A stretch of 64,000 nucleotides of DNA from Gammaproteobacteria bacterium (lineage in GTDB: Bacteria > Pseudomonadota > Gammaproteobacteria > Steroidobacterales > Rariloculaceae). The position numbers and the translations under genes were made by a program. The notes beneath the pieces are model-generated. The model was not told where the DNA came from. It was given only the letters and a program-made list of their open reading frames with translations, and did no database searches. The DNA is taken from NCBI GenBank assembly GCA_963665575.2, contig CAXXDW010000006.1, positions 1,201,122 through 1,265,121 of the forward strand. Reading direction: 5' to 3'. Shown here piece after piece: positions 1-64,000 of the stretch. Within the stretch, counting starts at the first letter, position 1, and every line of letters starts with the position of its first letter.

Positions 1-1992
1 CATGGCCATGAGCGGAAAATAGTGGCGGTACATGTTGTAGTTGAGCATGAAGCCGCGCTGCAGTTCGGTGCCCTGTGCGACTCGGCGCCGTGTTCGCTCG
101 TCGCGAAAGTCCAGACGCGCACCGAAACCGTAGCCCGGAAAACCGGTGCCCGTGTAGTACGGCTCGTCCCAGGTTCCGTCCTCGCGTTGCGTCTCGGCCA
201 GCCACGCAAGCCCGTGCCTTACCGCCGTGTCGCAGGCGCGATTGCCCGTCGCGAGCAGCGCCATGAGACTCCATGCCGTCTGTGAAGCCGTGCTCGGTCC
301 GCGACCGCGCAGGGATTCATCCATGTAGGAGGCGCAGGTTTCGCCCCAGCCGCCGTCGGCGTTCTGGCGGCCGACGAGCCACTCGGCGGCACGCCGGACG
401 TACGGGGCGTTCATGTCTTCGCCGATCGCGGCGAGCGCCGGCAGCACGGCCGCCGTGCCGTAGATGTAGTTGACGCCCCAGCGGCCGAACCAGGGTCCGT
501 CGGGCTCCTGCTCGTCGCGCAGAAAGCGGTAGGCCTTCTCGATCTCGGGGTCGGCGCGCGTGTAGCCGAGCAGGGCGAGCGCCTCGACCATGTGCGCGGT
601 GACGTCCGCGGACGGCGGATCGAGCGCTTCGCCGAAGTCGCTGAACGGGATCGTCGTCAGTATGAGCTTGTCGTTGTCGCGGTCGAACGCGGCCCAACCG
701 CCGTTGCTCGACTGCATGCCGAGCGTCCATGCCAGCGCTCGCTCGAGCGCCGCACGCACGCGCGGCCGGTTGCGCAGCCTGAGCGGCAGGCGGGCGAGCA
801 CGCAGAGCGCGATCGCCGTGTCGTCGATGTCCGGATAGTGCAGATTGGCGCGCTCGAAGGCCCAGCCGCCGGGCTCGAGCTGCCCGTTCTGTTCGGCCCA
901 GTCGCCGCGGTGGAGTATTTCCCTGTCGAGCAGCCAGTCGAGCGCGCGCTCCATGGCGGGTGTTACGCCGTGCTCGCAGTCCTGCATCGCGAGCAGCGTG
1001 AGCCAGGTATCCCAGACCGGCGATTCGCTGGCCTGAATGTGCAGGGTGCCGTTTCGCTCGTAAGACCAGTGCGCGTCGAGCGCGGCCAGGCCTTTGGCAA
1101 GCACGGGATGGCCGAGGTCGTACCCTTCGACGTTCAGTGCCATGAGACTGTAGATCCATGGCGGCTGGATTCCGCCCCATGCGCCGTCGGCATCCTGGTG
1201 GCGCACGATCCACTCGATACACGCCTTGAGCGTCAACTCTCTGCCCGGCGTGAGACCGACCTTCTGGTAGGCGTGCAGCAGCCGGTCGGTCGCCAGAAAC
1301 AGCCGTTTTAGCGAAACGAGCGGCTGGTCGTGCGGCAGCCGGTAATCTGCGCGGTCGCGTCCCTCGGGGAAGAGTTCATCGAGCCGCCGGTCCTCGGGCA
1401 GCGGCCGGACGGCCCGGCGCGCGGAAAGCACGGTGAGCGGCAGGAGCGTCGCCCGCGCCCAGCTCGAGAAATTGTAGAGGTGAAACGGCAACCACTTCGG
1501 GTAGACGATGACCTCCGGCGGCAGGTTCGGCGTCCGGTCCCAGGGCCACTCGCCGATCAATGCGAGCCAGTAGCGGGTGAAAACGCGTATCTGGCGCAGC
1601 CCGCCATTGGCCTGGATCCAGCGCCTGGCATGCACGAGCGGCTCGGCATCGGCAGGCATGCCGGTCGACCTGAGCGCCGCATAGCACTCGACGGTGCTGT
1701 TGATGTCGCCGCTTGGCGCGTCGTAGTAGCTTTCCCAGGCACCGTCGGGCCGTTGCGCGGCGAGCAGTGTTGCGACGAGGGCGGCCTGGCGCGGGTGTTC
1801 GTAGCCGAGAAAGTGCATGGCGAGCAGCCATTCTGCTTCCATGCAGTAGCTCGATTCGAGCATGCCGACCCAGAAGCCGTCCTCGTTCTGTTCGCGGTCG
1901 AGCCACGCCATTGCTTTCGCGATCGACCGCTCGAGCGACGATTCCGGTGCGGTCGGCGCGGAGCTGTCGATGTCGGCGTAGTGAGTGTGCAT
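1..1992 (-). CDS. shc: squalene-hopene cyclase (3' end runs off the left window edge; 664 codons present)
   Basis: Absent from the supplied ORF track because it has no in-window stop. My own reverse translation starts at ATG 1992-1990. It reads MHTHYADIDSS...AWLDREQNEDGFWVG...ANLHYPDIDDTAIAL (DxDDTA catalytic motif, complement of about 818-832). QW-type repeats follow (MQSSNGGWAAF, RQNADGGWGE, TQREDGTWDE), and it ends ...NMYRHYFPLMAM at base 1. Confidence 0.85.
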   Translation of the reverse strand, partial: MHTHYADIDSSAPTAPESSLERSIAKAMAWLDREQNEDGFWVGMLESSYCMEAEWLLAMHFLGYEHPRQAALVATLLAAQRPDGAWESYYDAPSGDINSTVECYAALRSTGMPADAEPLVHARRWIQANGGLRQIRVFTRYWLALIGEWPWDRTPNLPPEVIVYPKWLPFHLYNFSSWARATLLPLTVLSARRAVRPLPEDRRLDELFPEGRDRADYRLPHDQPLVSLKRLFLATDRLLHAYQKVGLTPGRELTLKACIEWIVRHQDADGAWGGIQPPWIYSLMALNVEGYDLGHPVLAKGLAALDAHWSYERNGTLHIQASESPVWDTWLTLLAMQDCEHGVTPAMERALDWLLDREILHRGDWAEQNGQLEPGGWAFERANLHYPDIDDTAIALCVLARLPLRLRNRPRVRAALERALAWTLGMQSSNGGWAAFDRDNDKLILTTIPFSDFGEALDPPSADVTAHMVEALALLGYTRADPEIEKAYRFLRDEQEPDGPWFGRWGVNYIYGTAAVLPALAAIGEDMNAPYVRRAAEWLVGRQNADGGWGETCASYMDESLRGRGPSTASQTAWSLMALLATGNRACDTAVRHGLAWLAETQREDGTWDEPYYTGTGFPGYGFGARLDFRDERTRRRVAQGTELQRGFMLNYNMYRHYFPLMAM

Positions 1993-2093
1993 GGCGGCGG
2001 CGGATTATCGCATACGTCGGTTGTCCGGGTTGCGGGTCGCGGGCCGATCGCGGAGCATCCTCGATTCCAACGCAATTGCCGATTATCCCGCCC

Positions 2094-2522
2094 ATGGTCG
2101 TCTGTCGCACGCTGACCCTGATGCTCGCTCCGGCCCTTGCCGCCTGCACCGCTGTCACGACCGCCGACGGACAGCGGCTCGCGCTTACGAGTGACGCGTT
2201 TCGCAGCTACCTGGAAACGGTGTTCCGGGAGCAGAACGAACTGTTGACGGAGATCGCCTTCGCACTCGACGGGGAGGACGTGAGCGACATCGACCGCATT
2301 GCCCTGGAAACCGCCGAGGATTCGTTGCTCGTGGCATGCGAGCAACTCAACGATGTCGCGGCGCTGCGCCGTGACGGGCGAAACCCCGGCCGGATGCGTG
2401 AGTCAAGTGCCGCGCGCGGCGCGCCTTCCTGTGAACGCGCGGCGGCTGAAGCGCGCGCCGTCCTCGAGAGATCGAGGGCCGTCGATGAGCCGTCTTCGGC
2501 GAGGCGTACTTCCAGCCGGTGA
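2094..2522 (+). CDS. hypothetical lipoprotein
   Basis: Internal ATG of ORF 1713..2522. MVVCRTLTLMLAPALAACT has a lipobox-like LAAC. Third-position GC is high. I recognise no family. Confidence 0.5.
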   Translation: MVVCRTLTLMLAPALAACTAVTTADGQRLALTSDAFRSYLETVFREQNELLTEIAFALDGEDVSDIDRIALETAEDSLLVACEQLNDVAALRRDGRNPGRMRESSAARGAPSCERAAAEARAVLERSRAVDEPSSARRTSSR

Positions 2523-2567
2523 GCGGGGTGCTTGCCCCGTGCCTCCGCAAAACGGCGCCGCGAACCG

Positions 2568-3584
2568 TTACGGCGCAGGCTGACGGCTGAGCCAGGGCGG
2601 CGGCGGCAGGTCCTTCGAGCGCAGGAACTGCGGGTTGAACAGCTTGGATTGATACCGCTGTCCGGAATCGCAAAGCACGGTCACGATCGTCTTGCCGGGC
2701 CCAAGATCGCGGGCGAGCCTGATGGCGCCCGCGACATTGATGCCGCTCGACCCGCCGAGCAGCAGACCTTCCTCCTGCAGCAGATCGTAGACCATGGGCA
2801 GCATTTCGGAATCCGGAATCTGGTAGGAGTCGTCGATACGCGCACCGTCTAGATTGCCGGTCACGCGGCCCTGGCCGATGCCCTCGGTGATCGAACTGCC
2901 GCTCGACGCGAGTTCGCCGGTCTTGATCCAGCTATGGATTGCCGCGCCCATCGGGTCGGCGGCTGCAACGACGATGCCGGGGTTGCGCTCCTTCAGAAAT
3001 GCGCTGACGCCCGCAAGGGTGCCTCCGGTACCGACCGCGCAGATAAACCCGTCGACGCTGCCGCCGGCCTGCTCCCAGATCTCCGGCGCCGTGCTCGCCG
3101 TGTGGCCGTCGCGATTGGCTTCGTTGTCCCATTGGTTGGCGTAAAGGACGCCATGCGGCTCGCTCTCGGCGAGTTCCTTCGCAGTACGCTCGGCGATGTG
3201 CACGTAGTTGTTCGGATTGCGGTAGGGCACCGCGGGAACTTCCCTGAGTTCGGCGCCGCACAGCCGCAACGCGTCCTTTTTCTCCTGGGTCTGGGTGTCG
3301 GGCATGAGGATCAGCGTACGGTAGCCGCGCGAGTTGCCGACGAGCGCGAGGCCGATGCCCGTGTTGCCGGCCGTACCTTCGACGATCAGGCCGCCCGGTT
3401 CAATGACGCCGTGCCGCTCGGCCTCGAGCACGATGTATTTCGCGGCCCGGTCCTTGACCGAGCCGCCCGGGTTCAGGAACTCGGCCTTGCCGAGTATCGT
3501 GCAGCCGGTGAGCTCGGAGGCCTTGCGAAGGTGGATGAGCGGGGTATTGCCGACCGAGTCGACGAAGTCGTCACGAGTATCCAT
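2568..3584 (-). CDS. PLP-dependent cysteine synthase / cystathionine beta-synthase family protein
   Basis: ORF 2568..3695, with the start trimmed to MDTRDDF (ATG 3584). Motifs: GNTPLIHL, NPGGSVKDR (PLP lysine), GTAGNTGIGLA, GTGGT. Confidence 0.85.
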   Translation of the reverse strand: MDTRDDFVDSVGNTPLIHLRKASELTGCTILGKAEFLNPGGSVKDRAAKYIVLEAERHGVIEPGGLIVEGTAGNTGIGLALVGNSRGYRTLILMPDTQTQEKKDALRLCGAELREVPAVPYRNPNNYVHIAERTAKELAESEPHGVLYANQWDNEANRDGHTASTAPEIWEQAGGSVDGFICAVGTGGTLAGVSAFLKERNPGIVVAAADPMGAAIHSWIKTGELASSGSSITEGIGQGRVTGNLDGARIDDSYQIPDSEMLPMVYDLLQEEGLLLGGSSGINVAGAIRLARDLGPGKTIVTVLCDSGQRYQSKLFNPQFLRSKDLPPPPWLSRQPAP

Positions 3585-3790
3585 CGGATCGTGCGTCCGT
3601 AAACGGTAGCGGGTTGTGAAGTGAACGCGGTCGGCCAGGAGCCTGCGCCGTAGGAGGTCGCGAATCGCCGTCTTCGGCGAGGCGTTTCGCCCCAAGCGAA
3701 AATCCGCTATCGCCGTCCCTTCGGTTGATCGATTGAGGAGAATATCGAGCCATATTTGACGAAATCGATCGGCCGAAGGGGCGGATGAGA

Positions 3791-3830
3791 GCGGATTTGC
3801 AGCCGCGAATTCCTACGGTGCAGGCTCCTA
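3791..3830. repeat. REP/MITE-like element, partial copy (right half, inverted orientation)
   Basis: gcggatttgcagccgcgaattcctacggtgcaggctccta matches the core and one arm of the 34056..34126 element. The complement of its last 3 nt is the TAG stop of the 3828..4304 gene. Confidence 0.7.
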
Positions 3831-4304
3831 GGGAGCGGCGACCGTGATCGTGATGACCTCGGACCGTACCGGCGGGTCATGCGGAATGTGCAGCGGGTCG
3901 CCGAGCACGAGCTGCAGCGTGTGTTCGCCGGGCGGTAACTCGAGTTCGGTTTCGGTCTGGCCGCCTCCGAAGTGGAGGATCTGCTCGGTCGTCGGTAGCG
4001 GCAGGCCCTCGGGAGGCGCCTCTTCGACACTGACGAGCAGGTGATGGTGACCGGAGTCGGCAAACGTGATGCCCGCGGGCGCGACGCCCATGCCGCGAAG
4101 GCCGAAGCTCACGGTGAACGGCGACGAGACGGTCGCTCCGTCCTGAGGTTCGAGGAAATAGACCATCGCACCCTCGGGCGACGGCGTTCTCGGCAGCTCG
4201 ACCGCTTCGCTTTCCTCAGGTGCATCCTGAGCACCTGCAAGACCCGGAGTTACGCATAGAAGCAGGCAGGCGAACAGTGTTATTGTTCTCATCAATAGAT
4301 TCAT
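3828..4304 (-). CDS. secreted DUF4399-like protein
   Basis: Signal peptide MNLLMRTITLFACLLLCVTPGLAGA. The FGLRGMGVAPAG...GHHHLLV...HFGGGQTE...GEHTLQLVLGD pattern is what I recall for DUF4399. Confidence 0.7.
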   Translation of the reverse strand: MNLLMRTITLFACLLLCVTPGLAGAQDAPEESEAVELPRTPSPEGAMVYFLEPQDGATVSSPFTVSFGLRGMGVAPAGITFADSGHHHLLVSVEEAPPEGLPLPTTEQILHFGGGQTETELELPPGEHTLQLVLGDPLHIPHDPPVRSEVITITVAAP

Positions 4305-4404
4305 TGAGATTCCTCAAGATTCCTCGAATGGGTCCGTTGAACTAATGCTCGCGAAGCGGTCACTAACATAACATAAGCTTGCGTGAGGGCTGCATCGCGT
4401 TCGA

Positions 4405-4427
4405 CCTTCGGCCGAGACCGAAGGAGG
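4405..4427 (+). promoter_or_regulatory. hairpin overlapping the Shine-Dalgarno of the downstream lipoprotein gene
   Basis: ccttcgg (4405-4411) and ccgaagg (4418-4424) are a perfect 7-bp inverted repeat. The 3' arm overlaps the SD aaggagg (4421-4427), which lies 7 nt before GTG 4435. Confidence 0.25.
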
Positions 4428-4434
4428 TGAAAAA

Positions 4435-5748
4435 GTGGAACTCGGAATGCTTCGGATTATCCTTGTGTTCGGTCTCGCAGCCGGTATTGCCGCTTGCAGT
4501 TCGATGCCGCAGCAGAGCCAGCAGGGTTCGCAGGGTTCGCCGAGCCAGCCGAGCCCGTCGAGCAGCGGGCCGAGTTCCCCGTCCGGCGGTCAAAGTTCCC
4601 CCTCGGGCGGTCAGAGTTCGCCCGCCGGTGGCCAGAGTTCGCCCGCCGGTGGCCAGAGTTCCCCCTCGGGCGGACAACCGGGTCCGCAAAGTTCGACCCC
4701 GTCTCCCTCGTCGGGTATTCCGTCCCCGCCGTCGTCGGGTATCCCTTCTCCCTCGTCAGGCATCCCGTCTCCCTCGTCCGGCATCCCATCGCCGTCCGCG
4801 GGGATCCCGTCCCCGCCGAGTTCGCAGGGTCAGAGCGGTCAGTCGGGATCGGACTCGCAGCGCGCTTCGACTGATGGCGATTCGGCAGACGGCCGGCAGG
4901 CTCGGAGCGGCGGTCCGGATCAGCAGGGCGGCGACAGTGCCGATGGTCAACAGGCCCGGACCGGCGGACAGCAGGATCAGGACGGTGCCGGCGGACAGCA
5001 GGATCGGGCGGGCGCCGGGGGCGAGGAACAGATTGCCGGATCCGGCGGCGAGGACGACGCTGCCGGGGCTGGTGGCGACGAGCAGCTCGCCGGAGCTGGC
5101 GGCGAGGACGATGCCTCGGGTGCCGGCGGCGATGAGGAATCCGGTGGATCCGGCGGCGAGGAAGAGCTTGCCGGAGCCGGCGGACAGGAAGAAGGCGACG
5201 GCGCCGGCGGCGACTCGCGCGTCGCTTCGGCCGGCGGCGAGGAAGGCGTTCCCGGCGGCGCTGAGGGCGACGGTTCCGGCGTCGAGGAAGGCGTTTTCGG
5301 CGACGGCAGCCAGGCGTCGACGGGTGCCGGCGGCGAGGATGCGTTCGACCGCTCGCTCGAGGATTTCGATGCGATCCTCGGTGCGGAACAGGAAGTGCTC
5401 GCCCGTACGGGCACGGGCACGGCCGCTGATCAGGTGTTCTCCGATGCTGCCGGGATCGGCGGCGTAGTCGGCGGCATCGAGGGTCTCGCACCCGGCAGCG
5501 ATCAGCAGGACGAGGAGGCGACGGGCGGCAGCGTCGGCGCCACTGTATCGTCGGGCGCGCGCACGGCCGAGCGGCGCCCCCCCGACTTTGTTGGAGACGA
5601 ACCCGCTGCGGCAATCGAAGGCTGCAACGATGAAGACACGGTCGCGCGGCAACTGTGTGAGCTTGCTACCGACGAGGAAGATCCGATTCTTCGCGAGCAG
5701 CTCTGGGAGGAATACAACGAGTACCTCAAGATCGTTGCGCGACAGTAG
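4435..5748 (+). CDS. repeat-rich, intrinsically disordered lipoprotein
   Basis: Strong SD AAGGAGG precedes GTG 4435. Lipobox LAAGIAAC. In-frame tandem repeats: GGQSSP(S/A) x5, SSGIPSP x5 and about 10 acidic GAGGE(D/E) units. Conserved-looking C-terminus: EGCNDEDTVARQLCELATDEEDPILREQLWEEYNEYLK. Confidence 0.7.
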   Translation: MELGMLRIILVFGLAAGIAACSSMPQQSQQGSQGSPSQPSPSSSGPSSPSGGQSSPSGGQSSPAGGQSSPAGGQSSPSGGQPGPQSSTPSPSSGIPSPPSSGIPSPSSGIPSPSSGIPSPSAGIPSPPSSQGQSGQSGSDSQRASTDGDSADGRQARSGGPDQQGGDSADGQQARTGGQQDQDGAGGQQDRAGAGGEEQIAGSGGEDDAAGAGGDEQLAGAGGEDDASGAGGDEESGGSGGEEELAGAGGQEEGDGAGGDSRVASAGGEEGVPGGAEGDGSGVEEGVFGDGSQASTGAGGEDAFDRSLEDFDAILGAEQEVLARTGTGTAADQVFSDAAGIGGVVGGIEGLAPGSDQQDEEATGGSVGATVSSGARTAERRPPDFVGDEPAAAIEGCNDEDTVARQLCELATDEEDPILREQLWEEYNEYLKIVARQ

Positions 5749-5763
5749 GTGGGAGAAGGACTT

Positions 5764-7104
5764 ATGCACCGAATTTTCATAATTTTGATCGGGCTGTATG
5801 CGCTGTCAGCCTGCACCACATCGGAAGTGCTTGTGGCTCACTCGGTCGATCTCGAGTCGAGCGTGCAGGCGATTCCCGAGGCGCAGTTGCTCGATGTCGG
5901 AATCGTGGTTTTCGACCCCGGCGTGCCCGCGGGCGAGATTCCCGAGGCGGAAGTCGAGCAATTGATGGCCGAGGGCAGTTTCCCGCAGGTGCGCCGTGCG
6001 GAAGCCCTGTACATGGCCGTGGAACTGCGCGACACGCTGCAGCAGAGCGGTCATTGGGGCGGCGTCTGGGTCACACCCGAAGAGTCGACGGCGTCTGACC
6101 TCAACGTGACCGCCGAGATCATGCAGTCCGACGGCGCGACCGTGCGCCTGCAGGTCGAGGCCAGGGACGCTTTGGGCCGCGTCTGGCTCAACGAGCCCTA
6201 CGAGCTTGAAACTGCGGCAGGCGTTTACAACCGTGGACGTTATCCGGACAAGGACCCGTATCAGGACCTCTTCAACTCGATCGCCAACGATCTCGCCGAG
6301 TTGCGCGCTGAACTGTCCGCCGACGAGGCGAGCGAAATCCGCACAGTCGCCGATCTGCGCTATGCGTCCGAACTGAGCCCCGACGCCTTCGACGGCTACG
6401 TCGTCGTGAACCGCGGCGGCGAATTCGAGCCCGTTCGCCTGCCTGCCGCCGGCGATCCGATGTTCGATCGCACGCAGCAGATCCGGCAGCGAGAGCAATT
6501 GTTCTTCGACACGCTGAACCAGCACTATGCGAGTTTTTCCGCCGACGCCGGGGAGTCCTACGACAGTTGGCGGGAGTACGCGCGCGAAGAGGCGATCGCG
6601 ATCCGCGAGATCACGCGCCAGTCCCGCTGGCAAACGGGCCTTGGCATCGCAACGATCCTGGCGGCCATCGCCTACGGTTCGAACTCTTCCAACGACGCCT
6701 ATTCGGACTACCTGATCCAGCAGGGCGTCACCTACATCGGCATGGAGATGATCCGTTCCGGTGCGATCAGGCGCCAGGAGAGACGCCTGCACACCGAAAC
6801 GCTCGAGGAGTTGTCGCTGAGTTTCGACGAATCCGTCGAGCCGCTCGTGGTCGACATCCAGGGCACGCAGCACCGCCTGACCGGTACCGTCCAGACACAG
6901 TACGCGGAGTGGCGCGAACTGCTCAAGGAACTTTTCGTCAGCGAGACGGGTTTCGCACCGGAAAATCTCGACGTCTACATGGAAGCCGAGACGGAACCGG
7001 CCGAAGAAGTACAGTTGCTCGAAATCGACGTAGCTCCCGGCGCTGACGCGGACGCCGAGGAAGGCGTGACCGATGCGGACGGGGGCGCGGCCAGCGGAGT
7101 CTAG
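5764..7104 (+). CDS. hypothetical lipoprotein with one internal hydrophobic segment
   Basis: ggagaagga SD lies before ATG 5764. MHRIFIILIGLYALSAC lipobox. Hydrophobic stretch WQTGLGIATILAAIAYG. It starts 16 nt after the preceding gene ends. Confidence 0.65.
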   Translation: MHRIFIILIGLYALSACTTSEVLVAHSVDLESSVQAIPEAQLLDVGIVVFDPGVPAGEIPEAEVEQLMAEGSFPQVRRAEALYMAVELRDTLQQSGHWGGVWVTPEESTASDLNVTAEIMQSDGATVRLQVEARDALGRVWLNEPYELETAAGVYNRGRYPDKDPYQDLFNSIANDLAELRAELSADEASEIRTVADLRYASELSPDAFDGYVVVNRGGEFEPVRLPAAGDPMFDRTQQIRQREQLFFDTLNQHYASFSADAGESYDSWREYAREEAIAIREITRQSRWQTGLGIATILAAIAYGSNSSNDAYSDYLIQQGVTYIGMEMIRSGAIRRQERRLHTETLEELSLSFDESVEPLVVDIQGTQHRLTGTVQTQYAEWRELLKELFVSETGFAPENLDVYMEAETEPAEEVQLLEIDVAPGADADAEEGVTDADGGAASGV

Positions 7105-7242
7105 GCGCCTGCGGCGCAGGGTCCCGGGAGCCCGCGGCAGAACGCGGCGGCGCAACCGGGTCGGTGCGTCGCCCGATCGTCCGGATGCACCCGCCTTGCA
7201 GAATCTGCATCTGCGACTGATGCGCAGTCCGGTCCGGCCGAG

Positions 7243-8130
7243 GTGGATCGGCGGGTGAATTCGGCCAGACTGCTGCGAACGTTTCCAAAACCGGCGTCTC
7301 GATCGACCGGGAATCCTTTTGGCGGTCTGGAGGTTCATCTCGAACGACGCCTCGCTACCGGCCGCATGACCGAAGTCTGGTTCGGTTGCGCTGGCGGCGG
7401 GCATCCACGCGCGATCAAGACGCTCAAGCCCGTCTGGCTTGCGAAGCCCGGCGCCCGGGCAAAACTGCAGCGCGAGTACGAATTGCTTCGGAGCCTGCGG
7501 CATCCGCACATCGTCGGCGCGCAAGCGTTTATTGACGAACCGGATTGCGCGGCGATCGTTTGCGAGTATCTTGGCGGCGGCGACCTCGTGAGCCTCGCGG
7601 GCGCTCCCCCGCGCCACTGGATCGCCGCCGTGCGCGATGTGCTCGCTGCGATCGAGTACCTGCATGACCGCGGTTTGGCGCATCGCGACGTCAAGGCGCG
7701 CAACGTGATGTTCGACGGCGAAGGCCGGGCGCGCCTGATCGATCTGGGCTCCGCGGCCCGCATCGGCACGGCATGGACGCAGCACGGCACAACCGCGGCA
7801 CATCGGCCCGCGCAGCCGCGGTCAGGCCGCGTGGGCGCGGAGCAGGACCTCTACGCATTCGCCGTGCTGCTTTGTGAACTCCTGTCGGGGCGGCTGCCAT
7901 TCGCGGAGGAGCCCGGCGCCGACGCCGGGGCGGATACGCCGTGGCTGACGTTCGAAACCAACGGCAGCCTCGAACCCGCGGCCCAATGCAAGGACAGCCC
8001 GGAACTCGACGCGCTCGGGCAACTCGTGCTTGCGGTGCTTGCTCCCGGCGGCGGGCCTGGAGTCGGCAGCGTATCGCAGTTCTCCAATGTCATAGAATCA
8101 GTGTTCGCCAGCGAGTCCGAACAGCCGTGA
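7243..8130 (+). CDS. Hanks-type serine/threonine protein kinase (kinase domain only)
   Basis: RAIKTLKP (subdomain II Lys), EYELLRSLRHPHIV, HRDVKARN catalytic loop (7681-7704), DLG (DFG equivalent), DLYAFAVLLCELLSGRLPF (subdomain IX). No TM segment or extra domain. The start codon is uncertain. Confidence 0.8.
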   Translation: MDRRVNSARLLRTFPKPASRSTGNPFGGLEVHLERRLATGRMTEVWFGCAGGGHPRAIKTLKPVWLAKPGARAKLQREYELLRSLRHPHIVGAQAFIDEPDCAAIVCEYLGGGDLVSLAGAPPRHWIAAVRDVLAAIEYLHDRGLAHRDVKARNVMFDGEGRARLIDLGSAARIGTAWTQHGTTAAHRPAQPRSGRVGAEQDLYAFAVLLCELLSGRLPFAEEPGADAGADTPWLTFETNGSLEPAAQCKDSPELDALGQLVLAVLAPGGGPGVGSVSQFSNVIESVFASESEQP

Positions 8131-9632
8131 CCGAACGAGACCCGAGCCCGCAACACGAACAGACCATCGTCGCGGTCAAGCCGGGGTTCGGCGCCGCAAA
8201 GCGAGGGTCCGCCAAGCCGAGTCAGGCGAAACGGCGGCTGCCGTGGCTCGCTCTTTCAGCCGCGGGCCTTGTTTTGCTCGCTCTGGCCGTGTTCTTCGTG
8301 CTGCCGAACTGGGTCGAGGAACAGTCGGCGAACACGCCCGTAGAGGCGCCGGCCGCCGTCGCGGCGCCCGAGCCCGCCGGTCCGGTCCTGTCCGAAGAAG
8401 AACTCGCTGCACTTGAAGCTCGGGCAGAGTCGCTGTTGGCCGCGCTGTTGCCGCAGCAGGCGCGGCTCGAGGAGTTGTCGGCGTCCGTTTGGGGCGGTAC
8501 GCAATGGGAGCGCTACGAGGAAACGGCGCGCGGCGCCGATGACGCGCTGTTGGCCGATGCCTTCGCCGAAGCCGCGACGGCGTATGAGGCAGCGCTTGCC
8601 GTCGGCGAAGGCTTGCTCGAGCGTTCCTACGAGATCATCCGTGCGGCACTGGACAGCGGCCGACAGGCGCTTGAGGCTGGCAATTCCGAGCTCGCGATCG
8701 AACAGTTCGACCTGGTGCTCAGCATCGAACCCGGCAACGCAGCGGCTCAAGCCGGTCGCGCGCGTGCCGGGCGTCTGCCCGAAGTCATCGAGCTGGTGCG
8801 CGAGGGCGACGAGCTGCGCCAGGGGCAGCAACTGGAGGCCGCCGCCGATGCCTACCGCGCGGCGCTCGCGATCGACGGACGCTGGGACCCGGCACGCGCG
8901 GCCCTGACTGCCGTAATGGCCGACATCGCGCGCTCGAGCTTCGATGCGCTGCTCTCGGAAGGCTTTGCGGCGTTGGCGGACGAGGATTTCGACGAAGCGC
9001 AGTCACGCTTCACCGCGGCGCTGGCCATGCGGGCGGACTCCAGGGATGCGCGTGACGGATTGACGCTGGCCGAGCAGGGCCTGGAACTTCAGCAGATCGA
9101 GATGGCCGAAGCCAGGGCGCTTGCCTTCGAACGACGCGAACTGTGGGATCGTGCGATTGCGCAGTACGAGTCGGCGCTTGCGGCCGACGCGACACTCGAG
9201 TTCGCGCTCGCGGGTCTTGCGCGCTCGCGCGAGCGCAGCGACCTCGACGCGAAGCTTGTGAACCTGATCGAGAACCCCGAATTGTTGTTGAGCGATACTG
9301 TCCTTGCGGAAGCCGAAGCGCTAGCAGAACAGGCGCATACGATTGCCGACCCCGGCGCGAGGCTCGACGGGCAACTCGTCCGCCTCGATGAGCTCATCCT
9401 GGCCGCGACGACGCCGTTGCCTGTGCAGCTTCAGTCCGATGAGCTCACCGAGGTCACCGTCTATCGCGTCGGCCAGCTCGGTACGTTCCTGGCGACGCAG
9501 ATCGAAGTCCGGCCGGGCAGCTACACGGTGGTTGGCAGCCGCAGGGGCTACAGGGACGTTCGCAAGACTTTCACTGTTCTGCCGGGCCGCGAGATGCCGC
9601 CGATCAGCGTCATGTGCGTAGAGCCGATCTGA
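8127..9632 (+). CDS. single-pass membrane protein with TPR-like repeats and a C-terminal PEGA-like beta domain
   Basis: GTG 8127 overlaps the kinase stop (GTGA). TM segment LPWLALSAAGLVLLALAVFFVL. At least 4 TPR-like units, e.g. ALEAGNSELAIEQFDLVLSIEPGNAAAQ and GQQLEAAADAYRAALAIDGRWDPA. C-terminus: IEVRPGSYTVVGSRRGYRDVRKTFTVLPG. Confidence 0.7.
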   Translation: MTERDPSPQHEQTIVAVKPGFGAAKRGSAKPSQAKRRLPWLALSAAGLVLLALAVFFVLPNWVEEQSANTPVEAPAAVAAPEPAGPVLSEEELAALEARAESLLAALLPQQARLEELSASVWGGTQWERYEETARGADDALLADAFAEAATAYEAALAVGEGLLERSYEIIRAALDSGRQALEAGNSELAIEQFDLVLSIEPGNAAAQAGRARAGRLPEVIELVREGDELRQGQQLEAAADAYRAALAIDGRWDPARAALTAVMADIARSSFDALLSEGFAALADEDFDEAQSRFTAALAMRADSRDARDGLTLAEQGLELQQIEMAEARALAFERRELWDRAIAQYESALAADATLEFALAGLARSRERSDLDAKLVNLIENPELLLSDTVLAEAEALAEQAHTIADPGARLDGQLVRLDELILAATTPLPVQLQSDELTEVTVYRVGQLGTFLATQIEVRPGSYTVVGSRRGYRDVRKTFTVLPGREMPPISVMCVEPI

Positions 9633-9652
9633 GCTGCGGAGGCCGGGAGCGG

Positions 9653-12091
9653 ATGAGCAAATCGAACGAGTGGATCCTGGCGACGAGCGAGTCGGGGTAC
9701 ACGCGGTATTTCGAAGCGGAGTCGCTGCCGGTCTCGATCGGCGGGAGCGGCGGCGACGATATCAGGCTCGGCGGCATTTCAGGCTCGGCGCAGATCGGTG
9801 TGCTCGACGGCGTCTTCTTCGTACAGGCGGGCCGGACCACGACCAACGTGCGGATCGGCGGCGAGCTGCTCAGAAGTTCGCGCCGGCTCGCCGACGGCGA
9901 CGTCATCGCACTGGACAGCGCTCGCCTGAACTGTGCCATCGCCGCCGGAAAGCTGACGGTGTCGATCGAAGCCAGGGTCACCGCGGGCGACACCGCACCG
10001 CCCGATCTCGAGGAACTCGCGCGTGCCGGCGACGAAGGCGGCGACGAGATCGCGATCGCGCCCGTCGCGTTTCGCTCCGGGGCGAGCTCGGCTCAACCGT
10101 CGCGTCCCAGGCGCCCGAGGGTGGCGACGATGGTCGTCGCGGCCGCATTCGCCGTGCTCGCCGTGCTCGGTTGGTTCGCGTTCACCGCGAAGTCCGTACA
10201 GCTCGTCTTCGAGCCGGCCGCCGACGAGTTCAGCCTGCCGTCAACCTTGTTCAAGTTTCAGCTCGGCGACCGGATGTTGCTGCGTTCGGGAACGCACCAG
10301 CTGGCCGCGCAAGTCGAGGGCTACTATCCCCTCGATACCACCGTCGAGGTCGGCCCGTTGCCCGATCAGTCCTTCGAACTCCCGTTCACGAAGTTGCCGG
10401 GCCTGATCACGCTTCGAACCGAGCCCGAGGCGGGCGCCGAAGCAAGCATTGAGGGCGAGCTGCTCGGCCAGACGCCGCTCGTCGATTTCGAGCTGGAACC
10501 CGGGGTGCACCGCATCGAGTTTGCGGCAGACCGATATTTGCCGGAGGTTCGCGAGCTCACGGTCGAGGGCGGCCGCGAGCGCCAGTCGCTGACGGCGGAG
10601 CTTACGCCGGACTGGGCGCCGGTGACGATCAGCAGCGTCCCGCCGGGCGCCGACATCGTCGTCGACGGTGAAACCGTGGGCGTCACGCCGACCGAAGTCG
10701 AGATCACCGCCGGCGAGCGGCGCATCGAGGTCCGGCTCGGCGGCTACAACGCCTGGGGCATGCTGCTCAATGTCGTCGCCGACAGCGCACAAAGTCTGCC
10801 GCTCATCACCCTGGATCCGGCCGACGGGCGCATCGAACTCGTCAGCGTCCCGAGCGAGGCGGCCGTGAGCGTCAACGGCGAGTACCGCGGCCGGACGCCG
10901 CTCGAACTTCGCCTTAGCCCGTCACGTACGCACGAGATCGTGCTGAGCCGGCCGGGCTATGTTTCACGAACTCTCGAGTTGTCGGTCGCCGCCGACAGCG
11001 GACGCGTCGTGGAGCTCGAACTCGAGGCTCAATTGGGCGAGATCGTCGTGCAAAGCACGCCGCCCGGTGCCGAGATCTGGGTCGACGGCAACCGCGAGGC
11101 CTCCACGCCCGCAACGCTCAATCTGCTTGCGATCAGTCACGACATCGAGATTCGTCAGATCGGTTACGTGCCGCAGGGCGCCGAAGTGACTCCGCGGCCC
11201 GGGTTTACCCAGACGCTCGATTTCGATCTCGAGGTGCTCGACGACGCCTCCGGCAGCGGCTATCCGCGCATCGTGCAAACGGCGATCGGGCAGGAACTCA
11301 GGCTCGTACCCGCGGGTACGTTTTCGATGGGCTCGTCGCGGCGCGAGCAGGGACGCCGTTCCAACGAGACACTGCGCGACGTGCAGATCAGCCGCGCCTT
11401 CTATCTCGGTGTGCGCGAAGTCAGCAACGCCGAGTTTCGGATGTTCCGTCAGGAGCACTATTCGGGCGAGTTCGCTAACACGTCGCTCGACGGCGACGAG
11501 CAGCCCGTGGTTCGGGTGACCTGGGAAGACGCCGCAATGTTCCTCAATTGGCTCAGCGCGCGCGACGGGCTGCAACCTGTCTACGCGCCGACGACGACCT
11601 CGTGGGCGCCGATCCGGCCGATCAGGAACGGCTACCGTTTGCCGACCGAGGCGGAGTGGGCCTGGGCGGCGCGCGCCGCGGAACGCGACGAGCCGCTGGT
11701 CTATCCCTGGGGTCCGCAACCGCCGCCGCCGGATCGCTCGGGCAACTACGCCGACCTGTCGGCAGCCGCGATCCTGCCGACGACCCTCGTGACCTACAAC
11801 GACGGGTTCGCGGTGACCGCGCCCGCGGGCAGCTTCGAGCCGAACGTGCTCGGCATTTTCGATCTGGGCGGCAATGTGTCGGAGTGGCTGCAGGACTTCT
11901 ACGAGGTCAGGGTCATCGCGCCGGAGACCCTCGAGATCGATCCCCTGGGGCCGGAAACCGGCCGGTTCAACATGATTCGGGGCGCGAGCTGGCGCAGCGC
12001 CACCGTGACGGACCTCAGGCTCGCCTACCGCAACTACGGATCCCAGCCTCGCGAAGATCTCGGTTTCCGTATCGCGCGGAATCTGGAATGA
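9653..12091 (+). CDS. FHA - TM - multiple PEGA - FGE/SUMF1-fold (formylglycine-generating-enzyme-like) protein
   Basis: gggagcgg SD before ATG 9653. N-terminal FHA (LPVSIGGSGGDDIRL...GGELLRSSRRLADGDVIAL). TM segment VATMVVAAAFAVLAVLGWFAF. At least 4 PEGA units (VPPGADIVVDGETVGVTP, VPSEAAVSVNGEYRGRTP, TPPGAEIWVDGNREASTP...). C-terminal FGE fold: LVPAGTFSMGS...PVVRVTWEDAAMFLNWLS...GYRLPTEAEWAWAAR...GNVSEWLQD...IRGASW...LGFRIAR. Confidence 0.85.
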   Translation: MSKSNEWILATSESGYTRYFEAESLPVSIGGSGGDDIRLGGISGSAQIGVLDGVFFVQAGRTTTNVRIGGELLRSSRRLADGDVIALDSARLNCAIAAGKLTVSIEARVTAGDTAPPDLEELARAGDEGGDEIAIAPVAFRSGASSAQPSRPRRPRVATMVVAAAFAVLAVLGWFAFTAKSVQLVFEPAADEFSLPSTLFKFQLGDRMLLRSGTHQLAAQVEGYYPLDTTVEVGPLPDQSFELPFTKLPGLITLRTEPEAGAEASIEGELLGQTPLVDFELEPGVHRIEFAADRYLPEVRELTVEGGRERQSLTAELTPDWAPVTISSVPPGADIVVDGETVGVTPTEVEITAGERRIEVRLGGYNAWGMLLNVVADSAQSLPLITLDPADGRIELVSVPSEAAVSVNGEYRGRTPLELRLSPSRTHEIVLSRPGYVSRTLELSVAADSGRVVELELEAQLGEIVVQSTPPGAEIWVDGNREASTPATLNLLAISHDIEIRQIGYVPQGAEVTPRPGFTQTLDFDLEVLDDASGSGYPRIVQTAIGQELRLVPAGTFSMGSSRREQGRRSNETLRDVQISRAFYLGVREVSNAEFRMFRQEHYSGEFANTSLDGDEQPVVRVTWEDAAMFLNWLSARDGLQPVYAPTTTSWAPIRPIRNGYRLPTEAEWAWAARAAERDEPLVYPWGPQPPPPDRSGNYADLSAAAILPTTLVTYNDGFAVTAPAGSFEPNVLGIFDLGGNVSEWLQDFYEVRVIAPETLEIDPLGPETGRFNMIRGASWRSATVTDLRLAYRNYGSQPREDLGFRIARNLE

Positions 12092-12145
12092 TCTGCCATT
12101 GGCGCGGTCTAACGTGAGTGTTCGCACCCGGTGCGAGGAAGAGCG

Positions 12146-12382
12146 ATGAATACGATCCGGATACTTTTCGCGGTACTCGGCCTGAGCCTGGTCGCGCTCG
12201 CGACGATCGGCCAGGAAGCCGAGGGCGAGCCCGAGAGCCCGCCTCCGGCCGCCGGGGAGTCTGAGGCAGAGCCCACCGTGGAGCCTGCCGGGGAAGCTCC
12301 GCGAGGCACTTCCGATGAAGTGTTCATTCCGACCGTCGAGGTCCAGGCGGACGAGGAAGTCGTGTTTCCGGTGGACATCTAG
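12146..12382 (+). CDS. small secreted acidic protein
   Basis: gaggaagag SD before ATG 12146. Signal-like MNTIRILFAVLGLSLVALATIGQ, then an E/P/A-rich region and a C-terminal EVFIPTVEVQADEEVVFPVDI. Confidence 0.5.
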   Translation: MNTIRILFAVLGLSLVALATIGQEAEGEPESPPPAAGESEAEPTVEPAGEAPRGTSDEVFIPTVEVQADEEVVFPVDI

Positions 12383-12487
12383 CGCGCAAATCTCACCAAG
12401 CCTTCGCTTCTCTCTTGCCCGGGGGTGCCGCTTGGCGCTCGGCCGGGAAACTGACGGCGGACACCATACCTTGAGGACCCTTGCAAG

Positions 12488-13294
12488 ATGAGACGTACTT
12501 TTTTCGGCGAATTTCTCTTTCAGGCATTTGCGCTGATCGTCATGGTCATTCTCGTGCATGCGTTCTACGTGACGAGTGTGCGGCCCAATGCGACGTCGAT
12601 TCTCGAGGAGCAGGCGCTCAGGATTCAGCAGGAGGAGAACTACACGCCGGAACGCTCGTTCTGGGTGCTCATCAGGGACTTCGAGCAGGAAGCCTGTTTC
12701 ATCCTCATGTTCTGGGCGTTCGCGATCATGGGTTACAAGGCCGTCTTCATGTACAACGAGCGAACCTTGTTGCAGCGGGAGTTCCTGCCGGTGCCCGACG
12801 GCGTTCGAATACTTCCCGAAGACACGCGCGAGTACGGTCGCGCGATCGAGTCGCTGCCCGAACGGGTCAGGGCCATGCTGCTGCCCCGCGTGCTCTTGTC
12901 GTCGCTCGAGCGTTTCGGGTCGACGCGCAACGTTCAGGATGTGTCGTCGGTGGCGAATTCACTGTGCGAGGCCGAGGGCGAGCGGCTGGAGTCGGAGCTG
13001 TCGATGATCCGCTACATCGCCTGGGCCATACCTTCCGTGGGGTTCATCGGCACCGTACGGGGTATCGGCCAGGCGCTCGGCGAAGCGCAGCGCGCCGTCG
13101 AAGGGGACATCGCGGGCGTTACCGAGAACCTCGGGGTGGCATTCAACTCGACGTTCATAGCGCTTTTGATTTCGATCGTCGTCATGTTCCTGGTCCACCA
13201 GTTGCAGTTGTTTCAGGAGCGTCTCGTGTTCGATACGCAGACCTACGTCGACCACAACCTCATACGCCACATGCGAAGCCGCGGCGCCACCTAG
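12488..13294 (+). CDS. MotA/TolQ/ExbB proton-channel family protein
   Basis: Four predicted TM segments. The family signature lies in the last two helices (IPSVGFIGTVRGIGQAL ... GVAFNSTFIALLISIVVMFLV). A loop of about 100 aa sits between TM2 and TM3. Confidence 0.85.
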   Translation: MRRTFFGEFLFQAFALIVMVILVHAFYVTSVRPNATSILEEQALRIQQEENYTPERSFWVLIRDFEQEACFILMFWAFAIMGYKAVFMYNERTLLQREFLPVPDGVRILPEDTREYGRAIESLPERVRAMLLPRVLLSSLERFGSTRNVQDVSSVANSLCEAEGERLESELSMIRYIAWAIPSVGFIGTVRGIGQALGEAQRAVEGDIAGVTENLGVAFNSTFIALLISIVVMFLVHQLQLFQERLVFDTQTYVDHNLIRHMRSRGAT

Positions 13295-13308
13295 CCGAGC
13301 GAGGGGAG

Positions 13309-14709
13309 ATGCCTGCACGCGCGATCGAAATCAACGATGCCGGCCTTGTCGTCGCCGATGCGTCGGGCATCCTGGCCGTCGAGCCGGGCTATGCGCTGGT
13401 CGAGAAGGGCGCGATCACGACGGGATTGCAGGCATACGGGCAGGCGCGTCTGAAACCGCGCCAGGTCAGCAACAGCTTCTGGTCAAATCTCAGTCTGGAG
13501 AAGGGCAGTGCGGGCGTTGAGGGCGCGCCAAACTCCGCGGAACTTGCCTACAAACAGCTTGGCGCCCTGTGGAGCAGGTTCGCCGCCTCGACCGACGACG
13601 TCGTGCTCATCGTGCCGGGCCATTACGGTCAGGCCCAGCTCGGACTGCTGCTCGGTCTCGCCGAGGAGTGCGCGGTGCCGGTACGTGCCATGGTCGATGC
13701 TGCGGTCGCGGCAAGCCACCGGCCGTATCCCGGCCGCGAACTTGTCTACGTCGATGCGGGACTGCATCGGGTGTCCGTCACGGCGCTCGCGCAGGGCGAC
13801 GACGTGAGCGTGCGGTCCGAACAGCGCCTGGACAGCACCGGACTCGCCGGTCTCAATGATCTGCTTGCCCGGCGGGTCGCCGAGATGTTCGTGTTTGCGA
13901 GCCGCTTCGATCCGTTTCACGATGCCGCCAGCGAGCAGCTCCTCTATGACCGCTTGCCCGAATGGCTTGCGTCGCTGCACGAGCAGGGCTCGGCGGTGCT
14001 TGCGCTGCCGCACGGCGCCGATGAAGTCGAGGTTCAGATCGAGCGGGGACAACTGCTGAAGGTGGCGCTCGGCTTTTACAAGGCGCTGTTGCAGCTCATC
14101 GCACAAACGCGCGAGGCCCGATCGGGACTGGTCGTGCAATTGTCGGACCGGTTGGCTCGGTTGCCGGGAGTCATGGGTGAGTTGGCGCGCCTGGACGATT
14201 CCGAGGTGGTCGGTCTCGCGCCGGGGCACGCGGCCATTGCCGCGCTCGAGGGCTTCGCTGCAATGGACACGCGTAAAGGCGTGAAGCTGCTCCGACGCAT
14301 GTCCTGGCGCGCCGAGCCCGTGTCGGCTGTGGGGTCCGTGGCGGAAATCGCTGACACAGCGATCGCCGTGTCGGACACGCCCGTTCCGACCCATGTCGTC
14401 TATCGCGGCGTGGCGCATCCGGTCGACGGGGCGGGTCTCGTGATCGGCCGGTCCGGCGCCGAGGATCGGCAGGTCATCGTCGTGGACGATCAGCCCGGCG
14501 GCGTGTCCCGGTCGCACTGTGAACTCAGGCTCAGCAACGGCGAACTCAAGCTGCGCGACCTGTCGAGCTATGGTACTTTCGTGAACGAAAAGCGCGTCTC
14601 CGGAGAGGCTACGCTGCAGCCGGCGGACATCATCCGGATCGGCACTCCGGGCGCGGAGCTTCAGGTCGTAACGGTCAAGGCCCCGGAGCGGTCACATGGC
14701 ACGCCGTAG
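13309..14709 (+). CDS. actin/Hsp70-fold-like N-terminal domain fused to C-terminal FHA domain
   Basis: gaggggag SD before ATG 13309, internal to ORF 12481..14709. Hsp70-like strings: AIEINDAGLVVA, VLIVPGHYGQAQLGLLLGLAEECAVPVRAMVDAAVAAS, LVYVDAGLHRVSVTAL. C-terminal FHA: LVIGRSG...GVSRSHCELRLSNGELKLRDLSSYGTFVNEKRV...ADIIRIG. Confidence 0.75.
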   Translation: MPARAIEINDAGLVVADASGILAVEPGYALVEKGAITTGLQAYGQARLKPRQVSNSFWSNLSLEKGSAGVEGAPNSAELAYKQLGALWSRFAASTDDVVLIVPGHYGQAQLGLLLGLAEECAVPVRAMVDAAVAASHRPYPGRELVYVDAGLHRVSVTALAQGDDVSVRSEQRLDSTGLAGLNDLLARRVAEMFVFASRFDPFHDAASEQLLYDRLPEWLASLHEQGSAVLALPHGADEVEVQIERGQLLKVALGFYKALLQLIAQTREARSGLVVQLSDRLARLPGVMGELARLDDSEVVGLAPGHAAIAALEGFAAMDTRKGVKLLRRMSWRAEPVSAVGSVAEIADTAIAVSDTPVPTHVVYRGVAHPVDGAGLVIGRSGAEDRQVIVVDDQPGGVSRSHCELRLSNGELKLRDLSSYGTFVNEKRVSGEATLQPADIIRIGTPGAELQVVTVKAPERSHGTP

Positions 14710-15793
14710 GGAATTCAGCGTCATCTCGATGTCGTTTCTCGACGCGATGACCTGCGGTTTCGGCGCCGTGATCCTGTTTTTCATGATCATCACGGCCAAC
14801 ATCGATCTGAGGCGCGATACCGTGCTCGACGATGTGGCCGCCGAGGTCGACCGCATGGAAATCAGGGTCGTGGCCGGGCGCAGGAACCTCGTGCAGCTCA
14901 GGGAGGATCTCGCGCGCCTCCTCGAGGAGCGGTACACGACACGCGGCGTCAAGCAACAGATCATGGCGGAGATCGACACAACGCGCGAGGACCTGGTCAC
15001 GCAGGCCGAAGCCGCCGACATGCGCGACGATCTCATCGAGCAACTGCGGGCGGATCTCGCGGCCCTGGAAGAGGAGACCGAGCAACTCGCGATGACCGAC
15101 GACACGGCCGAAGAGGCGGGCGCCTCGATCCGCAGCGTACAGGGCGAAGGTTACCGCCAATACCTGACGGGGCTGCGCATGGGCGGACAGCGGATCGTCA
15201 TTCTCGTCGACGTCTCTGCGAGCATGCTCGACCGTACGCTCGTCAATATCATCCGCCGCCGCAACCTGCCTGACGTGCAAAAGCGCCAGGCGCCGAAGTG
15301 GCAGCAACTCGTCAACACCGTGGATTGGCTCACGGCGCAGATCCCGCCGGGTACGCAGTTCCAGGTGATCGCGTTCAACAATGAAGCCTGGTCGCTCGTT
15401 GAAGGGACCGACGGGCAGTGGCTTACGGCCAGCGACGCAAGTCAGCTCGACGAAGCCGTGCGCCGGTTGCGCGAGGAGACGGTCGCCGAAGGCCCGACGA
15501 GCCTGCACGTTGCGTTTCAGGCGGCAAGGCGCCTGCAACCCCGACCCGACAACATCTACCTGCTCGTCGACGGCCTGCCGACCATGGGCGGCGTCCAGCC
15601 GACCCGTAACGGCGTCACGAGCAGGGAGCGGCTCGGGCATTTCGAGCGCGCGACGCGCGAGCGGCCGATCGGCACTCCCGTCAACGTCATACTGCTGGCA
15701 ATGGAGGGCGACCCGCTCGCAGCGCCCGCCTACTGGCAGCTCGCGCTCGAGAGCGGCGGCTCGATGATGGCACCGGCGGAGGACTGGCCGTGA
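14696..15793 (+). CDS. ExbD/TolR-like TM anchor - coiled coil - von Willebrand factor A (vWA) domain protein
   Basis: Overlaps the upstream gene by 14 nt. N-terminus SVISMSFLDAMTCGFGAVILFFMII has a TM-proximal Asp (codon 14741-14743). A heptad-rich E/R/L segment follows. MIDAS motif DVSASM at 15209-15226. Confidence 0.8.
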   Translation: MARRREFSVISMSFLDAMTCGFGAVILFFMIITANIDLRRDTVLDDVAAEVDRMEIRVVAGRRNLVQLREDLARLLEERYTTRGVKQQIMAEIDTTREDLVTQAEAADMRDDLIEQLRADLAALEEETEQLAMTDDTAEEAGASIRSVQGEGYRQYLTGLRMGGQRIVILVDVSASMLDRTLVNIIRRRNLPDVQKRQAPKWQQLVNTVDWLTAQIPPGTQFQVIAFNNEAWSLVEGTDGQWLTASDASQLDEAVRRLREETVAEGPTSLHVAFQAARRLQPRPDNIYLLVDGLPTMGGVQPTRNGVTSRERLGHFERATRERPIGTPVNVILLAMEGDPLAAPAYWQLALESGGSMMAPAEDWP

Positions 15794-16800
15794 AAAAAAA
15801 GAAACGCCGCGGCATAGAGACGCTGAGCCTGTCGTTCCTCGACAGCATTTCCTGTGGTTTCGGGGCGATCATCCTGCTGCTCGTGATCACGAAGCTCTTC
15901 GAGCCGATCCGGCTCGAGGAGAGCAATCAGGAACTGGAGGGACTGCTCGCACGTTACGAACAGGAACTCACGGAGATACTCGGCGAGACCGAGACGGTGC
16001 AACGCGAACGCGTCACGACCGCCGAGACCGTCGAGGAAGACCAGGTCCAGGTCCTCGAGTTGCAGCAGGAACTCACGCGCATCCGTTCGATTCTGCTTGA
16101 CCGGGAGGACGACGAGACGGTCGCTGACGAACTCGCAGGCCGACTCGCGGCCGCCAAGCAGTCGCTGACAGAGGAAATGGAGCGCCTGCTCGCCAACCAG
16201 GTGCCCAATGTCGAGGACTACGCGATCGGCGGCGTTCCCGTCGACAGCGAGTACATCATCTTCATCATCGACACCTCCGGCAGCATGCGCAGTTACGCCT
16301 GGGACCGGGTCCAGCGGCAGATCAGCGAGACGCTCGACGTGTATCCCACCGTCAAGGGCATGCAGATCATCAACGACGAGGGGACGTATCTCTTCAGAAG
16401 CTATCGGGGCCAGTGGATACCGGATACGCCGGCCCGCCGGCGGGCAATCATCGATTCCCTGCCGAACTGGAACGCGTTCTCCGATTCGAGTCCGCGGGAG
16501 GGCATTCTCGAGGCGATCGAGAGGTTCTACGATCCCGAAAAGAAGATCTCGCTGTATGTGTACAGCGATGACTTCGCGCCGACATCGACGATTCGCCAGG
16601 TCGTGCGCGAAGTCGACCGGCGCAACAGGCGCGACGAGGATGGCAATCGCCGGGTCAGGATTCACGCGGTCGCCTTCCCGGTCTACTGGGACGTCATGGG
16701 CGACCTCGTCTCGTCCGCGCGCTACGCCACGCTCATGCGGGTGCTCTGTCAGCGCAACGGCGGAACCTTCGTCGCGCTGCCCTCGCGCCGCGACATCTGA
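15790..16800 (+). CDS. ExbD/TolR-like TM anchor - coiled coil - vWA domain protein (paralog of the preceding gene)
   Basis: GTG 15790 overlaps the upstream stop (GTGA). KKKKRR then LSLSFLDSISCGFGAIILLLVI (Asp codon 15841-15843). Coiled-coil segment. MIDAS motif DTSGSM at 16270-16287. Confidence 0.8.
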   Translation: MKKKKRRGIETLSLSFLDSISCGFGAIILLLVITKLFEPIRLEESNQELEGLLARYEQELTEILGETETVQRERVTTAETVEEDQVQVLELQQELTRIRSILLDREDDETVADELAGRLAAAKQSLTEEMERLLANQVPNVEDYAIGGVPVDSEYIIFIIDTSGSMRSYAWDRVQRQISETLDVYPTVKGMQIINDEGTYLFRSYRGQWIPDTPARRRAIIDSLPNWNAFSDSSPREGILEAIERFYDPEKKISLYVYSDDFAPTSTIRQVVREVDRRNRRDEDGNRRVRIHAVAFPVYWDVMGDLVSSARYATLMRVLCQRNGGTFVALPSRRDI

Positions 16801-17196
16801 ACGGCCGAACCTTCCGCCGGTGAGTGGCCGCGTCAGCGGTCGCAGTGCCGAGCGGGTTTCTGCCATGAACAGTCGGCAGCCGGCAAGCAAGAGTCCTGCG
16901 GCATGGCATGTGAAACGCCCTCGCCGACAGCGGCCGGTCAACGGGCGTTACCTTGAGTCCGAGTTGCATCGCGCGGCGCTTGGGTACACCCCGCGTTTTG
17001 CTTCTCGTGCCTTGTTTTGGTGCGCAATCCGGCGGGCTGCCTGCAGTGCGAGGTTGCCTCCCGACAGTCGATCCCGCCACTGGTCAGAATTGATCATCAT
17101 TCGGGCATGGTCCGGCCCGGATTCGGCCCGGAATTGCCTTGCCGCGGCGCTTCAATGGCAGGTGTCAGCAGACACCTGGACACAAAGGAGCGAACC

Positions 17197-17937
17197 ATGA
17201 CGAGAAACATACTGATACTGGCGTTGGCAGCCGGGCTTGCGAGCCCTGCCTGGACCGCCGAGAACAATGCCGCACCGAAGGAGGAGAGCATCGGCGTCGG
17301 CAGCGGCGTGGTCGTCGGTGCGCTCGCAGGCGGGCCGGTCGGCGCCATCGTTGGCGCCGCAATGGGCGGTTGGCTCGGCGACAAGTTCCACCGCGAGCGC
17401 TCGGCCAAGCTCGAGTTCGAGCGCCAGTCCGAACAGGCGCGACTCGAATGGGAGCGGGCGCAGCTCGAGGCCGATGAACTGCTCGCGAGGCTTGAGGAGA
17501 GTAACGCCGATCTCGGCCAGCTCAGGTCCGAGTGGCGCGCCGCGCAGGTGAACTACCGCAACGCGTTGCAGCAGGCGCTCGATACGCAGATCTACTTTCG
17601 CACCGGCGAGGCCGAACTCGAGGACGGAACTGGCGAACGCCTGAGCCGAATAGCCGGACTGATCGGCGAACTCGCCGATCTGACCGTCGTCGTCGAAGGC
17701 CATGCCGATGCGCGCGGCGCGGCGGACTACAACGAGCAGTTGTCGACTGCTCGGGCACAGGCCGTACGCGACGCCCTCGTGCGGGCCGGCGTCTCGCCGG
17801 GCCGGATCTTCTGGGTCGCCGAGGGCGAGCGTCATTCGACGTCCGATGAGAAGGACCTCGATGCCATGGCGCTCGACCGGCGCGTGAATCTGAGCATCGT
17901 GGACCGGAGCGCTGCGGACCGCATCGCGCAGCAGTAG
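17197..17937 (+). CDS. OmpA-family peptidoglycan-binding protein with glycine zipper and coiled coil
   Basis: aaggag SD before ATG 17197. Signal peptide MTRNILILALAAGLASPAWTA. Glycine zipper GVVVGALAGGPVGAIVGAAMGGWLG. Coiled coil ERQSEQARLEWERAQLEADELLARLEE. OmpA_C domain: IYFRTGEAEL...VVVEGHADARGAADYNEQLSTARAQAVRDALV...RRVNL. Confidence 0.85.
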   Translation: MTRNILILALAAGLASPAWTAENNAAPKEESIGVGSGVVVGALAGGPVGAIVGAAMGGWLGDKFHRERSAKLEFERQSEQARLEWERAQLEADELLARLEESNADLGQLRSEWRAAQVNYRNALQQALDTQIYFRTGEAELEDGTGERLSRIAGLIGELADLTVVVEGHADARGAADYNEQLSTARAQAVRDALVRAGVSPGRIFWVAEGERHSTSDEKDLDAMALDRRVNLSIVDRSAADRIAQQ

Positions 17938-17993
17938 GCGCCCAGGGTTCGACCGGCTCCGGACGGGCCGGTCGCCGAGGCGGAATCAGGGCC

Positions 17994-18025
17994 GGGCCGC
18001 GTCAGGGATGGCGCGGCCCTTTCTC
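17994..18025. terminator. putative terminator hairpin between convergent genes
   Basis: gggccgcg (17994-18001) pairs with cgcggccc (18012-18019) and is followed by tttctc. It sits between the OmpA-like gene (+) and bioD (-). The U-tract is weak. Confidence 0.35.
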
Positions 18026-18716
18026 ATTCACGGGTCGCGTCGAGGTACGCTGCGACAAGCGGCAAGAGTTCTGGATACGCAGCATCATCGCCGCGCCGAC
18101 GGGGCAGGGCGATGATCGGCGTTGGAGCGAGGAAACGCTCGAGAACCTCGCGAGTCTCATCGAGCGGAACCGGCTGCTCGAGCGACTCGCTGACGATGAC
18201 GCCAGCGAGTTCGACGCTCTGCGCCCGGAGGGCCCCGGCCGCTGTCAGCGTATGGCTCAGGGCGCCGAGGTAGCTGCCCGTGACGAGCAGCGCGGGTGCG
18301 CCGAGCGCCGCGATCCAGTCGACGACCGTATGCCGCCCGTCGAGCGGCACCATGACGCCGCCGATCCCTTCGATGAGCGTCAGGTCGTAACCGTCGGATG
18401 CACGGCAGAAGCTCAGCAATTCGTCGAACGCAATGTGTATGCCTTCGCGCGCGGCCGCCATGTCGGGCGAGAGCGGCGCGGCGAACCTCCACGGCGACAC
18501 CGCGTCGAGCTCAGCGGTCGCGGGTTCAAGCCCTTGTGCGGCGAGCAGAAGGCCGGAGTCGCTTGCCTCGAGTTCGGCGGCGTCGAAGCCTGTCGCGACC
18601 GGTTTGAGGGTGCGCACGCCGAGCGATGTGCGGCTGAGTTCCTCGAGCAGCGCGCACATGACGAAGGTCTTGCCTACGCCGGTGCCCGAAGCCGTCACAA
18701 AGACCGTATTCTTCAT
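18024..18716 (-). CDS. bioD: dethiobiotin synthase
   Basis: C-terminal 230 aa of ORF 18024..19358, starting at MKNTVFVTASGTGVGKTFV (P-loop). Also ...LIEGIGGVMVPL... The upstream part of the ORF is an Arg-rich overlap with bioF and was rejected. Confidence 0.85.
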   Translation of the reverse strand: MKNTVFVTASGTGVGKTFVMCALLEELSRTSLGVRTLKPVATGFDAAELEASDSGLLLAAQGLEPATAELDAVSPWRFAAPLSPDMAAAREGIHIAFDELLSFCRASDGYDLTLIEGIGGVMVPLDGRHTVVDWIAALGAPALLVTGSYLGALSHTLTAAGALRAQSVELAGVIVSESLEQPVPLDETREVLERFLAPTPIIALPRRRGDDAAYPELLPLVAAYLDATRE

Positions 18717-18781
18717 TCGGCCGGATTCGGAGGACCGTGCGCCCCGACCGGCATCTCTCCGATGGCTCATCGGTCCCTTTG

Positions 18782-19942
18782 TCATGTTCCGTCCAGGATC
18801 GACCGGGCGGCTTCGGTCAGCTCTTGCACGTCGCGTTCGCAGTGCTCGGCCGAGAACGCAAACCGCAGCCGCGACGTGCCGGCAGGTACCGTCGGCGGCC
18901 TGATCGCGGCCACGAGGAAACCGGCTTCCCGCAACGCGCTTCCCGCTTCGACTGCGCGGGCCGCGGGGCCGAGAACGAGCGGTACGATCGCCGACTGCGC
19001 GGGTTCGAGTCCGAGCGCGGCCGCGAACGAACGCGCCCGCTTGACAGGGAGACCGACGAGGTCTTTCTCCGTCGCGATAATCTCGAGCGCGGTTGCGGCG
19101 GCTGCGACGGTTCCAGGCGGCAGTCCCGTCGAGAACCCGAAGCTGCGCGCACGATTGCGGATGAGTTCGCAGACTGCATGGCTCGCACAGATATAGCCGC
19201 CATAGCCGCCGGCGGCTTTTGACAGTGTGCCCATCTGCAGGTGCACGGCGACGGGCTCGTCGAACGCGAACGATGAGCCGCGGCCGGCGCCGACGACGCC
19301 GAGACCGTGCGCATCGTCCGTCATGAGCCAGGCATCGAAACGCCCGGCAAGTTCGCAAAGCTCCGGCAGCGGGGCGAGGTCGCCCTCCATGCTGAAGACG
19401 CCTTCAGTGAGCAGCAGGCAATGGCGGTGGCGGCTGCGCTCCGCGGCAAGTGCGGCGGCCGCAGCGGCGGGGTCGTTATGGTTGAAATGCACGACCTTCG
19501 CGCCGCTCAGCGCCGCGCCGCCGAGCAGGCAGGCGTGGCAGAACTCGTCCATGACGATGAGATCCACTTCGCCCGCGAGCAGCGGAATGACGCCGACGTT
19601 CGTGAGGTAGCCGCTGCCGAAGACGACCGCGTCCTCGGTGTCCTTGAGCGTGGCGAGCCGCGCTTCAAGCGCGGCGTAAAGCGGGTGATTGCCGGTGACC
19701 AGCCGCGAGGCGCCGGCGCCCGTGCCGTAGCGGCGTGTCGCTGCCAGACTTGCCTCCACGACCTCCGCACGATGCGACAGGCCGAGATAGTCGTTGCTTG
19801 CGAAGGACAGGAGGTCGCGCCCCTGGCTTCGAACACGGCGGCCGTCGACCTTCTCGGTGCTTGCGAGCGACCGCCTGAGTTCGCGGCGCTCGAGCGCCTG
19901 CAGCTTGCGTGTCGCAAACCCGTCGAGCGATCGGTCAGACAA
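18782..19942 (-). CDS. bioF: 8-amino-7-oxononanoate synthase
   Basis: SNDYLGL, GAGASRLVTGN, DDAHGLGVVG and GTLSKAAGGYGG (PLP Lys) are typical of BioF/alpha-oxoamine synthases. It lies adjacent to bioD. Confidence 0.9.
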   Translation of the reverse strand: MSDRSLDGFATRKLQALERRELRRSLASTEKVDGRRVRSQGRDLLSFASNDYLGLSHRAEVVEASLAATRRYGTGAGASRLVTGNHPLYAALEARLATLKDTEDAVVFGSGYLTNVGVIPLLAGEVDLIVMDEFCHACLLGGAALSGAKVVHFNHNDPAAAAAALAAERSRHRHCLLLTEGVFSMEGDLAPLPELCELAGRFDAWLMTDDAHGLGVVGAGRGSSFAFDEPVAVHLQMGTLSKAAGGYGGYICASHAVCELIRNRARSFGFSTGLPPGTVAAAATALEIIATEKDLVGLPVKRARSFAAALGLEPAQSAIVPLVLGPAARAVEAGSALREAGFLVAAIRPPTVPAGTSRLRFAFSAEHCERDVQELTEAARSILDGT

Positions 19943-20055
19943 ACCTGTTCTCCGCGGCAGGGACGCTCGGATTGTCCCGAAAACAGGCGTTGGCTTCCAT
20001 GTAAGCGCCGAACCGCCGGTCGGCCTGCGAAACGGACGACCCGCTCGTGCGCACT

Positions 20056-21414
20056 TCAGCCGGGGTCGCCGCCGATGATCTCAAGCAGTTCTCCGGTCAC
20101 CGAACGCAGGAGTTCGGAGTCGGCGCGGCTTTCGACGTTGAGGCGCAGCAGCGGCTCGGTATTCGATGCGCGGACATTGAAGCGCCAGTCCGGGAACTCG
20201 ACGCCAAGGCCGTCGACATGCTCGACGTGCGCGGCCCGCGATGCGTATGCGTCCTCGAGTCTGGAGATGGTCACAGCCGCGTCGTCGACGCGCCTGTTGA
20301 TCTCGCCGCTCGTCGGAAACCTTGCGACGCGGTCGGCGACTAGCTCCGACAGCGGCGCATCGCGGCGGCTCATGATCTCGGCAACCATGAGCCAGGGGAT
20401 CATGCCGCTGTCGGCATAGGAAAAATCGCGGAAGTAGTGGTGCGCGCTCATTTCGCCGCCGTAGACGGCATCGACTTCGCGCATCGTCTGCTTGATGAAC
20501 GCGTGCCCCGACTTGCTCTGCACCGCTTTGCCGCCGGCCTGCGCCACCGCGTCGATCGTGCTCCAGGTCAATCGTGGGTCGTGGACGATCCGTTCACGCG
20601 GCGTCTTCTCGAGAAACGCGAGCGCGAGCAGGCCGACAAGGTAGTAGCCTTCAATGAACTCGCCGCGCTCGTCAAAGAAGAAGCAGCGGTCGAAGTCGCC
20701 GTCCCAGGCGATGCCGAGGTCAGCGCCGGACTCGAGCACGGCTGCCGATGTCGTGCCGCGATTCTTCTGGAGCATCGGGTTCGGCACGCCGTTCGGGAAG
20801 TGGCCGTCCGACTCGTGCTGCAATTTGACGAGCTCGAACGGCAGCTGCGGCTCGAGCAGATCGACGAAGGGTCCCGCGCAGCCGTTGCCGGCGTTGACGA
20901 CGATTCGCAGCGGCTTGAGCGCACTCGTGTCGACGTAGCCGAGCAGGTGATCGATGTAGTCGCCGGTGAGGTCACGGCGGCCCACGCTGCCCTGCCGCGG
21001 GGTTTGCGGAAACTCGCCGGACTCGGCAATCCGGCGGATGTCCTGAAGACCCGTGTCGGCGCTGATGGGACGCGCGCCGGACCTGACCATCTTCATGCCG
21101 TTGTGATCGCGGGGGTTGTGGCTCGCCGTGACCATGATCCCGCCGTCGAGCCCTTCGTGGAACGTCGCGAAGTAGACGAGCTCAGTACCGCAGATACCGA
21201 TGTCGATGACGTCGACGCCGGAATCGGTCAGTCCGCGAGTCAAGGCGGCGGCAAGCACCGGACTCGACAGTCGCACATCGCGCCCCACGGCGACGGTCGC
21301 CGGAGCGACGTGGGCCGCATAGGCGCGGCCGATGCGCCAGGCGATGTCCTCGTCGAGATCCTCGGGAACGCGGCCTCTGACATCGTAGGCCTTGAAACAG
21401 TCGATTCCCTTCAC
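20056..21414 (-). CDS. manB: phosphomannomutase/phosphoglucomutase (ManB/CpsG type)
   Basis: C-terminal 452 aa of ORF 20056..22806, starting at GTG 21414 (VKGIDCFKAYDVRGRVPEDLDEDIAWRIGRAY). Active site TASHNPRDHNGMK. Also GIAWDGDFDRCFFFD and GGEMSAHHYF. Confidence 0.85.
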   Translation of the reverse strand: MKGIDCFKAYDVRGRVPEDLDEDIAWRIGRAYAAHVAPATVAVGRDVRLSSPVLAAALTRGLTDSGVDVIDIGICGTELVYFATFHEGLDGGIMVTASHNPRDHNGMKMVRSGARPISADTGLQDIRRIAESGEFPQTPRQGSVGRRDLTGDYIDHLLGYVDTSALKPLRIVVNAGNGCAGPFVDLLEPQLPFELVKLQHESDGHFPNGVPNPMLQKNRGTTSAAVLESGADLGIAWDGDFDRCFFFDERGEFIEGYYLVGLLALAFLEKTPRERIVHDPRLTWSTIDAVAQAGGKAVQSKSGHAFIKQTMREVDAVYGGEMSAHHYFRDFSYADSGMIPWLMVAEIMSRRDAPLSELVADRVARFPTSGEINRRVDDAAVTISRLEDAYASRAAHVEHVDGLGVEFPDWRFNVRASNTEPLLRLNVESRADSELLRSVTGELLEIIGGDPG

Positions 21415-21675
21415 TTCAGACGTCCCGTTACGCGTCAGAGCACAAGCGTGGATCGCGCGCCTCCCGGCATCGCCGTCGGCAATGGCAGACCTTTTCCCAT
21501 CCGAATCCACAGCCCGCGGTTGCCGCAGCCGAAGGCAGGCCAGTATAGCGGCAAGCTCCATATTCTTCCTGCGCGCGCCTCGCCGGACGGGCGCCTCGCA
21601 GGACTCGGTGCTTCGCGCGACTTCTGCCACGCGCTGCCGGGCACGAGATTGTCGTAGTATCGGCGTACGCTCGCC

Positions 21676-22929
21676 GTGACCGACCTGCCGTTGTCCACGC
21701 TCTGGTTGCCGTACAGACAGATGCAGACCGCGCCGCCGCCGTTCGAGGCGCTGCGGACCGAGGGCGTGTGGATCACGCTCGCCGACGGGCGCCGGCTCAT
21801 CGACGGCACCGCGTCCTGGTGGACGGCCTGCCACGGCTACAACCATCCGCACATCCGCGCGGCGGTCGAGGCCCAGCTCGCCGCCATGCCGCACGTCATG
21901 CTCGGCGGCCTCGTGAACGCGCCGGCGCTGTCGCTTGCGCGGCGGCTCGCCGCCATGCTGCCGGGCGATCTCGAACACGTCTTCTTCTCCGAATCGGGGT
22001 CCGTGTCGGTCGAGGTCGCGATGAAAATGGCGCTGCAGTACTGGATCAACCGGGGCGAACCCGGGCGCCGCCGCTTCCTCAGCTTCAGCAACGCCTATTT
22101 CGGCGACACTTTCGCCGCGATGTCGGTTTGCGATCCCGAAGAAGGCATGCACGCGATGTTTCGCGGTGCGTTGCCCGAGCAACTGCTCCTCGATCTCCCT
22201 GCCGACCCGCGCGACACGGCCGCGTTCGAACACGCGCTCACGCAACATGCGACGCAACTTGCGGCGCTCATCGTCGAACCGCTCGTGCAGGCCGCCGGCG
22301 GCATGAGGTTCCATTCGCCCGACGTGCTCGCGCGCGTGGTCGAGCTCGCCCGTTCGCACGGTCTGCTCGTCATCTTCGACGAGATCGCCACGGGCTTCGG
22401 CCGCACGGGCACGATGTTCGCCTGCGAAAAGGCCAGTCTCGTGCCGGACATCATTACGCTTTCCAAGGCGCTTACGGGCGGGACGCTGCCTTTGGCGGCG
22501 ACGGTGGCGCGCCGGCAGGTCTACGAGGCGTTTCTGTCGGATGACCCGCAGCGGGCGCTGATGCACGGGCCGACCTACGCCGGCAATCCCCTCGGCTGCG
22601 CCGCGGCCAACGCCTCGCTCGACCTCTTCGAGCGCGAGCCCCGTCTCGAACAGGTCGCGGCCATCGAAGCCCGCCTGAGCGCCGGTCTCGAGCCGCTGCG
22701 GGACTGCCGCGGCGTCGCCGACGTCCGTGTCAAGGGCGCGATCGGAGTCGTCGAACTCGAGAAGCAAGCGGATCTCGAGCGACTCCGGGTGCGTTTCGTC
22801 GAGCAAGGCGTGTGGGTGCGGCCGTTCGGCAAGGTCGTCTACCTGATGCCGGCGTTCACGATCGGCACGGCGGAACTCGACGAGCTGATCCGTGCCGTCA
22901 GTACGGTCGTTGCCGAGACCGGCCTATAA
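21676..22929 (+). CDS. bioA: adenosylmethionine-8-amino-7-oxononanoate aminotransferase
   Basis: LWLPYRQM, SWWTACHGYNHP, FSESGSVSVEVAMKMA, FDEIATGFGRTG and LSKALTGG (PLP Lys). Confidence 0.9.
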   Translation: MTDLPLSTLWLPYRQMQTAPPPFEALRTEGVWITLADGRRLIDGTASWWTACHGYNHPHIRAAVEAQLAAMPHVMLGGLVNAPALSLARRLAAMLPGDLEHVFFSESGSVSVEVAMKMALQYWINRGEPGRRRFLSFSNAYFGDTFAAMSVCDPEEGMHAMFRGALPEQLLLDLPADPRDTAAFEHALTQHATQLAALIVEPLVQAAGGMRFHSPDVLARVVELARSHGLLVIFDEIATGFGRTGTMFACEKASLVPDIITLSKALTGGTLPLAATVARRQVYEAFLSDDPQRALMHGPTYAGNPLGCAAANASLDLFEREPRLEQVAAIEARLSAGLEPLRDCRGVADVRVKGAIGVVELEKQADLERLRVRFVEQGVWVRPFGKVVYLMPAFTIGTAELDELIRAVSTVVAETGL

Positions 22930-22945
22930 CTCGGGGCAGAGGTTC

Positions 22946-24796
22946 CTAGAACAGCTCCGAGGCGTCGGGCTCGGCGCGGCCCTCCTGATCGTAGCGGTTC
23001 GGGATGAAGTCGCCGGTGACCATGTCGCGGTAGCTCAGGCCCGGGCCGACCATCGGGTAGACGCCGGCTTCGGGATCGATGATGGCCTCGAGGAAGGCGG
23101 GACCGTCGTGGTTCAGGAATTCCTCGAGCACCTGCGGCACGTCTTTCTTGTCGTCAAGCCGTTTCGCGTACGAGAAGCCGTCGGCCTGCGCCGTCTTTAC
23201 GAAGTCTTTCTTGCGCAGCGATTTGTCGCTGGCCGAGAGCCGGCCCTTGAAGAAGAGCCGCTGCCACTGCATGACCATGCCGTCGCCGAAGTTGTTGAGC
23301 ACAATGATCTTGATCGGCAGATTGTAGGTCGTGACGGTCTCCAGTTCGCCGAGATTCATGCGGATGCTCGCGTCGCCGTCAACGTCGATCACGAGCTTGT
23401 CCGGCCGCGCGAACTGCGCCCCGATCGCCGCCGGCAGCCCGTAGCCCATCGTGCCCATGCTGCCGGACGTGAGCCAGAGCCTCGGTTCGCGGAAATCGAA
23501 GTATTGCGCCGCCCACATCTGGTGCTGGCCGACGCCCGTCGAGATGATCGCTTCCCCGCGTGTGATCTCGTTCATCGTCTCGACGAGGTAGTTCGGCTGG
23601 ATCAGCGGGCTCTCGCGGTCGTAGTTGAGTCCGTACTTCGCCTTGAGCTCGGCTGTCTCCGCGTGCCACTGCGAGAATTCGGCCGAGAAACCCGAACGGC
23701 GCGCGCAGGCGACGAGTGCCTCGAGCACCTCGGGCAGCAATCCGACGTGGTGCCAGTCGGCGGACCTGACCTTGTGAATTTCCGAAGCGTCGATGTCCAG
23801 GTGCAGGATTCGGCGTGCGCGCCTGGCGAACTGATCCGGTATGCCGGCCACGCGATCGTCGAAGCGGGCCCCGACTGCGATCAGCAGGTCGCAGTCGTCG
23901 ACCGCGTAGTTCGCGCTCGCAAGGCCATGCATGCCGAGCATGTGCATCGCGAGCGGGTGCGTGGTGTCGAAGCTGCCGAGCCCCATGAGCGTCGTCACGA
24001 TCGGGATCTCGAACTGCAGCGCGAACGCCTTGAGTGCTGCTGCGGCATTGCCGTTGATGACACCGCCACCGACATAGAGCAGCGGGCGCTTGCTCTCGGC
24101 GAGCATCGACAGGAATTCTTCGCAGCCGGCTTCGCTGATTGCGTTCTGCTCGACTTCCGCAAGGCGGCGCCGGTAGCCCGGGATCGGCAGGCTGCCGTAG
24201 CCGCCGAAAGCGCCTTCCCAGTTCTGTACGTCCTTGGGCACGTCGATGACGACGGGTCCGGGCCGCCCGGTTCGCGCGATCTCGAACGCTGTGCGTACGG
24301 TCGCTTCGAGCTTGGTCGCGTCGGTGACGAGAAACACGTGTTTGGCGACGGATCCCATGACCGCGGTGACCGGCGCTTCCTGAAAGGCATCTGTGCCGAC
24401 CGAGCCCGTCGGCACCTGACCGCAGATGACCACGATCGGCGTCGAGTCGGCCATGGAATCGCGCACGGGCGTGACGCAGTTCGTGGCGCCGGGTCCGGAG
24501 GTCACCATGACGACGCCGACCCGGCCGCTCGCGCGCGCGAAGCCCGCCGCCATGAACCCCGCACCCTGTTCGTTCGCCGGGACGATCAACGGCATCGGCT
24601 CCTCGCTGGAGCTGCCGTGCGTCGTGTTGTAGCGAAACACCGCGTCGTAGGTCGGCAGAATCGCGCCGCCGCTGTAACCGAAGATCGTGTCGACGCCTTC
24701 GTCTGCCAGCACCTGCACGATCGTATCGGCTCCGGTCATTCGCTGACCGGCAAGCGGATGTGCGGTCGGGATGCGCGTTCGGGTCTGCGTATTCAC
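22946..24796 (-). CDS. ilvB: acetolactate synthase (acetohydroxyacid synthase) large catalytic subunit
   Basis: TGADTIVQVLADEGVDTIFGYSGGAILP, TSGPGATN, TDAFQE, GLGSFD, MLGMHG, GVGQHQMWAAQY, GSMGTMGYGLPAAIGA, the ThDP motif GDASIRMN...LNN, and MVMQWQ. Confidence 0.9.
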   Translation of the reverse strand: MNTQTRTRIPTAHPLAGQRMTGADTIVQVLADEGVDTIFGYSGGAILPTYDAVFRYNTTHGSSSEEPMPLIVPANEQGAGFMAAGFARASGRVGVVMVTSGPGATNCVTPVRDSMADSTPIVVICGQVPTGSVGTDAFQEAPVTAVMGSVAKHVFLVTDATKLEATVRTAFEIARTGRPGPVVIDVPKDVQNWEGAFGGYGSLPIPGYRRRLAEVEQNAISEAGCEEFLSMLAESKRPLLYVGGGVINGNAAAALKAFALQFEIPIVTTLMGLGSFDTTHPLAMHMLGMHGLASANYAVDDCDLLIAVGARFDDRVAGIPDQFARRARRILHLDIDASEIHKVRSADWHHVGLLPEVLEALVACARRSGFSAEFSQWHAETAELKAKYGLNYDRESPLIQPNYLVETMNEITRGEAIISTGVGQHQMWAAQYFDFREPRLWLTSGSMGTMGYGLPAAIGAQFARPDKLVIDVDGDASIRMNLGELETVTTYNLPIKIIVLNNFGDGMVMQWQRLFFKGRLSASDKSLRKKDFVKTAQADGFSYAKRLDDKKDVPQVLEEFLNHDGPAFLEAIIDPEAGVYPMVGPGLSYRDMVTGDFIPNRYDQEGRAEPDASELF

Positions 24797-24932
24797 GGTC
24801 GTCTATTCCGTCGAGCCCGGCCCATCAGCCCGGTACATGCGAGTCGAGTGTTGACGAAAAGTTACAGCATTGCAATAGCTGTTGTTCTGAGCCAGCATTG
24901 CCCGGCTTGGCGTATAGGCAGGCGGCAATGCC

Positions 24933-25430
24933 ATGAGACATATCATTTCGATTCTTCTTCAGAACGAAGCGGGTGCCTTGTCGCGCGTGTCCAATCTGTT
25001 TTCGTCGCGCGGATACAACATTGAGAGTCTCAATGTTGCGCCGACCGCCGATGCAACGGTCTCGCGACTCACGCTCGTGACGACGGGTTCCGACGAGGTG
25101 ATCGACCAGATCGGCAAGCAGCTCGGCAAGCTCGTCGACGTCGTCGACATCACGGACATGACCAGCGCCGACCATGTCGAGCGCGAGCTCGCGCTCTTCA
25201 AGCTGCATCTCGTCGACGGCAAGACACGGCAGCTCAGAACGCTGCTCGAGACCTCCAACGCCCGCGTGCTCGACGACCACGAGGGCCACTACACGATCGA
25301 ACTCATCGGCGGCAGCCACGAGATCGACCGGTTTCTCGACCGGATCAGGAGTGTGTCGGACCTTTCCACGGTCGTGCGCAGCGGTGCGATGGCCGTTGCC
25401 CGCGGGGCGCCGGTGTTCGCCAGGGGCTGA
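24933..25430 (+). CDS. ilvN: acetolactate synthase small regulatory subunit
   Basis: MRHIISILLQNEAGALSRVSNLFSSRGYNIESLNVAPT (ACT domain) ...ERELALFKL... This is the classic IlvH/IlvN sequence. Confidence 0.85.
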   Translation: MRHIISILLQNEAGALSRVSNLFSSRGYNIESLNVAPTADATVSRLTLVTTGSDEVIDQIGKQLGKLVDVVDITDMTSADHVERELALFKLHLVDGKTRQLRTLLETSNARVLDDHEGHYTIELIGGSHEIDRFLDRIRSVSDLSTVVRSGAMAVARGAPVFARG

Positions 25431-25457
25431 GGGCGCGCGGCCGCACGACTTTTGCCG

Positions 25458-26606
25458 ATGGCCAGACCAATGAGCGATGGATCCACAAACGCCGACCGAC
25501 TTCTCGGTGCGCGCCGCCTGGTCGTCAAGATCGGCTCCGCCCTGTTCATCGATCAGGATACGGGCGCGCTCGACGAAGACTGGCTCACGGCGCTTTGCGA
25601 GGATGTCGTGTGGCTTCATGAATCGGGCGGTCAGGTCGTGCTTGTATCTTCGGGCGCCGTCGCGCTTGGCGCGCGCGAACTCGGGATCGACCCGCGCCGC
25701 GCACGTCTTGAAGACAACCAGGCCGCCGCGGCGGCCGGCCAGATCCTGCTCGCCCACGCGTACCATGACGCGTTGCGCGCGGTCGAACTGACGACAGCAC
25801 AGGTCCTGTTGACGCTCGACGACAGCGAGAGCAGGCGCCGCTACCTCAATGCATGCAAGACGCTGTTGACGCTTCTCGCCCGCGGTGCGGTTCCGGTGGT
25901 GAACGAGAACGATACCGTCGCGACACAGGAGCTTCGCTACGGGGACAATGATCGTCTCGCAGCGCGGGTCGCACAGATGGTCAGCGCCGACTGCATGGTC
26001 CTGCTGTCCGATGTGGACGGTCTTTACACCTGCGATCCGCAGCGTAATGACGATGCCGAGCACGTGCCGGAGGTCACCGGCATCGACGAGCGGATCCGCG
26101 CGATGGCAGGCGGCCCGGGTTCGGCACACGGTTCAGGCGGCATGCATACCAAGCTCGACGCGGCGCGGATCGCCACGGGGGCCGGCTGCCGGGTAGCGAT
26201 CACGAACGGCCGCGTGCGGCGGCCGCTCAAGGCGCTGAGCGAGGGTGGCCGGGCGACGTGGTTCCTGTCGACGGCGACGCCCGCGGCGGCCCGCAAGCAA
26301 TGGATCGCGGGTACGCTGAAACCCAAAGGCAGCGTTAGTGTCGACGCCGGCGCCGAGCGTGCGCTGGCGGCGGGCCGGAGCCTGCTTCCGGCCGGCGTGA
26401 CCGAAGTCGCGGGGGATTTCGAGCGCGGCGACGCGGTGCGCGTGCTGAGCGGACTGGGCGTCGAGTTGGGCCGTGGGCTCATCGGCTATTCCTCCGACGA
26501 GGCTCGCGCGATCGCAGGCAAGCAATCGGAATTCATAGCGAGCGTATTGGGTTATCGCGGTCGGGATGAGATGATCCACCGCGACGACCTGGTGTTGATG
26601 CATTGA
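25458..26606 (+). CDS. proB: glutamate 5-kinase
   Basis: RRLVVKIGSALF, VLVSSGAVALG, VPVVNENDTVAT, GDNDRLAARVA, GSGGMHTKL and a C-terminal PUA-like region. The start is ambiguous (ATG 25458 or 25470). Confidence 0.85.
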   Translation: MARPMSDGSTNADRLLGARRLVVKIGSALFIDQDTGALDEDWLTALCEDVVWLHESGGQVVLVSSGAVALGARELGIDPRRARLEDNQAAAAAGQILLAHAYHDALRAVELTTAQVLLTLDDSESRRRYLNACKTLLTLLARGAVPVVNENDTVATQELRYGDNDRLAARVAQMVSADCMVLLSDVDGLYTCDPQRNDDAEHVPEVTGIDERIRAMAGGPGSAHGSGGMHTKLDAARIATGAGCRVAITNGRVRRPLKALSEGGRATWFLSTATPAAARKQWIAGTLKPKGSVSVDAGAERALAAGRSLLPAGVTEVAGDFERGDAVRVLSGLGVELGRGLIGYSSDEARAIAGKQSEFIASVLGYRGRDEMIHRDDLVLMH

Positions 26607-26618
26607 GAGACGAGTACG

Positions 26619-27905
26619 ATGAATATCGCCAACCGCGAACTTGAACCCGGCCTTCACGAGCAGATGATGGGTCTCGGGCGCGCCGCGCGGGACGCGGCAG
26701 ACGTGCTCGCGAGAGCCCCGGGCGAGACGAGGAATGCCGTGCTTCAGAGCGCGGGAAGCGAGATCCGGGAGTCTGCTGCGGCGATTCTCGAGGCGAACGA
26801 GCGCGACTGTGCCGACGGACATCGGATTGGGCTGTCGGCCGCGATGATCGACCGGCTCGCACTGGACGACTCCCGGATCGAGGCCATGGCCGTGGGCGTC
26901 GAGTCGATCGCCGATCTCGACGACCCGGTCGGGCAGGTCATCGCCGAATGGAATCGGCCGAACGGTCTCAGGATCGAGCGCGTGCGCGTGCCGCTCGGCG
27001 TCATCGGCATCATCTACGAGAGCCGGCCGAACGTTACCGCGGATGCCGGCGCCTTGTGCCTGAAGAGCGGCAACGCGGTCATCCTGCGCGGCGGTTCGGA
27101 AAGCGCGCGCTCGAGCGCCGCGATTCACGCCTGCCTCGCGCGAGCGCTCGTGTCTCGCGGTCTGCCCGAGTCCGCGATTCAGATGGTGCCGACGCAGGAC
27201 CGCGAGGCCGTCGGTATCCTGTTGCGCGACATGGGGCAATTCGTCGACGTCATCGTTCCGCGCGGCGGCAAGGGCCTGATCTCGCGTGTCCAGCAGGACG
27301 CGCGCGTGCCCGTCATGGGACACCTGGAGGGCATCTGCCATACCTACGTGCATGCGGCGGCTGACCTCGACATGGCGCGGCGCCTCGTGGTCAACGCGAA
27401 GATGCGGCGAACCGGCATCTGCGGGGCCACCGAGGCCGTGCTCGTCGACCGCGCCTGCGCCGCGACCCACCTCGCGCCGATCGTCGCCGACCTGCTTGAG
27501 GCCGGCTGCGAGGTTCGCGGCGATCCGGCGACAGTGGACGTCAATTCACATGTCAGGACCGCGGAGCGCTCCGACTGGGGCAAGGAATACCTCGACGCGA
27601 TCGTCGCCGTCAGGGTCATAGACGGTATCGACGCCGCGCTCGAGCATGTCAGGACGCACGGTTCCGGCCACACCGATGCCATCGTTACGGAAGATGCCGC
27701 GGCGGCCGAACGGTTCGCGCGGGAACTGGACAGCGCGATCGTCATGCACAACGCCTCGACCCAGTTCGCCGACGGCGGCGAGTTCGGCATGGGCGCGGAG
27801 ATCGGCATCGCGACGGGACGCATCCATGCGCGCGGACCCGTCGGCGCGGCGGAACTGACAAGCTACAAGTACGTGGTGCACGGCTCGGGCCAGACGCGGC
27901 CCTGA
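26619..27905 (+). CDS. proA: gamma-glutamyl phosphate reductase
   Basis: [71 protein letters not shown]. Immediately downstream of proB. Confidence 0.9.
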
Positions 27906-27988
27906 GCGCCTGCAGCGACGCCACGCCAACATCGATTCCTGCCGCAGCAGCGCATGCGAGGCAGGGCTCCGACGACCCTTGAACGTGC

Positions 27989-28022
27989 CGCGGCCCGCCC
28001 CCCGGAACCGGGAGGCGGGCCG
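27989..28022. terminator. strong GC hairpin between convergent genes (possible bidirectional terminator)
   Basis: gcggcccgcc (27989-27998) and ggcgggccgc (28013-28022) are perfect 10-bp inverted repeats. There is no clear U-tract. Confidence 0.3.
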
Positions 28023-28067
28023 CTGGCGTCGATTGTCGTTGTCGGAGTCGGATTCGCCGGTAGCCGT

Positions 28068-28580
28068 TCAGAACCGCAGGATGCGCGCCTCATCGGAGTC
28101 GGCATCGAGATCCGGCAACGTCGGCAGGAAATCCTGCCCGGCGATCTCGATCAGGCCGGCGTCGAGTTCCCAGGCGGCGCTCACGGCAGCGTTGTCAGCA
28201 AGCGCGAATTCGACGGGCCCTGCAAATTCGAGGCTCGGCGGGCTCGCCTGGTAGACGCGGATCGCCGGGGGCAGGCGCTCTGGTCGAGGCCGTTCCGACA
28301 CCGCGACATCGTCCGTCTGCAGACCTTCGGGATACTTTGCGGTTACCGTCACGATCTCGATGGGCGGGAGCTCGCGCAGCCTGGCCATGAGGAAGTTCAT
28401 GGTCGGGAAGTCGTCAGCATTGGCCGTGACGATCACTTCTTCCATGACGGCAACGCCCGGATACGCCGGTGCTTCGCTCAGACCGTCCACTTGCGCCGTG
28501 GCGGCGGCGCCCGCGGCGTGGGCCATGCCCGATCCGGCCAGAAGGACGATTGCCGAGAAAATATTGCGTTGTGCGTTCAT
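28068..28580 (-). CDS. hypothetical secreted protein
   Basis: Internal ATG 28580 is preceded by a gggag SD. Signal peptide MNAQRNIFSAIVLLAGSGMAHA. I recognise no family. Confidence 0.5.
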   Translation of the reverse strand: MNAQRNIFSAIVLLAGSGMAHAAGAAATAQVDGLSEAPAYPGVAVMEEVIVTANADDFPTMNFLMARLRELPPIEIVTVTAKYPEGLQTDDVAVSERPRPERLPPAIRVYQASPPSLEFAGPVEFALADNAAVSAAWELDAGLIEIAGQDFLPTLPDLDADSDEARILRF

Positions 28581-28738
28581 TGCCTTGCTCCCTGTGTGAG
28601 TCCGTTTATCCGGAATGCAGGGCAATTGTGTGCGGTGCGGCGCCACGCCGTCTCTGTAGATACCTCAAGATTGGGCAAGTTAGCTTTGCACTGAAGTCCG
28701 GTCCGTGGATTGGCGCCGGAAGGATTGCCGGAACGAGC

Positions 28739-28984
28739 TCAGGCCGCGTCGACGGCCTCAAACCGCAGCGTCGGCCGGTCGCCGCGCCTGGAATAGCGGT
28801 GCTCGCCGGCCATGTCCTCAAGTGCGGCATCGCGTTCCTCGGCCGAGGCATACCAGTGATAACACTCCCAGTCCGCACCCAGCAGGCGTGCGAAGGATTC
28901 GCCGCGCGGCAGGCTCACGCGGATGCCGTAGGGCCTTGCTGCGGAAGGCCCGCGACTGAGATTGTGTGAGTGGCAGATTTCCAT
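28739..28984 (-). CDS. small hypothetical protein
   Basis: Internal Met of ORF 28739..29101 (MEICHSHNLSRG...WECYHWYASAEERDAALEDMAGEHRYSRRGDRPTLRFE). My manual codon reading shows high third-position GC. I recognise no family. Confidence 0.35.
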   Translation of the reverse strand: MEICHSHNLSRGPSAARPYGIRVSLPRGESFARLLGADWECYHWYASAEERDAALEDMAGEHRYSRRGDRPTLRFEAVDAA

Positions 28985-29161
28985 CGTCGGCTTCGGAGGC
29001 GCGCTTCGGCAATCATAGCCGAATGCGTTGGCGCCGACATGCGAGCCGATCGAGCCGTCGCGCCAGGTGGAGCGACCGCACGCCGAACGGGCGCAGCGCA
29101 CGCCGGGCCGTCGCGCTCGCCCGCTGCCAGCCCTGCCTGGGCGGCAAGCGCGGCGCCGGGC

Positions 29162-29812
29162 TCAGCCCAGTTGCCGTTCCTCGGCGCCGGCGCGTTCCGG
29201 CCAGCCAAGGATACGCCGCGTCACGAAGTGATACGGCGGCTTGAACAACAGCCGCCAGAGCTGTGCCGGGAGCGAGGGTCGTGCGAGCAGCGTGCGCTCC
29301 CTTGCCGTGAGCGTTTCGGGGAGATAGTGCCGCTTGTGCTTGAGCAGGTGGCGCAGATCCTCGCGCGCGAGCAGCCGAAACCACCTTCCTCGATTCTTCG
29401 AGACGACCGCGAGTTGAAAGTCCACGATGCCGGGACGCTCGCCCGGCATGCAGATCCAGTTGGCTTCCTTGGCGAGGTCGTTGTGCGCGATGCCGCGCCG
29501 GCGCATCCGGAACAGGAGCTTTTGAGCGCGGCGGAAATACTGCCTCGACGGCGGCTGGCCGAGGTGCATCGGCAGCCCCGGCAGCCAGGTCCGCCTGAGC
29601 GTTTGGCCATCGAAACCGATCAGCTTCGGCGTTCCCGCGAGCCCATCCAGTACCGAAAGCGCGTCGGCTTCGCGGCGCGCCAGGCGTGCGGCGAGGAATC
29701 GTACCCGGCGGCCAGCCGGCCGCGTGTCCCGGATGACCACGCTCGCACAGTTCCCGGTGGCTACTTCCACGGTGCCGAGACTGTCTCGCTTCAGGGTTCG
29801 CCGAAGCGTCAT
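29162..29812 (-). CDS. atypical protein-kinase-fold protein (Kdo/WaaP/RIO-like small kinase family)
   Basis: HNDLAKEANW (HxDLxxxN catalytic-loop-like), IVDFQLA (DFG-like), EDLRHLLKHKR. I prefer ATG 29812 because AAGGAG lies about 10 nt upstream. The longest ORF start (29956) has no SD and would add two degenerate copies of the N-terminus. Confidence 0.7.
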   Translation of the reverse strand: MTLRRTLKRDSLGTVEVATGNCASVVIRDTRPAGRRVRFLAARLARREADALSVLDGLAGTPKLIGFDGQTLRRTWLPGLPMHLGQPPSRQYFRRAQKLLFRMRRRGIAHNDLAKEANWICMPGERPGIVDFQLAVVSKNRGRWFRLLAREDLRHLLKHKRHYLPETLTARERTLLARPSLPAQLWRLLFKPPYHFVTRRILGWPERAGAEERQLG

Positions 29813-29956
29813 TGTTGCAGCGCTCCTTCTTGAGATCGTCACCAATTGGCGCGCGTCGCGCTTCAAGGTTCGCCGACGGCTCGTCGCGAGTGTCGTGGCC
29901 GGAACGGAATCGCTTGCTTCGCGCCGGTCGCGCTTCAGGATTCGTCCAACGCTCAT
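29741..29956. repeat. three copies, at exact 72-bp spacing, of a roughly 30-bp segment equal to the first 10 codons of the kinase-fold gene
   Basis: On the minus strand: atgacgcttcggcgaaccctgaagcgagac / acgagccgtcggcgaaccttgaagcgcgac / atgagcgttggacgaatcctgaagcgcgac. The copies end at 29812, 29884 and 29956. Confidence 0.75.
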
Positions 29957-29972
29957 TGCTACACTACGAGCC

Positions 29973-32900
29973 GTGTCAAGAGTAACCCATGCAGGTGATT
30001 TCTTTGTCGTCGGCGGTGCCGTCCAGCCCGGCCGTGCCTGCTACATCGAGCGAGGCGCCGACGAGGCCCTGCTCCAGAGCATCGCAGATCAGCAGTTCTC
30101 GTATGTCCTGAGCCCGAGGGCGTCGGGAAAATCGAGCCTCATGGCACGCGCGATTACCGCGCTGCGCGAACGGCGCCAGCTCGCCGCCGTTGTCGATCTG
30201 ACCCAGATCGGCGCTCGCAGCGACAGCGACGATGCCGGACGCTGGTATTACAGCATCGCGTACCGCGTGCTGCGCGAACTCAGGCTCAAGGTCGACCTGC
30301 AAGCGTGGTGGCAGGGCACGGGCGCCCTGCTCAACGAGCAGCGGCTCGTCGAGTTCTTCTCCGAGGTGGTGCTCGCGCATACGTTTGAGCCCGTGACGAT
30401 CTTTTTCGATGAGATCGAGCGCGCCGAGGAGCTGCCGTTCGCGAGGGAGCTCTTTTCGGCCATCCGCACCTGTTACGCGCGGCGCGTCTCGGAACCGGAC
30501 TTCAATCGGCTCAACTTTGTCGTTCTCGGCGTCACGACGCCGGCCAGGCTTTGCCCGGACGAAAGCTGGTCGCCGTTCAGCGACGGTCGCGAGACCGAAC
30601 TGCCCGACTTCAGCGCTGCCCAATGCCACCGCTTCGCGGCAGGTTTCGGGTTCGACGAGGAGTCCGGTCGCGCGCTCATGGACAGGATTTACGGCTGGAC
30701 GCGGGGACAACCGTACCTCACGCAGAAGCTCGCTCGAGCCGTAGCGCGCAGGGGCGGGAAGCTCGCGGACGTCGATCGCTGTGTCCAGGAGCTGTTTCTC
30801 GCGCCGCGCGCGGGTCGCGAGGAGCCGTTGCTGAGCCAGATGAGGACCCTGCTCACGCGCAAGTCGCAGGTCAGGCGGCAAGCGTTGTCGGTGCTCGAGA
30901 AAATGGGAAGAGGCGGCGAGATCGTCCCCGCCGCCGCCCGCCACGCGCTTGAGTTCCTGAACCTCTCCGGCGTCGTGAGCCACGACGACACGGGTCGGCT
31001 GCACTACAGGAACAGGATTTACGAGCGCGTCTTCGATGGCGAGTGGGCGTCGTCGGCGCGTCCGATCGACTGGCGACGGCCGCTTGCGTTCGCCGCGGCC
31101 GCGGCCGTGGCGCTGCTCTTGCCGTACTGGTATCTGCAAGTCCTGCCTCGGCCCTATATCGACATCCTGTCCGTGGTGACGGAGGACTACGCGGTCGCCG
31201 AGGACGCATACCAGGCGCTGCATCGAATACCGGGTTTCGCCGGTCGTGCCGACCGACTGCTTGGGGAGGCGATGACGCGCCGCAGCCGCTCCGCGGGCAC
31301 GCTCGACGAGGTGCTGGCCGCCGATGCCGTCCTCAGAAACCTGCCGGATCGTGCCGGACTTGCCGACGAACTCGTGGGCGCCTATTGGTTGCGGCGCTCG
31401 CGCGAAGCGATGCGCCGCGAGCAGCGTGACGAAGCCCTGTTGCTTGCGGTTCAGGCCTTGTCGGGCCAGCGCGAAGCCGTACAGGCAACGGCCGCCGAAC
31501 TGATCGGTTCGGACTATCGACAGCTTGAGCGCAGCTTTCGCCTCACCGAACCGCCGCTCGACTGGCGAGTCGATTGGCAGCGCGGCGAGCTCGTCGTCAT
31601 CGACCGGGCTCATCGCGTGCAGCATCTGGCGTTGCGCGAGCCGCCGCAGCCACCGGCTGCGCCGGACGTCGGGCGGGTCGAGCGCATCCAGGGCAGGTTG
31701 ACGGCGCTGCAGCATGTGCCGGTCGAGCGCGAACTCGTCGTGGACGAGCGCCGGGTGGCCGGGGGGTTCGATCTGCTTCTGACGTTGCGGCATACCCGGG
31801 CGAGCGACCTGCTCGTGACGCTGACTGCGCCTGGCGGCGGTCAGGCGACGCTGGCCGTGCCGCAGCCGCGTGCGGATCAGCAGGCGCTGCGCTTTAGCGC
31901 CCGGCCGGGCTCGCCGTTGTTCGCGCTGGCGGACGAGGACAGTCGCGGTTCGTGGCGTCTGACCGCCGTCGACCGCCGCTCCGACGAGGTGGGCGTGCTC
32001 ATGAGCTGGGGCTTGCAGTTTGCCGGTGACGCTACGGTGTACACGGACACGCCCGAGCAGGGCGTTGCGCTTCCGGACCCCGTGAGGACCGACGAAGTCG
32101 AGATCGATCTCGACGCGAGCGGCCGCTTCGCGCTGGCTCGACCGTCGCGCTTCGGCGGGGCGCTGGCCATCTGGGATCTGTTGCGCGGCGAGCTTGTCGG
32201 CGACCTGCCGATGGAGTCGCCCATCGAGCATGTGCTTTACAGTTCGGAGTACTCGCGCGCGATCGTCACGACGGCCGACGCGCTTGAGCTGACGGCCTGG
32301 GATGCCGGTCGGGTGCTTGCGCCGCCAGGCATTTCGAGCTTCCTGACGTCAATCGACTTCCCGCTGCCGCCGGTGCTCAGTACCGACGGCGGCTATTTTG
32401 CAGTCGCCTTTCGAGGGGACTCCGACTCGCTGGAGTTCATTGTCAAACGAGTCGACGACGGAACGACAGTCGGCGCCGGCTACGATCTCGCAGACGCGGC
32501 GGACTGGGTGCTCGGTTACGCTGCGCGTTACCTGGCTTTGGTCGACCCCGCCGGGCGCGTGCGCGTCGTCGATCCGCGCAACGGGCGGCGGCTCGCCGAC
32601 TTGCGTCACGCCCTGGCTATCGAGCGGCTCATCGCCGTGCCGGGTACGGACACGCTCCTCGCGATCGACAGCGCGGGCGATCTGCTGGCGTGGACGATTG
32701 AGGCTGTGATCGTGCCCGAGGACGGTCTCCCCGAGACCGGCAGCAGGGGGGCTGTCTTGCCCTTGATGTCCAGAGTGGATCCCGGTGCAACGGACTTCAG
32801 CGTACCGGAGCCGATACTGCTCGGCAGAACGATCGATCCGGCGAGCGTCAGTGTCGCCGCGGATGCCGCAGTGCTCGCGTTTGAGGCGGCGCCCGGTCTC

Positions 32901-34058
32901 ATTCAGCTTCGCAACCTCGACGGTCGGGCGAGTGCGGGCAGCTTTCGACTTGACCCGGGCGTCGTGACCCGGGTCTCCGCGGACGGCCGCGAATTGCTGA
33001 CGGTCACCGGCAGCACGGTGTTTCGGCTCTGGCGGCTCGATCCGCGCGAGTCCGCACCCGGCTCCGATCCGGAGCTGTCGGCGCTCGCGCTCGACTCCAC
33101 GGATCAGTCTGTGGCGCTCGGGTATCGCGGCGGCCACGTGCGGGTTCGACGCGTCGAGGAACTGCAGGACGCGGGCGCCGCGCCCGACAGCGTCGACTTC
33201 ATCGGCCACCGGGGCGCGGTCACGAGCCTCGCCCTGAACGCGGCAAGCCGCCTCGTTGCGAGCGGTGGGGCCGACGGCGTCGTGCGCGTATGGGACGCAG
33301 GCAGCGTCGCGCCGGACCCGGCATTCATGCGCCACCCGGCAGGCCCGATACATGCGGTCGAGATCAGCGCCGATGGGCGCCGGATCGTCAGCGCGGCGGA
33401 GTACTCGGCCAGGATCTGGTCCGCGCAGGACGGCGAACTGGTCGGAGAGATTCCCGTCAATGGCTCCGCGCTTGCGGTCGCGTTCTCGCCCCGGGGCGAA
33501 CTCGTCGCGGTCGGCGACAGCGCCGGCAACATCTTCTTTGGTGCCCCCATGGGATCGGAACCGTTGCTCTCGACCCGCGCGCAGTCCGCCGTCCGGTCGA
33601 TCGCGTTCTCGCCTGACGGGAACCTCTTTGCGAGCGGCGACAGCGCCGGCAATCTGCAGCTCTGGGACACCGCTGCGGCGGCGCCGTTCGGCGATCCGCG
33701 TGGCTTTCCGCACGCTGTCGAGTGGCTCGATTTCAGCCCGGACAGCCGCTTCGTGCTTGCGCGCAGCGCGCACTGGATGCATCGGCTGGAGCTGATCGGC
33801 GAGGACCTCACGGTCGTCGATACGCGCTTGCTGCCCGGGGGCCTGAACGCCGATGCCGTGCTCGGCGGCACGCAGGCGGAAACGGTGCGGCTGGTGGGCG
33901 GGCCGGAAACCGGGCGCGCCGCGTTTGTGAACCTTGGCCTGACCCGGCCCGCCGAGACGCCGCTGTCGGCGGATTCGACGGATCTCACACGCGACTGGCA
34001 GGCGATCCTCGGTCTGACGCTCGACACCCGCACCGGCCTGGTGCGCAGCGCCTTCTAG
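29973..34058 (+). CDS. AAA_35-type P-loop NTPase - TM - proprotein-convertase P-domain - WD40 beta-propeller protein
   Basis: Part of ORF 29724..34058; the start is set at GTG 29973, without an SD, so it is uncertain. N-terminus FFVVGGAVQPGRACYIERGADEALL. Walker A SPRASGKSS (GKS codons 30126-30134). Walker B IFFDEIE (30399-30419). GWTRGQPYLTQKLA. Single TM segment PLAFAAAAAVALLLPYWYLQVL. P-domain-like LLLTLRHTRASDLLVTLTAPGG...GSWRLTAVDRRSDEVGVLMSWGLQF. WD40 units: GHRGAVTSLALNAASRLVASGGADGVVRVWD, VRSIAFSPDGNLFASGDSAGNLQLWD. Confidence 0.8.
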   Translation: MSRVTHAGDFFVVGGAVQPGRACYIERGADEALLQSIADQQFSYVLSPRASGKSSLMARAITALRERRQLAAVVDLTQIGARSDSDDAGRWYYSIAYRVLRELRLKVDLQAWWQGTGALLNEQRLVEFFSEVVLAHTFEPVTIFFDEIERAEELPFARELFSAIRTCYARRVSEPDFNRLNFVVLGVTTPARLCPDESWSPFSDGRETELPDFSAAQCHRFAAGFGFDEESGRALMDRIYGWTRGQPYLTQKLARAVARRGGKLADVDRCVQELFLAPRAGREEPLLSQMRTLLTRKSQVRRQALSVLEKMGRGGEIVPAAARHALEFLNLSGVVSHDDTGRLHYRNRIYERVFDGEWASSARPIDWRRPLAFAAAAAVALLLPYWYLQVLPRPYIDILSVVTEDYAVAEDAYQALHRIPGFAGRADRLLGEAMTRRSRSAGTLDEVLAADAVLRNLPDRAGLADELVGAYWLRRSREAMRREQRDEALLLAVQALSGQREAVQATAAELIGSDYRQLERSFRLTEPPLDWRVDWQRGELVVIDRAHRVQHLALREPPQPPAAPDVGRVERIQGRLTALQHVPVERELVVDERRVAGGFDLLLTLRHTRASDLLVTLTAPGGGQATLAVPQPRADQQALRFSARPGSPLFALADEDSRGSWRLTAVDRRSDEVGVLMSWGLQFAGDATVYTDTPEQGVALPDPVRTDEVEIDLDASGRFALARPSRFGGALAIWDLLRGELVGDLPMESPIEHVLYSSEYSRAIVTTADALELTAWDAGRVLAPPGISSFLTSIDFPLPPVLSTDGGYFAVAFRGDSDSLEFIVKRVDDGTTVGAGYDLADAADWVLGYAARYLALVDPAGRVRVVDPRNGRRLADLRHALAIERLIAVPGTDTLLAIDSAGDLLAWTIEAVIVPEDGLPETGSRGAVLPLMSRVDPGATDFSVPEPILLGRTIDPASVSVAADAAVLAFEAAPGLIQLRNLDGRASAGSFRLDPGVVTRVSADGRELLTVTGSTVFRLWRLDPRESAPGSDPELSALALDSTDQSVALGYRGGHVRVRRVEELQDAGAAPDSVDFIGHRGAVTSLALNAASRLVASGGADGVVRVWDAGSVAPDPAFMRHPAGPIHAVEISADGRRIVSAAEYSARIWSAQDGELVGEIPVNGSALAVAFSPRGELVAVGDSAGNIFFGAPMGSEPLLSTRAQSAVRSIAFSPDGNLFASGDSAGNLQLWDTAAAAPFGDPRGFPHAVEWLDFSPDSRFVLARSAHWMHRLELIGEDLTVVDTRLLPGGLNADAVLGGTQAETVRLVGGPETGRAAFVNLGLTRPAETPLSADSTDLTRDWQAILGLTLDTRTGLVRSAF

Positions 34059-34126
34059 GAGCCTGTGCCGCAGGAAGTCGCGAAAGCGGATTTGCAGCCG
34101 TGAATTCCTGCGACGCAGGCTCCTGG
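34056..34126. repeat. REP/MITE-like palindromic element, full-length copy
   Basis: taggagcctgtgccgcaggaa...gcggatttgcagccgtgaa...ttcctgcgacgcaggctcct. The 20-nt terminal inverted repeats match 18/20. The first 3 nt are the TAG stop of the 29973..34058 gene. Confidence 0.8.
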
Positions 34127-34138
34127 CACCCTCGCCCC

Positions 34139-35812
34139 TTACAGGTCCAGCCGCGTGTAGCGGCTGGGCTTTGGCCGGGCTGCGTCCTTGCCCTTGCGCC
34201 GCTGGAGGTCGGCCGCGTACTCCGCGTAGTTGCCGCGGAACCAGACGACCTCCCCGCCGCCCTCGAACGCGAGCATGTGCGTTGCGATCCGGTCCAGGAA
34301 CCAGCGATCGTGCGATATGACGACGGCACAACCCGGAAAGCTCAGCAGGGCATCCTCGAGCGCCCTGAGCGTCTCGACGTCCAGATCGTTGGTGGGTTCG
34401 TCGAGCAGCAGCACGTTGCCTCCCGAGCACAGGAGCTTCGCCAGGTGTACGCGGTTGCGCTCGCCGCCTGACAGCAGGCCCACTCTTTTCTGCTGCTCGG
34501 CACCGCGGAAATTGAACCGGCCGACGTAGGCGCGCGACTGCGTCTCGTAGTTGCCGACGAGGAGATTCTCCCGGCCGTCGCTGATCTCCTCCCAAACGGT
34601 CCTGGCACCGTCGAGCACGTCGCGTGACTGGTCCACGTAGGCGAGTTCGACGGAATCGCCGATGCGGATGGCGCCCGTGTCCGGCGATTCGGCGCCCACG
34701 AGCATCCTGAACAAGGTCGTCTTGCCGGCGCCGTTCGGGCCGATGACGCCGACGATCCCGCCGGGCGGCAGTTCGAACGAGAGGTTCTCGAAAAGGCTGC
34801 GGCTGCCGAAGGACTTGCCTACGCAGTCCGCTTCGATCACGAGGTCACCGAGCCTGGGGCCGGGCGGGATGTAGATCTCGTTGGTTTCGTTGCGGGTCTG
34901 AAAGTCTCTGGACGTGAGTTCCTCGAAGCGTTCCAGGCGCGCCCTGGCCTTGGCCCGGCGCGCGCGCGGATTGGAGCGGACCCACTCGAGCTCGGACCTG
35001 ATCGCGCGCTGCCGGGCCGCTTCGCGCTGCTGCTCCACGGCGAGCCGCTCAGCCTTCTGGTCGAGCCACGAGCTGTAGTTGCCCTTCCAGGGAATGCCGT
35101 GGCCGCGATCGAGTTCGAGAATCCAGCCCGCCACGTTGTCGAGAAAGTAGCGGTCGTGGGTCACGGCCATGACCGTGCCCGGATACTCGTCCAGGAATCG
35201 CTCGAGCCAGGCGACGGATTCGGCATCGAGATGGTTCGTCGGTTCGTCGAGCAGCAGCATGTCCGGGTTGGACAGAAGCACGCGGCAAAGCGCGACACGG
35301 CGCCGTTCGCCACCGGACAGCGTTCCGATCGACGCACTCCAGGGCGGCAGCCGTAGTGCCTGGGCCGCGATCTCGAGTTTGCGTTCGATTTCCCAGCCGT
35401 CGGCCGCTTCGATCGCATCCTGCAGCTCGCCCTGCTCGGTGAGCAGTTGCGCCATCTCCTCGTCCGCAAGCGGTTCGGCGAATCGTTCGCTGATCTCGTT
35501 GAAACGCGCGACGAGGGCGAGAATCCCGGCGATGCCTTCCTCGATCACGCCGCGTACGGATTTGCCGGTATCGAGCTCCGGTTCCTGCGCGAGGTAGCCG
35601 ATCCTGATGCCCGATTGCGGCCGCGCTTCGCCGTTGAAATCCCGATCGACGCCGGCCATGATCCTGAGCAGCGTCGACTTGCCCGAACCGTTCAGGCCCA
35701 GCACGCCGATCTTCGCGCCGGGGAAGAAGCTCAGGCTGATGTCGCGCAGGATATGGCGTTTCGGCGGCACGACTTTTTCGAGTCTGTTCGTGGTATAGAT
35801 GTACTGGGCCAT
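34139..35812 (-). CDS. ettA: energy-dependent translational throttle protein EttA (ABC-F ATPase)
   Basis: MAQYIYTTNRLEKVVPPKRHILRDISLSFFPGAKIGVLGLNGSGKSTLLRIMAG. Two ABC cassettes are present (LSGGERRRVAL, LSGGERNRVHL). Confidence 0.9.
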   Translation of the reverse strand: MAQYIYTTNRLEKVVPPKRHILRDISLSFFPGAKIGVLGLNGSGKSTLLRIMAGVDRDFNGEARPQSGIRIGYLAQEPELDTGKSVRGVIEEGIAGILALVARFNEISERFAEPLADEEMAQLLTEQGELQDAIEAADGWEIERKLEIAAQALRLPPWSASIGTLSGGERRRVALCRVLLSNPDMLLLDEPTNHLDAESVAWLERFLDEYPGTVMAVTHDRYFLDNVAGWILELDRGHGIPWKGNYSSWLDQKAERLAVEQQREAARQRAIRSELEWVRSNPRARRAKARARLERFEELTSRDFQTRNETNEIYIPPGPRLGDLVIEADCVGKSFGSRSLFENLSFELPPGGIVGVIGPNGAGKTTLFRMLVGAESPDTGAIRIGDSVELAYVDQSRDVLDGARTVWEEISDGRENLLVGNYETQSRAYVGRFNFRGAEQQKRVGLLSGGERNRVHLAKLLCSGGNVLLLDEPTNDLDVETLRALEDALLSFPGCAVVISHDRWFLDRIATHMLAFEGGGEVVWFRGNYAEYAADLQRRKGKDAARPKPSRYTRLDL

Positions 35813-35908
35813 GGTCCAATTCTCGGAGCGGGTCGGCGAAGGGCGATCGGATTATCCGCGAACGGTCCGGCCGAGCAATAATCCGGCAAACTCTTCAGAG
35901 CAACATTG

Positions 35909-36851
35909 ATGTCAGCGACAGCCGTTCTGGTTTGCGGTCAGGAGATCGCTTCGTACGGTTTTCCCGATGGCCATCCCTTCGGCAGCTCGCGCCACGACGC
36001 GTTCATGGACGAGATCGAGCAGTCCGACTCCCGGGACCGGCTTCAACGCATTTCGGCGCGGCAGGCCACGCGCGAGGAACTTGAGTACTTTCATACGCCG
36101 CGCTATGTCGATCGCGTGATCGAAATGTCGCGCATCGGCAGCGGTTTCCTCGACCTCGGCGACACGCCGGCCTACCCGGGCGTCTTCGAGAATGCGGCGT
36201 TCGTGGTCGGCGGCACGCTCAATGCGCTGGAGTCGATCGTGACGGGCCCGATCCCGCGCGCGTTCATCCCGATCGGCGGGCTTCACCACGCGGCGCGCGA
36301 CTCGGCGGCCGGTTTTTGCGTCTTCAACGACTGCAGTGTCGCCATCGAGGCGGCCAGGCGCCGCCACGGCCTCGGGCGCGTTGCCTACGTCGACATCGAT
36401 GCGCACCACGGTGACGGCGTCTTCTACGGTTTCGAGGACGATCCGGACGTGATCTTTGCCGACCTGCACGAGGACGGGCCGCTTTCTCTACCCGGGCACA
36501 GGTTTGCGCGAAGAGACCGGCAAGGGCGCCGCGGCAGGAACGAAGCTCAACGTGCCGATGATGCCGGGGGCCGGGGATCAACATTTCCTCACCGCATGGG
36601 AAGAGGTCGAAGGTTTCCTGGAGGACCACACATTCGACCTGATCCTCCTGCAGTGCGGTGCGGATTCGCTCGGCGGCGATCCCATAACGCACCTGGCTTA
36701 CACGGAGGAAGCCCATGCGCACGCCGCGCGCAGGCTCCGGGTGCTCGCCGATCGCCACTGCGAGGGACGGATCCTCGCCATGGGCGGCGGCGGCTACGAC
36801 CTGTTCAACCTCGCGCGCGCCTGGACGCGCGTTGTCGAAGAACTGACATAG
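35909..36851 (+). pseudogene. histone deacetylase-family (AcuC/acetylpolyamine amidohydrolase-like) gene interrupted by a +1 frameshift near 36479
   Basis: Frame A (35909-36478) reads ...[19 protein letters not shown]...[11 protein letters not shown]...FADLHEDG. The family continues in frame B (ORF 36456..36851) as [16 protein letters not shown]...[12 protein letters not shown]...MGGGGY. One extra nucleotide sits in the gggcc run at 36476-36480. Confidence 0.7.
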
Positions 36852-36872
36852 GAGCCCGTGCCGCAGGCTCCC
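36849..36872. repeat. REP/MITE-like element, short hairpin-only copy
   Basis: taggagcccgtgccgcaggctccc. It begins with the TAG stop of the frame-B HDAC reading frame. Confidence 0.55.
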
Positions 36873-36904
36873 AGCCGAGTATTGCAGCATCCCGACCCGC
36901 GACC

Positions 36905-38167
36905 ATGTTCAGTGCCGACGATCGCATAGCCGGGTTCGACGCGCCGCTTGCTGCGGCGCTCGCGGGCGAGCGGCAGCGCCAGGAAGAGTTCATGGAACTG
37001 ATCGCGTCGGAGAATTACGTCAGTCCCAGGGTGCTTGAGGCGCAGGGCTCGCCACTGACCAACAAGTACGCCGACGGCTACCCGGGCGCACGCCGCTACA
37101 GTGGCTGCCGGTTCGTCGACGACGCCGAGCAACTCGCCATCGAGCGCGCCAGGAGCCTGTTCGGCGCAGAGTACGCAAACGTGCAGCCGTACTCGGGCTC
37201 CCAGGCCAATGCGGCCGCCTACTTTGCCTTGATGGAACCCGGAGACACGTTGCTCGGACTCGCCGCGAGCCACGGCGGACACATCACTCACGGCGATTCG
37301 AGCAGTTTTGCCGGCAGCTTGTTCAATGCGGTGACCTACGGTTTGCGCGCCGACGGCGAGATCGACTATGACGAAGTCGCCGAGCTTGCCCTGCGCCACC
37401 GGCCGAAGGTCATCGTCGCAGGGTTTTCCGCGTACTCGCGGATCGTGGACTGGCAGCGCTTCAGGGAAATCGCCGACGCCGCGGGGGCGTTTCTGCTCGC
37501 CGACATGGCGCACGTCGCAGGACTCGTGGCGGCCGGGCTCTACCCGAACCCGGTCCCGATCGCCGACGTCACGACGACGACGACGCACAAGACGCTGCGC
37601 GGGCCTCGCGGCGGCATGATCCTCGCACGCATGAATGGCGAACTCGGGCGACGGCTCGACGATGCGGTCTATCCATGTACTCAGGGCGGTCCGCTCATGC
37701 ACGTGATCGCGGCGAAGGCCGTCGCGCTCGCGGAAGCTTCACAGCCGCAATTCCGCGACTACCAGCGGCAGGTTCTCGCCAATGCCCGCCGCGCCGCGCG
37801 CGCACTGGCGCAGCGGGGGCTCGCGATCGTCACGGGCGGCACGGACAACCACATGCTGCTGGCGGACCTCTCGGCGCGCCAGGTCGATGCCGCGCGCGCC
37901 GAACATGTGCTCGAAGCGGCTCACATCGCCGTCAATGCGGTGCACTTGCCCTGTCGCGTGCCTGGCGAAGCGCCGCGGGGCCTCAGGATCGGCACGCCCG
38001 CGGTCACGACGCGCGGTGTCGGCGCCGAGGAGATCGACATTCTCGCCGGCTGGGTCGCCGATGTGCTCGAGGACCTCGACAACGAGCGCGCGATCGCCGG
38101 CATTCGTGCGTCGGTGCTCGCAATGTGCGAGGCGTTTCCCGTTTATGGCCGCCGCAAGGCCGGGTAG
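36905..38167 (+). CDS. glyA: serine hydroxymethyltransferase
   Basis: ATG 36905 is internal to ORF 35906..38167. [64 protein letters not shown] (PLP Lys), [11 protein letters not shown]. Confidence 0.9.
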
Positions 38168-38173
38168 CCGAGC

Positions 38174-38701
38174 ATGTATTGCCCGTTCTGCAGCCACGTC
38201 GATACGAAGGTCATCGATTCCAGGCTCACCGCGGAAGGCCGTCAGGTCCGCCGTCGCCGCGAATGCGTCGCATGCGCCGAGCGGTTCACGACCTTCGAGT
38301 CGGCAGAACTCGTGATGCCACACGTCAGAAAGCGCGATGACCGGCGCGAGCCATTCGACCTGGCCAAACTGCGCAGCGGTATCGAAGCGGCGCTGCGCAA
38401 GCGTCCCGTCGGCAGCGAAGCGCTGGAACGGGCGGTCGAGCAGATCGCGCATCGCATACGGGTTACCGGCGAGCGCGACGTACACAGCAGTTTCATCGGC
38501 TCTCTGGTCATGGACCAGCTACGGCGGCTCGACGAAGTCGCCTACGTCAGGTTCGCATCGGTCTACCGGAGCTTTCAGGACGTGACCCAGTTCGAAGAGG
38601 AGATCCGGCGGCTGAAAGCGCGCACGGACGCAGCCGAGGAGCGTCGCCAGTTGCCGCTGCTTCCGGACGATGACGACGACGCCGCGCGGTCGAAACGGTG
38701 A
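38174..38701 (+). CDS. nrdR: transcriptional repressor NrdR
   Basis: [17 protein letters not shown]...[16 protein letters not shown] zinc ribbon plus an ATP-cone. Confidence 0.9.
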
Positions 38702-39807
38702 GTCCCGGGACCGACCACCAGTTCATGGCGCGGGCGCTCAGGCTGGCCCGCAGGGGACTCACCTCGACCGACCCGAACCCGACCGTGGGCTGCGTGCTCG
38801 TCAGGGACGGCGAAGTCGTCGGCGAAGGCTGGACCGCGCCGGTCGGCGGGCCGCACGCGGAGCGCGCCGCAGTGGCCGCGGCCGGCGCCGCCGCTCGCGG
38901 CTCGACCGCTTACGTGACGCTCGAGCCCTGTTGTCACCAGGGGCGCACCGGACCATGCACGGTCGCGCTTCTCGACGCCGGAGTCGCGCGCGTGGTTTGT
39001 GCGACCGGGGACCCGAATCCGCTCGTCAACGGCGCGGGACTGCGTGCGCTCGGCGAAGCGGGCGTCGCCGTGGAGCAGGGCCTCATGGCGCAAAGCGCAC
39101 GCGAGATCAACAGGGGATACATCGCGCGCATGACCCGCGGCCGGCCCTGGGTCAGGAGCAAGATCGCCGCGAGTCTCGACGGGAGGACCGCGCTTGCGAG
39201 CGGCGAAAGCAAGTGGATCACGGGAGCCGGTGCCCGACGCGACGTGCACCGCTGGCGGGCGCGCTCGAGCGCTGTGCTGTGCGGTGTCGGGACCGTGCTC
39301 GCTGACGATCCTTCGCTGAACGCGCGGCCTGACGACGAAACCGACGGGCTCGTCCAGCCGCTGCGCGCGATCGTGGATTCCGCGCTGCGGACCCCGCCGT
39401 CCGCGCACACGCTGTCGCTGCCGGGCGAAGTCGTCATTTTCACGGCAGCCGATGCCGCCGTCCGGCGCGCGCCGCTCGAGGCCGCCGGCGCGCGAATCGA
39501 GCCGGTCGAAGGCAGACCGCGCTGCGATCTCGCTCAGGTGCTCGAGCGCCTCGGAGAGCTCGAGGTCAACGACGTCTGGGTCGAGGCCGGCGCGACGCTC
39601 AACGGGGCGCTGCTCGAGCGCGGCCTCATCGACGAGTTGGTGCTCTATCTCGCGCCACGACTGCTCGGTGACGATGCGCGCGGCATGTTTTCGCTGGCTC
39701 CGCTCGCAAGCCTTGCCGAAAGCCCTGAACTTTCGATCGATGAGGTACGCAGGGTCGGTCCCGACTTGCGCATACTGGCGCGTCCCGGTACGGTGCTGGC
39801 CCCCTGA
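38698..39807 (+). CDS. ribD: bifunctional diaminohydroxyphosphoribosylaminopyrimidine deaminase / 5-amino-6-(5-phosphoribosylamino)uracil reductase
   Basis: GTG overlaps the nrdR stop. [38 protein letters not shown]. Confidence 0.9.
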
Positions 39808-39989
39808 GGACTTCGGTCGTCCAGATTCAACATTGCCGAAACCGGTCATTCCCGGATCGGCGAACGCCGGAGAATGGAATTGTTCGGAGCTTTCCTGCCA
39901 GGCCGTGACGGAACGCCACGCCACAGCTCGACACGGCGAGGCTTTCGCAGCGGGTTGCCTGGCGGCGAGCGACTAGAAGGCGAGTCGAG

Positions 39990-40592
39990 GTGTTTTCCGG
40001 AATAGTCAAATGCGTCGGCCGGGTTCTCGAGCGGACCGACACGGGAGCCGACGCGAAGCTCGCGATCGGTTACGAGACCGGCGAACTCGGTGCGCTCGCG
40101 CCGGGATCGAGCATCGCCGTCAACGGGGCCTGCCTGACCGCAACAGCCTGCAGTCCCGGCCGTTTCGAAGTCGACGCATCCGCCGAGACGCTCGCGGTGA
40201 CGACGCTTGCATCGGTCGGGGTCGGCAGCAGGCTCAATCTCGAACCGTCGCTGAAAGTCGGCGACCCGGTCGACGGGCACTTCGTGACCGGTCACGTCGA
40301 CGGTGTCGGCCGGGTCGTGGAGATCGCTCAGGCCGGCCGTTCGACCTTTCTCGCGATCGAGTTGCCCGCAGAATTGAGTCGCTACGTCGCGCGCAAGGGT
40401 TCGGTTGCAGTGGACGGCGTGAGCCTGACCGTGAACGTCGTGGAGGGCTGCCGCTTCGAAGTCAACATCGTGCCGCACACGCGCGCGGCGACAGTCATTT
40501 CCGGGTACGAGCCCGGCTCGGCTGTTAACATTGAAGTGGATGTCGTCGCTCGCTACCTGGAGCGTCTTCGCGGCCAGGAAGCGGCGCCGTAG
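39990..40592 (+). CDS. ribE: riboflavin synthase (alpha chain)
   Basis: MFSGIVKCVGRV..., SIAVNGACLT, GSVAVDGVSLTV (the two lumazine-binding repeats). Confidence 0.85.
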   Translation: MFSGIVKCVGRVLERTDTGADAKLAIGYETGELGALAPGSSIAVNGACLTATACSPGRFEVDASAETLAVTTLASVGVGSRLNLEPSLKVGDPVDGHFVTGHVDGVGRVVEIAQAGRSTFLAIELPAELSRYVARKGSVAVDGVSLTVNVVEGCRFEVNIVPHTRAATVISGYEPGSAVNIEVDVVARYLERLRGQEAAP

Positions 40593-40645
40593 GGAGTCGC
40601 GAACGCGATTTGCAGCCGTGAATTCCTGCCGCGCAGGCTCGGGGG
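40590..40645. repeat. REP/MITE-like element, copy lacking most of the left arm
   Basis: tagggagtcgcgaacgcgatttgcagccgtgaattcctgccgcgcaggctcggggg. Its first 3 nt are the TAG stop of ribE. Confidence 0.7.
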
Positions 40646-40708
40646 ACCTCGTGGACCAGTCCGGGGCGAAGCTCCGCGGCGCAGTGAGCATGGAGCTTAA
40701 GAGAAGCC

Positions 40709-41875
40709 ATGATTACTCAAGTGACAACCGGCAAGGCATGGTCGGGGCTCGACCCGATCGAGGACATCATCGCCGCGCTGCGCAAGGGCGAGATGGCCGT
40801 GATCCTCGATGACGAGGATCGCGAGAACGAAGGCGATCTGATCATGGCTGCGAGCAAGGTCCGCAGCGAGCACATCAACTTCATGGCGCGCTACGGCCGC
40901 GGCCTGATCTGTCTCACACTGACGCGCTCTCGCTGCGAGCAGTTGCGCCTGCCGCTCATGGTCAGCGGTACGGACCGGCGCAAGACCACGAACTTCACGG
41001 TGTCGATCGAAGCAACCGAGGGCGTGACCACGGGCATCTCCGCGCACGACCGGGCCCGTACGGTTCGTACTGCGGTCGCGCCCGATGCGCAGCCCGACGA
41101 CCTGCACCAACCCGGCCACGTCTTTCCGCTCATGGCTCAGCCCGGCGGCGTGCTGACGCGAGCCGGGCATACCGAAGCGGGCTGCGACCTCGCGCGGCTG
41201 GCGGGCCACGAGCCCGCCTCGGTGATCGTCGAAATTCTCAACGACGACGGCACGATGGCGCGCCGCGACGACCTCATCGCCTTCGCCCGGCACCACAAGC
41301 TCAAGATCGGCACGATCGCGGACCTCATCGAATACCGCCTCGCACACGAGGAAACGGTCGAAGCGATCGCCGAGCTCGACGTCGAGACGCCGTTCGGCCC
41401 GTTCAGGCTCATTTGCTTCGACGATCACATCAACCGCGACGTGCACCTCGCGCTCGTGCGTGGAACGATCGATACCAGTCGCCCCGTGCTCGTGCGCGTG
41501 CACCGCCAGGACACCCTGGGCGATGTGGTCAACATCCGGAATCCACGCCTCGGGTGGCCCCTGGAGGGCGCGATGCGGCAAATCGCCCGCGAGGGCAGCG
41601 GCGTGATCGTGATTCTCAGGCACAACGAGTCGGTCCGGGACCTCATGGCGGCGCTGCGTTCGCTGAGCGAAACGGACGACTCGCTGGCTGCGCGGCGCGA
41701 ACGCAGCATGGACCTGCGTACCTTCGGCACGGGCGCACAAGTGCTGCGCGCGCTCGGGATCACCAAGATGCGGGTGCTCAGCGCGCCGAAACATATGCAT
41801 GCGCTGTCGGGCTTCGGTCTGGAGGTCATCGAGTACGTGGCACCGGAAGACTGCGGTGACGATGGGCATGGCTGA
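40709..41875 (+). CDS. ribBA: 3,4-dihydroxy-2-butanone-4-phosphate synthase fused to a GTP-cyclohydrolase-II-like domain that lacks the zinc cysteines
   Basis: [14 protein letters not shown] and [14 protein letters not shown] mark the DHBP synthase half. The C-terminal half aligns to RibA ([28 protein letters not shown]) but has no Cys at the CX10CXC positions. Confidence 0.85.
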
Positions 41876-42347
41876 CAATATCCGGACGATCGAAGGCGGC
41901 CTCAACGCGCGGGGATTGCGTTTCGGAATCGTCGCTTCGCGGTTCAACGACTTCATCGTCGACCGATTGCTCGACGCGGCTGTTGCCACGCTGCTCGATC
42001 ATGGAGCGGACGCGGCCGACATCACGGTCGTGCGCGTGCCGGGCGCGTTTGAAACTCCCTTGGCGATCCGCAAGATGGCCGCCAGTGGCGGCTATGACGC
42101 GCTCGTCGCGCTCGGCTGTGTGATCCGCGGTGCCACCCCGCATTTCGACTACGTCGCGGGCGAAGCCAGCAGCGGGGTTGCGAGCGCGAGCCTCGAGCAC
42201 GGCATCGCGATCGGCTTCGGCATCCTCACGGTCGACACCGTCGAACAGGCGATCGAACGTGCGGGTACGAAGGCCGGCAACAAGGGCGTGGACGCGGCAC
42301 TTGCGGCGATTCGCACGGCCACCGTGCTGCGCGAACTGGAGCGCTAG
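41868..42347 (+). CDS. ribH: 6,7-dimethyl-8-ribityllumazine synthase
   Basis: [51 protein letters not shown]. The start is ATG 41868 or 41862. Confidence 0.9.
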
Positions 42348-42350
42348 CGT

Positions 42351-42785
42351 TTGGCCGGGATCGGTACTCGGCGCGGCGCCCGGGATTTTCTCGTGCAGGC
42401 GCTCTACCAGTGGCAGCTCGCCGATCACGACCTCAGCGAACTCGTCGCCCAGTTCGAGCTCGAGGCCGACTTCGCCGCAGTCGACCAGGCCTATTTTCGG
42501 GCCTTGCTCGAGATCGTGCTCGACGATGTCGAGACGCTCGACGCGATCATCGCCCGGTTTGCCGTGCGGTCCATGGCACAGCTCGACGCCGTCGTCCGCG
42601 CGATCCTGCTGCTCGCGCTCGCGGAACTCAACAATCGCCCCGACGTTCCGACAAATGCGATCATCAACGAGGCCGTCGAACTCGCGAAGCGCTACGGCGG
42701 TACCGACAGCTACCGCTTCGTCAACGCGCTGCTCGACAAGGCTGCCGCGGAACTTGGAGAGCGTGATGGCAGGCCCACGGGATGA
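42351..42785 (+). CDS. nusB: transcription antitermination factor NusB
   Basis: RDFLVQALYQWQL... AILLLALAEL... INEAVELAKRYGGTDSYRFVNALLDK. Confidence 0.85.
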   Translation: MAGIGTRRGARDFLVQALYQWQLADHDLSELVAQFELEADFAAVDQAYFRALLEIVLDDVETLDAIIARFAVRSMAQLDAVVRAILLLALAELNNRPDVPTNAIINEAVELAKRYGGTDSYRFVNALLDKAAAELGERDGRPTG

Positions 42786-43857
42786 AGCCGGAACATTGGG
42801 CGAGTTCGAGCTCATCGAACGGTATTTCGTCCGGGATTCGTCACGCCTGCGACGTGCCGGGGGAGCAGATGCCGGCGGCGCGGCGCCGCGTCCCGGCCGC
42901 ACAACGGGTACCGACCGCGTACTGATCGGTATCGGCGACGATGCGGCGGTCATCGACGCCAGCGGGCCATTGGCCATTGCGACCGATACGCTGGTCGCCG
43001 GTACACACTTTCCGGACAGCTTTCCGGGCGACTGGGTCGGTTACCGGGTGCTCGCGGTCAACCTCAGCGATCTCGCGGCGATGGGCGCACGACCCCGCTG
43101 GGTGACGCTGGCCCTGACCTTGCCGCACGTCGATCACGTCTGGCTCGAGAGTTTTTCGCGGGGCTTCTTCGAACTTGCGAATCGGTATGGTGTTGAGCTT
43201 GTGGGCGGCGACCTGACTCGCGGCCCGCTCGCGGCGACGGTGCAGATCGTTGGCAGCGTCGACTGCGCCGCCATGCTGACTCGCAGCGGCGGCCGCTGCG
43301 ACGACGCCGTTTATGTGACCGGCACGCTCGGCGACGCGGCGGCGGGACTCGATTCCTTTCGTCGCCGGTCGTCGCCTTCGGACAGTGGTCCTCGCGTCGG
43401 GCTCAAGGATCGTTTCGCCAGTTGCGATGACGCCATGCACGCAAGGCTCGAGCGCCGATTCGCACGTCCCGACGTGCGCGTCGCCGAGGGGCTTGCGCTT
43501 GCGCCACTCGCCTACGCCGCGATCGATGTCTCTGACGGGCTCGTTGCCGACCTCGGGCACATCTGCGCGCGCAGCGATTGCGGGGCGATCGTCGATGTCG
43601 ACAAGGTGCCGCTGTCGGCGGAACTGCGCGCCGCATGCACGCCCGACCAGGCTCTGGCGCATGCGCTTGGCGGCGGCGACGACCACGAGCTGTGTTTCAC
43701 GGCGCCGGAGGATCGGTCGGAGGCGATACAGGCTGCGCTGCGCCCGACCGGCACAAAGCTCACGCGAATCGGCAGACTGGTTGCCGGCAGCGGTGTCGAA
43801 TTGCGTCGGGGCGGCGAACCGTTCGAGGCCCAGGCTCGCGGCTACGCCCACTTCTGA
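42766..43857 (+). CDS. thiL: thiamine-monophosphate kinase
   Basis: ATG 42766 is internal to ORF 42130..43857. GEFELIERYF, GIGDDAAVI, ATDTLVAGTHF, NLSDLAAMGA, GGDDHELCFT. Confidence 0.85.
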   Translation: MAGPRDEAGTLGEFELIERYFVRDSSRLRRAGGADAGGAAPRPGRTTGTDRVLIGIGDDAAVIDASGPLAIATDTLVAGTHFPDSFPGDWVGYRVLAVNLSDLAAMGARPRWVTLALTLPHVDHVWLESFSRGFFELANRYGVELVGGDLTRGPLAATVQIVGSVDCAAMLTRSGGRCDDAVYVTGTLGDAAAGLDSFRRRSSPSDSGPRVGLKDRFASCDDAMHARLERRFARPDVRVAEGLALAPLAYAAIDVSDGLVADLGHICARSDCGAIVDVDKVPLSAELRAACTPDQALAHALGGGDDHELCFTAPEDRSEAIQAALRPTGTKLTRIGRLVAGSGVELRRGGEPFEAQARGYAHF

Positions 43858-43937
43858 TGCGGCGTCAGTACCCCATGAGCTGCCCCAAGGGTCCGTTGAC
43901 GGCATGGCTTGTGCCGTTCCCTGCGGCCGAGTGAGCC

Positions 43938-44408
43938 ATGCGCCTTGGCCCCGGACTGCTCCGCGACCCCGTGCACCTGCTCGCGACGGGCTTCGGCGTC
44001 GGCCTCGTGCCGTGGGCGCCCGGTACCGCGGGCAGCATACTCGCGCTCGCGCCGGCCTGGCTCATGTTCGATCTGCCGCTGCCCTGGCGCGTTGCGGTGG
44101 CGCTGGCCGTGGTCGTAGCGGGCGTGTGGCTGTGCGGGGAAAGCGCGCGCCGTCTCGCGGTGCACGATCATCCGGCGATCGTGCTCGACGAAATCGCGGC
44201 GATGCTGCTGCTTTCGCTGCTGCTCGAGGCAAGTGTCCCGTGGCTGTTGGCGGCCCTGGCGCTGTTCCGGCTGTTCGACATCGCCAAGCCCTGGCCGATC
44301 CGCGCCGTCGACCGGAAAGTTCCGGGAGGATTGGGCATCATGCTCGATGACGTGCTCGCGGCACTCTTCGCCGCGATCTGCCTCGCCGCCATCCAGCTCG
44401 TTCTGTAA
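43938..44408 (+). CDS. pgpA: phosphatidylglycerophosphatase A
   Basis: LLATGFGVGLVPWAPGTAGS, HDHPAIVLDEI, FRLFDIAKPWPI, GGLGIMLDD. Confidence 0.85.
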   Translation: MRLGPGLLRDPVHLLATGFGVGLVPWAPGTAGSILALAPAWLMFDLPLPWRVAVALAVVVAGVWLCGESARRLAVHDHPAIVLDEIAAMLLLSLLLEASVPWLLAALALFRLFDIAKPWPIRAVDRKVPGGLGIMLDDVLAALFAAICLAAIQLVL

Positions 44409-44414
44409 GCGCGC

Positions 44415-44663
44415 TCAGTCCTCGCCGGCCGCCGCCTCGAAGGGTTCGGGTTCCGCGTCCGCACTCGCCTTGAGCAGGATCTCGACCTTCTGTTCGGCTT
44501 CCTTGAGCGTCGTCTGGCATTGCCGTGTCAGCTTCACGCCGCGCTCGAACTCCTTGAGCGCCTGCTCAAGCGAAAGTTCGCCGCTCTCGAGGCTCGCGAC
44601 CACGGCCTCGAGCTGTTCGAGCGACTTCTCAAGTTGCGATAGATTGTCGGTCTGCTCGGCCAT
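44415..44663 (-). CDS. xseB: exodeoxyribonuclease VII small subunit
   Basis: Internal Met [49 protein letters not shown]. Confidence 0.8.
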
Positions 44664-44762
44664 TTGAATTGCGCAACATGGCAGTAGCGTCAACTATAAG
44701 GTAACGACCGGCGCTCAGCCGCGCATGTCTTGTCGAAAGGCTCCGAAACCGTTCGGTACGGA

Positions 44763-47237
<2,475 letters not shown>

Positions 47238-47298
47238 TTACAATCGTCGTACTCCGACGGGATCCGGCTTGCGGCCGCCGGAACGCGGAGTGTCATCG

Positions 47299-49185
47299 AT
47301 GAGCAAGAGTTACCGCGCTGCAGACATCGAAGTCCTTAGCGGGCTGGAGCCCGTGCGCCGGCGACCCGGTATGTACACCGACACGTCGCGGCCGAATCAC
47401 CTGGTCCACGAAGTCGTCGACAACAGCGTCGACGAAGCCATCGAAGGCTACGCGAAGAAGATTGCCGTGCGCCTTTTCAGCGACGGCTCGCTCGAGGTCG
47501 AGGACGACGGGCGCGGCATGCCCGTCGACATGCACCCGAAAGAAAAAATGCCCGGGGTCGAGCTGATCCTTACGAAGCTGCATTCCGGCGGCAAGTTCTC
47601 GAACAAGAACTACCGGTTCTCGGGCGGTTTGCATGGTGTGGGCGTGTCGGTCGTCAACGCGCTTTCGAAAAACCTCGAAGTCTGGATCAAGCGCGACGGC
47701 GCCGAATACAACATGAGCTTCGTCAACGGCCGCCGCCAGGGCGCGCTCGAGACGGTGGGCAAGGTCGGCAGGGCCAACACGGGGACCACGATCCGTTTCT
47801 GGCCCGATCCGCAGTACTTCGATTCGCCGTCATTTTCGCTTTCCCGGCTCAGGCACATGCTCAAGGCCAAGGCCGTACTTTGTCCGGGTCTCGAGGTCTC
47901 GCTCGACAACGAGAAAACCGGATCCATCGAGACCTGGCTCTACGACGGGGGCCTCGAGCAGTACCTGAAGGAGAGCCTCGCGGCGGGCCAGTGGCTGCCC
48001 GAGGACGCGTTCTCCGGGCATCTGCAGGGCAAGCGCGAGGCGCTCGACTGGGCACTCGTCTGGCGGCTCGACGAGGAGCCCGGCGTCACTGAGAGCTACG
48101 TCAACCTGATTCCCACACCCCAGGGCGGCACCCACGTCAACGGCTTGCGCTCGGGGCTCACCGAAGCGCTGCGCGAGTTTTGCGACTTTCGCGGCCTGCT
48201 GCCGCGTGGCCTGAAGCTCGCGCCCGAAGATGTCTGGGACGGCGTGAGCTTCATCCTGTCGGTCAAGATGGAGGATCCGCAGTTCGCGGGTCAGACCAAG
48301 GAGCGGCTCGGCTCGCGCCAATGTGCGACTTTCGTCGCGGGCGTCATCAAGGACAACTTCGCGATCTGGCTGAACCAGCACCCGGAAACCGGCGACGAGA
48401 TCGCTGCCGGGGCGATCGCAAGGGCGCAGCAGCGCGTCAAGGCGGCAAAAAAGGTCGTGCGCAAGCGCGTCGTTTCCGGTCCCGCGCTGCCCGGCAAGCT
48501 CGCCGACTGCACGCTGCAGGAGCCCGCCCTGACGGAGCTCTTTCTGGTTGAGGGCGATTCCGCGGGCGGGTCCGCGAAACAGGCCCGCGATCGCGAGCGC
48601 CAGGCCGTGATGCCCCTGCGCGGCAAGATCCTCAACACCTGGGAAGTCGATACGGCGGAATTGCTCGCCTCCCAGGAAGTCCACAACATCAGCGTCGCAC
48701 TCGGCGTGGACCCGGCAACGGGTCGGCTCGACGGCTTGCGCTACCACAAGATCTGCATCCTGGCCGATGCCGATTCCGACGGCCTGCACATCGCGACGCT
48801 GCTGTGTGCGTTGTTCCTGCGGCATTTCCGATCGCTCGTCGAGGCGGGCCACGTGTTCGTGGCCATGCCGCCGCTGTATCGGATCGATGCCGGCAGGGAC
48901 GTCCACTACGCCCTCGACGACGCCGAGCGCGACATGATCGTCGGCAGGATCGAGGCTGAGAGGAAACGCGCCGCCGTGACCGTCACACGCTTCAAGGGGC
49001 TTGGAGAGATGGACCCGACCCAGCTTCGCGAGACCACGATGGCCGCGGAGACGCGGCGGCTCGTGCAGCTTACCCTCGAGGGCGACGACGATCCGGTGCA
49101 GCTCATGGACATGCTGCTCGCGAAGAAGCGCGCCCCGGACCGGCGCGAGTGGCTGCAGGAGAAGGGCAATCTCGCGGAAATCTGA
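47299..49185 (+). CDS. parE: DNA topoisomerase IV subunit B
   Basis: ATG 47299 is internal to ORF 46915..49185. YRAADIEVLSGLEPVRRRPGMYT, VVDNSVDEA, GGLHGVG, LVEGDSAGGSAKQ, PLRGKILN. About 630 aa with no GyrB insert, and immediately upstream of parC. Confidence 0.9.
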   Translation: MSKSYRAADIEVLSGLEPVRRRPGMYTDTSRPNHLVHEVVDNSVDEAIEGYAKKIAVRLFSDGSLEVEDDGRGMPVDMHPKEKMPGVELILTKLHSGGKFSNKNYRFSGGLHGVGVSVVNALSKNLEVWIKRDGAEYNMSFVNGRRQGALETVGKVGRANTGTTIRFWPDPQYFDSPSFSLSRLRHMLKAKAVLCPGLEVSLDNEKTGSIETWLYDGGLEQYLKESLAAGQWLPEDAFSGHLQGKREALDWALVWRLDEEPGVTESYVNLIPTPQGGTHVNGLRSGLTEALREFCDFRGLLPRGLKLAPEDVWDGVSFILSVKMEDPQFAGQTKERLGSRQCATFVAGVIKDNFAIWLNQHPETGDEIAAGAIARAQQRVKAAKKVVRKRVVSGPALPGKLADCTLQEPALTELFLVEGDSAGGSAKQARDRERQAVMPLRGKILNTWEVDTAELLASQEVHNISVALGVDPATGRLDGLRYHKICILADADSDGLHIATLLCALFLRHFRSLVEAGHVFVAMPPLYRIDAGRDVHYALDDAERDMIVGRIEAERKRAAVTVTRFKGLGEMDPTQLRETTMAAETRRLVQLTLEGDDDPVQLMDMLLAKKRAPDRREWLQEKGNLAEI

Positions 49186-49341
49186 TGCGGCAGGGCGTCC
49201 GCGCGGCGCCGACGGCGTCGCGCCATCCGCCGCACAAGCAAGCACGGCAGCCGATCGGCCGTCCGCGGCGAGGCGGTCGCCCGTCCCATGCGCGCAAGCC
49301 CGTGGGACGGGCTGCGGCACAACACAACTGAGGCAGCGAAC

Positions 49342-51573
49342 ATGAAGGTGCAGGAGCTCAACTTCGACGGCATCGAGCGCGTACCGATGGCGAGGTTTAC
49401 CGAGAAGGCCTACCTCGACTATTCGATGTACGTCATTCTCGACCGCGCGCTGCCGCACATCGGCGACGGTCTGAAGCCCGTGCAGCGGCGCATCGTCTAC
49501 GCGATGAGCGACCTCGGGCTGTCGTCGGGCTCAAAACCCAAGAAGGCGGCGCGCACGGTCGGCGACGTGCTCGGCAAGTTTCACCCGCACGGCGATTCGG
49601 CGTGCTACGAGGCCATGGTGCACATGGCGCAGCCGTTCAGCTACCGCTACCCGATCGTCGACGGGCATGGCAACTGGGGCTCGCAGGACGATCCGAAGTC
49701 CTTCGCCGCGATGCGCTACACCGAGGCGCGGCTGACCGCCTACGCGCGCGTGCTGCTCGCCGAACTCGGTCAGGGCACCGTCGACTGGGTGGCGAACTTC
49801 GATGGCACGCTCAAGGAACCGACGCTGCTGCCCGCGGCGCTGCCGAACCTGCTGCTCAACGGCACGAGCGGGATCGCCGTCGGCATGTCGACCGATGTCC
49901 CGCCGCACAACATTCGCGAAGTCGCCGCTGCGCTGATCCGGCTGCTGGAACGGCCGCGCAGCACGCTGGCGGACCTCATGGAACACATTCGGGGCCCGGA
50001 CTTTCCGACCGGCGGCATGCTCGTATCGAGCGCGAGCGACATCGAGCAGGTTTACGCGACGGGAACGGGATCGCTGCGCCTGCGTGCGCGCTGGGAGAAA
50101 GAGAACGGCGAGATCGTCGTCACGCAGCTTCCCTTCCAGACTTCCGGCGCCAAGGTGCTGGAACAGATCGCAACGCAGATGCGCGCGAAGAAGCTGCCGA
50201 TGATGGACGACCTGCGCGACGAATCCGACCACGAGTGTCCGACGCGCCTGGTGCTGACGCCGCGTTCGAACCGCGTTGACGTTGAAAGGCTCATGAGCCA
50301 CCTGTTCGCGACGACCGATCTGGAGCGCACGGTGCGCGTCAACTGCAACGTCATCGGTGTCGACGGTCTGCCGCGCGTCTACGGGCTCAAGGCCCTGCTC
50401 GAGGAATGGCTCGGCTTCCGCAAGGCGACCGTGCGGCGCCGGCTCGAGCATCGACTCGACCGCGTGTCGGCGCGCCTGCACGTCCTCGACGGCCTCCTGA
50501 TCGCCTACCTCAACATCGACGAGGTCATCGCGATCATCCGCGAGGAGGACAAGCCCAAGCCGGTCCTGATGCAACGGTTCCGTCTCACCGATGCGCAGGC
50601 GGAATCGATCCTCGAACTGAAGCTGCGGCATCTGGCGAAGCTCGAGGAGATGAAGCTGCGGACCGAGCAGTCCGGACTGCAGACCGAACGGGAGGAGCTT
50701 GAGGCGACGCTGCAATCGCAACAGAAGCTAAACGGCCTCATCAAGCAAGAGATCGCGGAGCTTGCCGAAACGCATGGGGACGAGCGGCGCACCGTGATCG
50801 AGGAGGATGCGCCGGCGCAGGCGATCGCGGAGTCCGAACTGGTCACGAGCGACCCCGTGACCGTAATCCTGTCCGAGCGCGGTTGGGCGCGGGCCGCCAA
50901 GGGGCATGAGATCGATGCCGAAGCGCTCTCCTACCGGTCGGGGGACGAGTTCCTGGCTGCCGCGCCCGGCCGCAGCAACCAGTTTGCGGTATTCATCGAC
51001 AGTACGGGACGCGCCTACAGCCTGCCGGCGCACACGCTGCCGTCGGCCCGCGGTCAGGGCGAGCCGCTGTCGGGCCATGTCAATCCGCCGGACGGGGCGA
51101 GCTTCCGCACGGTCCTGATCGGCGCCCCAGAGGACCGCTGGATTCTCGCTTCGTCGGCCGGCTACGGGTTCGTCGTCAGGCTTTCGGATCTGCATTCGCG
51201 CACCAAGGCCGGCAAGGCGGTGCTGCGCGTGCCCAAGGGGCATACCGTCATCGCGGCGGCGCCTGTCGAAGAGAAGGCCAGATGGATCGCCGCGGCATCG
51301 ACCGACGGGCGCCTGCTGGCATTCGATCTCGAGGAGTTGCCCGAACTCGGCAAGGGCAAGGGAGTCAGGATCATGGGCTTGCCGCCGGCCTCGGGCGCGA
51401 CGCTTGCAGGCGTGTGCGCCTTCGGCGAGCGCGGGCGTGTCAGGATCAAGGCCCTGGACCGCTGGATGACGCTCAAATTCAAGGATCTCGACCGCTACCG
51501 CGGCAACCGGGGCCGCCGCGGCCTGCTGTTGCCGCGCGGCTGGCAGAAGGTCGAGCGCGTGGCCACCGGGTGA
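49342..51573 (+). CDS. parC: DNA topoisomerase IV subunit A
   Basis: ATG 49342. [59 protein letters not shown] (catalytic Tyr). Confidence 0.9.
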
Positions 51574-51667
51574 CGGCTGCGCGCGTCCTGTCCTCCGGGG
51601 TTCAGTTTCGACACCAGGCCGGCGGCGAGTTCGCGGTATGCCTGCGCCGCGCGGTATGACGCGCGCT

Positions 51668-52699
51668 TCAGAGTGGCATCTTGCTGGACGCACCGGGAAC
51701 CTCGCGTACCAGCTTCGGCACGAGGTAGCCGGGAAGTTCCGCCCTCAGGTCGCCCAGCAATGAGCGCGCACGCTCGTCGCCGACCTCGAAATGCGCCGTG
51801 CCCGTGACCGGGTCGAGCATGTTCAGGTAGTAGGGCAGCACGCCGCAGTCGAAGAGGCGGTGGCTCAGGCTCGCGAGCGTTGCCACATCGTCGTTGATGC
51901 CGCGAAGAAGCACTGACTGGTTGAGCAGCAGATCCGCAGGCTCCGCCAGGTTCCGAAGCGCGGCCTCGACGCTGCCGTCGAGTTCGTTGGCGTGGTTGCA
52001 GTGAACGACGACGACGAGTTTCGCGGAACTGCGCCGGAGTAGCGCGAGCAGTCCGGCATCGACTCGCTCCGGGATCGTGATCGGGAAGCGCGTGTGGATG
52101 CGGATGCTGCGTACCGACTCGATCGTCTGAAGCGCGTCGAACAGCGTTTCGAGATTCCGGTTCGAGACGCTGAGCGGATCGCCTCCGCTCAGTATGACCT
52201 CGCCGATATCGCCCACAGCTCGCAGCCTGCCGATTGCGTTCTCCCAACCATGGCGGGACGCGAGCTGCTGCGCATAGGGGAACTCGCGCCTGAAGCAATA
52301 GCGGCAATGGACGGGGCAGGCGCCGCTCGCGATCAGGAGCGTGCGCCCCCGGTACTTGCGGATGACGCCATCGTCGGCGATGGCCCGTTCGCTGAGCGGA
52401 TCCGCGCTGTATCCGGCGGCAGGAACCTCTTCCTCGGCCCGGGGCAGAACCTGCAGCAGCAGCGGATCGTCGATGTCGCGTTTCTTCATTCGCGCCACGA
52501 AGCCACGCGGCACGAGCAGCGCAAAGCCGCTCTCGCAGGCCACGGCGCGCAGACTTGCGGCCTCGATCTCGAGCAGCCCGGCCAGTTCGTCGATGTCCCG
52601 CACGGCGTCCTGCAGCACGCGTTGCCAGGACAGGTGGTCGTGCCCGCGCAGGTCAATGGCGCCGGTGGCCGCAGGGTCGTTCGAAGGTCGCTCAAACAT
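51668..52699 (-). CDS. epmB: EF-P beta-lysylation protein EpmB (lysine 2,3-aminomutase-like radical SAM)
   Basis: C-terminal 343 aa of ORF 51668..53110, from ATG 52699. CPVHCRYCFRR radical-SAM cluster motif, SGGDPL, NQSVLLRGIND, PYYLNMLD. Confidence 0.85.
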   Translation of the reverse strand: MFERPSNDPAATGAIDLRGHDHLSWQRVLQDAVRDIDELAGLLEIEAASLRAVACESGFALLVPRGFVARMKKRDIDDPLLLQVLPRAEEEVPAAGYSADPLSERAIADDGVIRKYRGRTLLIASGACPVHCRYCFRREFPYAQQLASRHGWENAIGRLRAVGDIGEVILSGGDPLSVSNRNLETLFDALQTIESVRSIRIHTRFPITIPERVDAGLLALLRRSSAKLVVVVHCNHANELDGSVEAALRNLAEPADLLLNQSVLLRGINDDVATLASLSHRLFDCGVLPYYLNMLDPVTGTAHFEVGDERARSLLGDLRAELPGYLVPKLVREVPGASSKMPL

Positions 52700-53108
52700 G
52701 TGCAAAGTTGTCACTTGACGCAGCCTTATGTCGCTCTGGAAGCAGGTCTCGCAAGGTAGCAGCGTCCATTCAGTAACGTACTTGATTCTCCGTCTGCGCT
52801 TCGCGCATGGGGGGTGGCCTTGCCGGGAGGCTGCAGCAATTCCCATTATGCCCGTCAGCTCCGTGCACGGGACGGATCCGGCGGTCGATCTGGCCCGGAT
52901 TGACTTGGACAGGTGGAGTGTCTTGCGCCAGGCAGTGAAGTCCGACGTCAAAGTTGGAATTGCCGCGGAGGCCGTCGACAGGTTCGTTTCGTTCATCGTT
53001 GCAGGTATCATCCGGCGTTGCGCCGGGCGCGGCCGGCCCCGCCGGCACGACGCGCTGTCAGGCGACCACGATACCGCTCCGACCCCTGCTACGGATTTCG
53101 ACCCGCCC

Positions 53109-53678
53109 ATGGCCAGTTACAACACCAACGAGTTTCGCGGTGGCCTGAAGATCATCATCGACTCCGACCCCTGCGTGATCATCGAGAATGAGTTCGTCAA
53201 GCCCGGCAAGGGGCAGGCCTTCAACCGCGTCAAGATCCGCAATCTCAAGACGGGCCGGGTCGTCGACCGCACGTTCAAGTCGGGCGAGTCCGTCGAGGCC
53301 GCCGATGTGGTCGAGCAGGAGATGGAATACCTGTATACGGACGGCGATCTCTGGCACTTCATGGTCGCCGATACCTACGAGCAGTTCGCCGCGGACAGGT
53401 CCGCCATTGGCGATGGCGAGCAATGGCTCAAGGAGCAGGGCGTTTGCCTCGTGACGCTCTGGAACGGTTCGCCGTTGCTCGTCGCGCCGCCAAACTTCGT
53501 GGAACTCGAAATCGTGGAGACCGATCCCGGCGTGCGCGGCGATACGGCGCAAGGCGGCGTCAAGCCGGCGCGGCTCGACACCGGAGCCGTGGTACGTGTG
53601 CCGTTGTTCGTGGAGCAGGGGGAGATCGTCCGGGTCGATACGCGCACGGGTGAGTATGTCTCACGAGTGAAGGACTGA
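53109..53678 (+). CDS. efp: elongation factor P
   Basis: ATG 53109 is internal to ORF 52728..53678. [46 protein letters not shown], with the modifiable Lys in KPGKGQA. Confidence 0.9.
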
Positions 53679-53712
53679 CCGTAGTCCGCGACGGCTTCGA
53701 TTCGCATACGCT

Positions 53713-54657
53713 TTATCGGTGGGCGAAACTCATTGTCGCGGCGACGTTGTCGAGCCCCGCGGCAAGCGCAACGAGCCGGTCGACGCCGACCGCGACCCCT
53801 GCGCAGGGCGGGAGTCCGTGCTTGAGAGCATCGAGGAACGCGTCGTCGAGCGGCGCGACCGGCTGGCCTCGTGCGCGCCGCGTTTCGATTTCCCGAACGA
53901 ACCTGGCGCGTTGCTCGGCTGCGTCGGTCAACTCGCGGAAGCCGTTGGCGAGTTCGATGCCGCCAGCGAACGCTTCGAACCGTGCGGCCACCGGAGGCGT
54001 CTGCGGCTTGATTGCGGCAAGCGCGGCCTGGCTTGCCGGAAAGTCGTAGACGAAAGTCAGCGCGCCGGGATCGAACCGGGCGGCGACAGCCTCACTGAAA
54101 GCGAGGTCGAGCAGGCCGTCGCGGTCGAGCCCCTCGGGCACGTCGATGCCGAGGCTTGCCAGACATCCGGGCAGTCCTGACAGATTCCCGTGCAGATCGA
54201 TGCCGAGGCGGCGTTCAAACGCGTCCGCGTAGCTCAGGCGCGAGCAGGGCCCGGCGAGCACCGATTCCCCCACCGCACGTTTGATGAGTTCGTTCACCTC
54301 GTCCATCAGAACGGTCTCGTCCCAGTCCACGCGGTACCACTCGAGCATGGTGAACTCCGGCTGGTGCCAGCGGCCGAGTTCGCCGTCGCGAAAGACTCGG
54401 CAGATCTGGTAACAGTCGCCGACGCCGGCAGCCAGCAGGCGCTTCATGGCGTATTCGGGCGAGGTGTGCAGCCAGTAACGGCGTCCGCCGAGGCTTGCAG
54501 TGATGCTTTCGAGGGCCGGGTCGCTGATCCCCGCGGTCGACAGCGCCGGCGTTTCGACTTCGAGCACGCCGCGCCCGGTGAAGAACTCGCGGATGCGGGC
54601 GAGCAGGGCGGCGCGTGCGCGCAGCAAAGCGGGTGTTGCGGACAGCGAACAGGTCAC
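53713..54657 (-). CDS. epmA: EF-P-(R)-beta-lysine ligase EpmA (truncated LysRS paralog)
   Basis: FFTGRGVLEVETP, LHTSPEYAMKRLLAAG, QICRVFRDGELGRWHQPEFTMLEWY, GVAVGVDRL. Confidence 0.85.
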   Translation of the reverse strand: MTCSLSATPALLRARAALLARIREFFTGRGVLEVETPALSTAGISDPALESITASLGGRRYWLHTSPEYAMKRLLAAGVGDCYQICRVFRDGELGRWHQPEFTMLEWYRVDWDETVLMDEVNELIKRAVGESVLAGPCSRLSYADAFERRLGIDLHGNLSGLPGCLASLGIDVPEGLDRDGLLDLAFSEAVAARFDPGALTFVYDFPASQAALAAIKPQTPPVAARFEAFAGGIELANGFRELTDAAEQRARFVREIETRRARGQPVAPLDDAFLDALKHGLPPCAGVAVGVDRLVALAAGLDNVAATMSFAHR

Positions 54658-54876
54658 GGCTGCTCAGTTTCCACAGTGCGTCGCAGACAGTGGTAACGTC
54701 ACTTTACTTGCTCGGTTCCCGGCGGAAGTCACGGCAACGGATCTATCTCGCCGTCCGTTGAACTCGCGGCTCTCGGCGCGATGGCGACGGTCGATTGTCG
54801 GTTGCCGACTGCACCATTGTGGCGTCGTGCGCCGATCTCGCGGCGATGCGCACAGCACGTACGACACGCGAACAGT

Positions 54877-55746
54877 TCAGGTTCCGGCGGTCGGCGTCAA
54901 GGTGCCGATCCGCACACCCATCCTGAGTGTCTGGCCGCGTACGAGCGCTTCGTCCCAGACCGCGGCGCCACGTGCGAACACGACGATCACCGTGGACCCC
55001 AGATTGAATCGCCCGATCTCCTCGCCTCGGGCGTAGGCGACCGGTTCAGACTCCTTCCAATGTCTGCCAGGGCCGCTTGCAATCTCGCCGAGTCTGGCCG
55101 TGCTGATGCTCGAAACGTTGAGCGCGCCAACGAGTACGACCGCCGCGTGGCCGAACTCGCCCTCGAACCGGCATGCGACGCGCTCGTTGCGGCAAAACAG
55201 TCGATCGACGACGCTGGCGGTGGCCTCGTTGACCGCGAACCGCCGTCCCGGGATATAGCGTGTCGACGCAAGGCGGCCCGCCACCGGGGCGTGCACGCGG
55301 TGGTAATCGCGCGGCGCGAGATACACGGTCGCAAACGTCCCGCCCATGAACGGCGCGACAGCGGCACCGTCCTCGCCGAGCAGTTCGGCGATCGGGTAGC
55401 GCATCCCCTTGGCCTGCAGGAGGGTTCCGTCGGCGATCGTGCCGAATTCCGTGAGCCTGCCGTCGGCCGGCGCAACGATCGAGTGCTCGCCGGCGGCAAC
55501 CGGTCGCACGCCTTCCCGCAGCTCGCGCGTGAAGAAAGCGTTGAAGGTCGGGTAGGCGTCGCTGCCGGCAAGCGCGGCCTCGCTCACATCGATCGCGTAA
55601 CGCCTGCTGAACCAGCGGATCAGCGCGTTCTTGACGAGGCGGTTCTCGGAGCGCGCGATTCGGTAAATGAGCGCACACGACAAGCGCTGCGGCAGCAGCA
55701 ACTGCAGCGCCACGAATAGCCTTCTCTGCCAACACCGTTGCGACAT
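54877..55746 (-). CDS. psd: phosphatidylserine decarboxylase proenzyme
   Basis: AFFTREL, DYHRVHAP, and the FNLGSTV self-cleavage (LGST) motif. Confidence 0.85.
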   Translation of the reverse strand: MSQRCWQRRLFVALQLLLPQRLSCALIYRIARSENRLVKNALIRWFSRRYAIDVSEAALAGSDAYPTFNAFFTRELREGVRPVAAGEHSIVAPADGRLTEFGTIADGTLLQAKGMRYPIAELLGEDGAAVAPFMGGTFATVYLAPRDYHRVHAPVAGRLASTRYIPGRRFAVNEATASVVDRLFCRNERVACRFEGEFGHAAVVLVGALNVSSISTARLGEIASGPGRHWKESEPVAYARGEEIGRFNLGSTVIVVFARGAAVWDEALVRGQTLRMGVRIGTLTPTAGT

Positions 55747-55852
55747 TGCCTAACTTCGGAACCCGTGCAGGGCGCGGGAAGAACAATGATGAGCGCTGGC
55801 CGACGCTGTCTGACCGGCACACGCGTGCGTCATACGCGCAGTCGCGCCGCAA

Positions 55853-56503
55853 TCATGAACGCGGCCGCGTCCCCAGGCGTCTGCGGATTCGGACCACGTC
55901 CGTTGCGATCGCGCCGGCGTCGTGCGACGAACCGGTGAACACGGCCACGAGCTCGGCCTCGGGACCAATCACGTAGACCGTGCCGTTGTGGATCACGTTG
56001 TAGTACTCGCCGTCGCGCTCGTTCTTTTGCACCGTGACGCCGAGCCTCCCGAGCAGCGGCGCGAGCGCCTCGTCCGACCCGGTGATTCCGGTAAAGTCGG
56101 TATCGAAGTTGCCGATGTATTCGCGGATGCGCTCGGGCGTGTCGCGATACGGGTCGACGCTCACGAAGACGACGTCAGGCACGAGTTCCGGCGCGAGCAT
56201 TTCCACTTCGGCGCGCGCGCGGGCGAGCACCTGCAGCGTCAGCGGACAGATGTCCGGACAATACGTGAATCCGAAAAACATCAGGCTGAATCTGCCTTCG
56301 AGATCGGCGGTCGTGAAGGTGTTGCCGGCGTGATCGACGAGCGTGGCCTCGGGGAGCTCGAGCGGGGGCGTCAGCACCGTGGCGAGTTCCGGTTCGGGAA
56401 CCCGCTCGCGCGCCATGAGCGCAAACAGCATCGCGATGCCGACCGCGAGCCCCGCGGCGACCAGGAGCGTAACGGTAAGGTTGCGGACTGCTTTGCCGGT
56501 CAC
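55853..56503 (-). CDS. SCO1/SenC family copper chaperone / thiol-disulfide protein
   Basis: N-terminal TM segment. FFGFTYCPDICPLTL CxxxC motif. SVDPYRDTP and a downstream His. Confidence 0.8.
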   Translation of the reverse strand: MTGKAVRNLTVTLLVAAGLAVGIAMLFALMARERVPEPELATVLTPPLELPEATLVDHAGNTFTTADLEGRFSLMFFGFTYCPDICPLTLQVLARARAEVEMLAPELVPDVVFVSVDPYRDTPERIREYIGNFDTDFTGITGSDEALAPLLGRLGVTVQKNERDGEYYNVIHNGTVYVIGPEAELVAVFTGSSHDAGAIATDVVRIRRRLGTRPRS

Positions 56504-56518
56504 ACAGTAATTATCTCA

Positions 56519-56639
56519 GCAAGCCCCTTGCGCTGTAACCCCTCGCGTTGCAGCCCCTTGCACTGCAGCCGCTTGCGCCGCAGCCGCGCGCGCCGCAACG
56601 CCCTGCGCTGTAACCCGGCGCGAGGCAAGCCCCTTGCAT
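56519..56639. repeat. tandem array of eight roughly 15-bp units in a divergent intergenic region
   Basis: gcaagccccttgcgct / gtaacccctcgcgtt / gcagccccttgcact / gcagccgcttgcgcc / gcagccgcgcgcgcc / gcaacgccctgcgct / gtaacccggcgcgag / gcaagccccttgcat. Unit starts are at 56519, 56535, 56550, 56565, 56580, 56595, 56610 and 56625. Confidence 0.85.
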
Positions 56640-56688
56640 CCCAGGCTCAAGTTGCCGGCAATCGTGTAACGCATATCATCGCCGTCCC

Positions 56689-57630
56689 ATGAACCACGCC
56701 GAACTTCGCGAGCGGCTCCAACGCGCCGGGAGCCACGACGATTGGGTCGCGGCGCTGGCCGCGTACTTCGACAGCCACGAACTCGTCTTCGGCCACGGCA
56801 CCGAGAACTCCGCGGACGAAGCGTTCTGGCTGCTGCGCCACCAGCAAGGCTGGCGCGACGAACTCTGGAATGCCCCGCCGGACCGCTCGCTGATCGGTCC
56901 TGTCGTCGACCTCGCCGTCAGGCGCGTGCGCGAACGCAAGCCGCTCGCCTACCTGCTCGGCGAGGCCCGGTTTGCGGGCTTGCGATTCACGGTCGACGAA
57001 CGCGTGCTCGTGCCGCGCTCGCCGCTGGCCGAACTGATCGAGCGCGGGCTCGCGCCATGGTGTGCGCTCAAACCCGGCGATCGGATACTCGACGTCGGAA
57101 CGGGCAGCGGCTGCCTTGCCATTGCCGTCGCGGTTCATTGTCCCGGGACGCTCGTCGATGCGACGGACATCGCGGCCGATGCGCTCGCCGTCGCCGCCGA
57201 TAATGTCGCGCGGCACGGCTTGCAGGAGCGCGTCAGGCTGCACCGCTCGGACCTCTTTCCGGATACGGCCGAGCGCTATCGCGTTATCATGTCGAATCCG
57301 CCGTACGTGCCCGCGGCCGAGATCGGGTCTCTGCCGCCGGAGTACGCACACGAGCCCGAACTCGCATTGCGGGGTGACGCCGAAGGCCTGGGGCCCACGC
57401 TGAGATTGCTCGATCGCGCGCCCGAGCATCTCGCGCCCGATGGCGTCGTGATCGTCGAGGTTGGCGACGGGGCCGAGGCGCTCATGAAGGCTCGGCCGCG
57501 ATTGCCCTTCGTCTGGGTCGAGTTCGGACGTGGCGGACGTGGCGTCTTTGTGCTTGAGGCGGATGATCTGCGCCGGCGCGAGCACACAGTTCAGGGCCGG
57601 CGGAACCGGCCAGGCGACGGGACGATTTGA
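56689..57630 (+). CDS. prmB: ribosomal protein L3 N5-glutamine methyltransferase
   Basis: LAYLLGEARFAGLRF, ILDVGTGSGCLAIA (SAM motif), SNPPYV (NPPY). Upstream of aroC, as in many gammaproteobacteria. Confidence 0.85.
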   Translation: MNHAELRERLQRAGSHDDWVAALAAYFDSHELVFGHGTENSADEAFWLLRHQQGWRDELWNAPPDRSLIGPVVDLAVRRVRERKPLAYLLGEARFAGLRFTVDERVLVPRSPLAELIERGLAPWCALKPGDRILDVGTGSGCLAIAVAVHCPGTLVDATDIAADALAVAADNVARHGLQERVRLHRSDLFPDTAERYRVIMSNPPYVPAAEIGSLPPEYAHEPELALRGDAEGLGPTLRLLDRAPEHLAPDGVVIVEVGDGAEALMKARPRLPFVWVEFGRGGRGVFVLEADDLRRREHTVQGRRNRPGDGTI

Positions 57631-57761
57631 GCGACGGTGGGCGACACTCGGAGCCGGCGGAACCGGCCGGGCGACAGGGCGATTTGAACGATGGCGGCTG
57701 ACACTCGGGGCCGGCGGAACCAGGCAGGCGACAGGACGATTTGAGCGATGGCGGGCGATAC
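57596..57761. repeat. 57-bp tandem triplication spanning the prmB stop and the aroC start
   Basis: Units start at 57596, 57653 and 57710 (gccggcggaacc...gatttga(g/a)cg(a/g)(c/t)gg...). Each unit carries an in-frame TGA (57628, 57685, 57742). Confidence 0.85.
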
Positions 57762-58845
57762 CTTCGGAAGGCTGTTTACGGTCACGACCTTCGGCGAGAG
57801 CCACGGTCCGGCGATGGGCTGTGTCGTCGACGGCTGTCCGCCCGGGCTCGCGCTCGTCGAGAGCGACATCCAGCACGATCTCGACCGCCGCCGTCCCGGG
57901 CGCTCGCGCCACGTCACCCAGCGCAAGGAGCCCGACCAGGTCACGATCCTCTCCGGAGTTTTCGAGGGGCTGACCACGGGTACGGCGATCGGTCTCATCG
58001 TGCAAAACGTCGATCAGCGCACGCGCGACTACAGCAAGATCAAGGACAAGTTCAGGCCGGGCCACGCCGATTTCAGCTATCAGAAGAAGTACGGCATTCG
58101 CGACTACCGCGGCGGCGGGCGGGCATCGGCGCGCGAAACCGTCATGCGCGTCGCCGCCGGCGCCATCGCGCGCAAGTATCTCGCCGAGCGCGCCGGCATC
58201 AGGATCAGCGGCTATCTCGCCGAACTCGGGCCGTTTGAGTTGAAGCCTCTCGATCTGGACGCGGTCAACGAGAACCCGTTTTTCTGCGCCGACCCGTCCA
58301 AACTCCATGCGCTTGACGGGTTCATGGACAGGCTCAGGCGCGCGGGCGATTCCATCGGCGCGCGGATCAACGTGATCGCTTCGAATGTACCGGTCGGACT
58401 CGGCGAGCCCGTATTCGACAAGCTCGAGGCTGACCTCGCCCACGCACTGATGAGCATCAACGCCGTCAAGGGCGTCGAGTTCGGCGACGGGTTCCGCTGC
58501 GTACAGCAACGCGGCAGCGAGCACCGCGACGAAATCACGCCGGACGGTTTCGCGAAGAACTCTTCGGGCGGCACGCTCGGGGGCATCTCGAGCGGTCAGG
58601 ACATCCTCGCGAGCATCGCGCTCAAACCGACCTCGAGCATCCAGGTGCCGGGACGCACCATCGATACCGAAGGCAAGGCGGCCGAGATCGTGACGACGGG
58701 CCGGCACGATCCCTGTGTGGGCCTGCGCGCGACGCCGATCGCCGAGGCCATGGTCGCGCTGACCCTCATGGATCATTACCTGCGCAACCGGGCGCAGAAT
58801 GCCGACGTGCGCGAGACCGAACCGGCATTGACCGGATCCGCATAG
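57748..58845 (+). CDS. aroC: chorismate synthase
   Basis: [64 protein letters not shown]. Confidence 0.9.
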
Positions 58846-58928
58846 AATGTCGGCCGGTCGTTCGGGAAGGACACCCCCGAGCGCCGCGACGAACCGGGTT
58901 ACCACGATGAACCACTTGAGTTGCCATC

Positions 58929-59993
58929 ATGACCAGGACCTTTGACGTTGCCGTCGTCGGTGCCACGGGCCTCGTCGGCGAAACCATGATCCGAACGCTC
59001 GAGGAACGCAGTTTCCCGGTCGGGAGGCTGTATCCACTGGCGAGCCCGCGTTCTGCCGGGCGCACGGTCACGTTTCGCGACGAAGCCATTTCGGTCGGCG
59101 TCCTCGACGAGTTCGATTTCGGCCAGGTGGAAATCGCGCTCTTTTCCGCCGGCGGATCCGTATCGGCACAATTCGCTCCGCGCGCGGCAAGCGCCGGCGC
59201 CGTGGCGATCGACAACACGTCGTACTTTCGTATGCACGACGACGTTCCGCTCGTCGTCCCCGAGGTGAATCCGGACCGCGTCGCCGATTACGCGAAGCGA
59301 GGAATCATCGCGAATCCGAACTGCTCCACGATTCAGCTCGTAGTGGCGCTGAAGCCGATCCACGACGCGGTGGGCATCGAGCGCATCAACGTTGCGACGT
59401 ACCAGGCCGTTTCAGGTGCGGGACGCGCCGCGCTCGAAGCGATGAACGAGGATGCCAGCCGCATGGTGGCGGGCGGACAGGCGCAGCCGCGCGGCAACGA
59501 AAAGCACGTCGCGTTCAACGCCGTCCCGCATATCGCGGATTTCCACGACAACGGTTTCACGACGGAAGAAATGAAGATGGTCTGGGAGACCCGCAAGATC
59601 CTCGAAGACCCCGATATTCGCGTCAATCCCACGGCGGTGCGAGTACCCGTCCTCTTTGGCCATTCCGAGGCGGTTCACATCGAGACCCGCGAGAGAATCG
59701 CGCCGTCCGAAGCCAGGGAGTTGCTGCGAAAGGCACCCGGAATCTCCGTCATCGACAGCCTTGAATTCGGCGGCTATCCGACGGCTGCGACCGATGCCGC
59801 GCACCGTGACCCGGTCTATGTGGGGCGCATACGCGAGGATCTGTCGCATCCGCGCGGGCTCAATCTATGGGTCGTTGCCGACAACATACGCAAGGGCGCG
59901 GCTCTCAACAGCGTGCAGATTGCCGAGATCCTGACGAGCCGCTTTCTCGCGGAGGCCGTTTCGCAGGGCATCGCGGCGGCAAGCTCGCTCTGA
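58929..59993 (+). CDS. asd: aspartate-semialdehyde dehydrogenase (Asd/USG-1 family)
   Basis: VAVVGATGLVG, IIANPNCSTIQ (active-site Cys), TYQAVSGAG, GHSEAV (His). The position upstream of fimV-truA resembles the asd/usg loci I recall in Pseudomonas and E. coli. Confidence 0.8.
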   Translation: MTRTFDVAVVGATGLVGETMIRTLEERSFPVGRLYPLASPRSAGRTVTFRDEAISVGVLDEFDFGQVEIALFSAGGSVSAQFAPRAASAGAVAIDNTSYFRMHDDVPLVVPEVNPDRVADYAKRGIIANPNCSTIQLVVALKPIHDAVGIERINVATYQAVSGAGRAALEAMNEDASRMVAGGQAQPRGNEKHVAFNAVPHIADFHDNGFTTEEMKMVWETRKILEDPDIRVNPTAVRVPVLFGHSEAVHIETRERIAPSEARELLRKAPGISVIDSLEFGGYPTAATDAAHRDPVYVGRIREDLSHPRGLNLWVVADNIRKGAALNSVQIAEILTSRFLAEAVSQGIAAASSL

Positions 59994-60074
59994 TCTGCCG
60001 CCGGGGCCGAAGGGTCCCGGCGACGGCGGCGCGACGTTTGCCGCGATCGATCCAGGAAAGGGCGGTTACGGGTT

Positions 60075-60110
60075 TTCGTGGCCGCCACTTCCTGTCGTGC
60101 AGGCTCCTGC
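60075..60110. repeat. REP/MITE-like element, diverged partial copy
   Basis: ttcgtggccgccacttcctgtcgtgcaggctcctgc shares the ttcctg-N-cgtgcaggctcct arm with the other copies. Confidence 0.45.
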
Positions 60111-60182
60111 GGTATGGTTGGCAACGGATTCGGGGCTGCGAGACGCGATTCTTCGGATGAGACGCGCAGCGACGGAGGTTCC

Positions 60183-61664
60183 ATGAGAGTATCGGCACGT
60201 TGGTTCGCTCTGCCGCTGCTGGCCGCGCCATCTGGCGCATGGGCGCTCGGCCTGGGCGATATCCAGATCCAGTCGGCGCTGAACCAGCCGTTCGAGGCGC
60301 AAATCGCGCTTGAGGAGGTGGCGCCGGGCGAACTTGAGGCGCTGACGGTCGCGCTTGCGAGCCAGGAAACCTTTGCGCGCTACGGACTCGATCGCCCCGA
60401 GTTCCTGTCCGCACTTCAGTTCAGTGTCGGCCGCGATGCCGATGGCGCCGACGTCGTGCTGATCCGTTCCACGCAGCCGATCGCCGAGCCGTTCGTCACG
60501 ATGCTCGTCGAGGCGACCTGGCCGAGCGGCCGGATCATGCGCGAGTACACCGTATTGCTCGATCCTCCGCTGCTGGTACCCGAGCCTGCCGCGGTCATCC
60601 CGGTCGAGCCCGCCGAGGCGCGCGCGCCGCAGGCGAACGTGCGCGAAGGCGCGACTTCGCCGCCGCTTGCCCCGCCGCCCGTTCCCGACGTTGCTCCCGA
60701 GCCGCAAGCTGCGCCGGGCATTTCCGGCGAAGCGGCGCCGGTGTCTGCGAGCGATCCCGGCGCAAGCTATGGGCCGGTGCAACGCGGCGACACGCTCTGG
60801 GCGATAGCCTCGCAATATCGGCCGGACGATGTCTCGCTGTTTCAGATGTTGCTCGCGCTCTACGAAGCCAATCCCGAAGCCTTCGCGGGGAACATGAACC
60901 ACCTTTACGCCGGTGCGATCTTGCGAATTCCCGAGCGTGGCGAGATCGGTTCGATCGCAACGGAGAACGCGCGAGCAGAGTTCGTGCGCCAGACCGACGA
61001 GTGGCAGCAACGCACCCGGCAGCAAGCCCGCTTGCGCCTGGTGCCGCCGACACCGGAGTCGCAGCCCGGCGGGGCGGGCGGCGCCACGGGCGATGACGCT
61101 GAAGTCGGCGAATTGCGCGACGAGGTGGCGGTCCTGCGTTCGGAGCTTGCCGAAAGCCGGCGTCTGCTCGACATCAGGGACCAGGAACTGCGCGAGTTGC
61201 AGGAGCAAGTCGGCGCGGAGCCTGGCGCCGCCCCCGAGGCCGATGCCGAACAGCTCTTTACGGAGGAGACCGAGCCTGCAGCATCGCAGTCCGGTGACGA
61301 CACCACGCCGGTTTCCGCGGTGCAGGCGATCCTTGCCAGTGCCGTGACCTGGGTCGTGGGTGGGGCGGCCCTTGTCCTGCTGACGGCGTTTCTCTTCTTC
61401 AGGCGCGGACTCCGGAAGGCGAGCGTCTTCGAGGTCGACCTCGACGATCTTCAGGCTGAGCTCGATACCTCCGACGCGGACGACGAGAGCCCTTCGGATC
61501 CGACGACGCTCGGCGACATCGGGACGCGACTCGATCTCGCGCGCGCGTACATCGACATGGGTAACGCCGACCGCGCAAGAAAAGTGCTCGCAGAAGTGCT
61601 CGAAGACGGCAATACCGACCAGCGCGAGGAAGCGCAGACGCTGCTCGACGCGCTCGACGAGTAG
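60183..61664 (+). CDS. fimV: FimV-like peptidoglycan-binding (LysM) membrane protein
   Basis: ggaggt SD before ATG 60183. Signal peptide. ALGLGDIQIQSALNQPFEAQIAL FimV N-terminal motif. LysM-like YGPVQRGDTLWAIASQY...ILRIP. TM segment. C-terminal TRLDLARAYIDMGNADRARKVLAEVLEDGNTDQREEAQTLL motif. Upstream of truA. Confidence 0.75.
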   Translation: MRVSARWFALPLLAAPSGAWALGLGDIQIQSALNQPFEAQIALEEVAPGELEALTVALASQETFARYGLDRPEFLSALQFSVGRDADGADVVLIRSTQPIAEPFVTMLVEATWPSGRIMREYTVLLDPPLLVPEPAAVIPVEPAEARAPQANVREGATSPPLAPPPVPDVAPEPQAAPGISGEAAPVSASDPGASYGPVQRGDTLWAIASQYRPDDVSLFQMLLALYEANPEAFAGNMNHLYAGAILRIPERGEIGSIATENARAEFVRQTDEWQQRTRQQARLRLVPPTPESQPGGAGGATGDDAEVGELRDEVAVLRSELAESRRLLDIRDQELRELQEQVGAEPGAAPEADAEQLFTEETEPAASQSGDDTTPVSAVQAILASAVTWVVGGAALVLLTAFLFFRRGLRKASVFEVDLDDLQAELDTSDADDESPSDPTTLGDIGTRLDLARAYIDMGNADRARKVLAEVLEDGNTDQREEAQTLLDALDE

Positions 61665-61733
61665 CGCTCACGCTGCGTCGGGTCGTTTCGCGGACGCTGT
61701 GAAGGGGTCCGGAGCGGGACGGAACACGAGCAC

Positions 61734-62519
61734 ATGCCGAGATTCGCAGCCGGTATCGAATACGACGGGACCGATTTCGTCGGTTGGCAGACGCAGCGTT
61801 CCGGGCGCAGCGTGCAATCGACCCTCGCTGCTGCCATCTCGGCGGTTGCGGACGAGCCCGTGGATGTCCATGGCGCCGGGCGAACGGACGCGGGCGTTCA
61901 CGCGTGGCGACAGGCCGCGCATTTCGATACGGCGGCAAACAGGACGACGCGCCAATGGCTGCTCGGGATCAACGCGAATCTGCCCGACGACATGGCCGTG
62001 CGCTGGGTCAGGCCTGTAAGCGCGGACTTCGATGCGCGCCGCTCGGCGCTGTCGCGAACCTACCGCTACCGCGTCGTTTCGAGTCCGACCCGGCCCGTCC
62101 TCGCGCGCCGCGGCGCCTGGTGGGTTCGCGATGCGCTCGATCCGGCCGAAATGACCGCTGCCGCCGTCCAATGGCTCGGTGAACGCGACTTCTCGACCTT
62201 TCGCGCTGCGCGATGCCAGTCGAGCACGCCCATGCGTTGTCTGAGTGCGCTCGAAATCACGCGAGACGGACCCGAGATTCTGCTGGATTTCACCGCCAAC
62301 GCATTCCTGTACCACATGGTGCGCAACCTCGTCGGAACGCTCGTTCACATCGGACGCGGCCAGGCGCCGCAGCAGTGGGCCGGCGAACTGCTCGCGAGCC
62401 GGGACCGCACGCTTGCGCCCGCGACAGCGCCCGCCCGCGGCCTGACGCTCCTGGCCGTGAGCTATCCGGACGCCTGCGGCTTGCCCGTGGACGCCGAACG
62501 CGCGTGTATCATGCGGTAA
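61734..62519 (+). CDS. truA: tRNA pseudouridine(38-40) synthase
   Basis: [28 protein letters not shown] (catalytic Asp), [10 protein letters not shown]. Confidence 0.9.
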
Positions 62520-62539
62520 CGGGAGTTTACGGTCAGACC

Positions 62540-63400
62540 ATGAGCTGGTTCGACAAACTGATGCCGTCGCGTATCCGCACGCAGCGACCGAGCCGCTCGG
62601 TGCCGGAAGGACTTTGGGTCAAATGCATCGCATGTTCTGCGCAGCTCTACCGGGCGGAACTCACGCGCAATCTCTACGTCTGTCCGAAGTGCGAGCATCA
62701 CTTGCGGATCGGTGCGCGCGAACGCCTCGAAATGTTCCTCGATGCCAACTCCGAATTCGAGATTGCGCCGAAGCTCGAACCGCAGGACCCGTTGCGGTTC
62801 AAGGACAGCAGGCGCTATCGGGAGCGGTTATCTACCGCGCAGAAGGAAACCGAGGAAACGGACGCGCTCGTCGTCATGGCCGGGACGCTCAAGGCGATTC
62901 CGCTCGTCGCCGCGGCCTTCGAGTTTCGGTTCATGGGGGGGTCCATGGGCTCGGTCGTCGGGGAGCGTTTTGTTCGGGGCATCCGCTACTGTATCGAGCA
63001 CCACAGGCCGTTCGTATGTTTTTCGGCGAGCGGCGGCGCCCGCATGCAGGAGGCGTTGTTTTCGCTGTTCCAGATGGGCAAGACCAGCGCGGCGCTCGCA
63101 GCGTTGAGCGAGTCCGGCCTGCCGTACGTCTCGGTCATGACCGACCCGACGATGGGCGGTGTCTCGGCGAGCCTCGCCTCGCTCGGCGACATCAACCTGG
63201 CCGAGCCCGGCTCGTTGATCGGTTTCGCCGGACCGCGGGTCATTCAGCAAACCGTCGGCGAGACCTTGCCGGAAGGCTTCCAGCGCGCCGAACTGCTGCT
63301 GGAAAAAGGCGCACTTGACATGATCGTCGACCGTCGCAAGGTCCGTGACGAGATCGCGTCGCTGCTCGCCAAGCTGACCGACCGCCCTGCGGTCTCCTGA
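62540..63400 (+). CDS. accD: acetyl-CoA carboxylase carboxyltransferase subunit beta
   Basis: ATG 62540. MSWFDKL...[30 protein letters not shown] zinc ribbon. [20 protein letters not shown]. Confidence 0.9.
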
Positions 63401-63417
63401 GACGGGACCAAACCATC

Positions 63418-64000
63418 TTGGCAGAGTCCGCGCGTTTCGACACGCTTGACGAGTGGCTCGCCTGGCTCGAGACGCAGCATCCGAAGAAGATCGACTTCGG
63501 GCTCGATCGCGTTCGCTCGGTGCTCGATTCGCTCGATCTGAACCCGCCGCCGTATCGCGTGATCGCAATCGGCGGAACGAACGGCAAGGGTTCCTGCGTG
63601 GCCCTGCTCGAGAGCATCTATCTCGCGGCCGGATATTCGGTCGGCGCTTTTACTTCGCCGCACCTTTGGCAGTTCAACGAACGCTTGCGCCGCGACGGCA
63701 GGCAAGCCAGCGACGCAGAACTCATGGAGTTGTTCGGGATCATCGACGAAGGGCGAGGCTCGGTATCGTTGTCGTACTTCGAATGGTCGGCCGTCGCCGC
63801 CATACTCTTCTATGCGCGCGAACGGGTCGATGTCGCCTTGCTCGAAGTCGGTATGGGCGGACGGCTCGATGCGGTCAACGCGATCGACGCCGACGCTGCC
63901 CTGATCGTCAGTATCGACCTTGATCACCGCGAATGGCTCGGTGAGGACCGCGACGCGATCGGGCGCGAGAAGGCCGGCATCGTGCGCGCCGATCGGCCCG
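63418..64000 (+). CDS. folC: bifunctional folylpolyglutamate synthase / dihydrofolate synthase (5' part; runs off the right edge)
   Basis: Not in the ORF track (no in-window stop). My translation from TTG 63418 reads LAESARFDTLDEWLAWLETQHPKKIDFGLDRV...IAIGGTNGKGSC (P-loop)...TSPHL...LEVGMGGRLDA. The start codon is uncertain. Confidence 0.8.
   Translation, partial: MAESARFDTLDEWLAWLETQHPKKIDFGLDRVRSVLDSLDLNPPPYRVIAIGGTNGKGSCVALLESIYLAAGYSVGAFTSPHLWQFNERLRRDGRQASDAELMELFGIIDEGRGSVSLSYFEWSAVAAILFYARERVDVALLEVGMGGRLDAVNAIDADAALIVSIDLDHREWLGEDRDAIGREKAGIVRADRP

Follow-up and report, generated by a model that had tools for sequence, protein, structure and literature searches.

A conserved multi-compartment gene cluster around a MotA/ExbB/TolQ-family channel and a pair of vWA proteins

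Do eleven closely packed genes in a gammaproteobacterial genome (GTDB family Rariloculaceae; GenBank assembly GCA_963665575.2) encode a single system that spans the cell envelope, and has such a system been described before? A sequence-only reading of 64,000 nucleotides of contig CAXXDW010000006.1 (the whole stretch analyzed, hereafter “the window”) had proposed an undescribed assembly in which a MotA/ExbB-type channel works with an “ExbD-like” pair of vWA proteins and an OmpA partner, under kinase/FHA control. We find a coherent, conserved, multi-compartment system around a MotA/ExbB/TolQ-family channel, with the vWA paralogs apparently in the place of ExbD/TolR/MotB. Some of the other proposed parts are confined to certain clades.

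Organization of the locus

All 11 ORFs exist, as judged from the ORF calls and translations of the window, and are co-directional on the plus strand between 4447 and 17937 (Table 1). The tight packing noted earlier is confirmed by the ORF coordinates: there are GTGA overlaps at 8127 (G3/G4) and 15790 (G9/G10), and G8 and G9 overlap by 14 nt (14696–14709). The remaining intergenic gaps are 14–138 nt, except for 393 nt before the OmpA gene G11 if ATG 17194, which is preceded by an RBS and is most likely the start, is used. The gene model of G8 was corrected (start at 13309; product of 466 aa). Housekeeping genes on the opposite strand flank the cluster and a strong terminator-like hairpin closes it; the 11 genes are a real operon. 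Hydropathy of the proteins fits the predicted compartments and topologies.

Table 1. Genes of the cluster and the hairpin that closes it (positions in the window)
Feature	Position	Strand	Predicted product or character
G1	4447..5748	+	Lipoprotein, lipobox IAAC|SS (translation and N-terminal hydrophobic segment)
G2	5764..7104	+	Lipoprotein, lipobox LSAC|TT; alpha/beta domain, then long helical hairpin
G3	7243..8130	+	Cytoplasmic Hanks-type Ser/Thr kinase; Pkinase E = 7e-28 (Pfam); HRD and DLG motifs present
G4	8127..9632	+	Single-pass membrane protein; TM residues 41-59; periplasmic part with TPR-like helical repeats
G5	9653..12091	+	Cytoplasmic FHA-like domain, TxPP(D/E) motif, TM, periplasmic PEGA x4, FGE-sulfatase fold
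G6	12146..12382	+	Small secreted acidic protein; signal-like N-terminus
G7	12488..13294	+	MotA/ExbB/TolQ-family inner-membrane channel subunit, presumed pentamer; PF01618 E = 3e-14; multi-pass by hydropathy
G8	13309..14709	+	Hsp70/actin-like (ASKHA) NBD fold, disordered linker, canonical FHA; Pfam FHA E = 6e-14
G9 (vWA1)	14696..15793	+	Basic N-terminus, trans-pore-type helix, coiled-coil stalk, vWA; Pfam VWA_2 E = 8e-8
G10 (vWA2)	15790..16800	+	G9 paralog, architecture as G9; Pfam VWA_2 weak
G11	17194..17937	+	Secreted; glycine zipper, coiled coil, OmpA-like peptidoglycan-binding domain; Pfam OmpA E = 2.5e-18
Terminator-like hairpin	17994..18019	+	11-bp stem with 9 G-C pairs, then T-rich tail; closes operon

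Nearly all of the domains first read from the letters hold up. Pfam recovers Pkinase, PEGA x4, FGE-sulfatase, MotA_ExbB, FHA, VWA_2 and OmpA; the FHA domain of G5 is marginal, the PEGA domain of G4 is sub-threshold, the TPR repeats have no Pfam match, and the likeness to ExbD lacks statistical support.

Conservation across genomes

Three genome scans yield about 240 loci elsewhere with the same gene order, which is retained down to 44% identity, including in an Acidobacteriota MAG. Chance juxtaposition is ruled out by gene order kept in so many loci. Among the 61 full-length loci of the third set (Alteromonadales, Cellvibrionales and Halieaceae), each of G1, G2, G4, G5, G7, G9 and G10, and thus the channel and both vWA proteins, occurs in 61/61, with the G1 homolog upstream of G2 every time. 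G8 occurs in 58/61, and the short ORF of G6 was detected in 42/61. Exactly two such vWA ORFs are present per locus in 228/238 loci. The linkage of channel and vWA genes is tight, although not absolute, because in six loci (L031, L037, L042, L044, L046 and L047) the surrounding 10 kb contain no MotA-like gene and, in a sister group, that gene is placed after vWA2.

Kinase G3 and OmpA gene G11 are absent from 61/61 of the same full-length loci. More broadly, G3 is missing in most Halieaceae, Cellvibrionales and Alteromonadales loci, and G11 in most of loci L060–L082 and in the second and third sets. The OmpA partner, originally listed as a part of the system, is therefore not core.

The channel and the vWA pair

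The best PDB match of the G7 family profile is E. coli TolQ (8odt), at a marginal E = 0.012, and the invariant T189 and T222 of G7 align with TolQ T145 and T178. No ExbD/TolR/MotB gene was found in the cluster. G9 and G10 are paralogs (99.3%, E = 1.6e-20 for their family alignments by hhalign), and the family alignments reveal an invariant Asp in the N-terminal helix of each (Asp16, within SFLDxxxCGFGA, in G9 and Asp18 in G10). In G9, the stalk is a coiled coil of about 100 residues. The MIDAS of G9 is complete (D172, S174, S176, T268 and D292) and that of G10 has the DxSxS residues D161, S163 and S165, plus D260; in the alignments, MIDAS residues are invariant in both families. Homologous clusters of G9 number more than 5400 (2022 clusters at 50% identity).

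The description of the pair as “ExbD-like” is correct for the position of the Asp, which hhalign places in register with TolR D23 and ExbD D25, but not as a statement of homology: the helix has no significant match to ExbD/TolR (E = 0.12–0.13), and a PDB profile search returned no TolR, ExbD or MotB match. Some fusion proteins join vWA1-like and vWA2-like domains in a single chain, and because of this the two heads probably work together. In two of them (P0502 and P0504), the vWA1-vWA2 pair occupies the sensor position of BlaR1-type M56 peptidases (Peptidase_M56 E = 1e-17 to 1e-18); the C terminus of P0504 shares 48% identity with G10 (E = 3e-63).

Lipoproteins, secreted proteins and scaffolds

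G1 has a long acidic low-complexity region rich in Ser/Pro/Gly/Glu and a conserved C-terminal segment; a Pfam search gave no match. G2 belongs to no family in Pfam or NCBIfam, and none of its 730 homologs is named. Its alpha/beta domain (AF2 model, pLDDT 71) is weakly similar to TolB-N, LptE and PelC (Foldseek: TolB 4r40, E = 1.6e-3; LptE 8h1s_B, E = 2e-3; PelC 5t10). The residue after the lipobox cysteine suggests that both are outer-membrane lipoproteins. In G6, the extreme C terminus (...FPVDI) is invariant, and every clade examined conserves the motif P(S/T)EEIxxDxxVxFPVDI. G11 has the OmpA motif NxxLSxxRAxxV; its glycine-zipper matches fall just under Pfam's own score cut-offs, and its best NCBIfam match, pdsO, is under the cutoff (132.9 vs 152.2 bits).

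The C terminus of G4 is a beta-sandwich resembling PEGA and CarboxypepD_reg, both sub-threshold (among 28 family members, PEGA in 12/28, best E = 4e-5, and CarboxypepD_reg in 18/28, best E = 2.5e-5); TPR repeats were not detected by Pfam. G5 has one TM (residues 157–175), a conserved TxPP(D/E) motif and strong Pfam matches to PEGA x4 (E = 8e-45) and FGE-sulfatase (E = 3e-40). Its best NCBIfam match is GldK (106 bits vs a cutoff of 350), and the FGE fold matches PorK structures (E = 6e-15). The suggested “FGE-fold sensor” does have an FGE fold, but a non-catalytic one: the positions of human FGE catalytic Cys336 and Cys341 are occupied by S and V, respectively. The best PDB matches of the G5 N-terminal family profile are all FHA domains (E = 0.006–0.06) and the phosphothreonine-binding residues are absent, so the assignment of this region as a degenerate FHA-like domain is marginal.

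Kinase and FHA proteins

By hydropathy, kinase G3 has no TM segment. In L060, L061, L067, L076 and L078, G3 and G4 are fused in a single ORF, and G4 is accordingly predicted to be the ectodomain of a receptor kinase that is split over two genes here. The cytoplasmic G8 has degenerate phosphate loops in its ASKHA domain and the FHA motif GR...SRSH...N. Its AF2 model (pLDDT > 90 over residues 1–330) has DnaK nucleotide-binding domains as best structural matches (Foldseek E about 1e-14, TM 0.73), in agreement with the actin/Hsp70 fold first assigned to it. Against the NCBIfam model TagH, the FHA match scores 31 bits, under the cutoff of 120.

The FHA residues of G8 are canonical only where the kinase is present and degenerate in most family members. 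The canonical S/H/N triad accompanies the kinase in 51/58 loci vs 2/59 (Fisher p = 7e-23, with no phylogenetic correction), and kinase presence also co-varies with the G5 FHA-like domain (48/57 vs 6/62 loci); these statistics rest on few clades. Four parts are thus additions found in particular clades: the kinase, the canonical G8 FHA, the G5 FHA-like domain, and the OmpA protein; the first three co-vary. Control by kinase and FHA, as first proposed, is supported for this clade by the fusions and co-variation; the kinase is not part of the core (0/61 loci).

Comparison with known systems

The motor core has already been proposed in silico (PMC12204202; Mol Biol Evol 2025) as a family in which a tolQ-like gene accompanies heterologous vWA protein pairs without tolR/exbD; the vWA proteins have an Asp-bearing trans-pore helix, and an AF3 model comprises five TolQ-like subunits and two vWA helices. 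Compared by description, the likeness to that family, whose seed sequence is from Idiomarina, includes a tolQ-like gene adjoining a heterologous TM-tethered vWA pair, the lack of tolR/exbD/motB, occurrence in Proteobacteria, a conserved Asp on a helix without the SHLS motif, and a conserved Thr ring. The publication covers three motor genes only and reports no function; its main text and searched supplement text are silent on the lipoproteins, on G4, G5 and G6, on the Hsp70-like-FHA protein, and on both the kinase and the OmpA partner. Relative to that text, “undescribed” fails for the three-protein motor core and stands for the remaining conserved parts and for the proposed kinase switch. What is new here is this larger conserved part set, with a clade-specific putative kinase switch, around a proposed 5:2-type motor core.

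The locus was also rightly judged to be distinct from Tol-Pal, Ton, Mot, Zorya, Agl/Glt, GldLM and Bat. The 5:2 motors TolQR-TolA and ExbBD-TonB pass force on to the outer membrane. Shared with them are a MotA_ExbB channel with two pore Thr, a TM-Asp dimer partner, an envelope-spanning logic and the weak TolB-N/LptE-like fold of G2. However, nothing in the cluster corresponds to a TolA/TonB-type third subunit, with its SHLS helix, or to TolB, Pal, CpoB or a TonB-dependent receptor, and the periplasmic part of the dimer is a coiled coil plus vWA rather than an ExbD/TolR fold. The MotAB/PomAB stator likewise combines an ion channel and an Asp-bearing plug subunit with OmpA-like peptidoglycan anchoring, but here the OmpA-like domain is on the separate secreted G11, in some clades only, and no flagellar genes are nearby. 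GldLM/PorLM with the PorK/GldK ring, which serves type IX secretion and gliding, is comparable as a 5:2-type motor with a long periplasmic dimer shaft toward the outer membrane and a non-catalytic FGE-fold protein in the machine (cf. the GldK match of G5). Nevertheless, there is no homology to GldL/GldM, no PorN, SprA or other T9SS gene, and G5 is inner-membrane anchored, not a lipoprotein, and far below the GldK cutoff.

In the threonine phosphorylation pathway of the Pseudomonas H1 T6SS (PpkA-Fha1-PppA, TagQRST), a kinase and an FHA reader switch on an envelope machine. It resembles the locus in its receptor-type Hanks kinase with a periplasmic domain, mark-reading FHA protein and lipoprotein/periplasmic accessories, but here there are no T6SS core genes and no PP2C phosphatase. 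The Myxococcus Agl-Glt gliding machinery (PMC11761067) has the TolQR-like motor AglRQS, GltG with an FHA-TM-periplasmic extension layout (cf. G5) and adhesion mediated by the vWA adhesin CglB. Its components are not orthologous to ours; here the vWA is on the motor's own dimer, and there are no Glt outer-membrane barrel proteins or MglA.

Proposed mechanism and alternatives

We lean toward the view, suggested by the sequences, that a 5:2-type motor driven by protons (or ions) is encoded here, inside a larger conserved envelope-spanning machine. G7 would form a TolQ/ExbB/MotA-like pentameric channel in the inner membrane, with the Asp helices of G9 and G10 pairing as a heterodimer in its pore (a 5:1:1 assembly) and replacing ExbD/TolR/MotB. 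Ion passage by Asp16/Asp18 and the Thr189/Thr222 ring could turn or pull the dimer relative to the pentamer. The stalk of each dimer subunit, about 100 residues long, would reach deep into the periplasm and carry at its end a vWA head for metal-dependent adhesion (MIDAS). These heads may hold on to acidic partners, for which the strongest candidates are neighboring products: the secreted acidic G6, which ends in the invariant FPVDI, and lipoproteins G1 and G2. G4 and G5 would be inner-membrane-anchored periplasmic scaffolds, and G8 their cytoplasmic partner, an Hsp70/actin-like scaffold. In the clade of this window, a phosphorylation switch may have been added: the receptor kinase formed by G3 and the G4 ectodomain would phosphorylate a threonine on a cytoplasmic part, and the canonical G8 FHA would read the mark, so that the motor is engaged or released (no phosphatase gene is encoded in the cluster). 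G11 could provide peptidoglycan anchoring in trans. As biological output, we favor force delivered to an outer-membrane or peptidoglycan target.

Less probably, the system is mainly a trans-envelope sensor: ligand binding by the vWA pair would change the state of the channel, with relay to the cytoplasm via G8 and the kinase. The ion channel would then serve signaling, by analogy with ExbBD-TonB trans-envelope signaling or the BlaR1 relay of extracellular binding. Sensing would suit the position of the vWA pair in the two M56 signal-transducing peptidases and the presence of a receptor-type kinase with FHA readers, but in most family members the kinase is missing and the FHA is degenerate, while the channel, both Asp and the MIDAS sites are kept, and the conserved genes of the cluster include no transcription factor or other output gene. 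A sensor and a motor are not mutually exclusive.

We consider it improbable that the vWA proteins are membrane-anchored periplasmic adhesins or scaffolds like BatA/BatB, with G7 pairing with an ExbD/TolR encoded elsewhere and the Asp otherwise used. The nonsignificant helix match to ExbD/TolR and the six loci without an adjacent MotA-like gene would be explained in this way; the invariant Asp, placed in a single TM at an equal register in both paralogs throughout about 240 loci, the co-occurrence of the vWA pair with the MotA-like gene in all 61 loci of the third set, the lack of the MoxR or DUF58 genes that a Bat operon would require, and the published AF3 model of the family (PMC12204202) all speak against it.

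An anti-phage or conflict system, Zorya-like (a MotAB-type envelope-breach sensor) or of the vWA/FHA/kinase type to which the locus had been likened, is very hard to credit: PADLOC gave nothing specific (generic Pkinase matches of the kinase to defence kinases mad6 and PD-T4-6, and weak ZorB matches on the OmpA domain), the cluster has no ZorA, effector nuclease, protease, MoxR or STAND NTPase or other NTPase partner, no plasmid homolog was found, the components stay uniform instead of diversifying, and the chromosomal flanks are stable, with the same housekeeping neighbors (bio genes, DUF4399 and a PLP enzyme) across many genomes.

Gene layout and predicted products

The eleven same-strand genes of the cluster (G1–G11) are read from ORF calls and translation, and the nearest relatives of the window are Candidatus Rariloculus MAGs (Gammaproteobacteria), locus L003 showing 97% protein identity. 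The G+C content of the window is ~66%. Apart from the overlaps listed in the table, junctions within the cluster are gaps of 14–138 nt, except for 393 nt between G10 and G11, and a terminator-like hairpin with an 11-bp stem lies 3' of the last stop codon. The layout and almost all of the domains described by the sequence-only reading proved accurate, from the gene count and the exact junctions to the Pfam domains and the Hsp70-like fold.

Pfam identifies Pkinase in G3, four PEGA domains plus FGE-sulfatase in G5, FHA in G8, and OmpA in G11, whose glycine-zipper matches fall marginally under the Pfam cut-offs. NCBIfam has no family for G2, G4, G6, or G9, gives a weak sub-cutoff match for G10, and returns only sub-cutoff matches for the remaining proteins. 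Hydropathy agrees with the compartments assigned to G1–G10: there is no membrane segment in G3 or G8, one each in G4, G5, G9, and G10, and several in G7; signal-type N-termini occur in G1, G2, and G6, with lipoboxes in G1 and G2. The N-terminus of G11, read from the translation, is hydrophobic and signal-like.

Coordinates of the cluster, its features, and its neighbors (positions in the window unless a locus is named)
Feature	Coordinates	Strand	Remarks
G1–G11	4447–17937	+	Eleven genes; ORF calls, translation
G3/G4	7243–9632	+	GTGA overlap; putative halves of a receptor kinase
GTGA overlaps	8127; 15790	+	
14-nt overlap	14696–14709	+	
G5 motif TAGDT(114)APPDLEE	9950–10010	+	Residues ~105–120
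G6	12146–12382	+	Small secreted acidic protein
G10–G11 gap	16801–17193		393 nt, non-coding
G11 start, if ATG	17194	+	Preceded by AAGGAG ribosome-binding site; gives the 393-nt gap
Upstream flank		opposite	DUF4399 protein, PLP-dependent enzyme
Downstream flank		opposite	Dethiobiotin-synthase-like gene, bioA-type genes
Downstream neighbor	18024–19358	-	444 aa; AAA_26 confined to residues 217–408
ORF	19307–20419	+	
ORF	20437–21657	+	
ORF	22892–25024	+	
Kinase–G4 single ORF, locus L060	3070–5040		
Kinase–G4 single ORF, locus L061	2098–4428		
Kinase–G4 single ORF, locus L067	2646–5012		
Kinase–G4 single ORF, locus L076	2656–5010		
Kinase–G4 single ORF, locus L078	3189–5492		

Several proteins are better understood from their folds. 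The AF2 model of G2 (pLDDT 71) comprises an alpha/beta domain followed by a long helical hairpin; the protein matches no family in any library searched, and fold searches show only weak likeness, to TolB-N, LptE, and PelC. The C-terminal 80 residues of G4 form a PEGA/CarboxypepD_reg-like beta-sandwich with sub-threshold scores. In G5, the N-terminal 110 residues are FHA-like at the profile level only (the best PDB matches are all FHA, E = 0.006–0.06) and lack the GR/SxxH/N phosphothreonine-binding residues. The possibility that G5 is a catalytic formylglycine-generating enzyme was rejected: at the positions aligned to Cys336/Cys341 of human FGE it has Ser and Val. Its FGE fold is a binding module like that of PorK/GldK or PvdO and not an enzyme. 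The “actin/Hsp70 fold” proposed for G8 is borne out by residues 1–330 of the AF2 model (pLDDT > 90), which among known structures are most similar to nucleotide-binding domains of DnaK/Hsp70 (E ~1e-14; TM 0.73 and rmsd 3.7 Å against 4rtf). Because its DxG loops (INDAGL and VDAGLHR, read directly from the sequence) lack the Gly/Thr-rich phosphate-binding residues of Hsp70, G8 may serve as a scaffold and not as an ATPase.

A stator-type channel with a vWA pair

The channel protein G7 carries a MotA_ExbB domain (PF01618; E = 3.2e-14; score 53 bits, cutoff 22.9). Its sequence had no match in the PDB by phmmer, and its family profile reaches E. coli TolQ (8odt) marginally (E = 0.012). In 5:2 motors, the pore is lined by a Thr pair (T145/T178 in TolQ, T148/T181 in ExbB), and in that same marginal alignment G7 T189/T222, which are invariant in 30 sequences, fall on the TolQ pair.

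Pfam and NCBIfam detected no ExbD, TolR, or MotB homolog among the eleven genes. Instead of such a partner there are the two vWA proteins, vWA1 (G9) and vWA2 (G10), each of which starts with a basic tail and then a single membrane helix with the motif SFLDxxxCGFGA, devoid of His (no SHLS). The motif Asp is invariant in the family alignments (Asp16 in G9, Asp18 in G10). With hhalign, these residues are placed on D23 of E. coli TolR and D25 of ExbD, at a nonsignificant E of 0.12–0.13. When the PDB was searched with a profile of the trans-pore helix (44 residues), neither TolR nor ExbD nor MotB was recovered, and the sole matches were chance ones (complex I subunit). The “ExbD-like” label given to the pair is thus based on where the helix lies and on its context; homology could not be demonstrated.

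After the helix, ~100 residues in both proteins attract coiled-coil families (for instance JetC in PADLOC and, in homologs, coiled-coil families of Pfam), and then follows the vWA domain, for which VWA_2 is found by Pfam in G9 and weakly in G10. The MIDAS of G9 is complete and invariant (D172, S174, S176, T268, and D292), and that of G10 is largely kept (D161, S163, S165, and D260). The two are full-length paralogs (hhalign 99.3%, E = 1.6e-20).

A search of the literature on this domain combination found one directly relevant paper, which uses genomics and AF3 models to describe a TM-tethered vWA protein family (Mol Biol Evol 2025;42(6):msaf138; PMC12204202). These proteins have a TolR/ExbD-like trans-pore helix with a conserved Asp and form heterologous pairs predicted to sit inside a pentamer, an AF3 model of the TolQ-like/vWA family being reported; by the paper's own account, the function of the family is unknown and no phenotypes are reported. 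Every defining feature in PMC12204202 is found here: the tolQ-like gene adjoins genes for TM-tethered vWA proteins, there is no tolR, exbD, or motB among the eleven genes, the vWA proteins form heterologous pairs (228/238 loci), and the helix has the Asp and lacks SHLS/His. The correspondence is with the paper's description of the family, the seed sequence of which is from Idiomarina loihiensis; no Idiomarina locus was among the matches listed in three scans, and Alteromonadales relatives were. The sequence-only reading had put the whole system forward as a candidate undescribed one. For the motor core this does not stand, because the core is already published (PMC12204202). In the text of the paper, kinases, FHA, Hsp70, and a sulfatase/FGE fold go unmentioned, and OmpA comes up in connection with Pal. 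Four things appear to be new: a fixed set of about nine genes, the phospho-module with its co-varying parts, the C-terminal motif of G6, and the fusions of a BlaR1-type protein with the vWA pair.

Conservation of the gene set across genomes

When the protein collection is clustered at 90% identity, the G9 family comprises > 5400 clusters, with zero informative names; at 50% identity, 2022 clusters match the vWA1 profile. Species-representative genomes were scanned three times, and each scan yielded at least 576–598 confirmed relatives, a spread across at least several hundred species genomes. About 240 loci among the matches listed were compared, in sets that share few contigs.

In the first set (G9 identity 44–97%), the order G2-G3-G4-G5-(G6)-G7-G8-G9-G10-(G11) is co-linear in nearly every sufficiently long locus, including one from an Acidobacteriota MAG. 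In the third set, Alteromonadales, Cellvibrionales, and Halieaceae contribute 61 full-length loci, a good number of them from cultured strains. Here, G1, G2, G4, G5, G7, G9, and G10 are each present in 61/61 loci, G8 in 58/61, and the short G6 gene in 42/61; the G3 kinase and G11 OmpA genes are each present in 0/61. In 228 of 238 loci, the Asp-helix motif is carried by two ORFs, neither more nor fewer. Gene order kept across about 240 loci, with core genes in all 61 of the third set, speaks against chance juxtaposition, and the conserved gene set upholds the proposal of a coherent trans-envelope system with a stator-type channel and a vWA pair in the ExbD position. The kinase and OmpA protein, which had been counted as parts of the system, do belong to the cluster in the window; given their complete absence from the third set, they are accessories and not core.

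The bio genes and the DUF4399 and PLP-enzyme flanks are kept across the Rariloculaceae-like clade, and the plasmid collection contains no homolog; this makes the cluster a stable chromosomal locus and not a mobile island.

Some loci depart from the usual arrangement. Six (L031, L037, L042, L044, L046, and L047) have no MotA-like gene within 10 kb, and an unfiltered HMM search of these loci did not find a hidden one. In a sister group (L050–L055, L073, and L159), the MotA-like gene is placed after vWA2. The Asp residues are kept in both. In a soil-MAG subclade, the channel gene has been lost or relocated from the cluster, and both Asp-bearing vWA genes and all else are kept. No conserved gene downstream from vWA2 was found in distant loci.

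A kinase/FHA module that comes and goes

More distant relatives encode kinase and G4 as a single polypeptide comprising kinase, TM, TPR-like repeats, and a PEGA-like domain (table). Because of this fusion, G3 and G4 in the window are best read as two halves of a split receptor kinase. One of the fused proteins (L078) may be a pseudokinase, as its catalytic HRD motif has degenerated to HGHLHPGN.

Considering only loci with the relevant interval covered, the Ser/His/Asn phosphothreonine-binding triad of the G8 FHA domain is present in 51/58 kinase-bearing versus 2/59 kinase-less loci (Fisher p = 7e-23, not corrected for phylogeny, with the signal coming from few clades), and the cytoplasmic FHA-like domain of G5 is present in 48/57 versus 6/62. 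By these counts, the kinase, the G8 triad, and the G5 FHA-like domain travel together. No stronger evidence is available than this co-variation for a single regulatory module, made up of kinase and FHA readers, atop the core, and, with the kinase–G4 fusion, it sustains the suggestion of kinase/FHA control for the clade of the window. There is no phosphatase gene in the cluster.

A TAGDT(114)APPDLEE motif lies in the cytoplasmic part of G5, between the FHA-like domain and the TM, and 22 sequences all have its Thr114, Pro116, and Pro117 (TxPP(D/E)). The motif is a candidate site of phosphorylation or docking; Thr114 and the disordered linker of G8 are only candidates as phospho-acceptors.

The vWA heads and a candidate ligand

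Distant matches to the G9 profile include two proteins (P0502 and P0504) in which a BlaR1-type M56 peptidase is followed by vWA1-like and vWA2-like domains in one chain; at its C-terminus, P0504 shares 48% identity with G10 (E = 3e-63). Another match, P0448, is a secreted vWA2-vWA1 fusion. Fusion of the two domains in one chain provides independent evidence, from sequences of other proteins, that the two vWA heads probably act as a pair. The BlaR1-type architecture shows that in a signal transducer this pair can stand in the place of the sensor and, given its occurrence in both BlaR1-type and secreted fusions, it seems to be a reusable extracytoplasmic module. Fusions of the vWA pair among the G9-profile matches, all outside the window, are P0502, P0504, P0393, P0464, and P0448. 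Those behind a BlaR1-type M56 domain have neither the Asp helix nor the coiled coil.

The G6 protein (homologs in L003–L161) has a variable body and an extreme C-terminus, P(S/T)EEIxxDxxVxFPVDI, that is invariant in all clades examined and looks like a short docking peptide. MIDAS sites typically bind acidic peptides, as established for integrin-type vWA domains, and TPR domains are also able to clamp acidic peptides of this kind. Because its acidic, invariant tail would suit such sites, G6 is the leading candidate ligand of the vWA MIDAS sites, by analogy; its C-terminal peptide is possibly a ligand of the TPR-like domain of G4.

Comparison with named systems

The proteobacterial dedicated sortase (PdsO) system is defined by a pdsO equivalog, an adjacent sortase, and an LPXTG vWA target. 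G11 scores 132.9 against TIGR03789 (cutoff 152.2), and the cluster is without a sortase. The T9SS ring lipoprotein PorK/GldK resembles G5 in being a non-catalytic FGE fold within a 5:2-motor machine. However, G5 scores 106 bits against TIGR03525 (cutoff 350) and has an internal TM instead of a lipobox, and the GldL/M/N genes are absent. In Agl-Glt, the GltG protein shares with G5 the FHA-TM-periplasmic layout. PpkA-Fha1, a receptor-kinase/FHA switch of an envelope machine, is comparable to the kinase/FHA module described here, but the T6SS threonine phosphorylation pathway itself was rejected (31 bits against a cutoff of 120 for TIGR03354, TagH/Fha1; no PP2C and no T6SS gene).

For Tol-Pal, Pfam and NCBIfam find no TolA, TolB beta-propeller, Pal, or CpoB (the Pal score of G11 is 57.8 against a cutoff of 125), and the only resemblance is the weak TolB-N/LptE-like fold in G2. 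For Zorya, which is defined by ZorA with its long cytoplasmic tail, ZorB, and effectors such as ZorC/D, PADLOC gives no ZorA match for G7 and weak ZorB matches to the OmpA domain of G11 (E = 9e-8 to 4e-3); its matches in the cluster are generic kinase and OmpA ones only. Ton, MotAB, GldLM/T9SS, and Agl-Glt each fail on their own defining features. Accordingly, and in agreement with the sequence-only reading, the cluster is none of these, nor Bat. A likeness to vWA/FHA/kinase conflict systems had also been suggested. In the systems described in eLife 2020 (PMC7159879), a MoxR AAA+ ATPase (with a DUF58 or VMAP/STAND component) partners the vWA protein. There is no AAA+ or STAND domain in the eleven proteins or flanks, so both Bat/MoxR-vWA and vWA-MoxR ternary systems were rejected, and the likeness fails for lack of these defining partners.

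A possible envelope machine

Few systems are known to bring ion energy from the inner membrane to the outer layers in Gram-negative bacteria (Ton, Tol-Pal, the flagellar stator, GldLM, Agl-Glt, and Zorya), and each has proved to drive a major process. A farther-reaching reading of the cluster, which is tentative and somewhat more apt to be wrong than right, is of a hitherto unrecognised envelope machine of about nine conserved components. The motor mechanism, which we infer from structure, would be that of a 5:2 ion motor, the dimer of which has coiled-coil arms with metal-dependent vWA grips that pull or turn outer-membrane lipoproteins and the secreted FPVDI peptide. A eukaryote-like Ser/Thr-kinase/FHA clutch would be added in some lineages, and the same vWA pair would be re-used as a BlaR1-type sensor head. 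If true, Ton, Tol, and GldLM would be joined by a fourth means of bringing energy from the inner membrane to the outer envelope.

The vWA1 family is widespread and has no curated name or phenotype, and the subunit in the dimer position bears an adhesion domain, not the usual fold. The published three-gene core is extended to a fixed set of about nine proteins, candidate ligands are named, and the phospho-regulatory layer is seen to come and go as a unit. The function of the system is directly testable because cultured, genetically workable hosts carry the cluster, although among the loci compared no kinase-bearing cluster came from a cultured host. These include Congregibacter variabilis IMCC43200, Halioxenophilus aromaticivorans KU68F, many Microbulbifer species, Pseudoalteromonas denitrificans DSM 6059, and Haliea salexigens DSM 19537.

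The G10–G11 gap and neighboring genes

The gap before G11 is far longer than any other junction in the cluster. Rfam gives zero matches there or elsewhere in the cluster region, and a consensus promoter was not found in the gap. Given its exceptional length and these results, G11 may be under its own regulation.

The cluster is flanked on both sides by opposite-strand housekeeping genes. In the downstream neighbor, the AAA_26 (dethiobiotin-synthase-like) domain is preceded by 216 residues without a Pfam match; the gene adjoins bioA-type genes and is syntenic with the cluster in many relatives. The three + strand ORFs beyond the cluster have no Pfam match at E ≤ 0.001. The last of them (starting at 22892) may be a spurious high-GC ORF; the first two are kept beside the cluster in relatives.

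Follow-up and report, generated by a model that had tools for sequence, protein, structure and literature searches.

Background

Flagella, gliding, the import of nutrients across the outer membrane, envelope integrity and some phage defence all draw their power from ion-driven 5:2 motors. A preliminary description of the DNA analysed here stated that the B chains of the known 5:2 motors are identical, but Myxococcus employs two different B chains, AglQ and AglS, in one motor. Paired heterologous tolR-like genes also occur, and the study which reports them (Origin and Evolution of Bacterial Periplasmic Force Transducers, Mol Biol Evol, 2025; PMC12204202, Fig. 4c,d) predicted a TPH-vWA motor class. 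The idea of a vWA-headed stator is consequently already published, and the earlier remark that no described stator of this kind was known has to be withdrawn. The example of the class is Idiomarina loihiensis, in which paired TPH-vWA proteins adjoin tolQ-like genes; in the AlphaFold 3 model of this kind of gene set two Asp helices lie inside a TolQ-like pentamer beside a Thr ring (PMC12204202).

Judged from its sequence, the locus described below would belong to this computationally predicted class, whose published description it matches. It shares with the class the heterologous pair of TM-tethered vWA proteins, a tightly linked tolQ-like gene, the absence of tolR/exbD, a conserved trans-pore-helix Asp, the Thr ring of the A subunit and the lack of an SHLS motif. 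The further conserved genes of the cluster (lipoproteins, TM-TPR, FHA-PEGA-FGE, FPxDI, kinase, Hsp70-FHA and OmpA-like) are unmentioned in PMC12204202. What is new here is a conserved set of 8–11 genes around the predicted TPH-vWA core; the single paragraph so far published on the class is thereby extended by a full inventory of its conserved genes and by candidates for a ligand and for a regulatory module. The vWA ternary conflict systems (Kaur et al. 2020, eLife), in whose description MotA/ExbB is unmentioned, are different systems.

Organization of the gene cluster

The window, a stretch of 64,000 nucleotides, contains an 11-gene co-directional cluster which ends in a terminator-like hairpin (17994..18019; 11-bp stem with 9 G-C pairs, T-rich tail); all features discussed are on the + strand. 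Among related loci the conserved cluster numbers 8–11 genes, those for the kinase, the Hsp70-FHA protein and the OmpA-like protein being optional. The cluster adjoins bioF/bioD in related genomes, a stable chromosomal context.

The first gene (4447..5748) specifies a lipoprotein (lipobox LAAC) with a long disordered region rich in Ser, Pro, Gly, Asp and Glu, and a C-terminal segment of ~35 aa which is conserved in 38 + 39 related loci; it had no match in Pfam. The second (5764..7104) encodes a conserved lipoprotein of ~447 aa (lipobox LSAC), present in 69/70 loci with at least 9 kb of upstream sequence; no known domains were found in it, and its profile identified no relative in the PDB. There follows a Ser/Thr protein kinase (7243..8130; Pfam Pkinase, E 7e-28), an accessory module found in 39/70 loci and always alongside the Hsp70-FHA gene. 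The GTG start codon of the next gene (8127..9632; 101/102 loci) shares bases with the kinase stop codon (GTGA); its product consists of an N-terminal TM helix, a TPR-like region and a C-terminal beta domain. The protein encoded at 9614..12091 (the gene may alternatively start at 9653) is present in all 102 of 102 loci and comprises a cytoplasmic FHA domain, a TM helix, four PEGA domains and an FGE-sulfatase-like domain (Pfam PEGA, 9e-45; FGE-sulfatase, 3e-40). The FHA assignment comes from the N-terminal profile, which matches FHA domains (Ki-67, E 8e-5).

Between the FGE and MotA-like genes lies a small ORF (12131..12382) for a secreted 83-aa protein, in which a signal peptide is followed by an acidic/Pro-rich middle and by the invariant C-terminal motif F-x-P-[ST]-E-x-[IV]-x-A-D-x-x-[VI]-x-F-P-x-[DN]-I-COOH. 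An ORF with this FPxDI ending occupies the same place in 185 of 186 non-redundant loci.

The last gene of the cluster (17197..17937) codes for an accessory secreted protein possessing a glycine zipper, a coiled coil and an OmpA-like peptidoglycan-binding domain (Pfam OmpA, E 2e-18), and is present in 22/123 loci. It resembles the NCBIfam PdsO-like family (E 1e-38, under the curated cut-off), and its OmpA-like domain weakly matches the ZorB C-terminus in PADLOC. A literature search on HpsJ, a weak NCBIfam match, gave nothing relevant.

The A subunit

The MotA/ExbB protein of 268 aa noticed previously lies at 12488..13294 and exceeds the cut-off for Pfam PF01618 (E 3.2e-14; 53.2 bits against a cut-off of 22.9). 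Profile-profile alignment (hhalign) with TolQ/ExbB gave a probability of 93.7% (E 2e-7). In the gap-free register of this alignment T189 (13052-13054) pairs with TolQ T145 (ExbB T148), and T222 (13151-13153) with TolQ T178 (ExbB T181). These two equivalents of the pore-lining threonines are invariant in 73/73 orthologues, and the best-conserved segments of the protein are TM3 and TM4. When the PDB was searched with the family HMM the sole significant match was TolQ (E 0.0075); phmmer with the single sequence matched nothing there, so that the family profile is required to reach TolQ. The AlphaFold2 monomer is of low confidence (pLDDT 53.8; shallow alignment), and the Foldseek matches obtained with it, of which the top ones are all ExbB/TolQ chains (E 8e-3; TM-score 0.46–0.59), lend weak support for that reason. 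By profile, the protein is a member of the MotA/TolQ/ExbB proton-channel family, and both alignment and structural match place it closer to TolQ/ExbB than to the MotA type.

The vWA proteins

The vWA genes had been described as following the MotA-like gene. They do lie downstream, but not directly: a 466-aa ORF (13309..14709), absent from the preliminary description, sits between the A gene and vWA1 and overlaps the start of the latter by 14 nt. Its predicted cytoplasmic product carries an Hsp70-like (actin-fold) nucleotide-binding domain and a C-terminal FHA domain (Pfam FHA, E 6e-14); the family profile matches Hsp70 nucleotide-binding domains (SSB1, 3e-5; DnaK, 6e-5) as well as FHA domains. 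The gene is present in 83/131 loci.

vWA1 (14696..15793; 365 aa) and the second, diverged B-like protein vWA2 (15790..16800; 336 aa) have a common layout, namely a basic N-terminus, one Asp-bearing TM helix, a stalk and a vWA head. The GTG start of vWA2 overlaps the stop codon of vWA1, which suggests translational coupling. The two align over their full length (BLASTP, E 2e-9; profile-profile probability 99.8%, E 1e-27) and by these comparisons are full-length paralogues, as previously claimed; the two Asp codons, the motifs DVSASM and DTSGSM and the ~100-aa stalk region had likewise been correctly recognized. In the AlphaFold2 model of vWA1 (pLDDT 89.6) a single helix (residues 9–132) forms the TM segment and the stalk, the latter of ~100 residues and roughly 15 nm in length, and is joined by a linker to a vWA domain (166–365) modelled with confidence (domain pLDDT >90). 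Foldseek relates this domain to the CLCA1 vWA (E 3e-8), to BatA/BatB-like domains and to many other vWA structures; the head of vWA1 is thus, as modelled, a vWA (Rossmann-like) fold. That of vWA2 appears vWA-like on the basis of the full-length profile match to vWA1.

The MIDAS residues of vWA1 are D172, S174 and S176 (15209-15223; motif DVSASM) together with T268 and D292. Among 85 orthologues T268 is retained in 84 and the other four residues in all. The vWA2 counterparts, D161-T-S-G-S165 (16270-16284; motif DTSGSM) plus D260, are equally constant, D161, S163, S165 and D260 being invariant in 78/78 orthologues. The vWA2 MIDAS is atypical because the position of the Thr is taken by an invariant Ser-rich motif, S-x-S-S-P.

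The TM helices

The TM helix of vWA1 spans residues ~13–34 (14732-14797) with D16 specified by a GAC codon at 14741-14743, and that of vWA2 residues ~15–36 (15832-15897) with D18, again GAC, at 15841-15843. Each is a single-pass, N-in helix preceded by a basic N-terminus, with its Asp toward the cytoplasmic end. The preliminary description staked its stator idea in part on this residue being kept in orthologues: D16 is invariant in 85/85 sequences and D18 in 78/78. Both paralogues retain the pattern S-F-L-D-x-x-x-C-G-F-G-A-x-x-L in all orthologues recovered, and at least 600 matching stretches occur in GTDB species genomes; for these reasons the motif is not a product of chance. The TM helix is the best-conserved segment of either protein and is conserved on all faces, unlike a lipid-exposed anchor. 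Neither helix contains a His or an SHLS motif.

The helices had been likened to those of ExbD/TolR/MotB. Of this comparison the invariant Asp toward the cytoplasmic end stands, but the similarity of the profiles is non-significant. Searching Pfam by hmmscan with two N-terminal fragments of ~60 residues (E up to 10) recovered neither ExbD nor MotB, and an HMM of the N-terminal family against all PDB sequences (E up to 10) found no ExbD/TolR/MotB, only chance matches to NDUFB4. Aligned by hhalign with an 81-sequence TolR/ExbD profile, which is narrow in the TM region because the TolR helices were collected by a TM-based pattern, the N-terminal profile places its Asp in register with TolR D23; the score of 15.4 is non-significant (P about 0.03–0.06), other TM helices scoring 11.0 and 13.7 and 6/100 column shuffles reaching at least 15.4. 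The core of the helix, C-G-F-G-A, is Gly/Cys-rich and unlike that of any canonical B subunit, and the periplasmic parts of vWA1 and vWA2 contain a helical stalk and a vWA domain in place of an ExbD/TolR-type or OmpA-like domain. These comparisons do not demonstrate homology of the vWA helices to the ExbD/TolR/MotB helix. ExbD/TolR/MotB-like genes were sought by tblastn and none was found within ~10 kb in 88 loci, nor in the window.

Gene linkage

Among vWA-centred loci the MotA-like gene is linked in 128/131 (~98%), in 125 just upstream of the vWA genes and in three past vWA2. Three related loci (L012–L014) have no MotA-like gene within 10 kb. vWA2 adjoins vWA1 in 135/141 cases. Viewed from the MotA-like side, vWA1 is present in 41/41 loci and both vWA genes in 33/34; a MotA-like gene of this clade without vWA genes, which the preliminary description would have counted against its stator reading if common to most genomes, is almost never seen.

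That the vWA proteins work like stator B subunits is supported indirectly, by the invariance of the Asp residues, the linkage to the A gene, the pore threonines, the absence of a canonical B gene and the position of the TM helix as the most conserved segment.

Relationship to known motors

With the TolQ-TolR(-TolA) and ExbB-ExbD(-TonB) motors the locus has in common the A-subunit family, both pore threonines and several B-chain traits, i.e., a single N-in pass, a basic N-terminus, an Asp at the cytoplasmic end and gene adjacency. It differs in that its B-like helix has no detectable homology to theirs and is followed by a vWA head on a long helical stalk instead of the ExbD/TolR periplasmic domain, that the two B-like chains are different, and that no separate TonB/TolA-type transducer is present. 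The MotA-MotB and PomA-PomB stators share the A-subunit superfamily, the concept of an Asp-bearing B helix and the presence of an OmpA-like module in the system, but here this domain resides on a separate, optional protein and not on the B chain, and flagellar genes are absent.

The Agl-Glt machinery of Myxococcus (AglR, AglQ/AglS) likewise combines a TolQ-like motor possessing two different B chains with an FHA protein (GltG), TPR proteins, lipoproteins and a vWA adhesion domain in one trans-envelope system. The vWA domain is there carried by the outer-membrane lipoprotein CglB, whereas here it is part of the B-like chains; of Glt homologues the cluster yielded none beyond a weak FHA match. 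GldL-GldM and PorL-PorM, of gliding and type IX secretion, are also 5:2 motors with two B-type chains bearing long periplasmic extensions, and are accompanied by the FGE-fold lipoproteins GldK/GldJ, as this locus is by its FGE-sulfatase-fold protein (GldK match, E 3e-30, below cut-off). The motor family is another one, however; the B chains are identical there and diverged here, those systems lack a vWA domain, and this locus lacks T9SS genes.

A proposed vWA-headed motor

We consider it probable that the locus specifies an ion-driven motor of the 5:2 type in which the helices of vWA1 and vWA2 occupy the pore of a MotA/TolQ/ExbB-like channel. The MotA/TolQ/ExbB-like protein would form the pentameric proton channel, and one chain each of vWA1 and vWA2 would insert their Asp helices into it, replacing the ExbD/TolR/MotB dimer. 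D16 and D18, by taking up and releasing protons against the ring of T189 and T222, would drive relative movement, which the helical stalks would relay to two different periplasmic vWA heads bearing MIDAS-type motifs. These heads would bind an acidic partner, and the operon itself supplies candidates for it, namely the secreted peptide, with its invariant FPxDI C-terminus, and the two lipoproteins. The cytoplasmic Hsp70-like/FHA protein, present in ~60% of loci and usually with the Ser/Thr kinase, probably regulates the motor by phosphorylation. Beyond the family assignments, conserved residues, gene linkage and predicted architecture recorded for the locus, we infer the 5:1:1 stoichiometry, proton coupling, movement and ligand. 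Inner chains ending in metal-dependent adhesion domains would widen the range of targets on which 5:2 motors act.

More tentatively, and with some doubt on our part, the core may be the engine of a widespread trans-envelope machine which includes the lipoproteins, the TM-TPR protein, the FHA-PEGA-FGE protein and the FPxDI peptide. Its heterodimeric vWA rotor might pull or turn on an acidic ligand bound at the MIDAS sites, and in many lineages Ser/Thr phosphorylation might serve as a switch through the FHA and Hsp70-like proteins. No description of such a machine was found in the literature searched; if real, it would constitute a new functional class of 5:2 motor beside the flagellar, Ton, Tol, gliding/T9SS and Zorya motors.

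Alternative interpretations

The same genes could be read as a trans-membrane signalling device, in which ligand binding by the vWA domains would shift the Asp helices or gate proton flux and a cytoplasmic readout would be provided by the FHA, Hsp70-like and kinase proteins, or in which the signal would pass in the reverse direction. The operon does hold two FHA proteins and a kinase, the kinase always accompanies the Hsp70-FHA gene, and the vWA type of this locus also occurs in fusions with BlaR1-type sensor-transducer domains. We nevertheless think this unlikely, since 17/70 loci keep the MotA-vWA-vWA core but have neither the kinase nor the Hsp70-FHA gene, the two threonines of the proton path and the two Asp residues are conserved, as an energised motor needs, and the long rigid stalks suggest mechanical transmission.

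The failure to detect ExbD/TolR homology in the TM helix, the BatA/BatB-like domains among the closest structural matches and the three loci without a linked MotA-like gene would suit vWA proteins that are ordinary, membrane-anchored, periplasmic and BatA/BatB-like, and whose part would be limited to co-operation with the MotA-like protein; the latter would then function by itself or with an unlinked ExbD/TolR-like partner. This too is decidedly improbable: a simple anchor is not expected to be the best-conserved segment, nor to hold a buried Asp that never varies in either paralogue across several phyla, and it accounts neither for the almost constant linkage to the MotA-like gene nor for the lack of a B-type gene in every locus searched.

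It is very improbable that the vWA proteins sit on the exterior of the pentamer, as the force transducers TonB and TolA do, the true B subunit being missing or unrecognised. A separate TonB-like family of vWA transducers with an SHLS motif has been described, but the published models of the TPH-vWA class put the helices in the pore (PMC12204202). The helices of this locus carry Asp, with neither His nor SHLS, and are accompanied by no tolR-like gene.

That the locus is an anti-phage defence system of the Zorya type with a MotAB-like core is scarcely credible: Zorya also joins long helical extensions to a MotA/MotB-like motor, and the kinase resembles defence-associated kinases in PADLOC, but PADLOC made no defence-system assignment for the cluster and matched none of the A subunit, the vWA proteins and the Hsp70-FHA protein, a nuclease or other effector is absent, the chromosomal context by bioF/bioD is stable, and the remaining products of the cluster are envelope proteins.

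Distribution

The family comprises at least 1,313 clusters at 50% identity, distributed over several phyla, and is abundant in marine and sediment bacteria. Four named cultured strains are among its carriers. It occurs in Acidobacteriota, Desulfobacterota, Myxococcota, Spirochaetota, Planctomycetota and Gammaproteobacteria; among the Alteromonadales, Thalassomonas and Colwellia carry the system.

Gene organization

The cluster comprises eleven co-directional genes on the + strand, extending from about 4447 to 17937 and closed by a strong terminator-like hairpin (17994–18019). Its core consists of a 268-amino acid MotA/TolQ/ExbB-family protein (the A subunit; 12488–13294; Pfam PF01618, E 3e-14, over the curated cut-off) and two vWA-domain proteins, vWA1 (365 amino acids; 14696–15793) and vWA2 (336 amino acids; 15790–16800), each with an Asp in its N-terminal transmembrane (TM) helix (D16, GAC at 14741–14743, and D18, GAC at 15841–15843, respectively). 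These elements lie where the preliminary description had placed them, and its order of A gene followed by vWA genes stands, but a gene for a 466-amino acid protein (13309–14709, +), absent from that account, lies in between. There is a 14-nt overlap between the stop region of this gene and the vWA1 start, and the vWA1 stop codon is in turn overlapped by the GTG start of vWA2. Downstream of the cluster, on the - strand (18024–19942), are bioD-like (AAA_26) and bioF-like (Aminotran_1_2) genes, homologues of which are also found downstream in L005 and L007, two relatives at ~63% identity; this shared flank indicates that the cluster sits in a stable chromosomal context rather than on a mobile island.

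Linkage was counted in GTDB species genomes, over a non-redundant set of 156 loci centred on vWA1. vWA2 adjoins vWA1 in 135/141 loci, and the MotA-like gene is just upstream of the vWA genes in 125/131, after vWA2 in 3/131 and not within 10 kb in another 3/131. The pairing of MotA-like and vWA genes proposed earlier also held from the other side: a MotA-centred scan of metagenome contigs revealed vWA1 in all 41 loci with enough downstream sequence and both vWA genes in 33/34. The three loci with the gene moved to after vWA2 (L016–L018) belong to one uncultured gammaproteobacterial lineage in which the MotA-like protein has diverged (42–45% identity), while the three with none within 10 kb (L012–L014) form a sister lineage with an otherwise complete cluster.

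The vWA proteins

vWA1 and vWA2 are paralogous over their full length (BLASTP E 2e-9, 22% identity; profile-profile probability 99.8%, E 1e-27, residues 2–360 versus 4–330). The AlphaFold2 model of vWA1 is confident (pLDDT 89.6 from a 63-sequence alignment) and shows a single unbroken helix (residues 9–132), comprising the TM segment and a stalk of ~100 residues, and a vWA domain (166–365); the linker between them is poorly modelled and partially conserved. Among solved vWA domains Foldseek matched the vWA1 head to CLCA1 (E 3e-8), and also to BatA/BatB-like proteins, ITIH1 and anthrax-toxin receptors. The MIDAS residues D172, S174, S176 and D292 of vWA1 are present in 85/85 orthologues and T268 in 84/85; in vWA2 D161, S163, S165 and D260 are kept in 78/78, and an invariant Ser-rich motif occupies the position of the Thr. 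Directly after its first MIDAS loop vWA1 has a conserved basic insertion of ~20 residues (…LD-x-T-x-VN-I-I-R-R-R-N…APKW; 15224–15300) which vWA2 does not possess, and the linker ahead of its vWA domain (15140–15190) contains a conserved G-x-G-x-R-Q-Y-L-T-G-L motif. The TM-plus-stalk regions (14696–15100 and 15790–16200) gave weak NCBIfam matches to cyanobacterial HpsJ-like proteins (E 7.6e-4 and 0.024, far under cut-off), which may reflect coiled-coil composition alone. The same type of vWA domain also occurs fused to a BlaR1-type peptidase M56 sensor-transducer N-terminal domain, replacing the Asp helix and stalk, in proteins P0236 and P0141, the two confirmed by Pfam, and in P0194, P0240 and P0258.

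The Asp helix

vWA1 belongs to a large family, with at least 5,409 matches in a 90%-identity database and, at 50% identity (E up to 1e-3), 1,313 clusters. Every N-terminally complete member carries S-F-L-D-x-(M/I)-x-C-G-F-G-A-x-x-L. Conservation of the Asp had been set beforehand as a test of the stator idea, and the residue is invariant in both paralogues among orthologues from the first 88 fetched loci. In vWA1 and vWA2 alike conservation peaks in the TM helix: the commonest residue has an average frequency of 0.79 and 0.86 there, whereas the vWA domain averages 0.63 and 0.67 and the stalk ~0.5.

The preliminary description equated this helix with that of ExbD/TolR/MotB. Hmmscan of the vWA N-termini gave no match to these families, nor did a family HMM of the N-termini find them among all PDB sequences. 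When the N-terminal profile was aligned by hhalign with 81 TolR/ExbD sequences the Asp was paired with TolR D23 (P = 0.03, score 15.4), but two control TM helices from the same clusters scored 11.0 and 13.7, and 6/100 column-shuffled profiles reached at least 15.4. Profile similarity could therefore not be demonstrated. What survives is a likeness of architecture and position: in both kinds of protein a basic tail precedes an N-in helix that carries an Asp within its first few residues. Homology is not detectable. Canonical B subunits have no counterpart to the C-G-F-G-A core of the vWA helices.

The A subunit

When 73 A-subunit orthologues were aligned by hhalign with a profile of TolQ/ExbB sequences from 77 fetched loci, the probability was 93.7% (E 2e-7). 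T189 and T222 pair with TolQ T145 and T178, respectively, in a block free of gaps; both Thr are invariant (73/73), and conservation within the protein is highest in TM3 (0.92) and TM4 (0.87). TolQ was the sole significant match among PDB sequences (E 0.0075), and the top Foldseek matches of a low-confidence monomer model (pLDDT 54) were ExbB and TolQ chains only. The cytoplasmic domain contains an invariant T-R-N-[IV]-Q-D-V-S (residues 146–153; 12923–12946). FHA domains usually prefer pT-x-x-I/V, which T146 with I/V at +3 fits; the motif is also kept in genomes lacking the kinase.

Proposed mechanism

We consider it probable that the products form a TolQ/ExbB-type pentamer of A subunits whose pore would house a single helix from each of vWA1 and vWA2, and that proton flow would drive movement of the two stalked heads with their MIDAS-type motifs. 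Many lineages would add phospho-regulation via FHA domains. The A-subunit family assignment, the conserved Asp and Thr, the linkage of the genes and their predicted architecture are the observed parts of this picture; stoichiometry, proton coupling, movement, ligand and physiological role are inferences. A signalling device is an unlikely alternative. Simple anchoring of the vWA proteins, with an unlinked partner, is distinctly unlikely; E. coli ExbD, TolR and MotB, used as tblastn queries, brought up no B-type gene either in the window or, for 88 loci, within ~10 kb, the MotB C-terminus being matched only by the OmpA-like domain. TonB-like peripheral binding of the vWA proteins is very improbable. 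The conserved helix positions (13–16, 20–24 and 27) represent all faces, from which we infer that protein, not lipid, surrounds the helix. Phage defence is scarcely credible as a role.

The preliminary description knew of no earlier account of a motor with vWA heads. The idea is a reasonable one, though it had already been proposed in 2025 (Mol Biol Evol 42:msaf138, PMC12204202), in a description of vWA proteins that are tethered by a TM segment, mostly occur as heterologous pairs and co-occur tightly with tolQ homologues without tolR/exbD. AlphaFold 3 placed the vWA-protein TM helix within the pentamer, beside the Thr ring, and the function of the class was given as unknown (PMC12204202). We place the present locus in this known, computationally predicted class, as a putative relative of the published Idiomarina loihiensis example. 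The published account of the class comprises tolQ-like and vWA genes only, with no mention of a sulfatase-type domain, kinase or Hsp70 (PMC12204202). The complete gene set is apparently undescribed.

Other genes and distribution

The 466-amino acid protein has a C-terminal FHA domain (E 6e-14), and a profile built from the first 300 residues across the family matches Hsp70 nucleotide-binding domains (SSB1 3e-5, DnaK 6e-5). D10 is invariant, and we take it to be the equivalent of the Hsp70 phosphate-1 Asp. The Hsp70-FHA gene is accessory (83/131 loci), as is the Ser/Thr kinase gene (7243–8130, +; 39/70), which never occurs without it (both 39, Hsp70-FHA only 14, neither 17, kinase only 0). A simpler subtype (TPR-FGE-peptide-MotA-vWA1-vWA2) lacks both. 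The kinase stop codon is overlapped by the GTG start of the TM-TPR gene (8127–9632, +), present in 101/102 loci. It is followed by the gene for an FHA-TM-PEGA(x4)-FGE-sulfatase-like protein (9614–12091, +; 102/102), the FHA domain of which was found by profile search (E 8e-5). Among the accessory genes is also one for an OmpA-like protein (22/123).

The small secreted protein (12131–12382, +) ends in an invariant motif, F-x-P-[ST]-E-x-[IV]-x-A-D-x-x-[VI]-x-F-P-x-[DN]-I-stop (in the window …FIPTVEVQADEEVVFPVDI), and in 185/186 loci the FGE and MotA-like genes flank an ORF with this FPxDI ending. Its acidic character and secretion make this peptide a candidate ligand of the MIDAS-type heads, which may otherwise bind the lipoproteins. 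The first lipoprotein (4447–5748, +), a conserved cluster member, is for the most part disordered, strongly acidic, and has a conserved helix at its C-terminus; the second (5764–7104, +; ~450 amino acids), encoded in 69/70 loci, has no relatives in Pfam or PDB.

Going by the titles of their genome records, carriers include Woeseiaceae, Steroidobacteraceae, Cellvibrionaceae and Alteromonadales among the Gammaproteobacteria, as well as Acidobacteriota, Desulfobacterales and other Deltaproteobacteria, Myxococcales, Spirochaetales and Isosphaeraceae. Four carriers are cultured strains, namely Maricurvus nonylphenolicus KU41E, Exilibacterium tricleocarpae R142, Geothermobacter hydrogeniphilus HR-1 and Thalassomonas sp. 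RHCl1. The closest relatives of the window are Candidatus Rariloculus MAGs.
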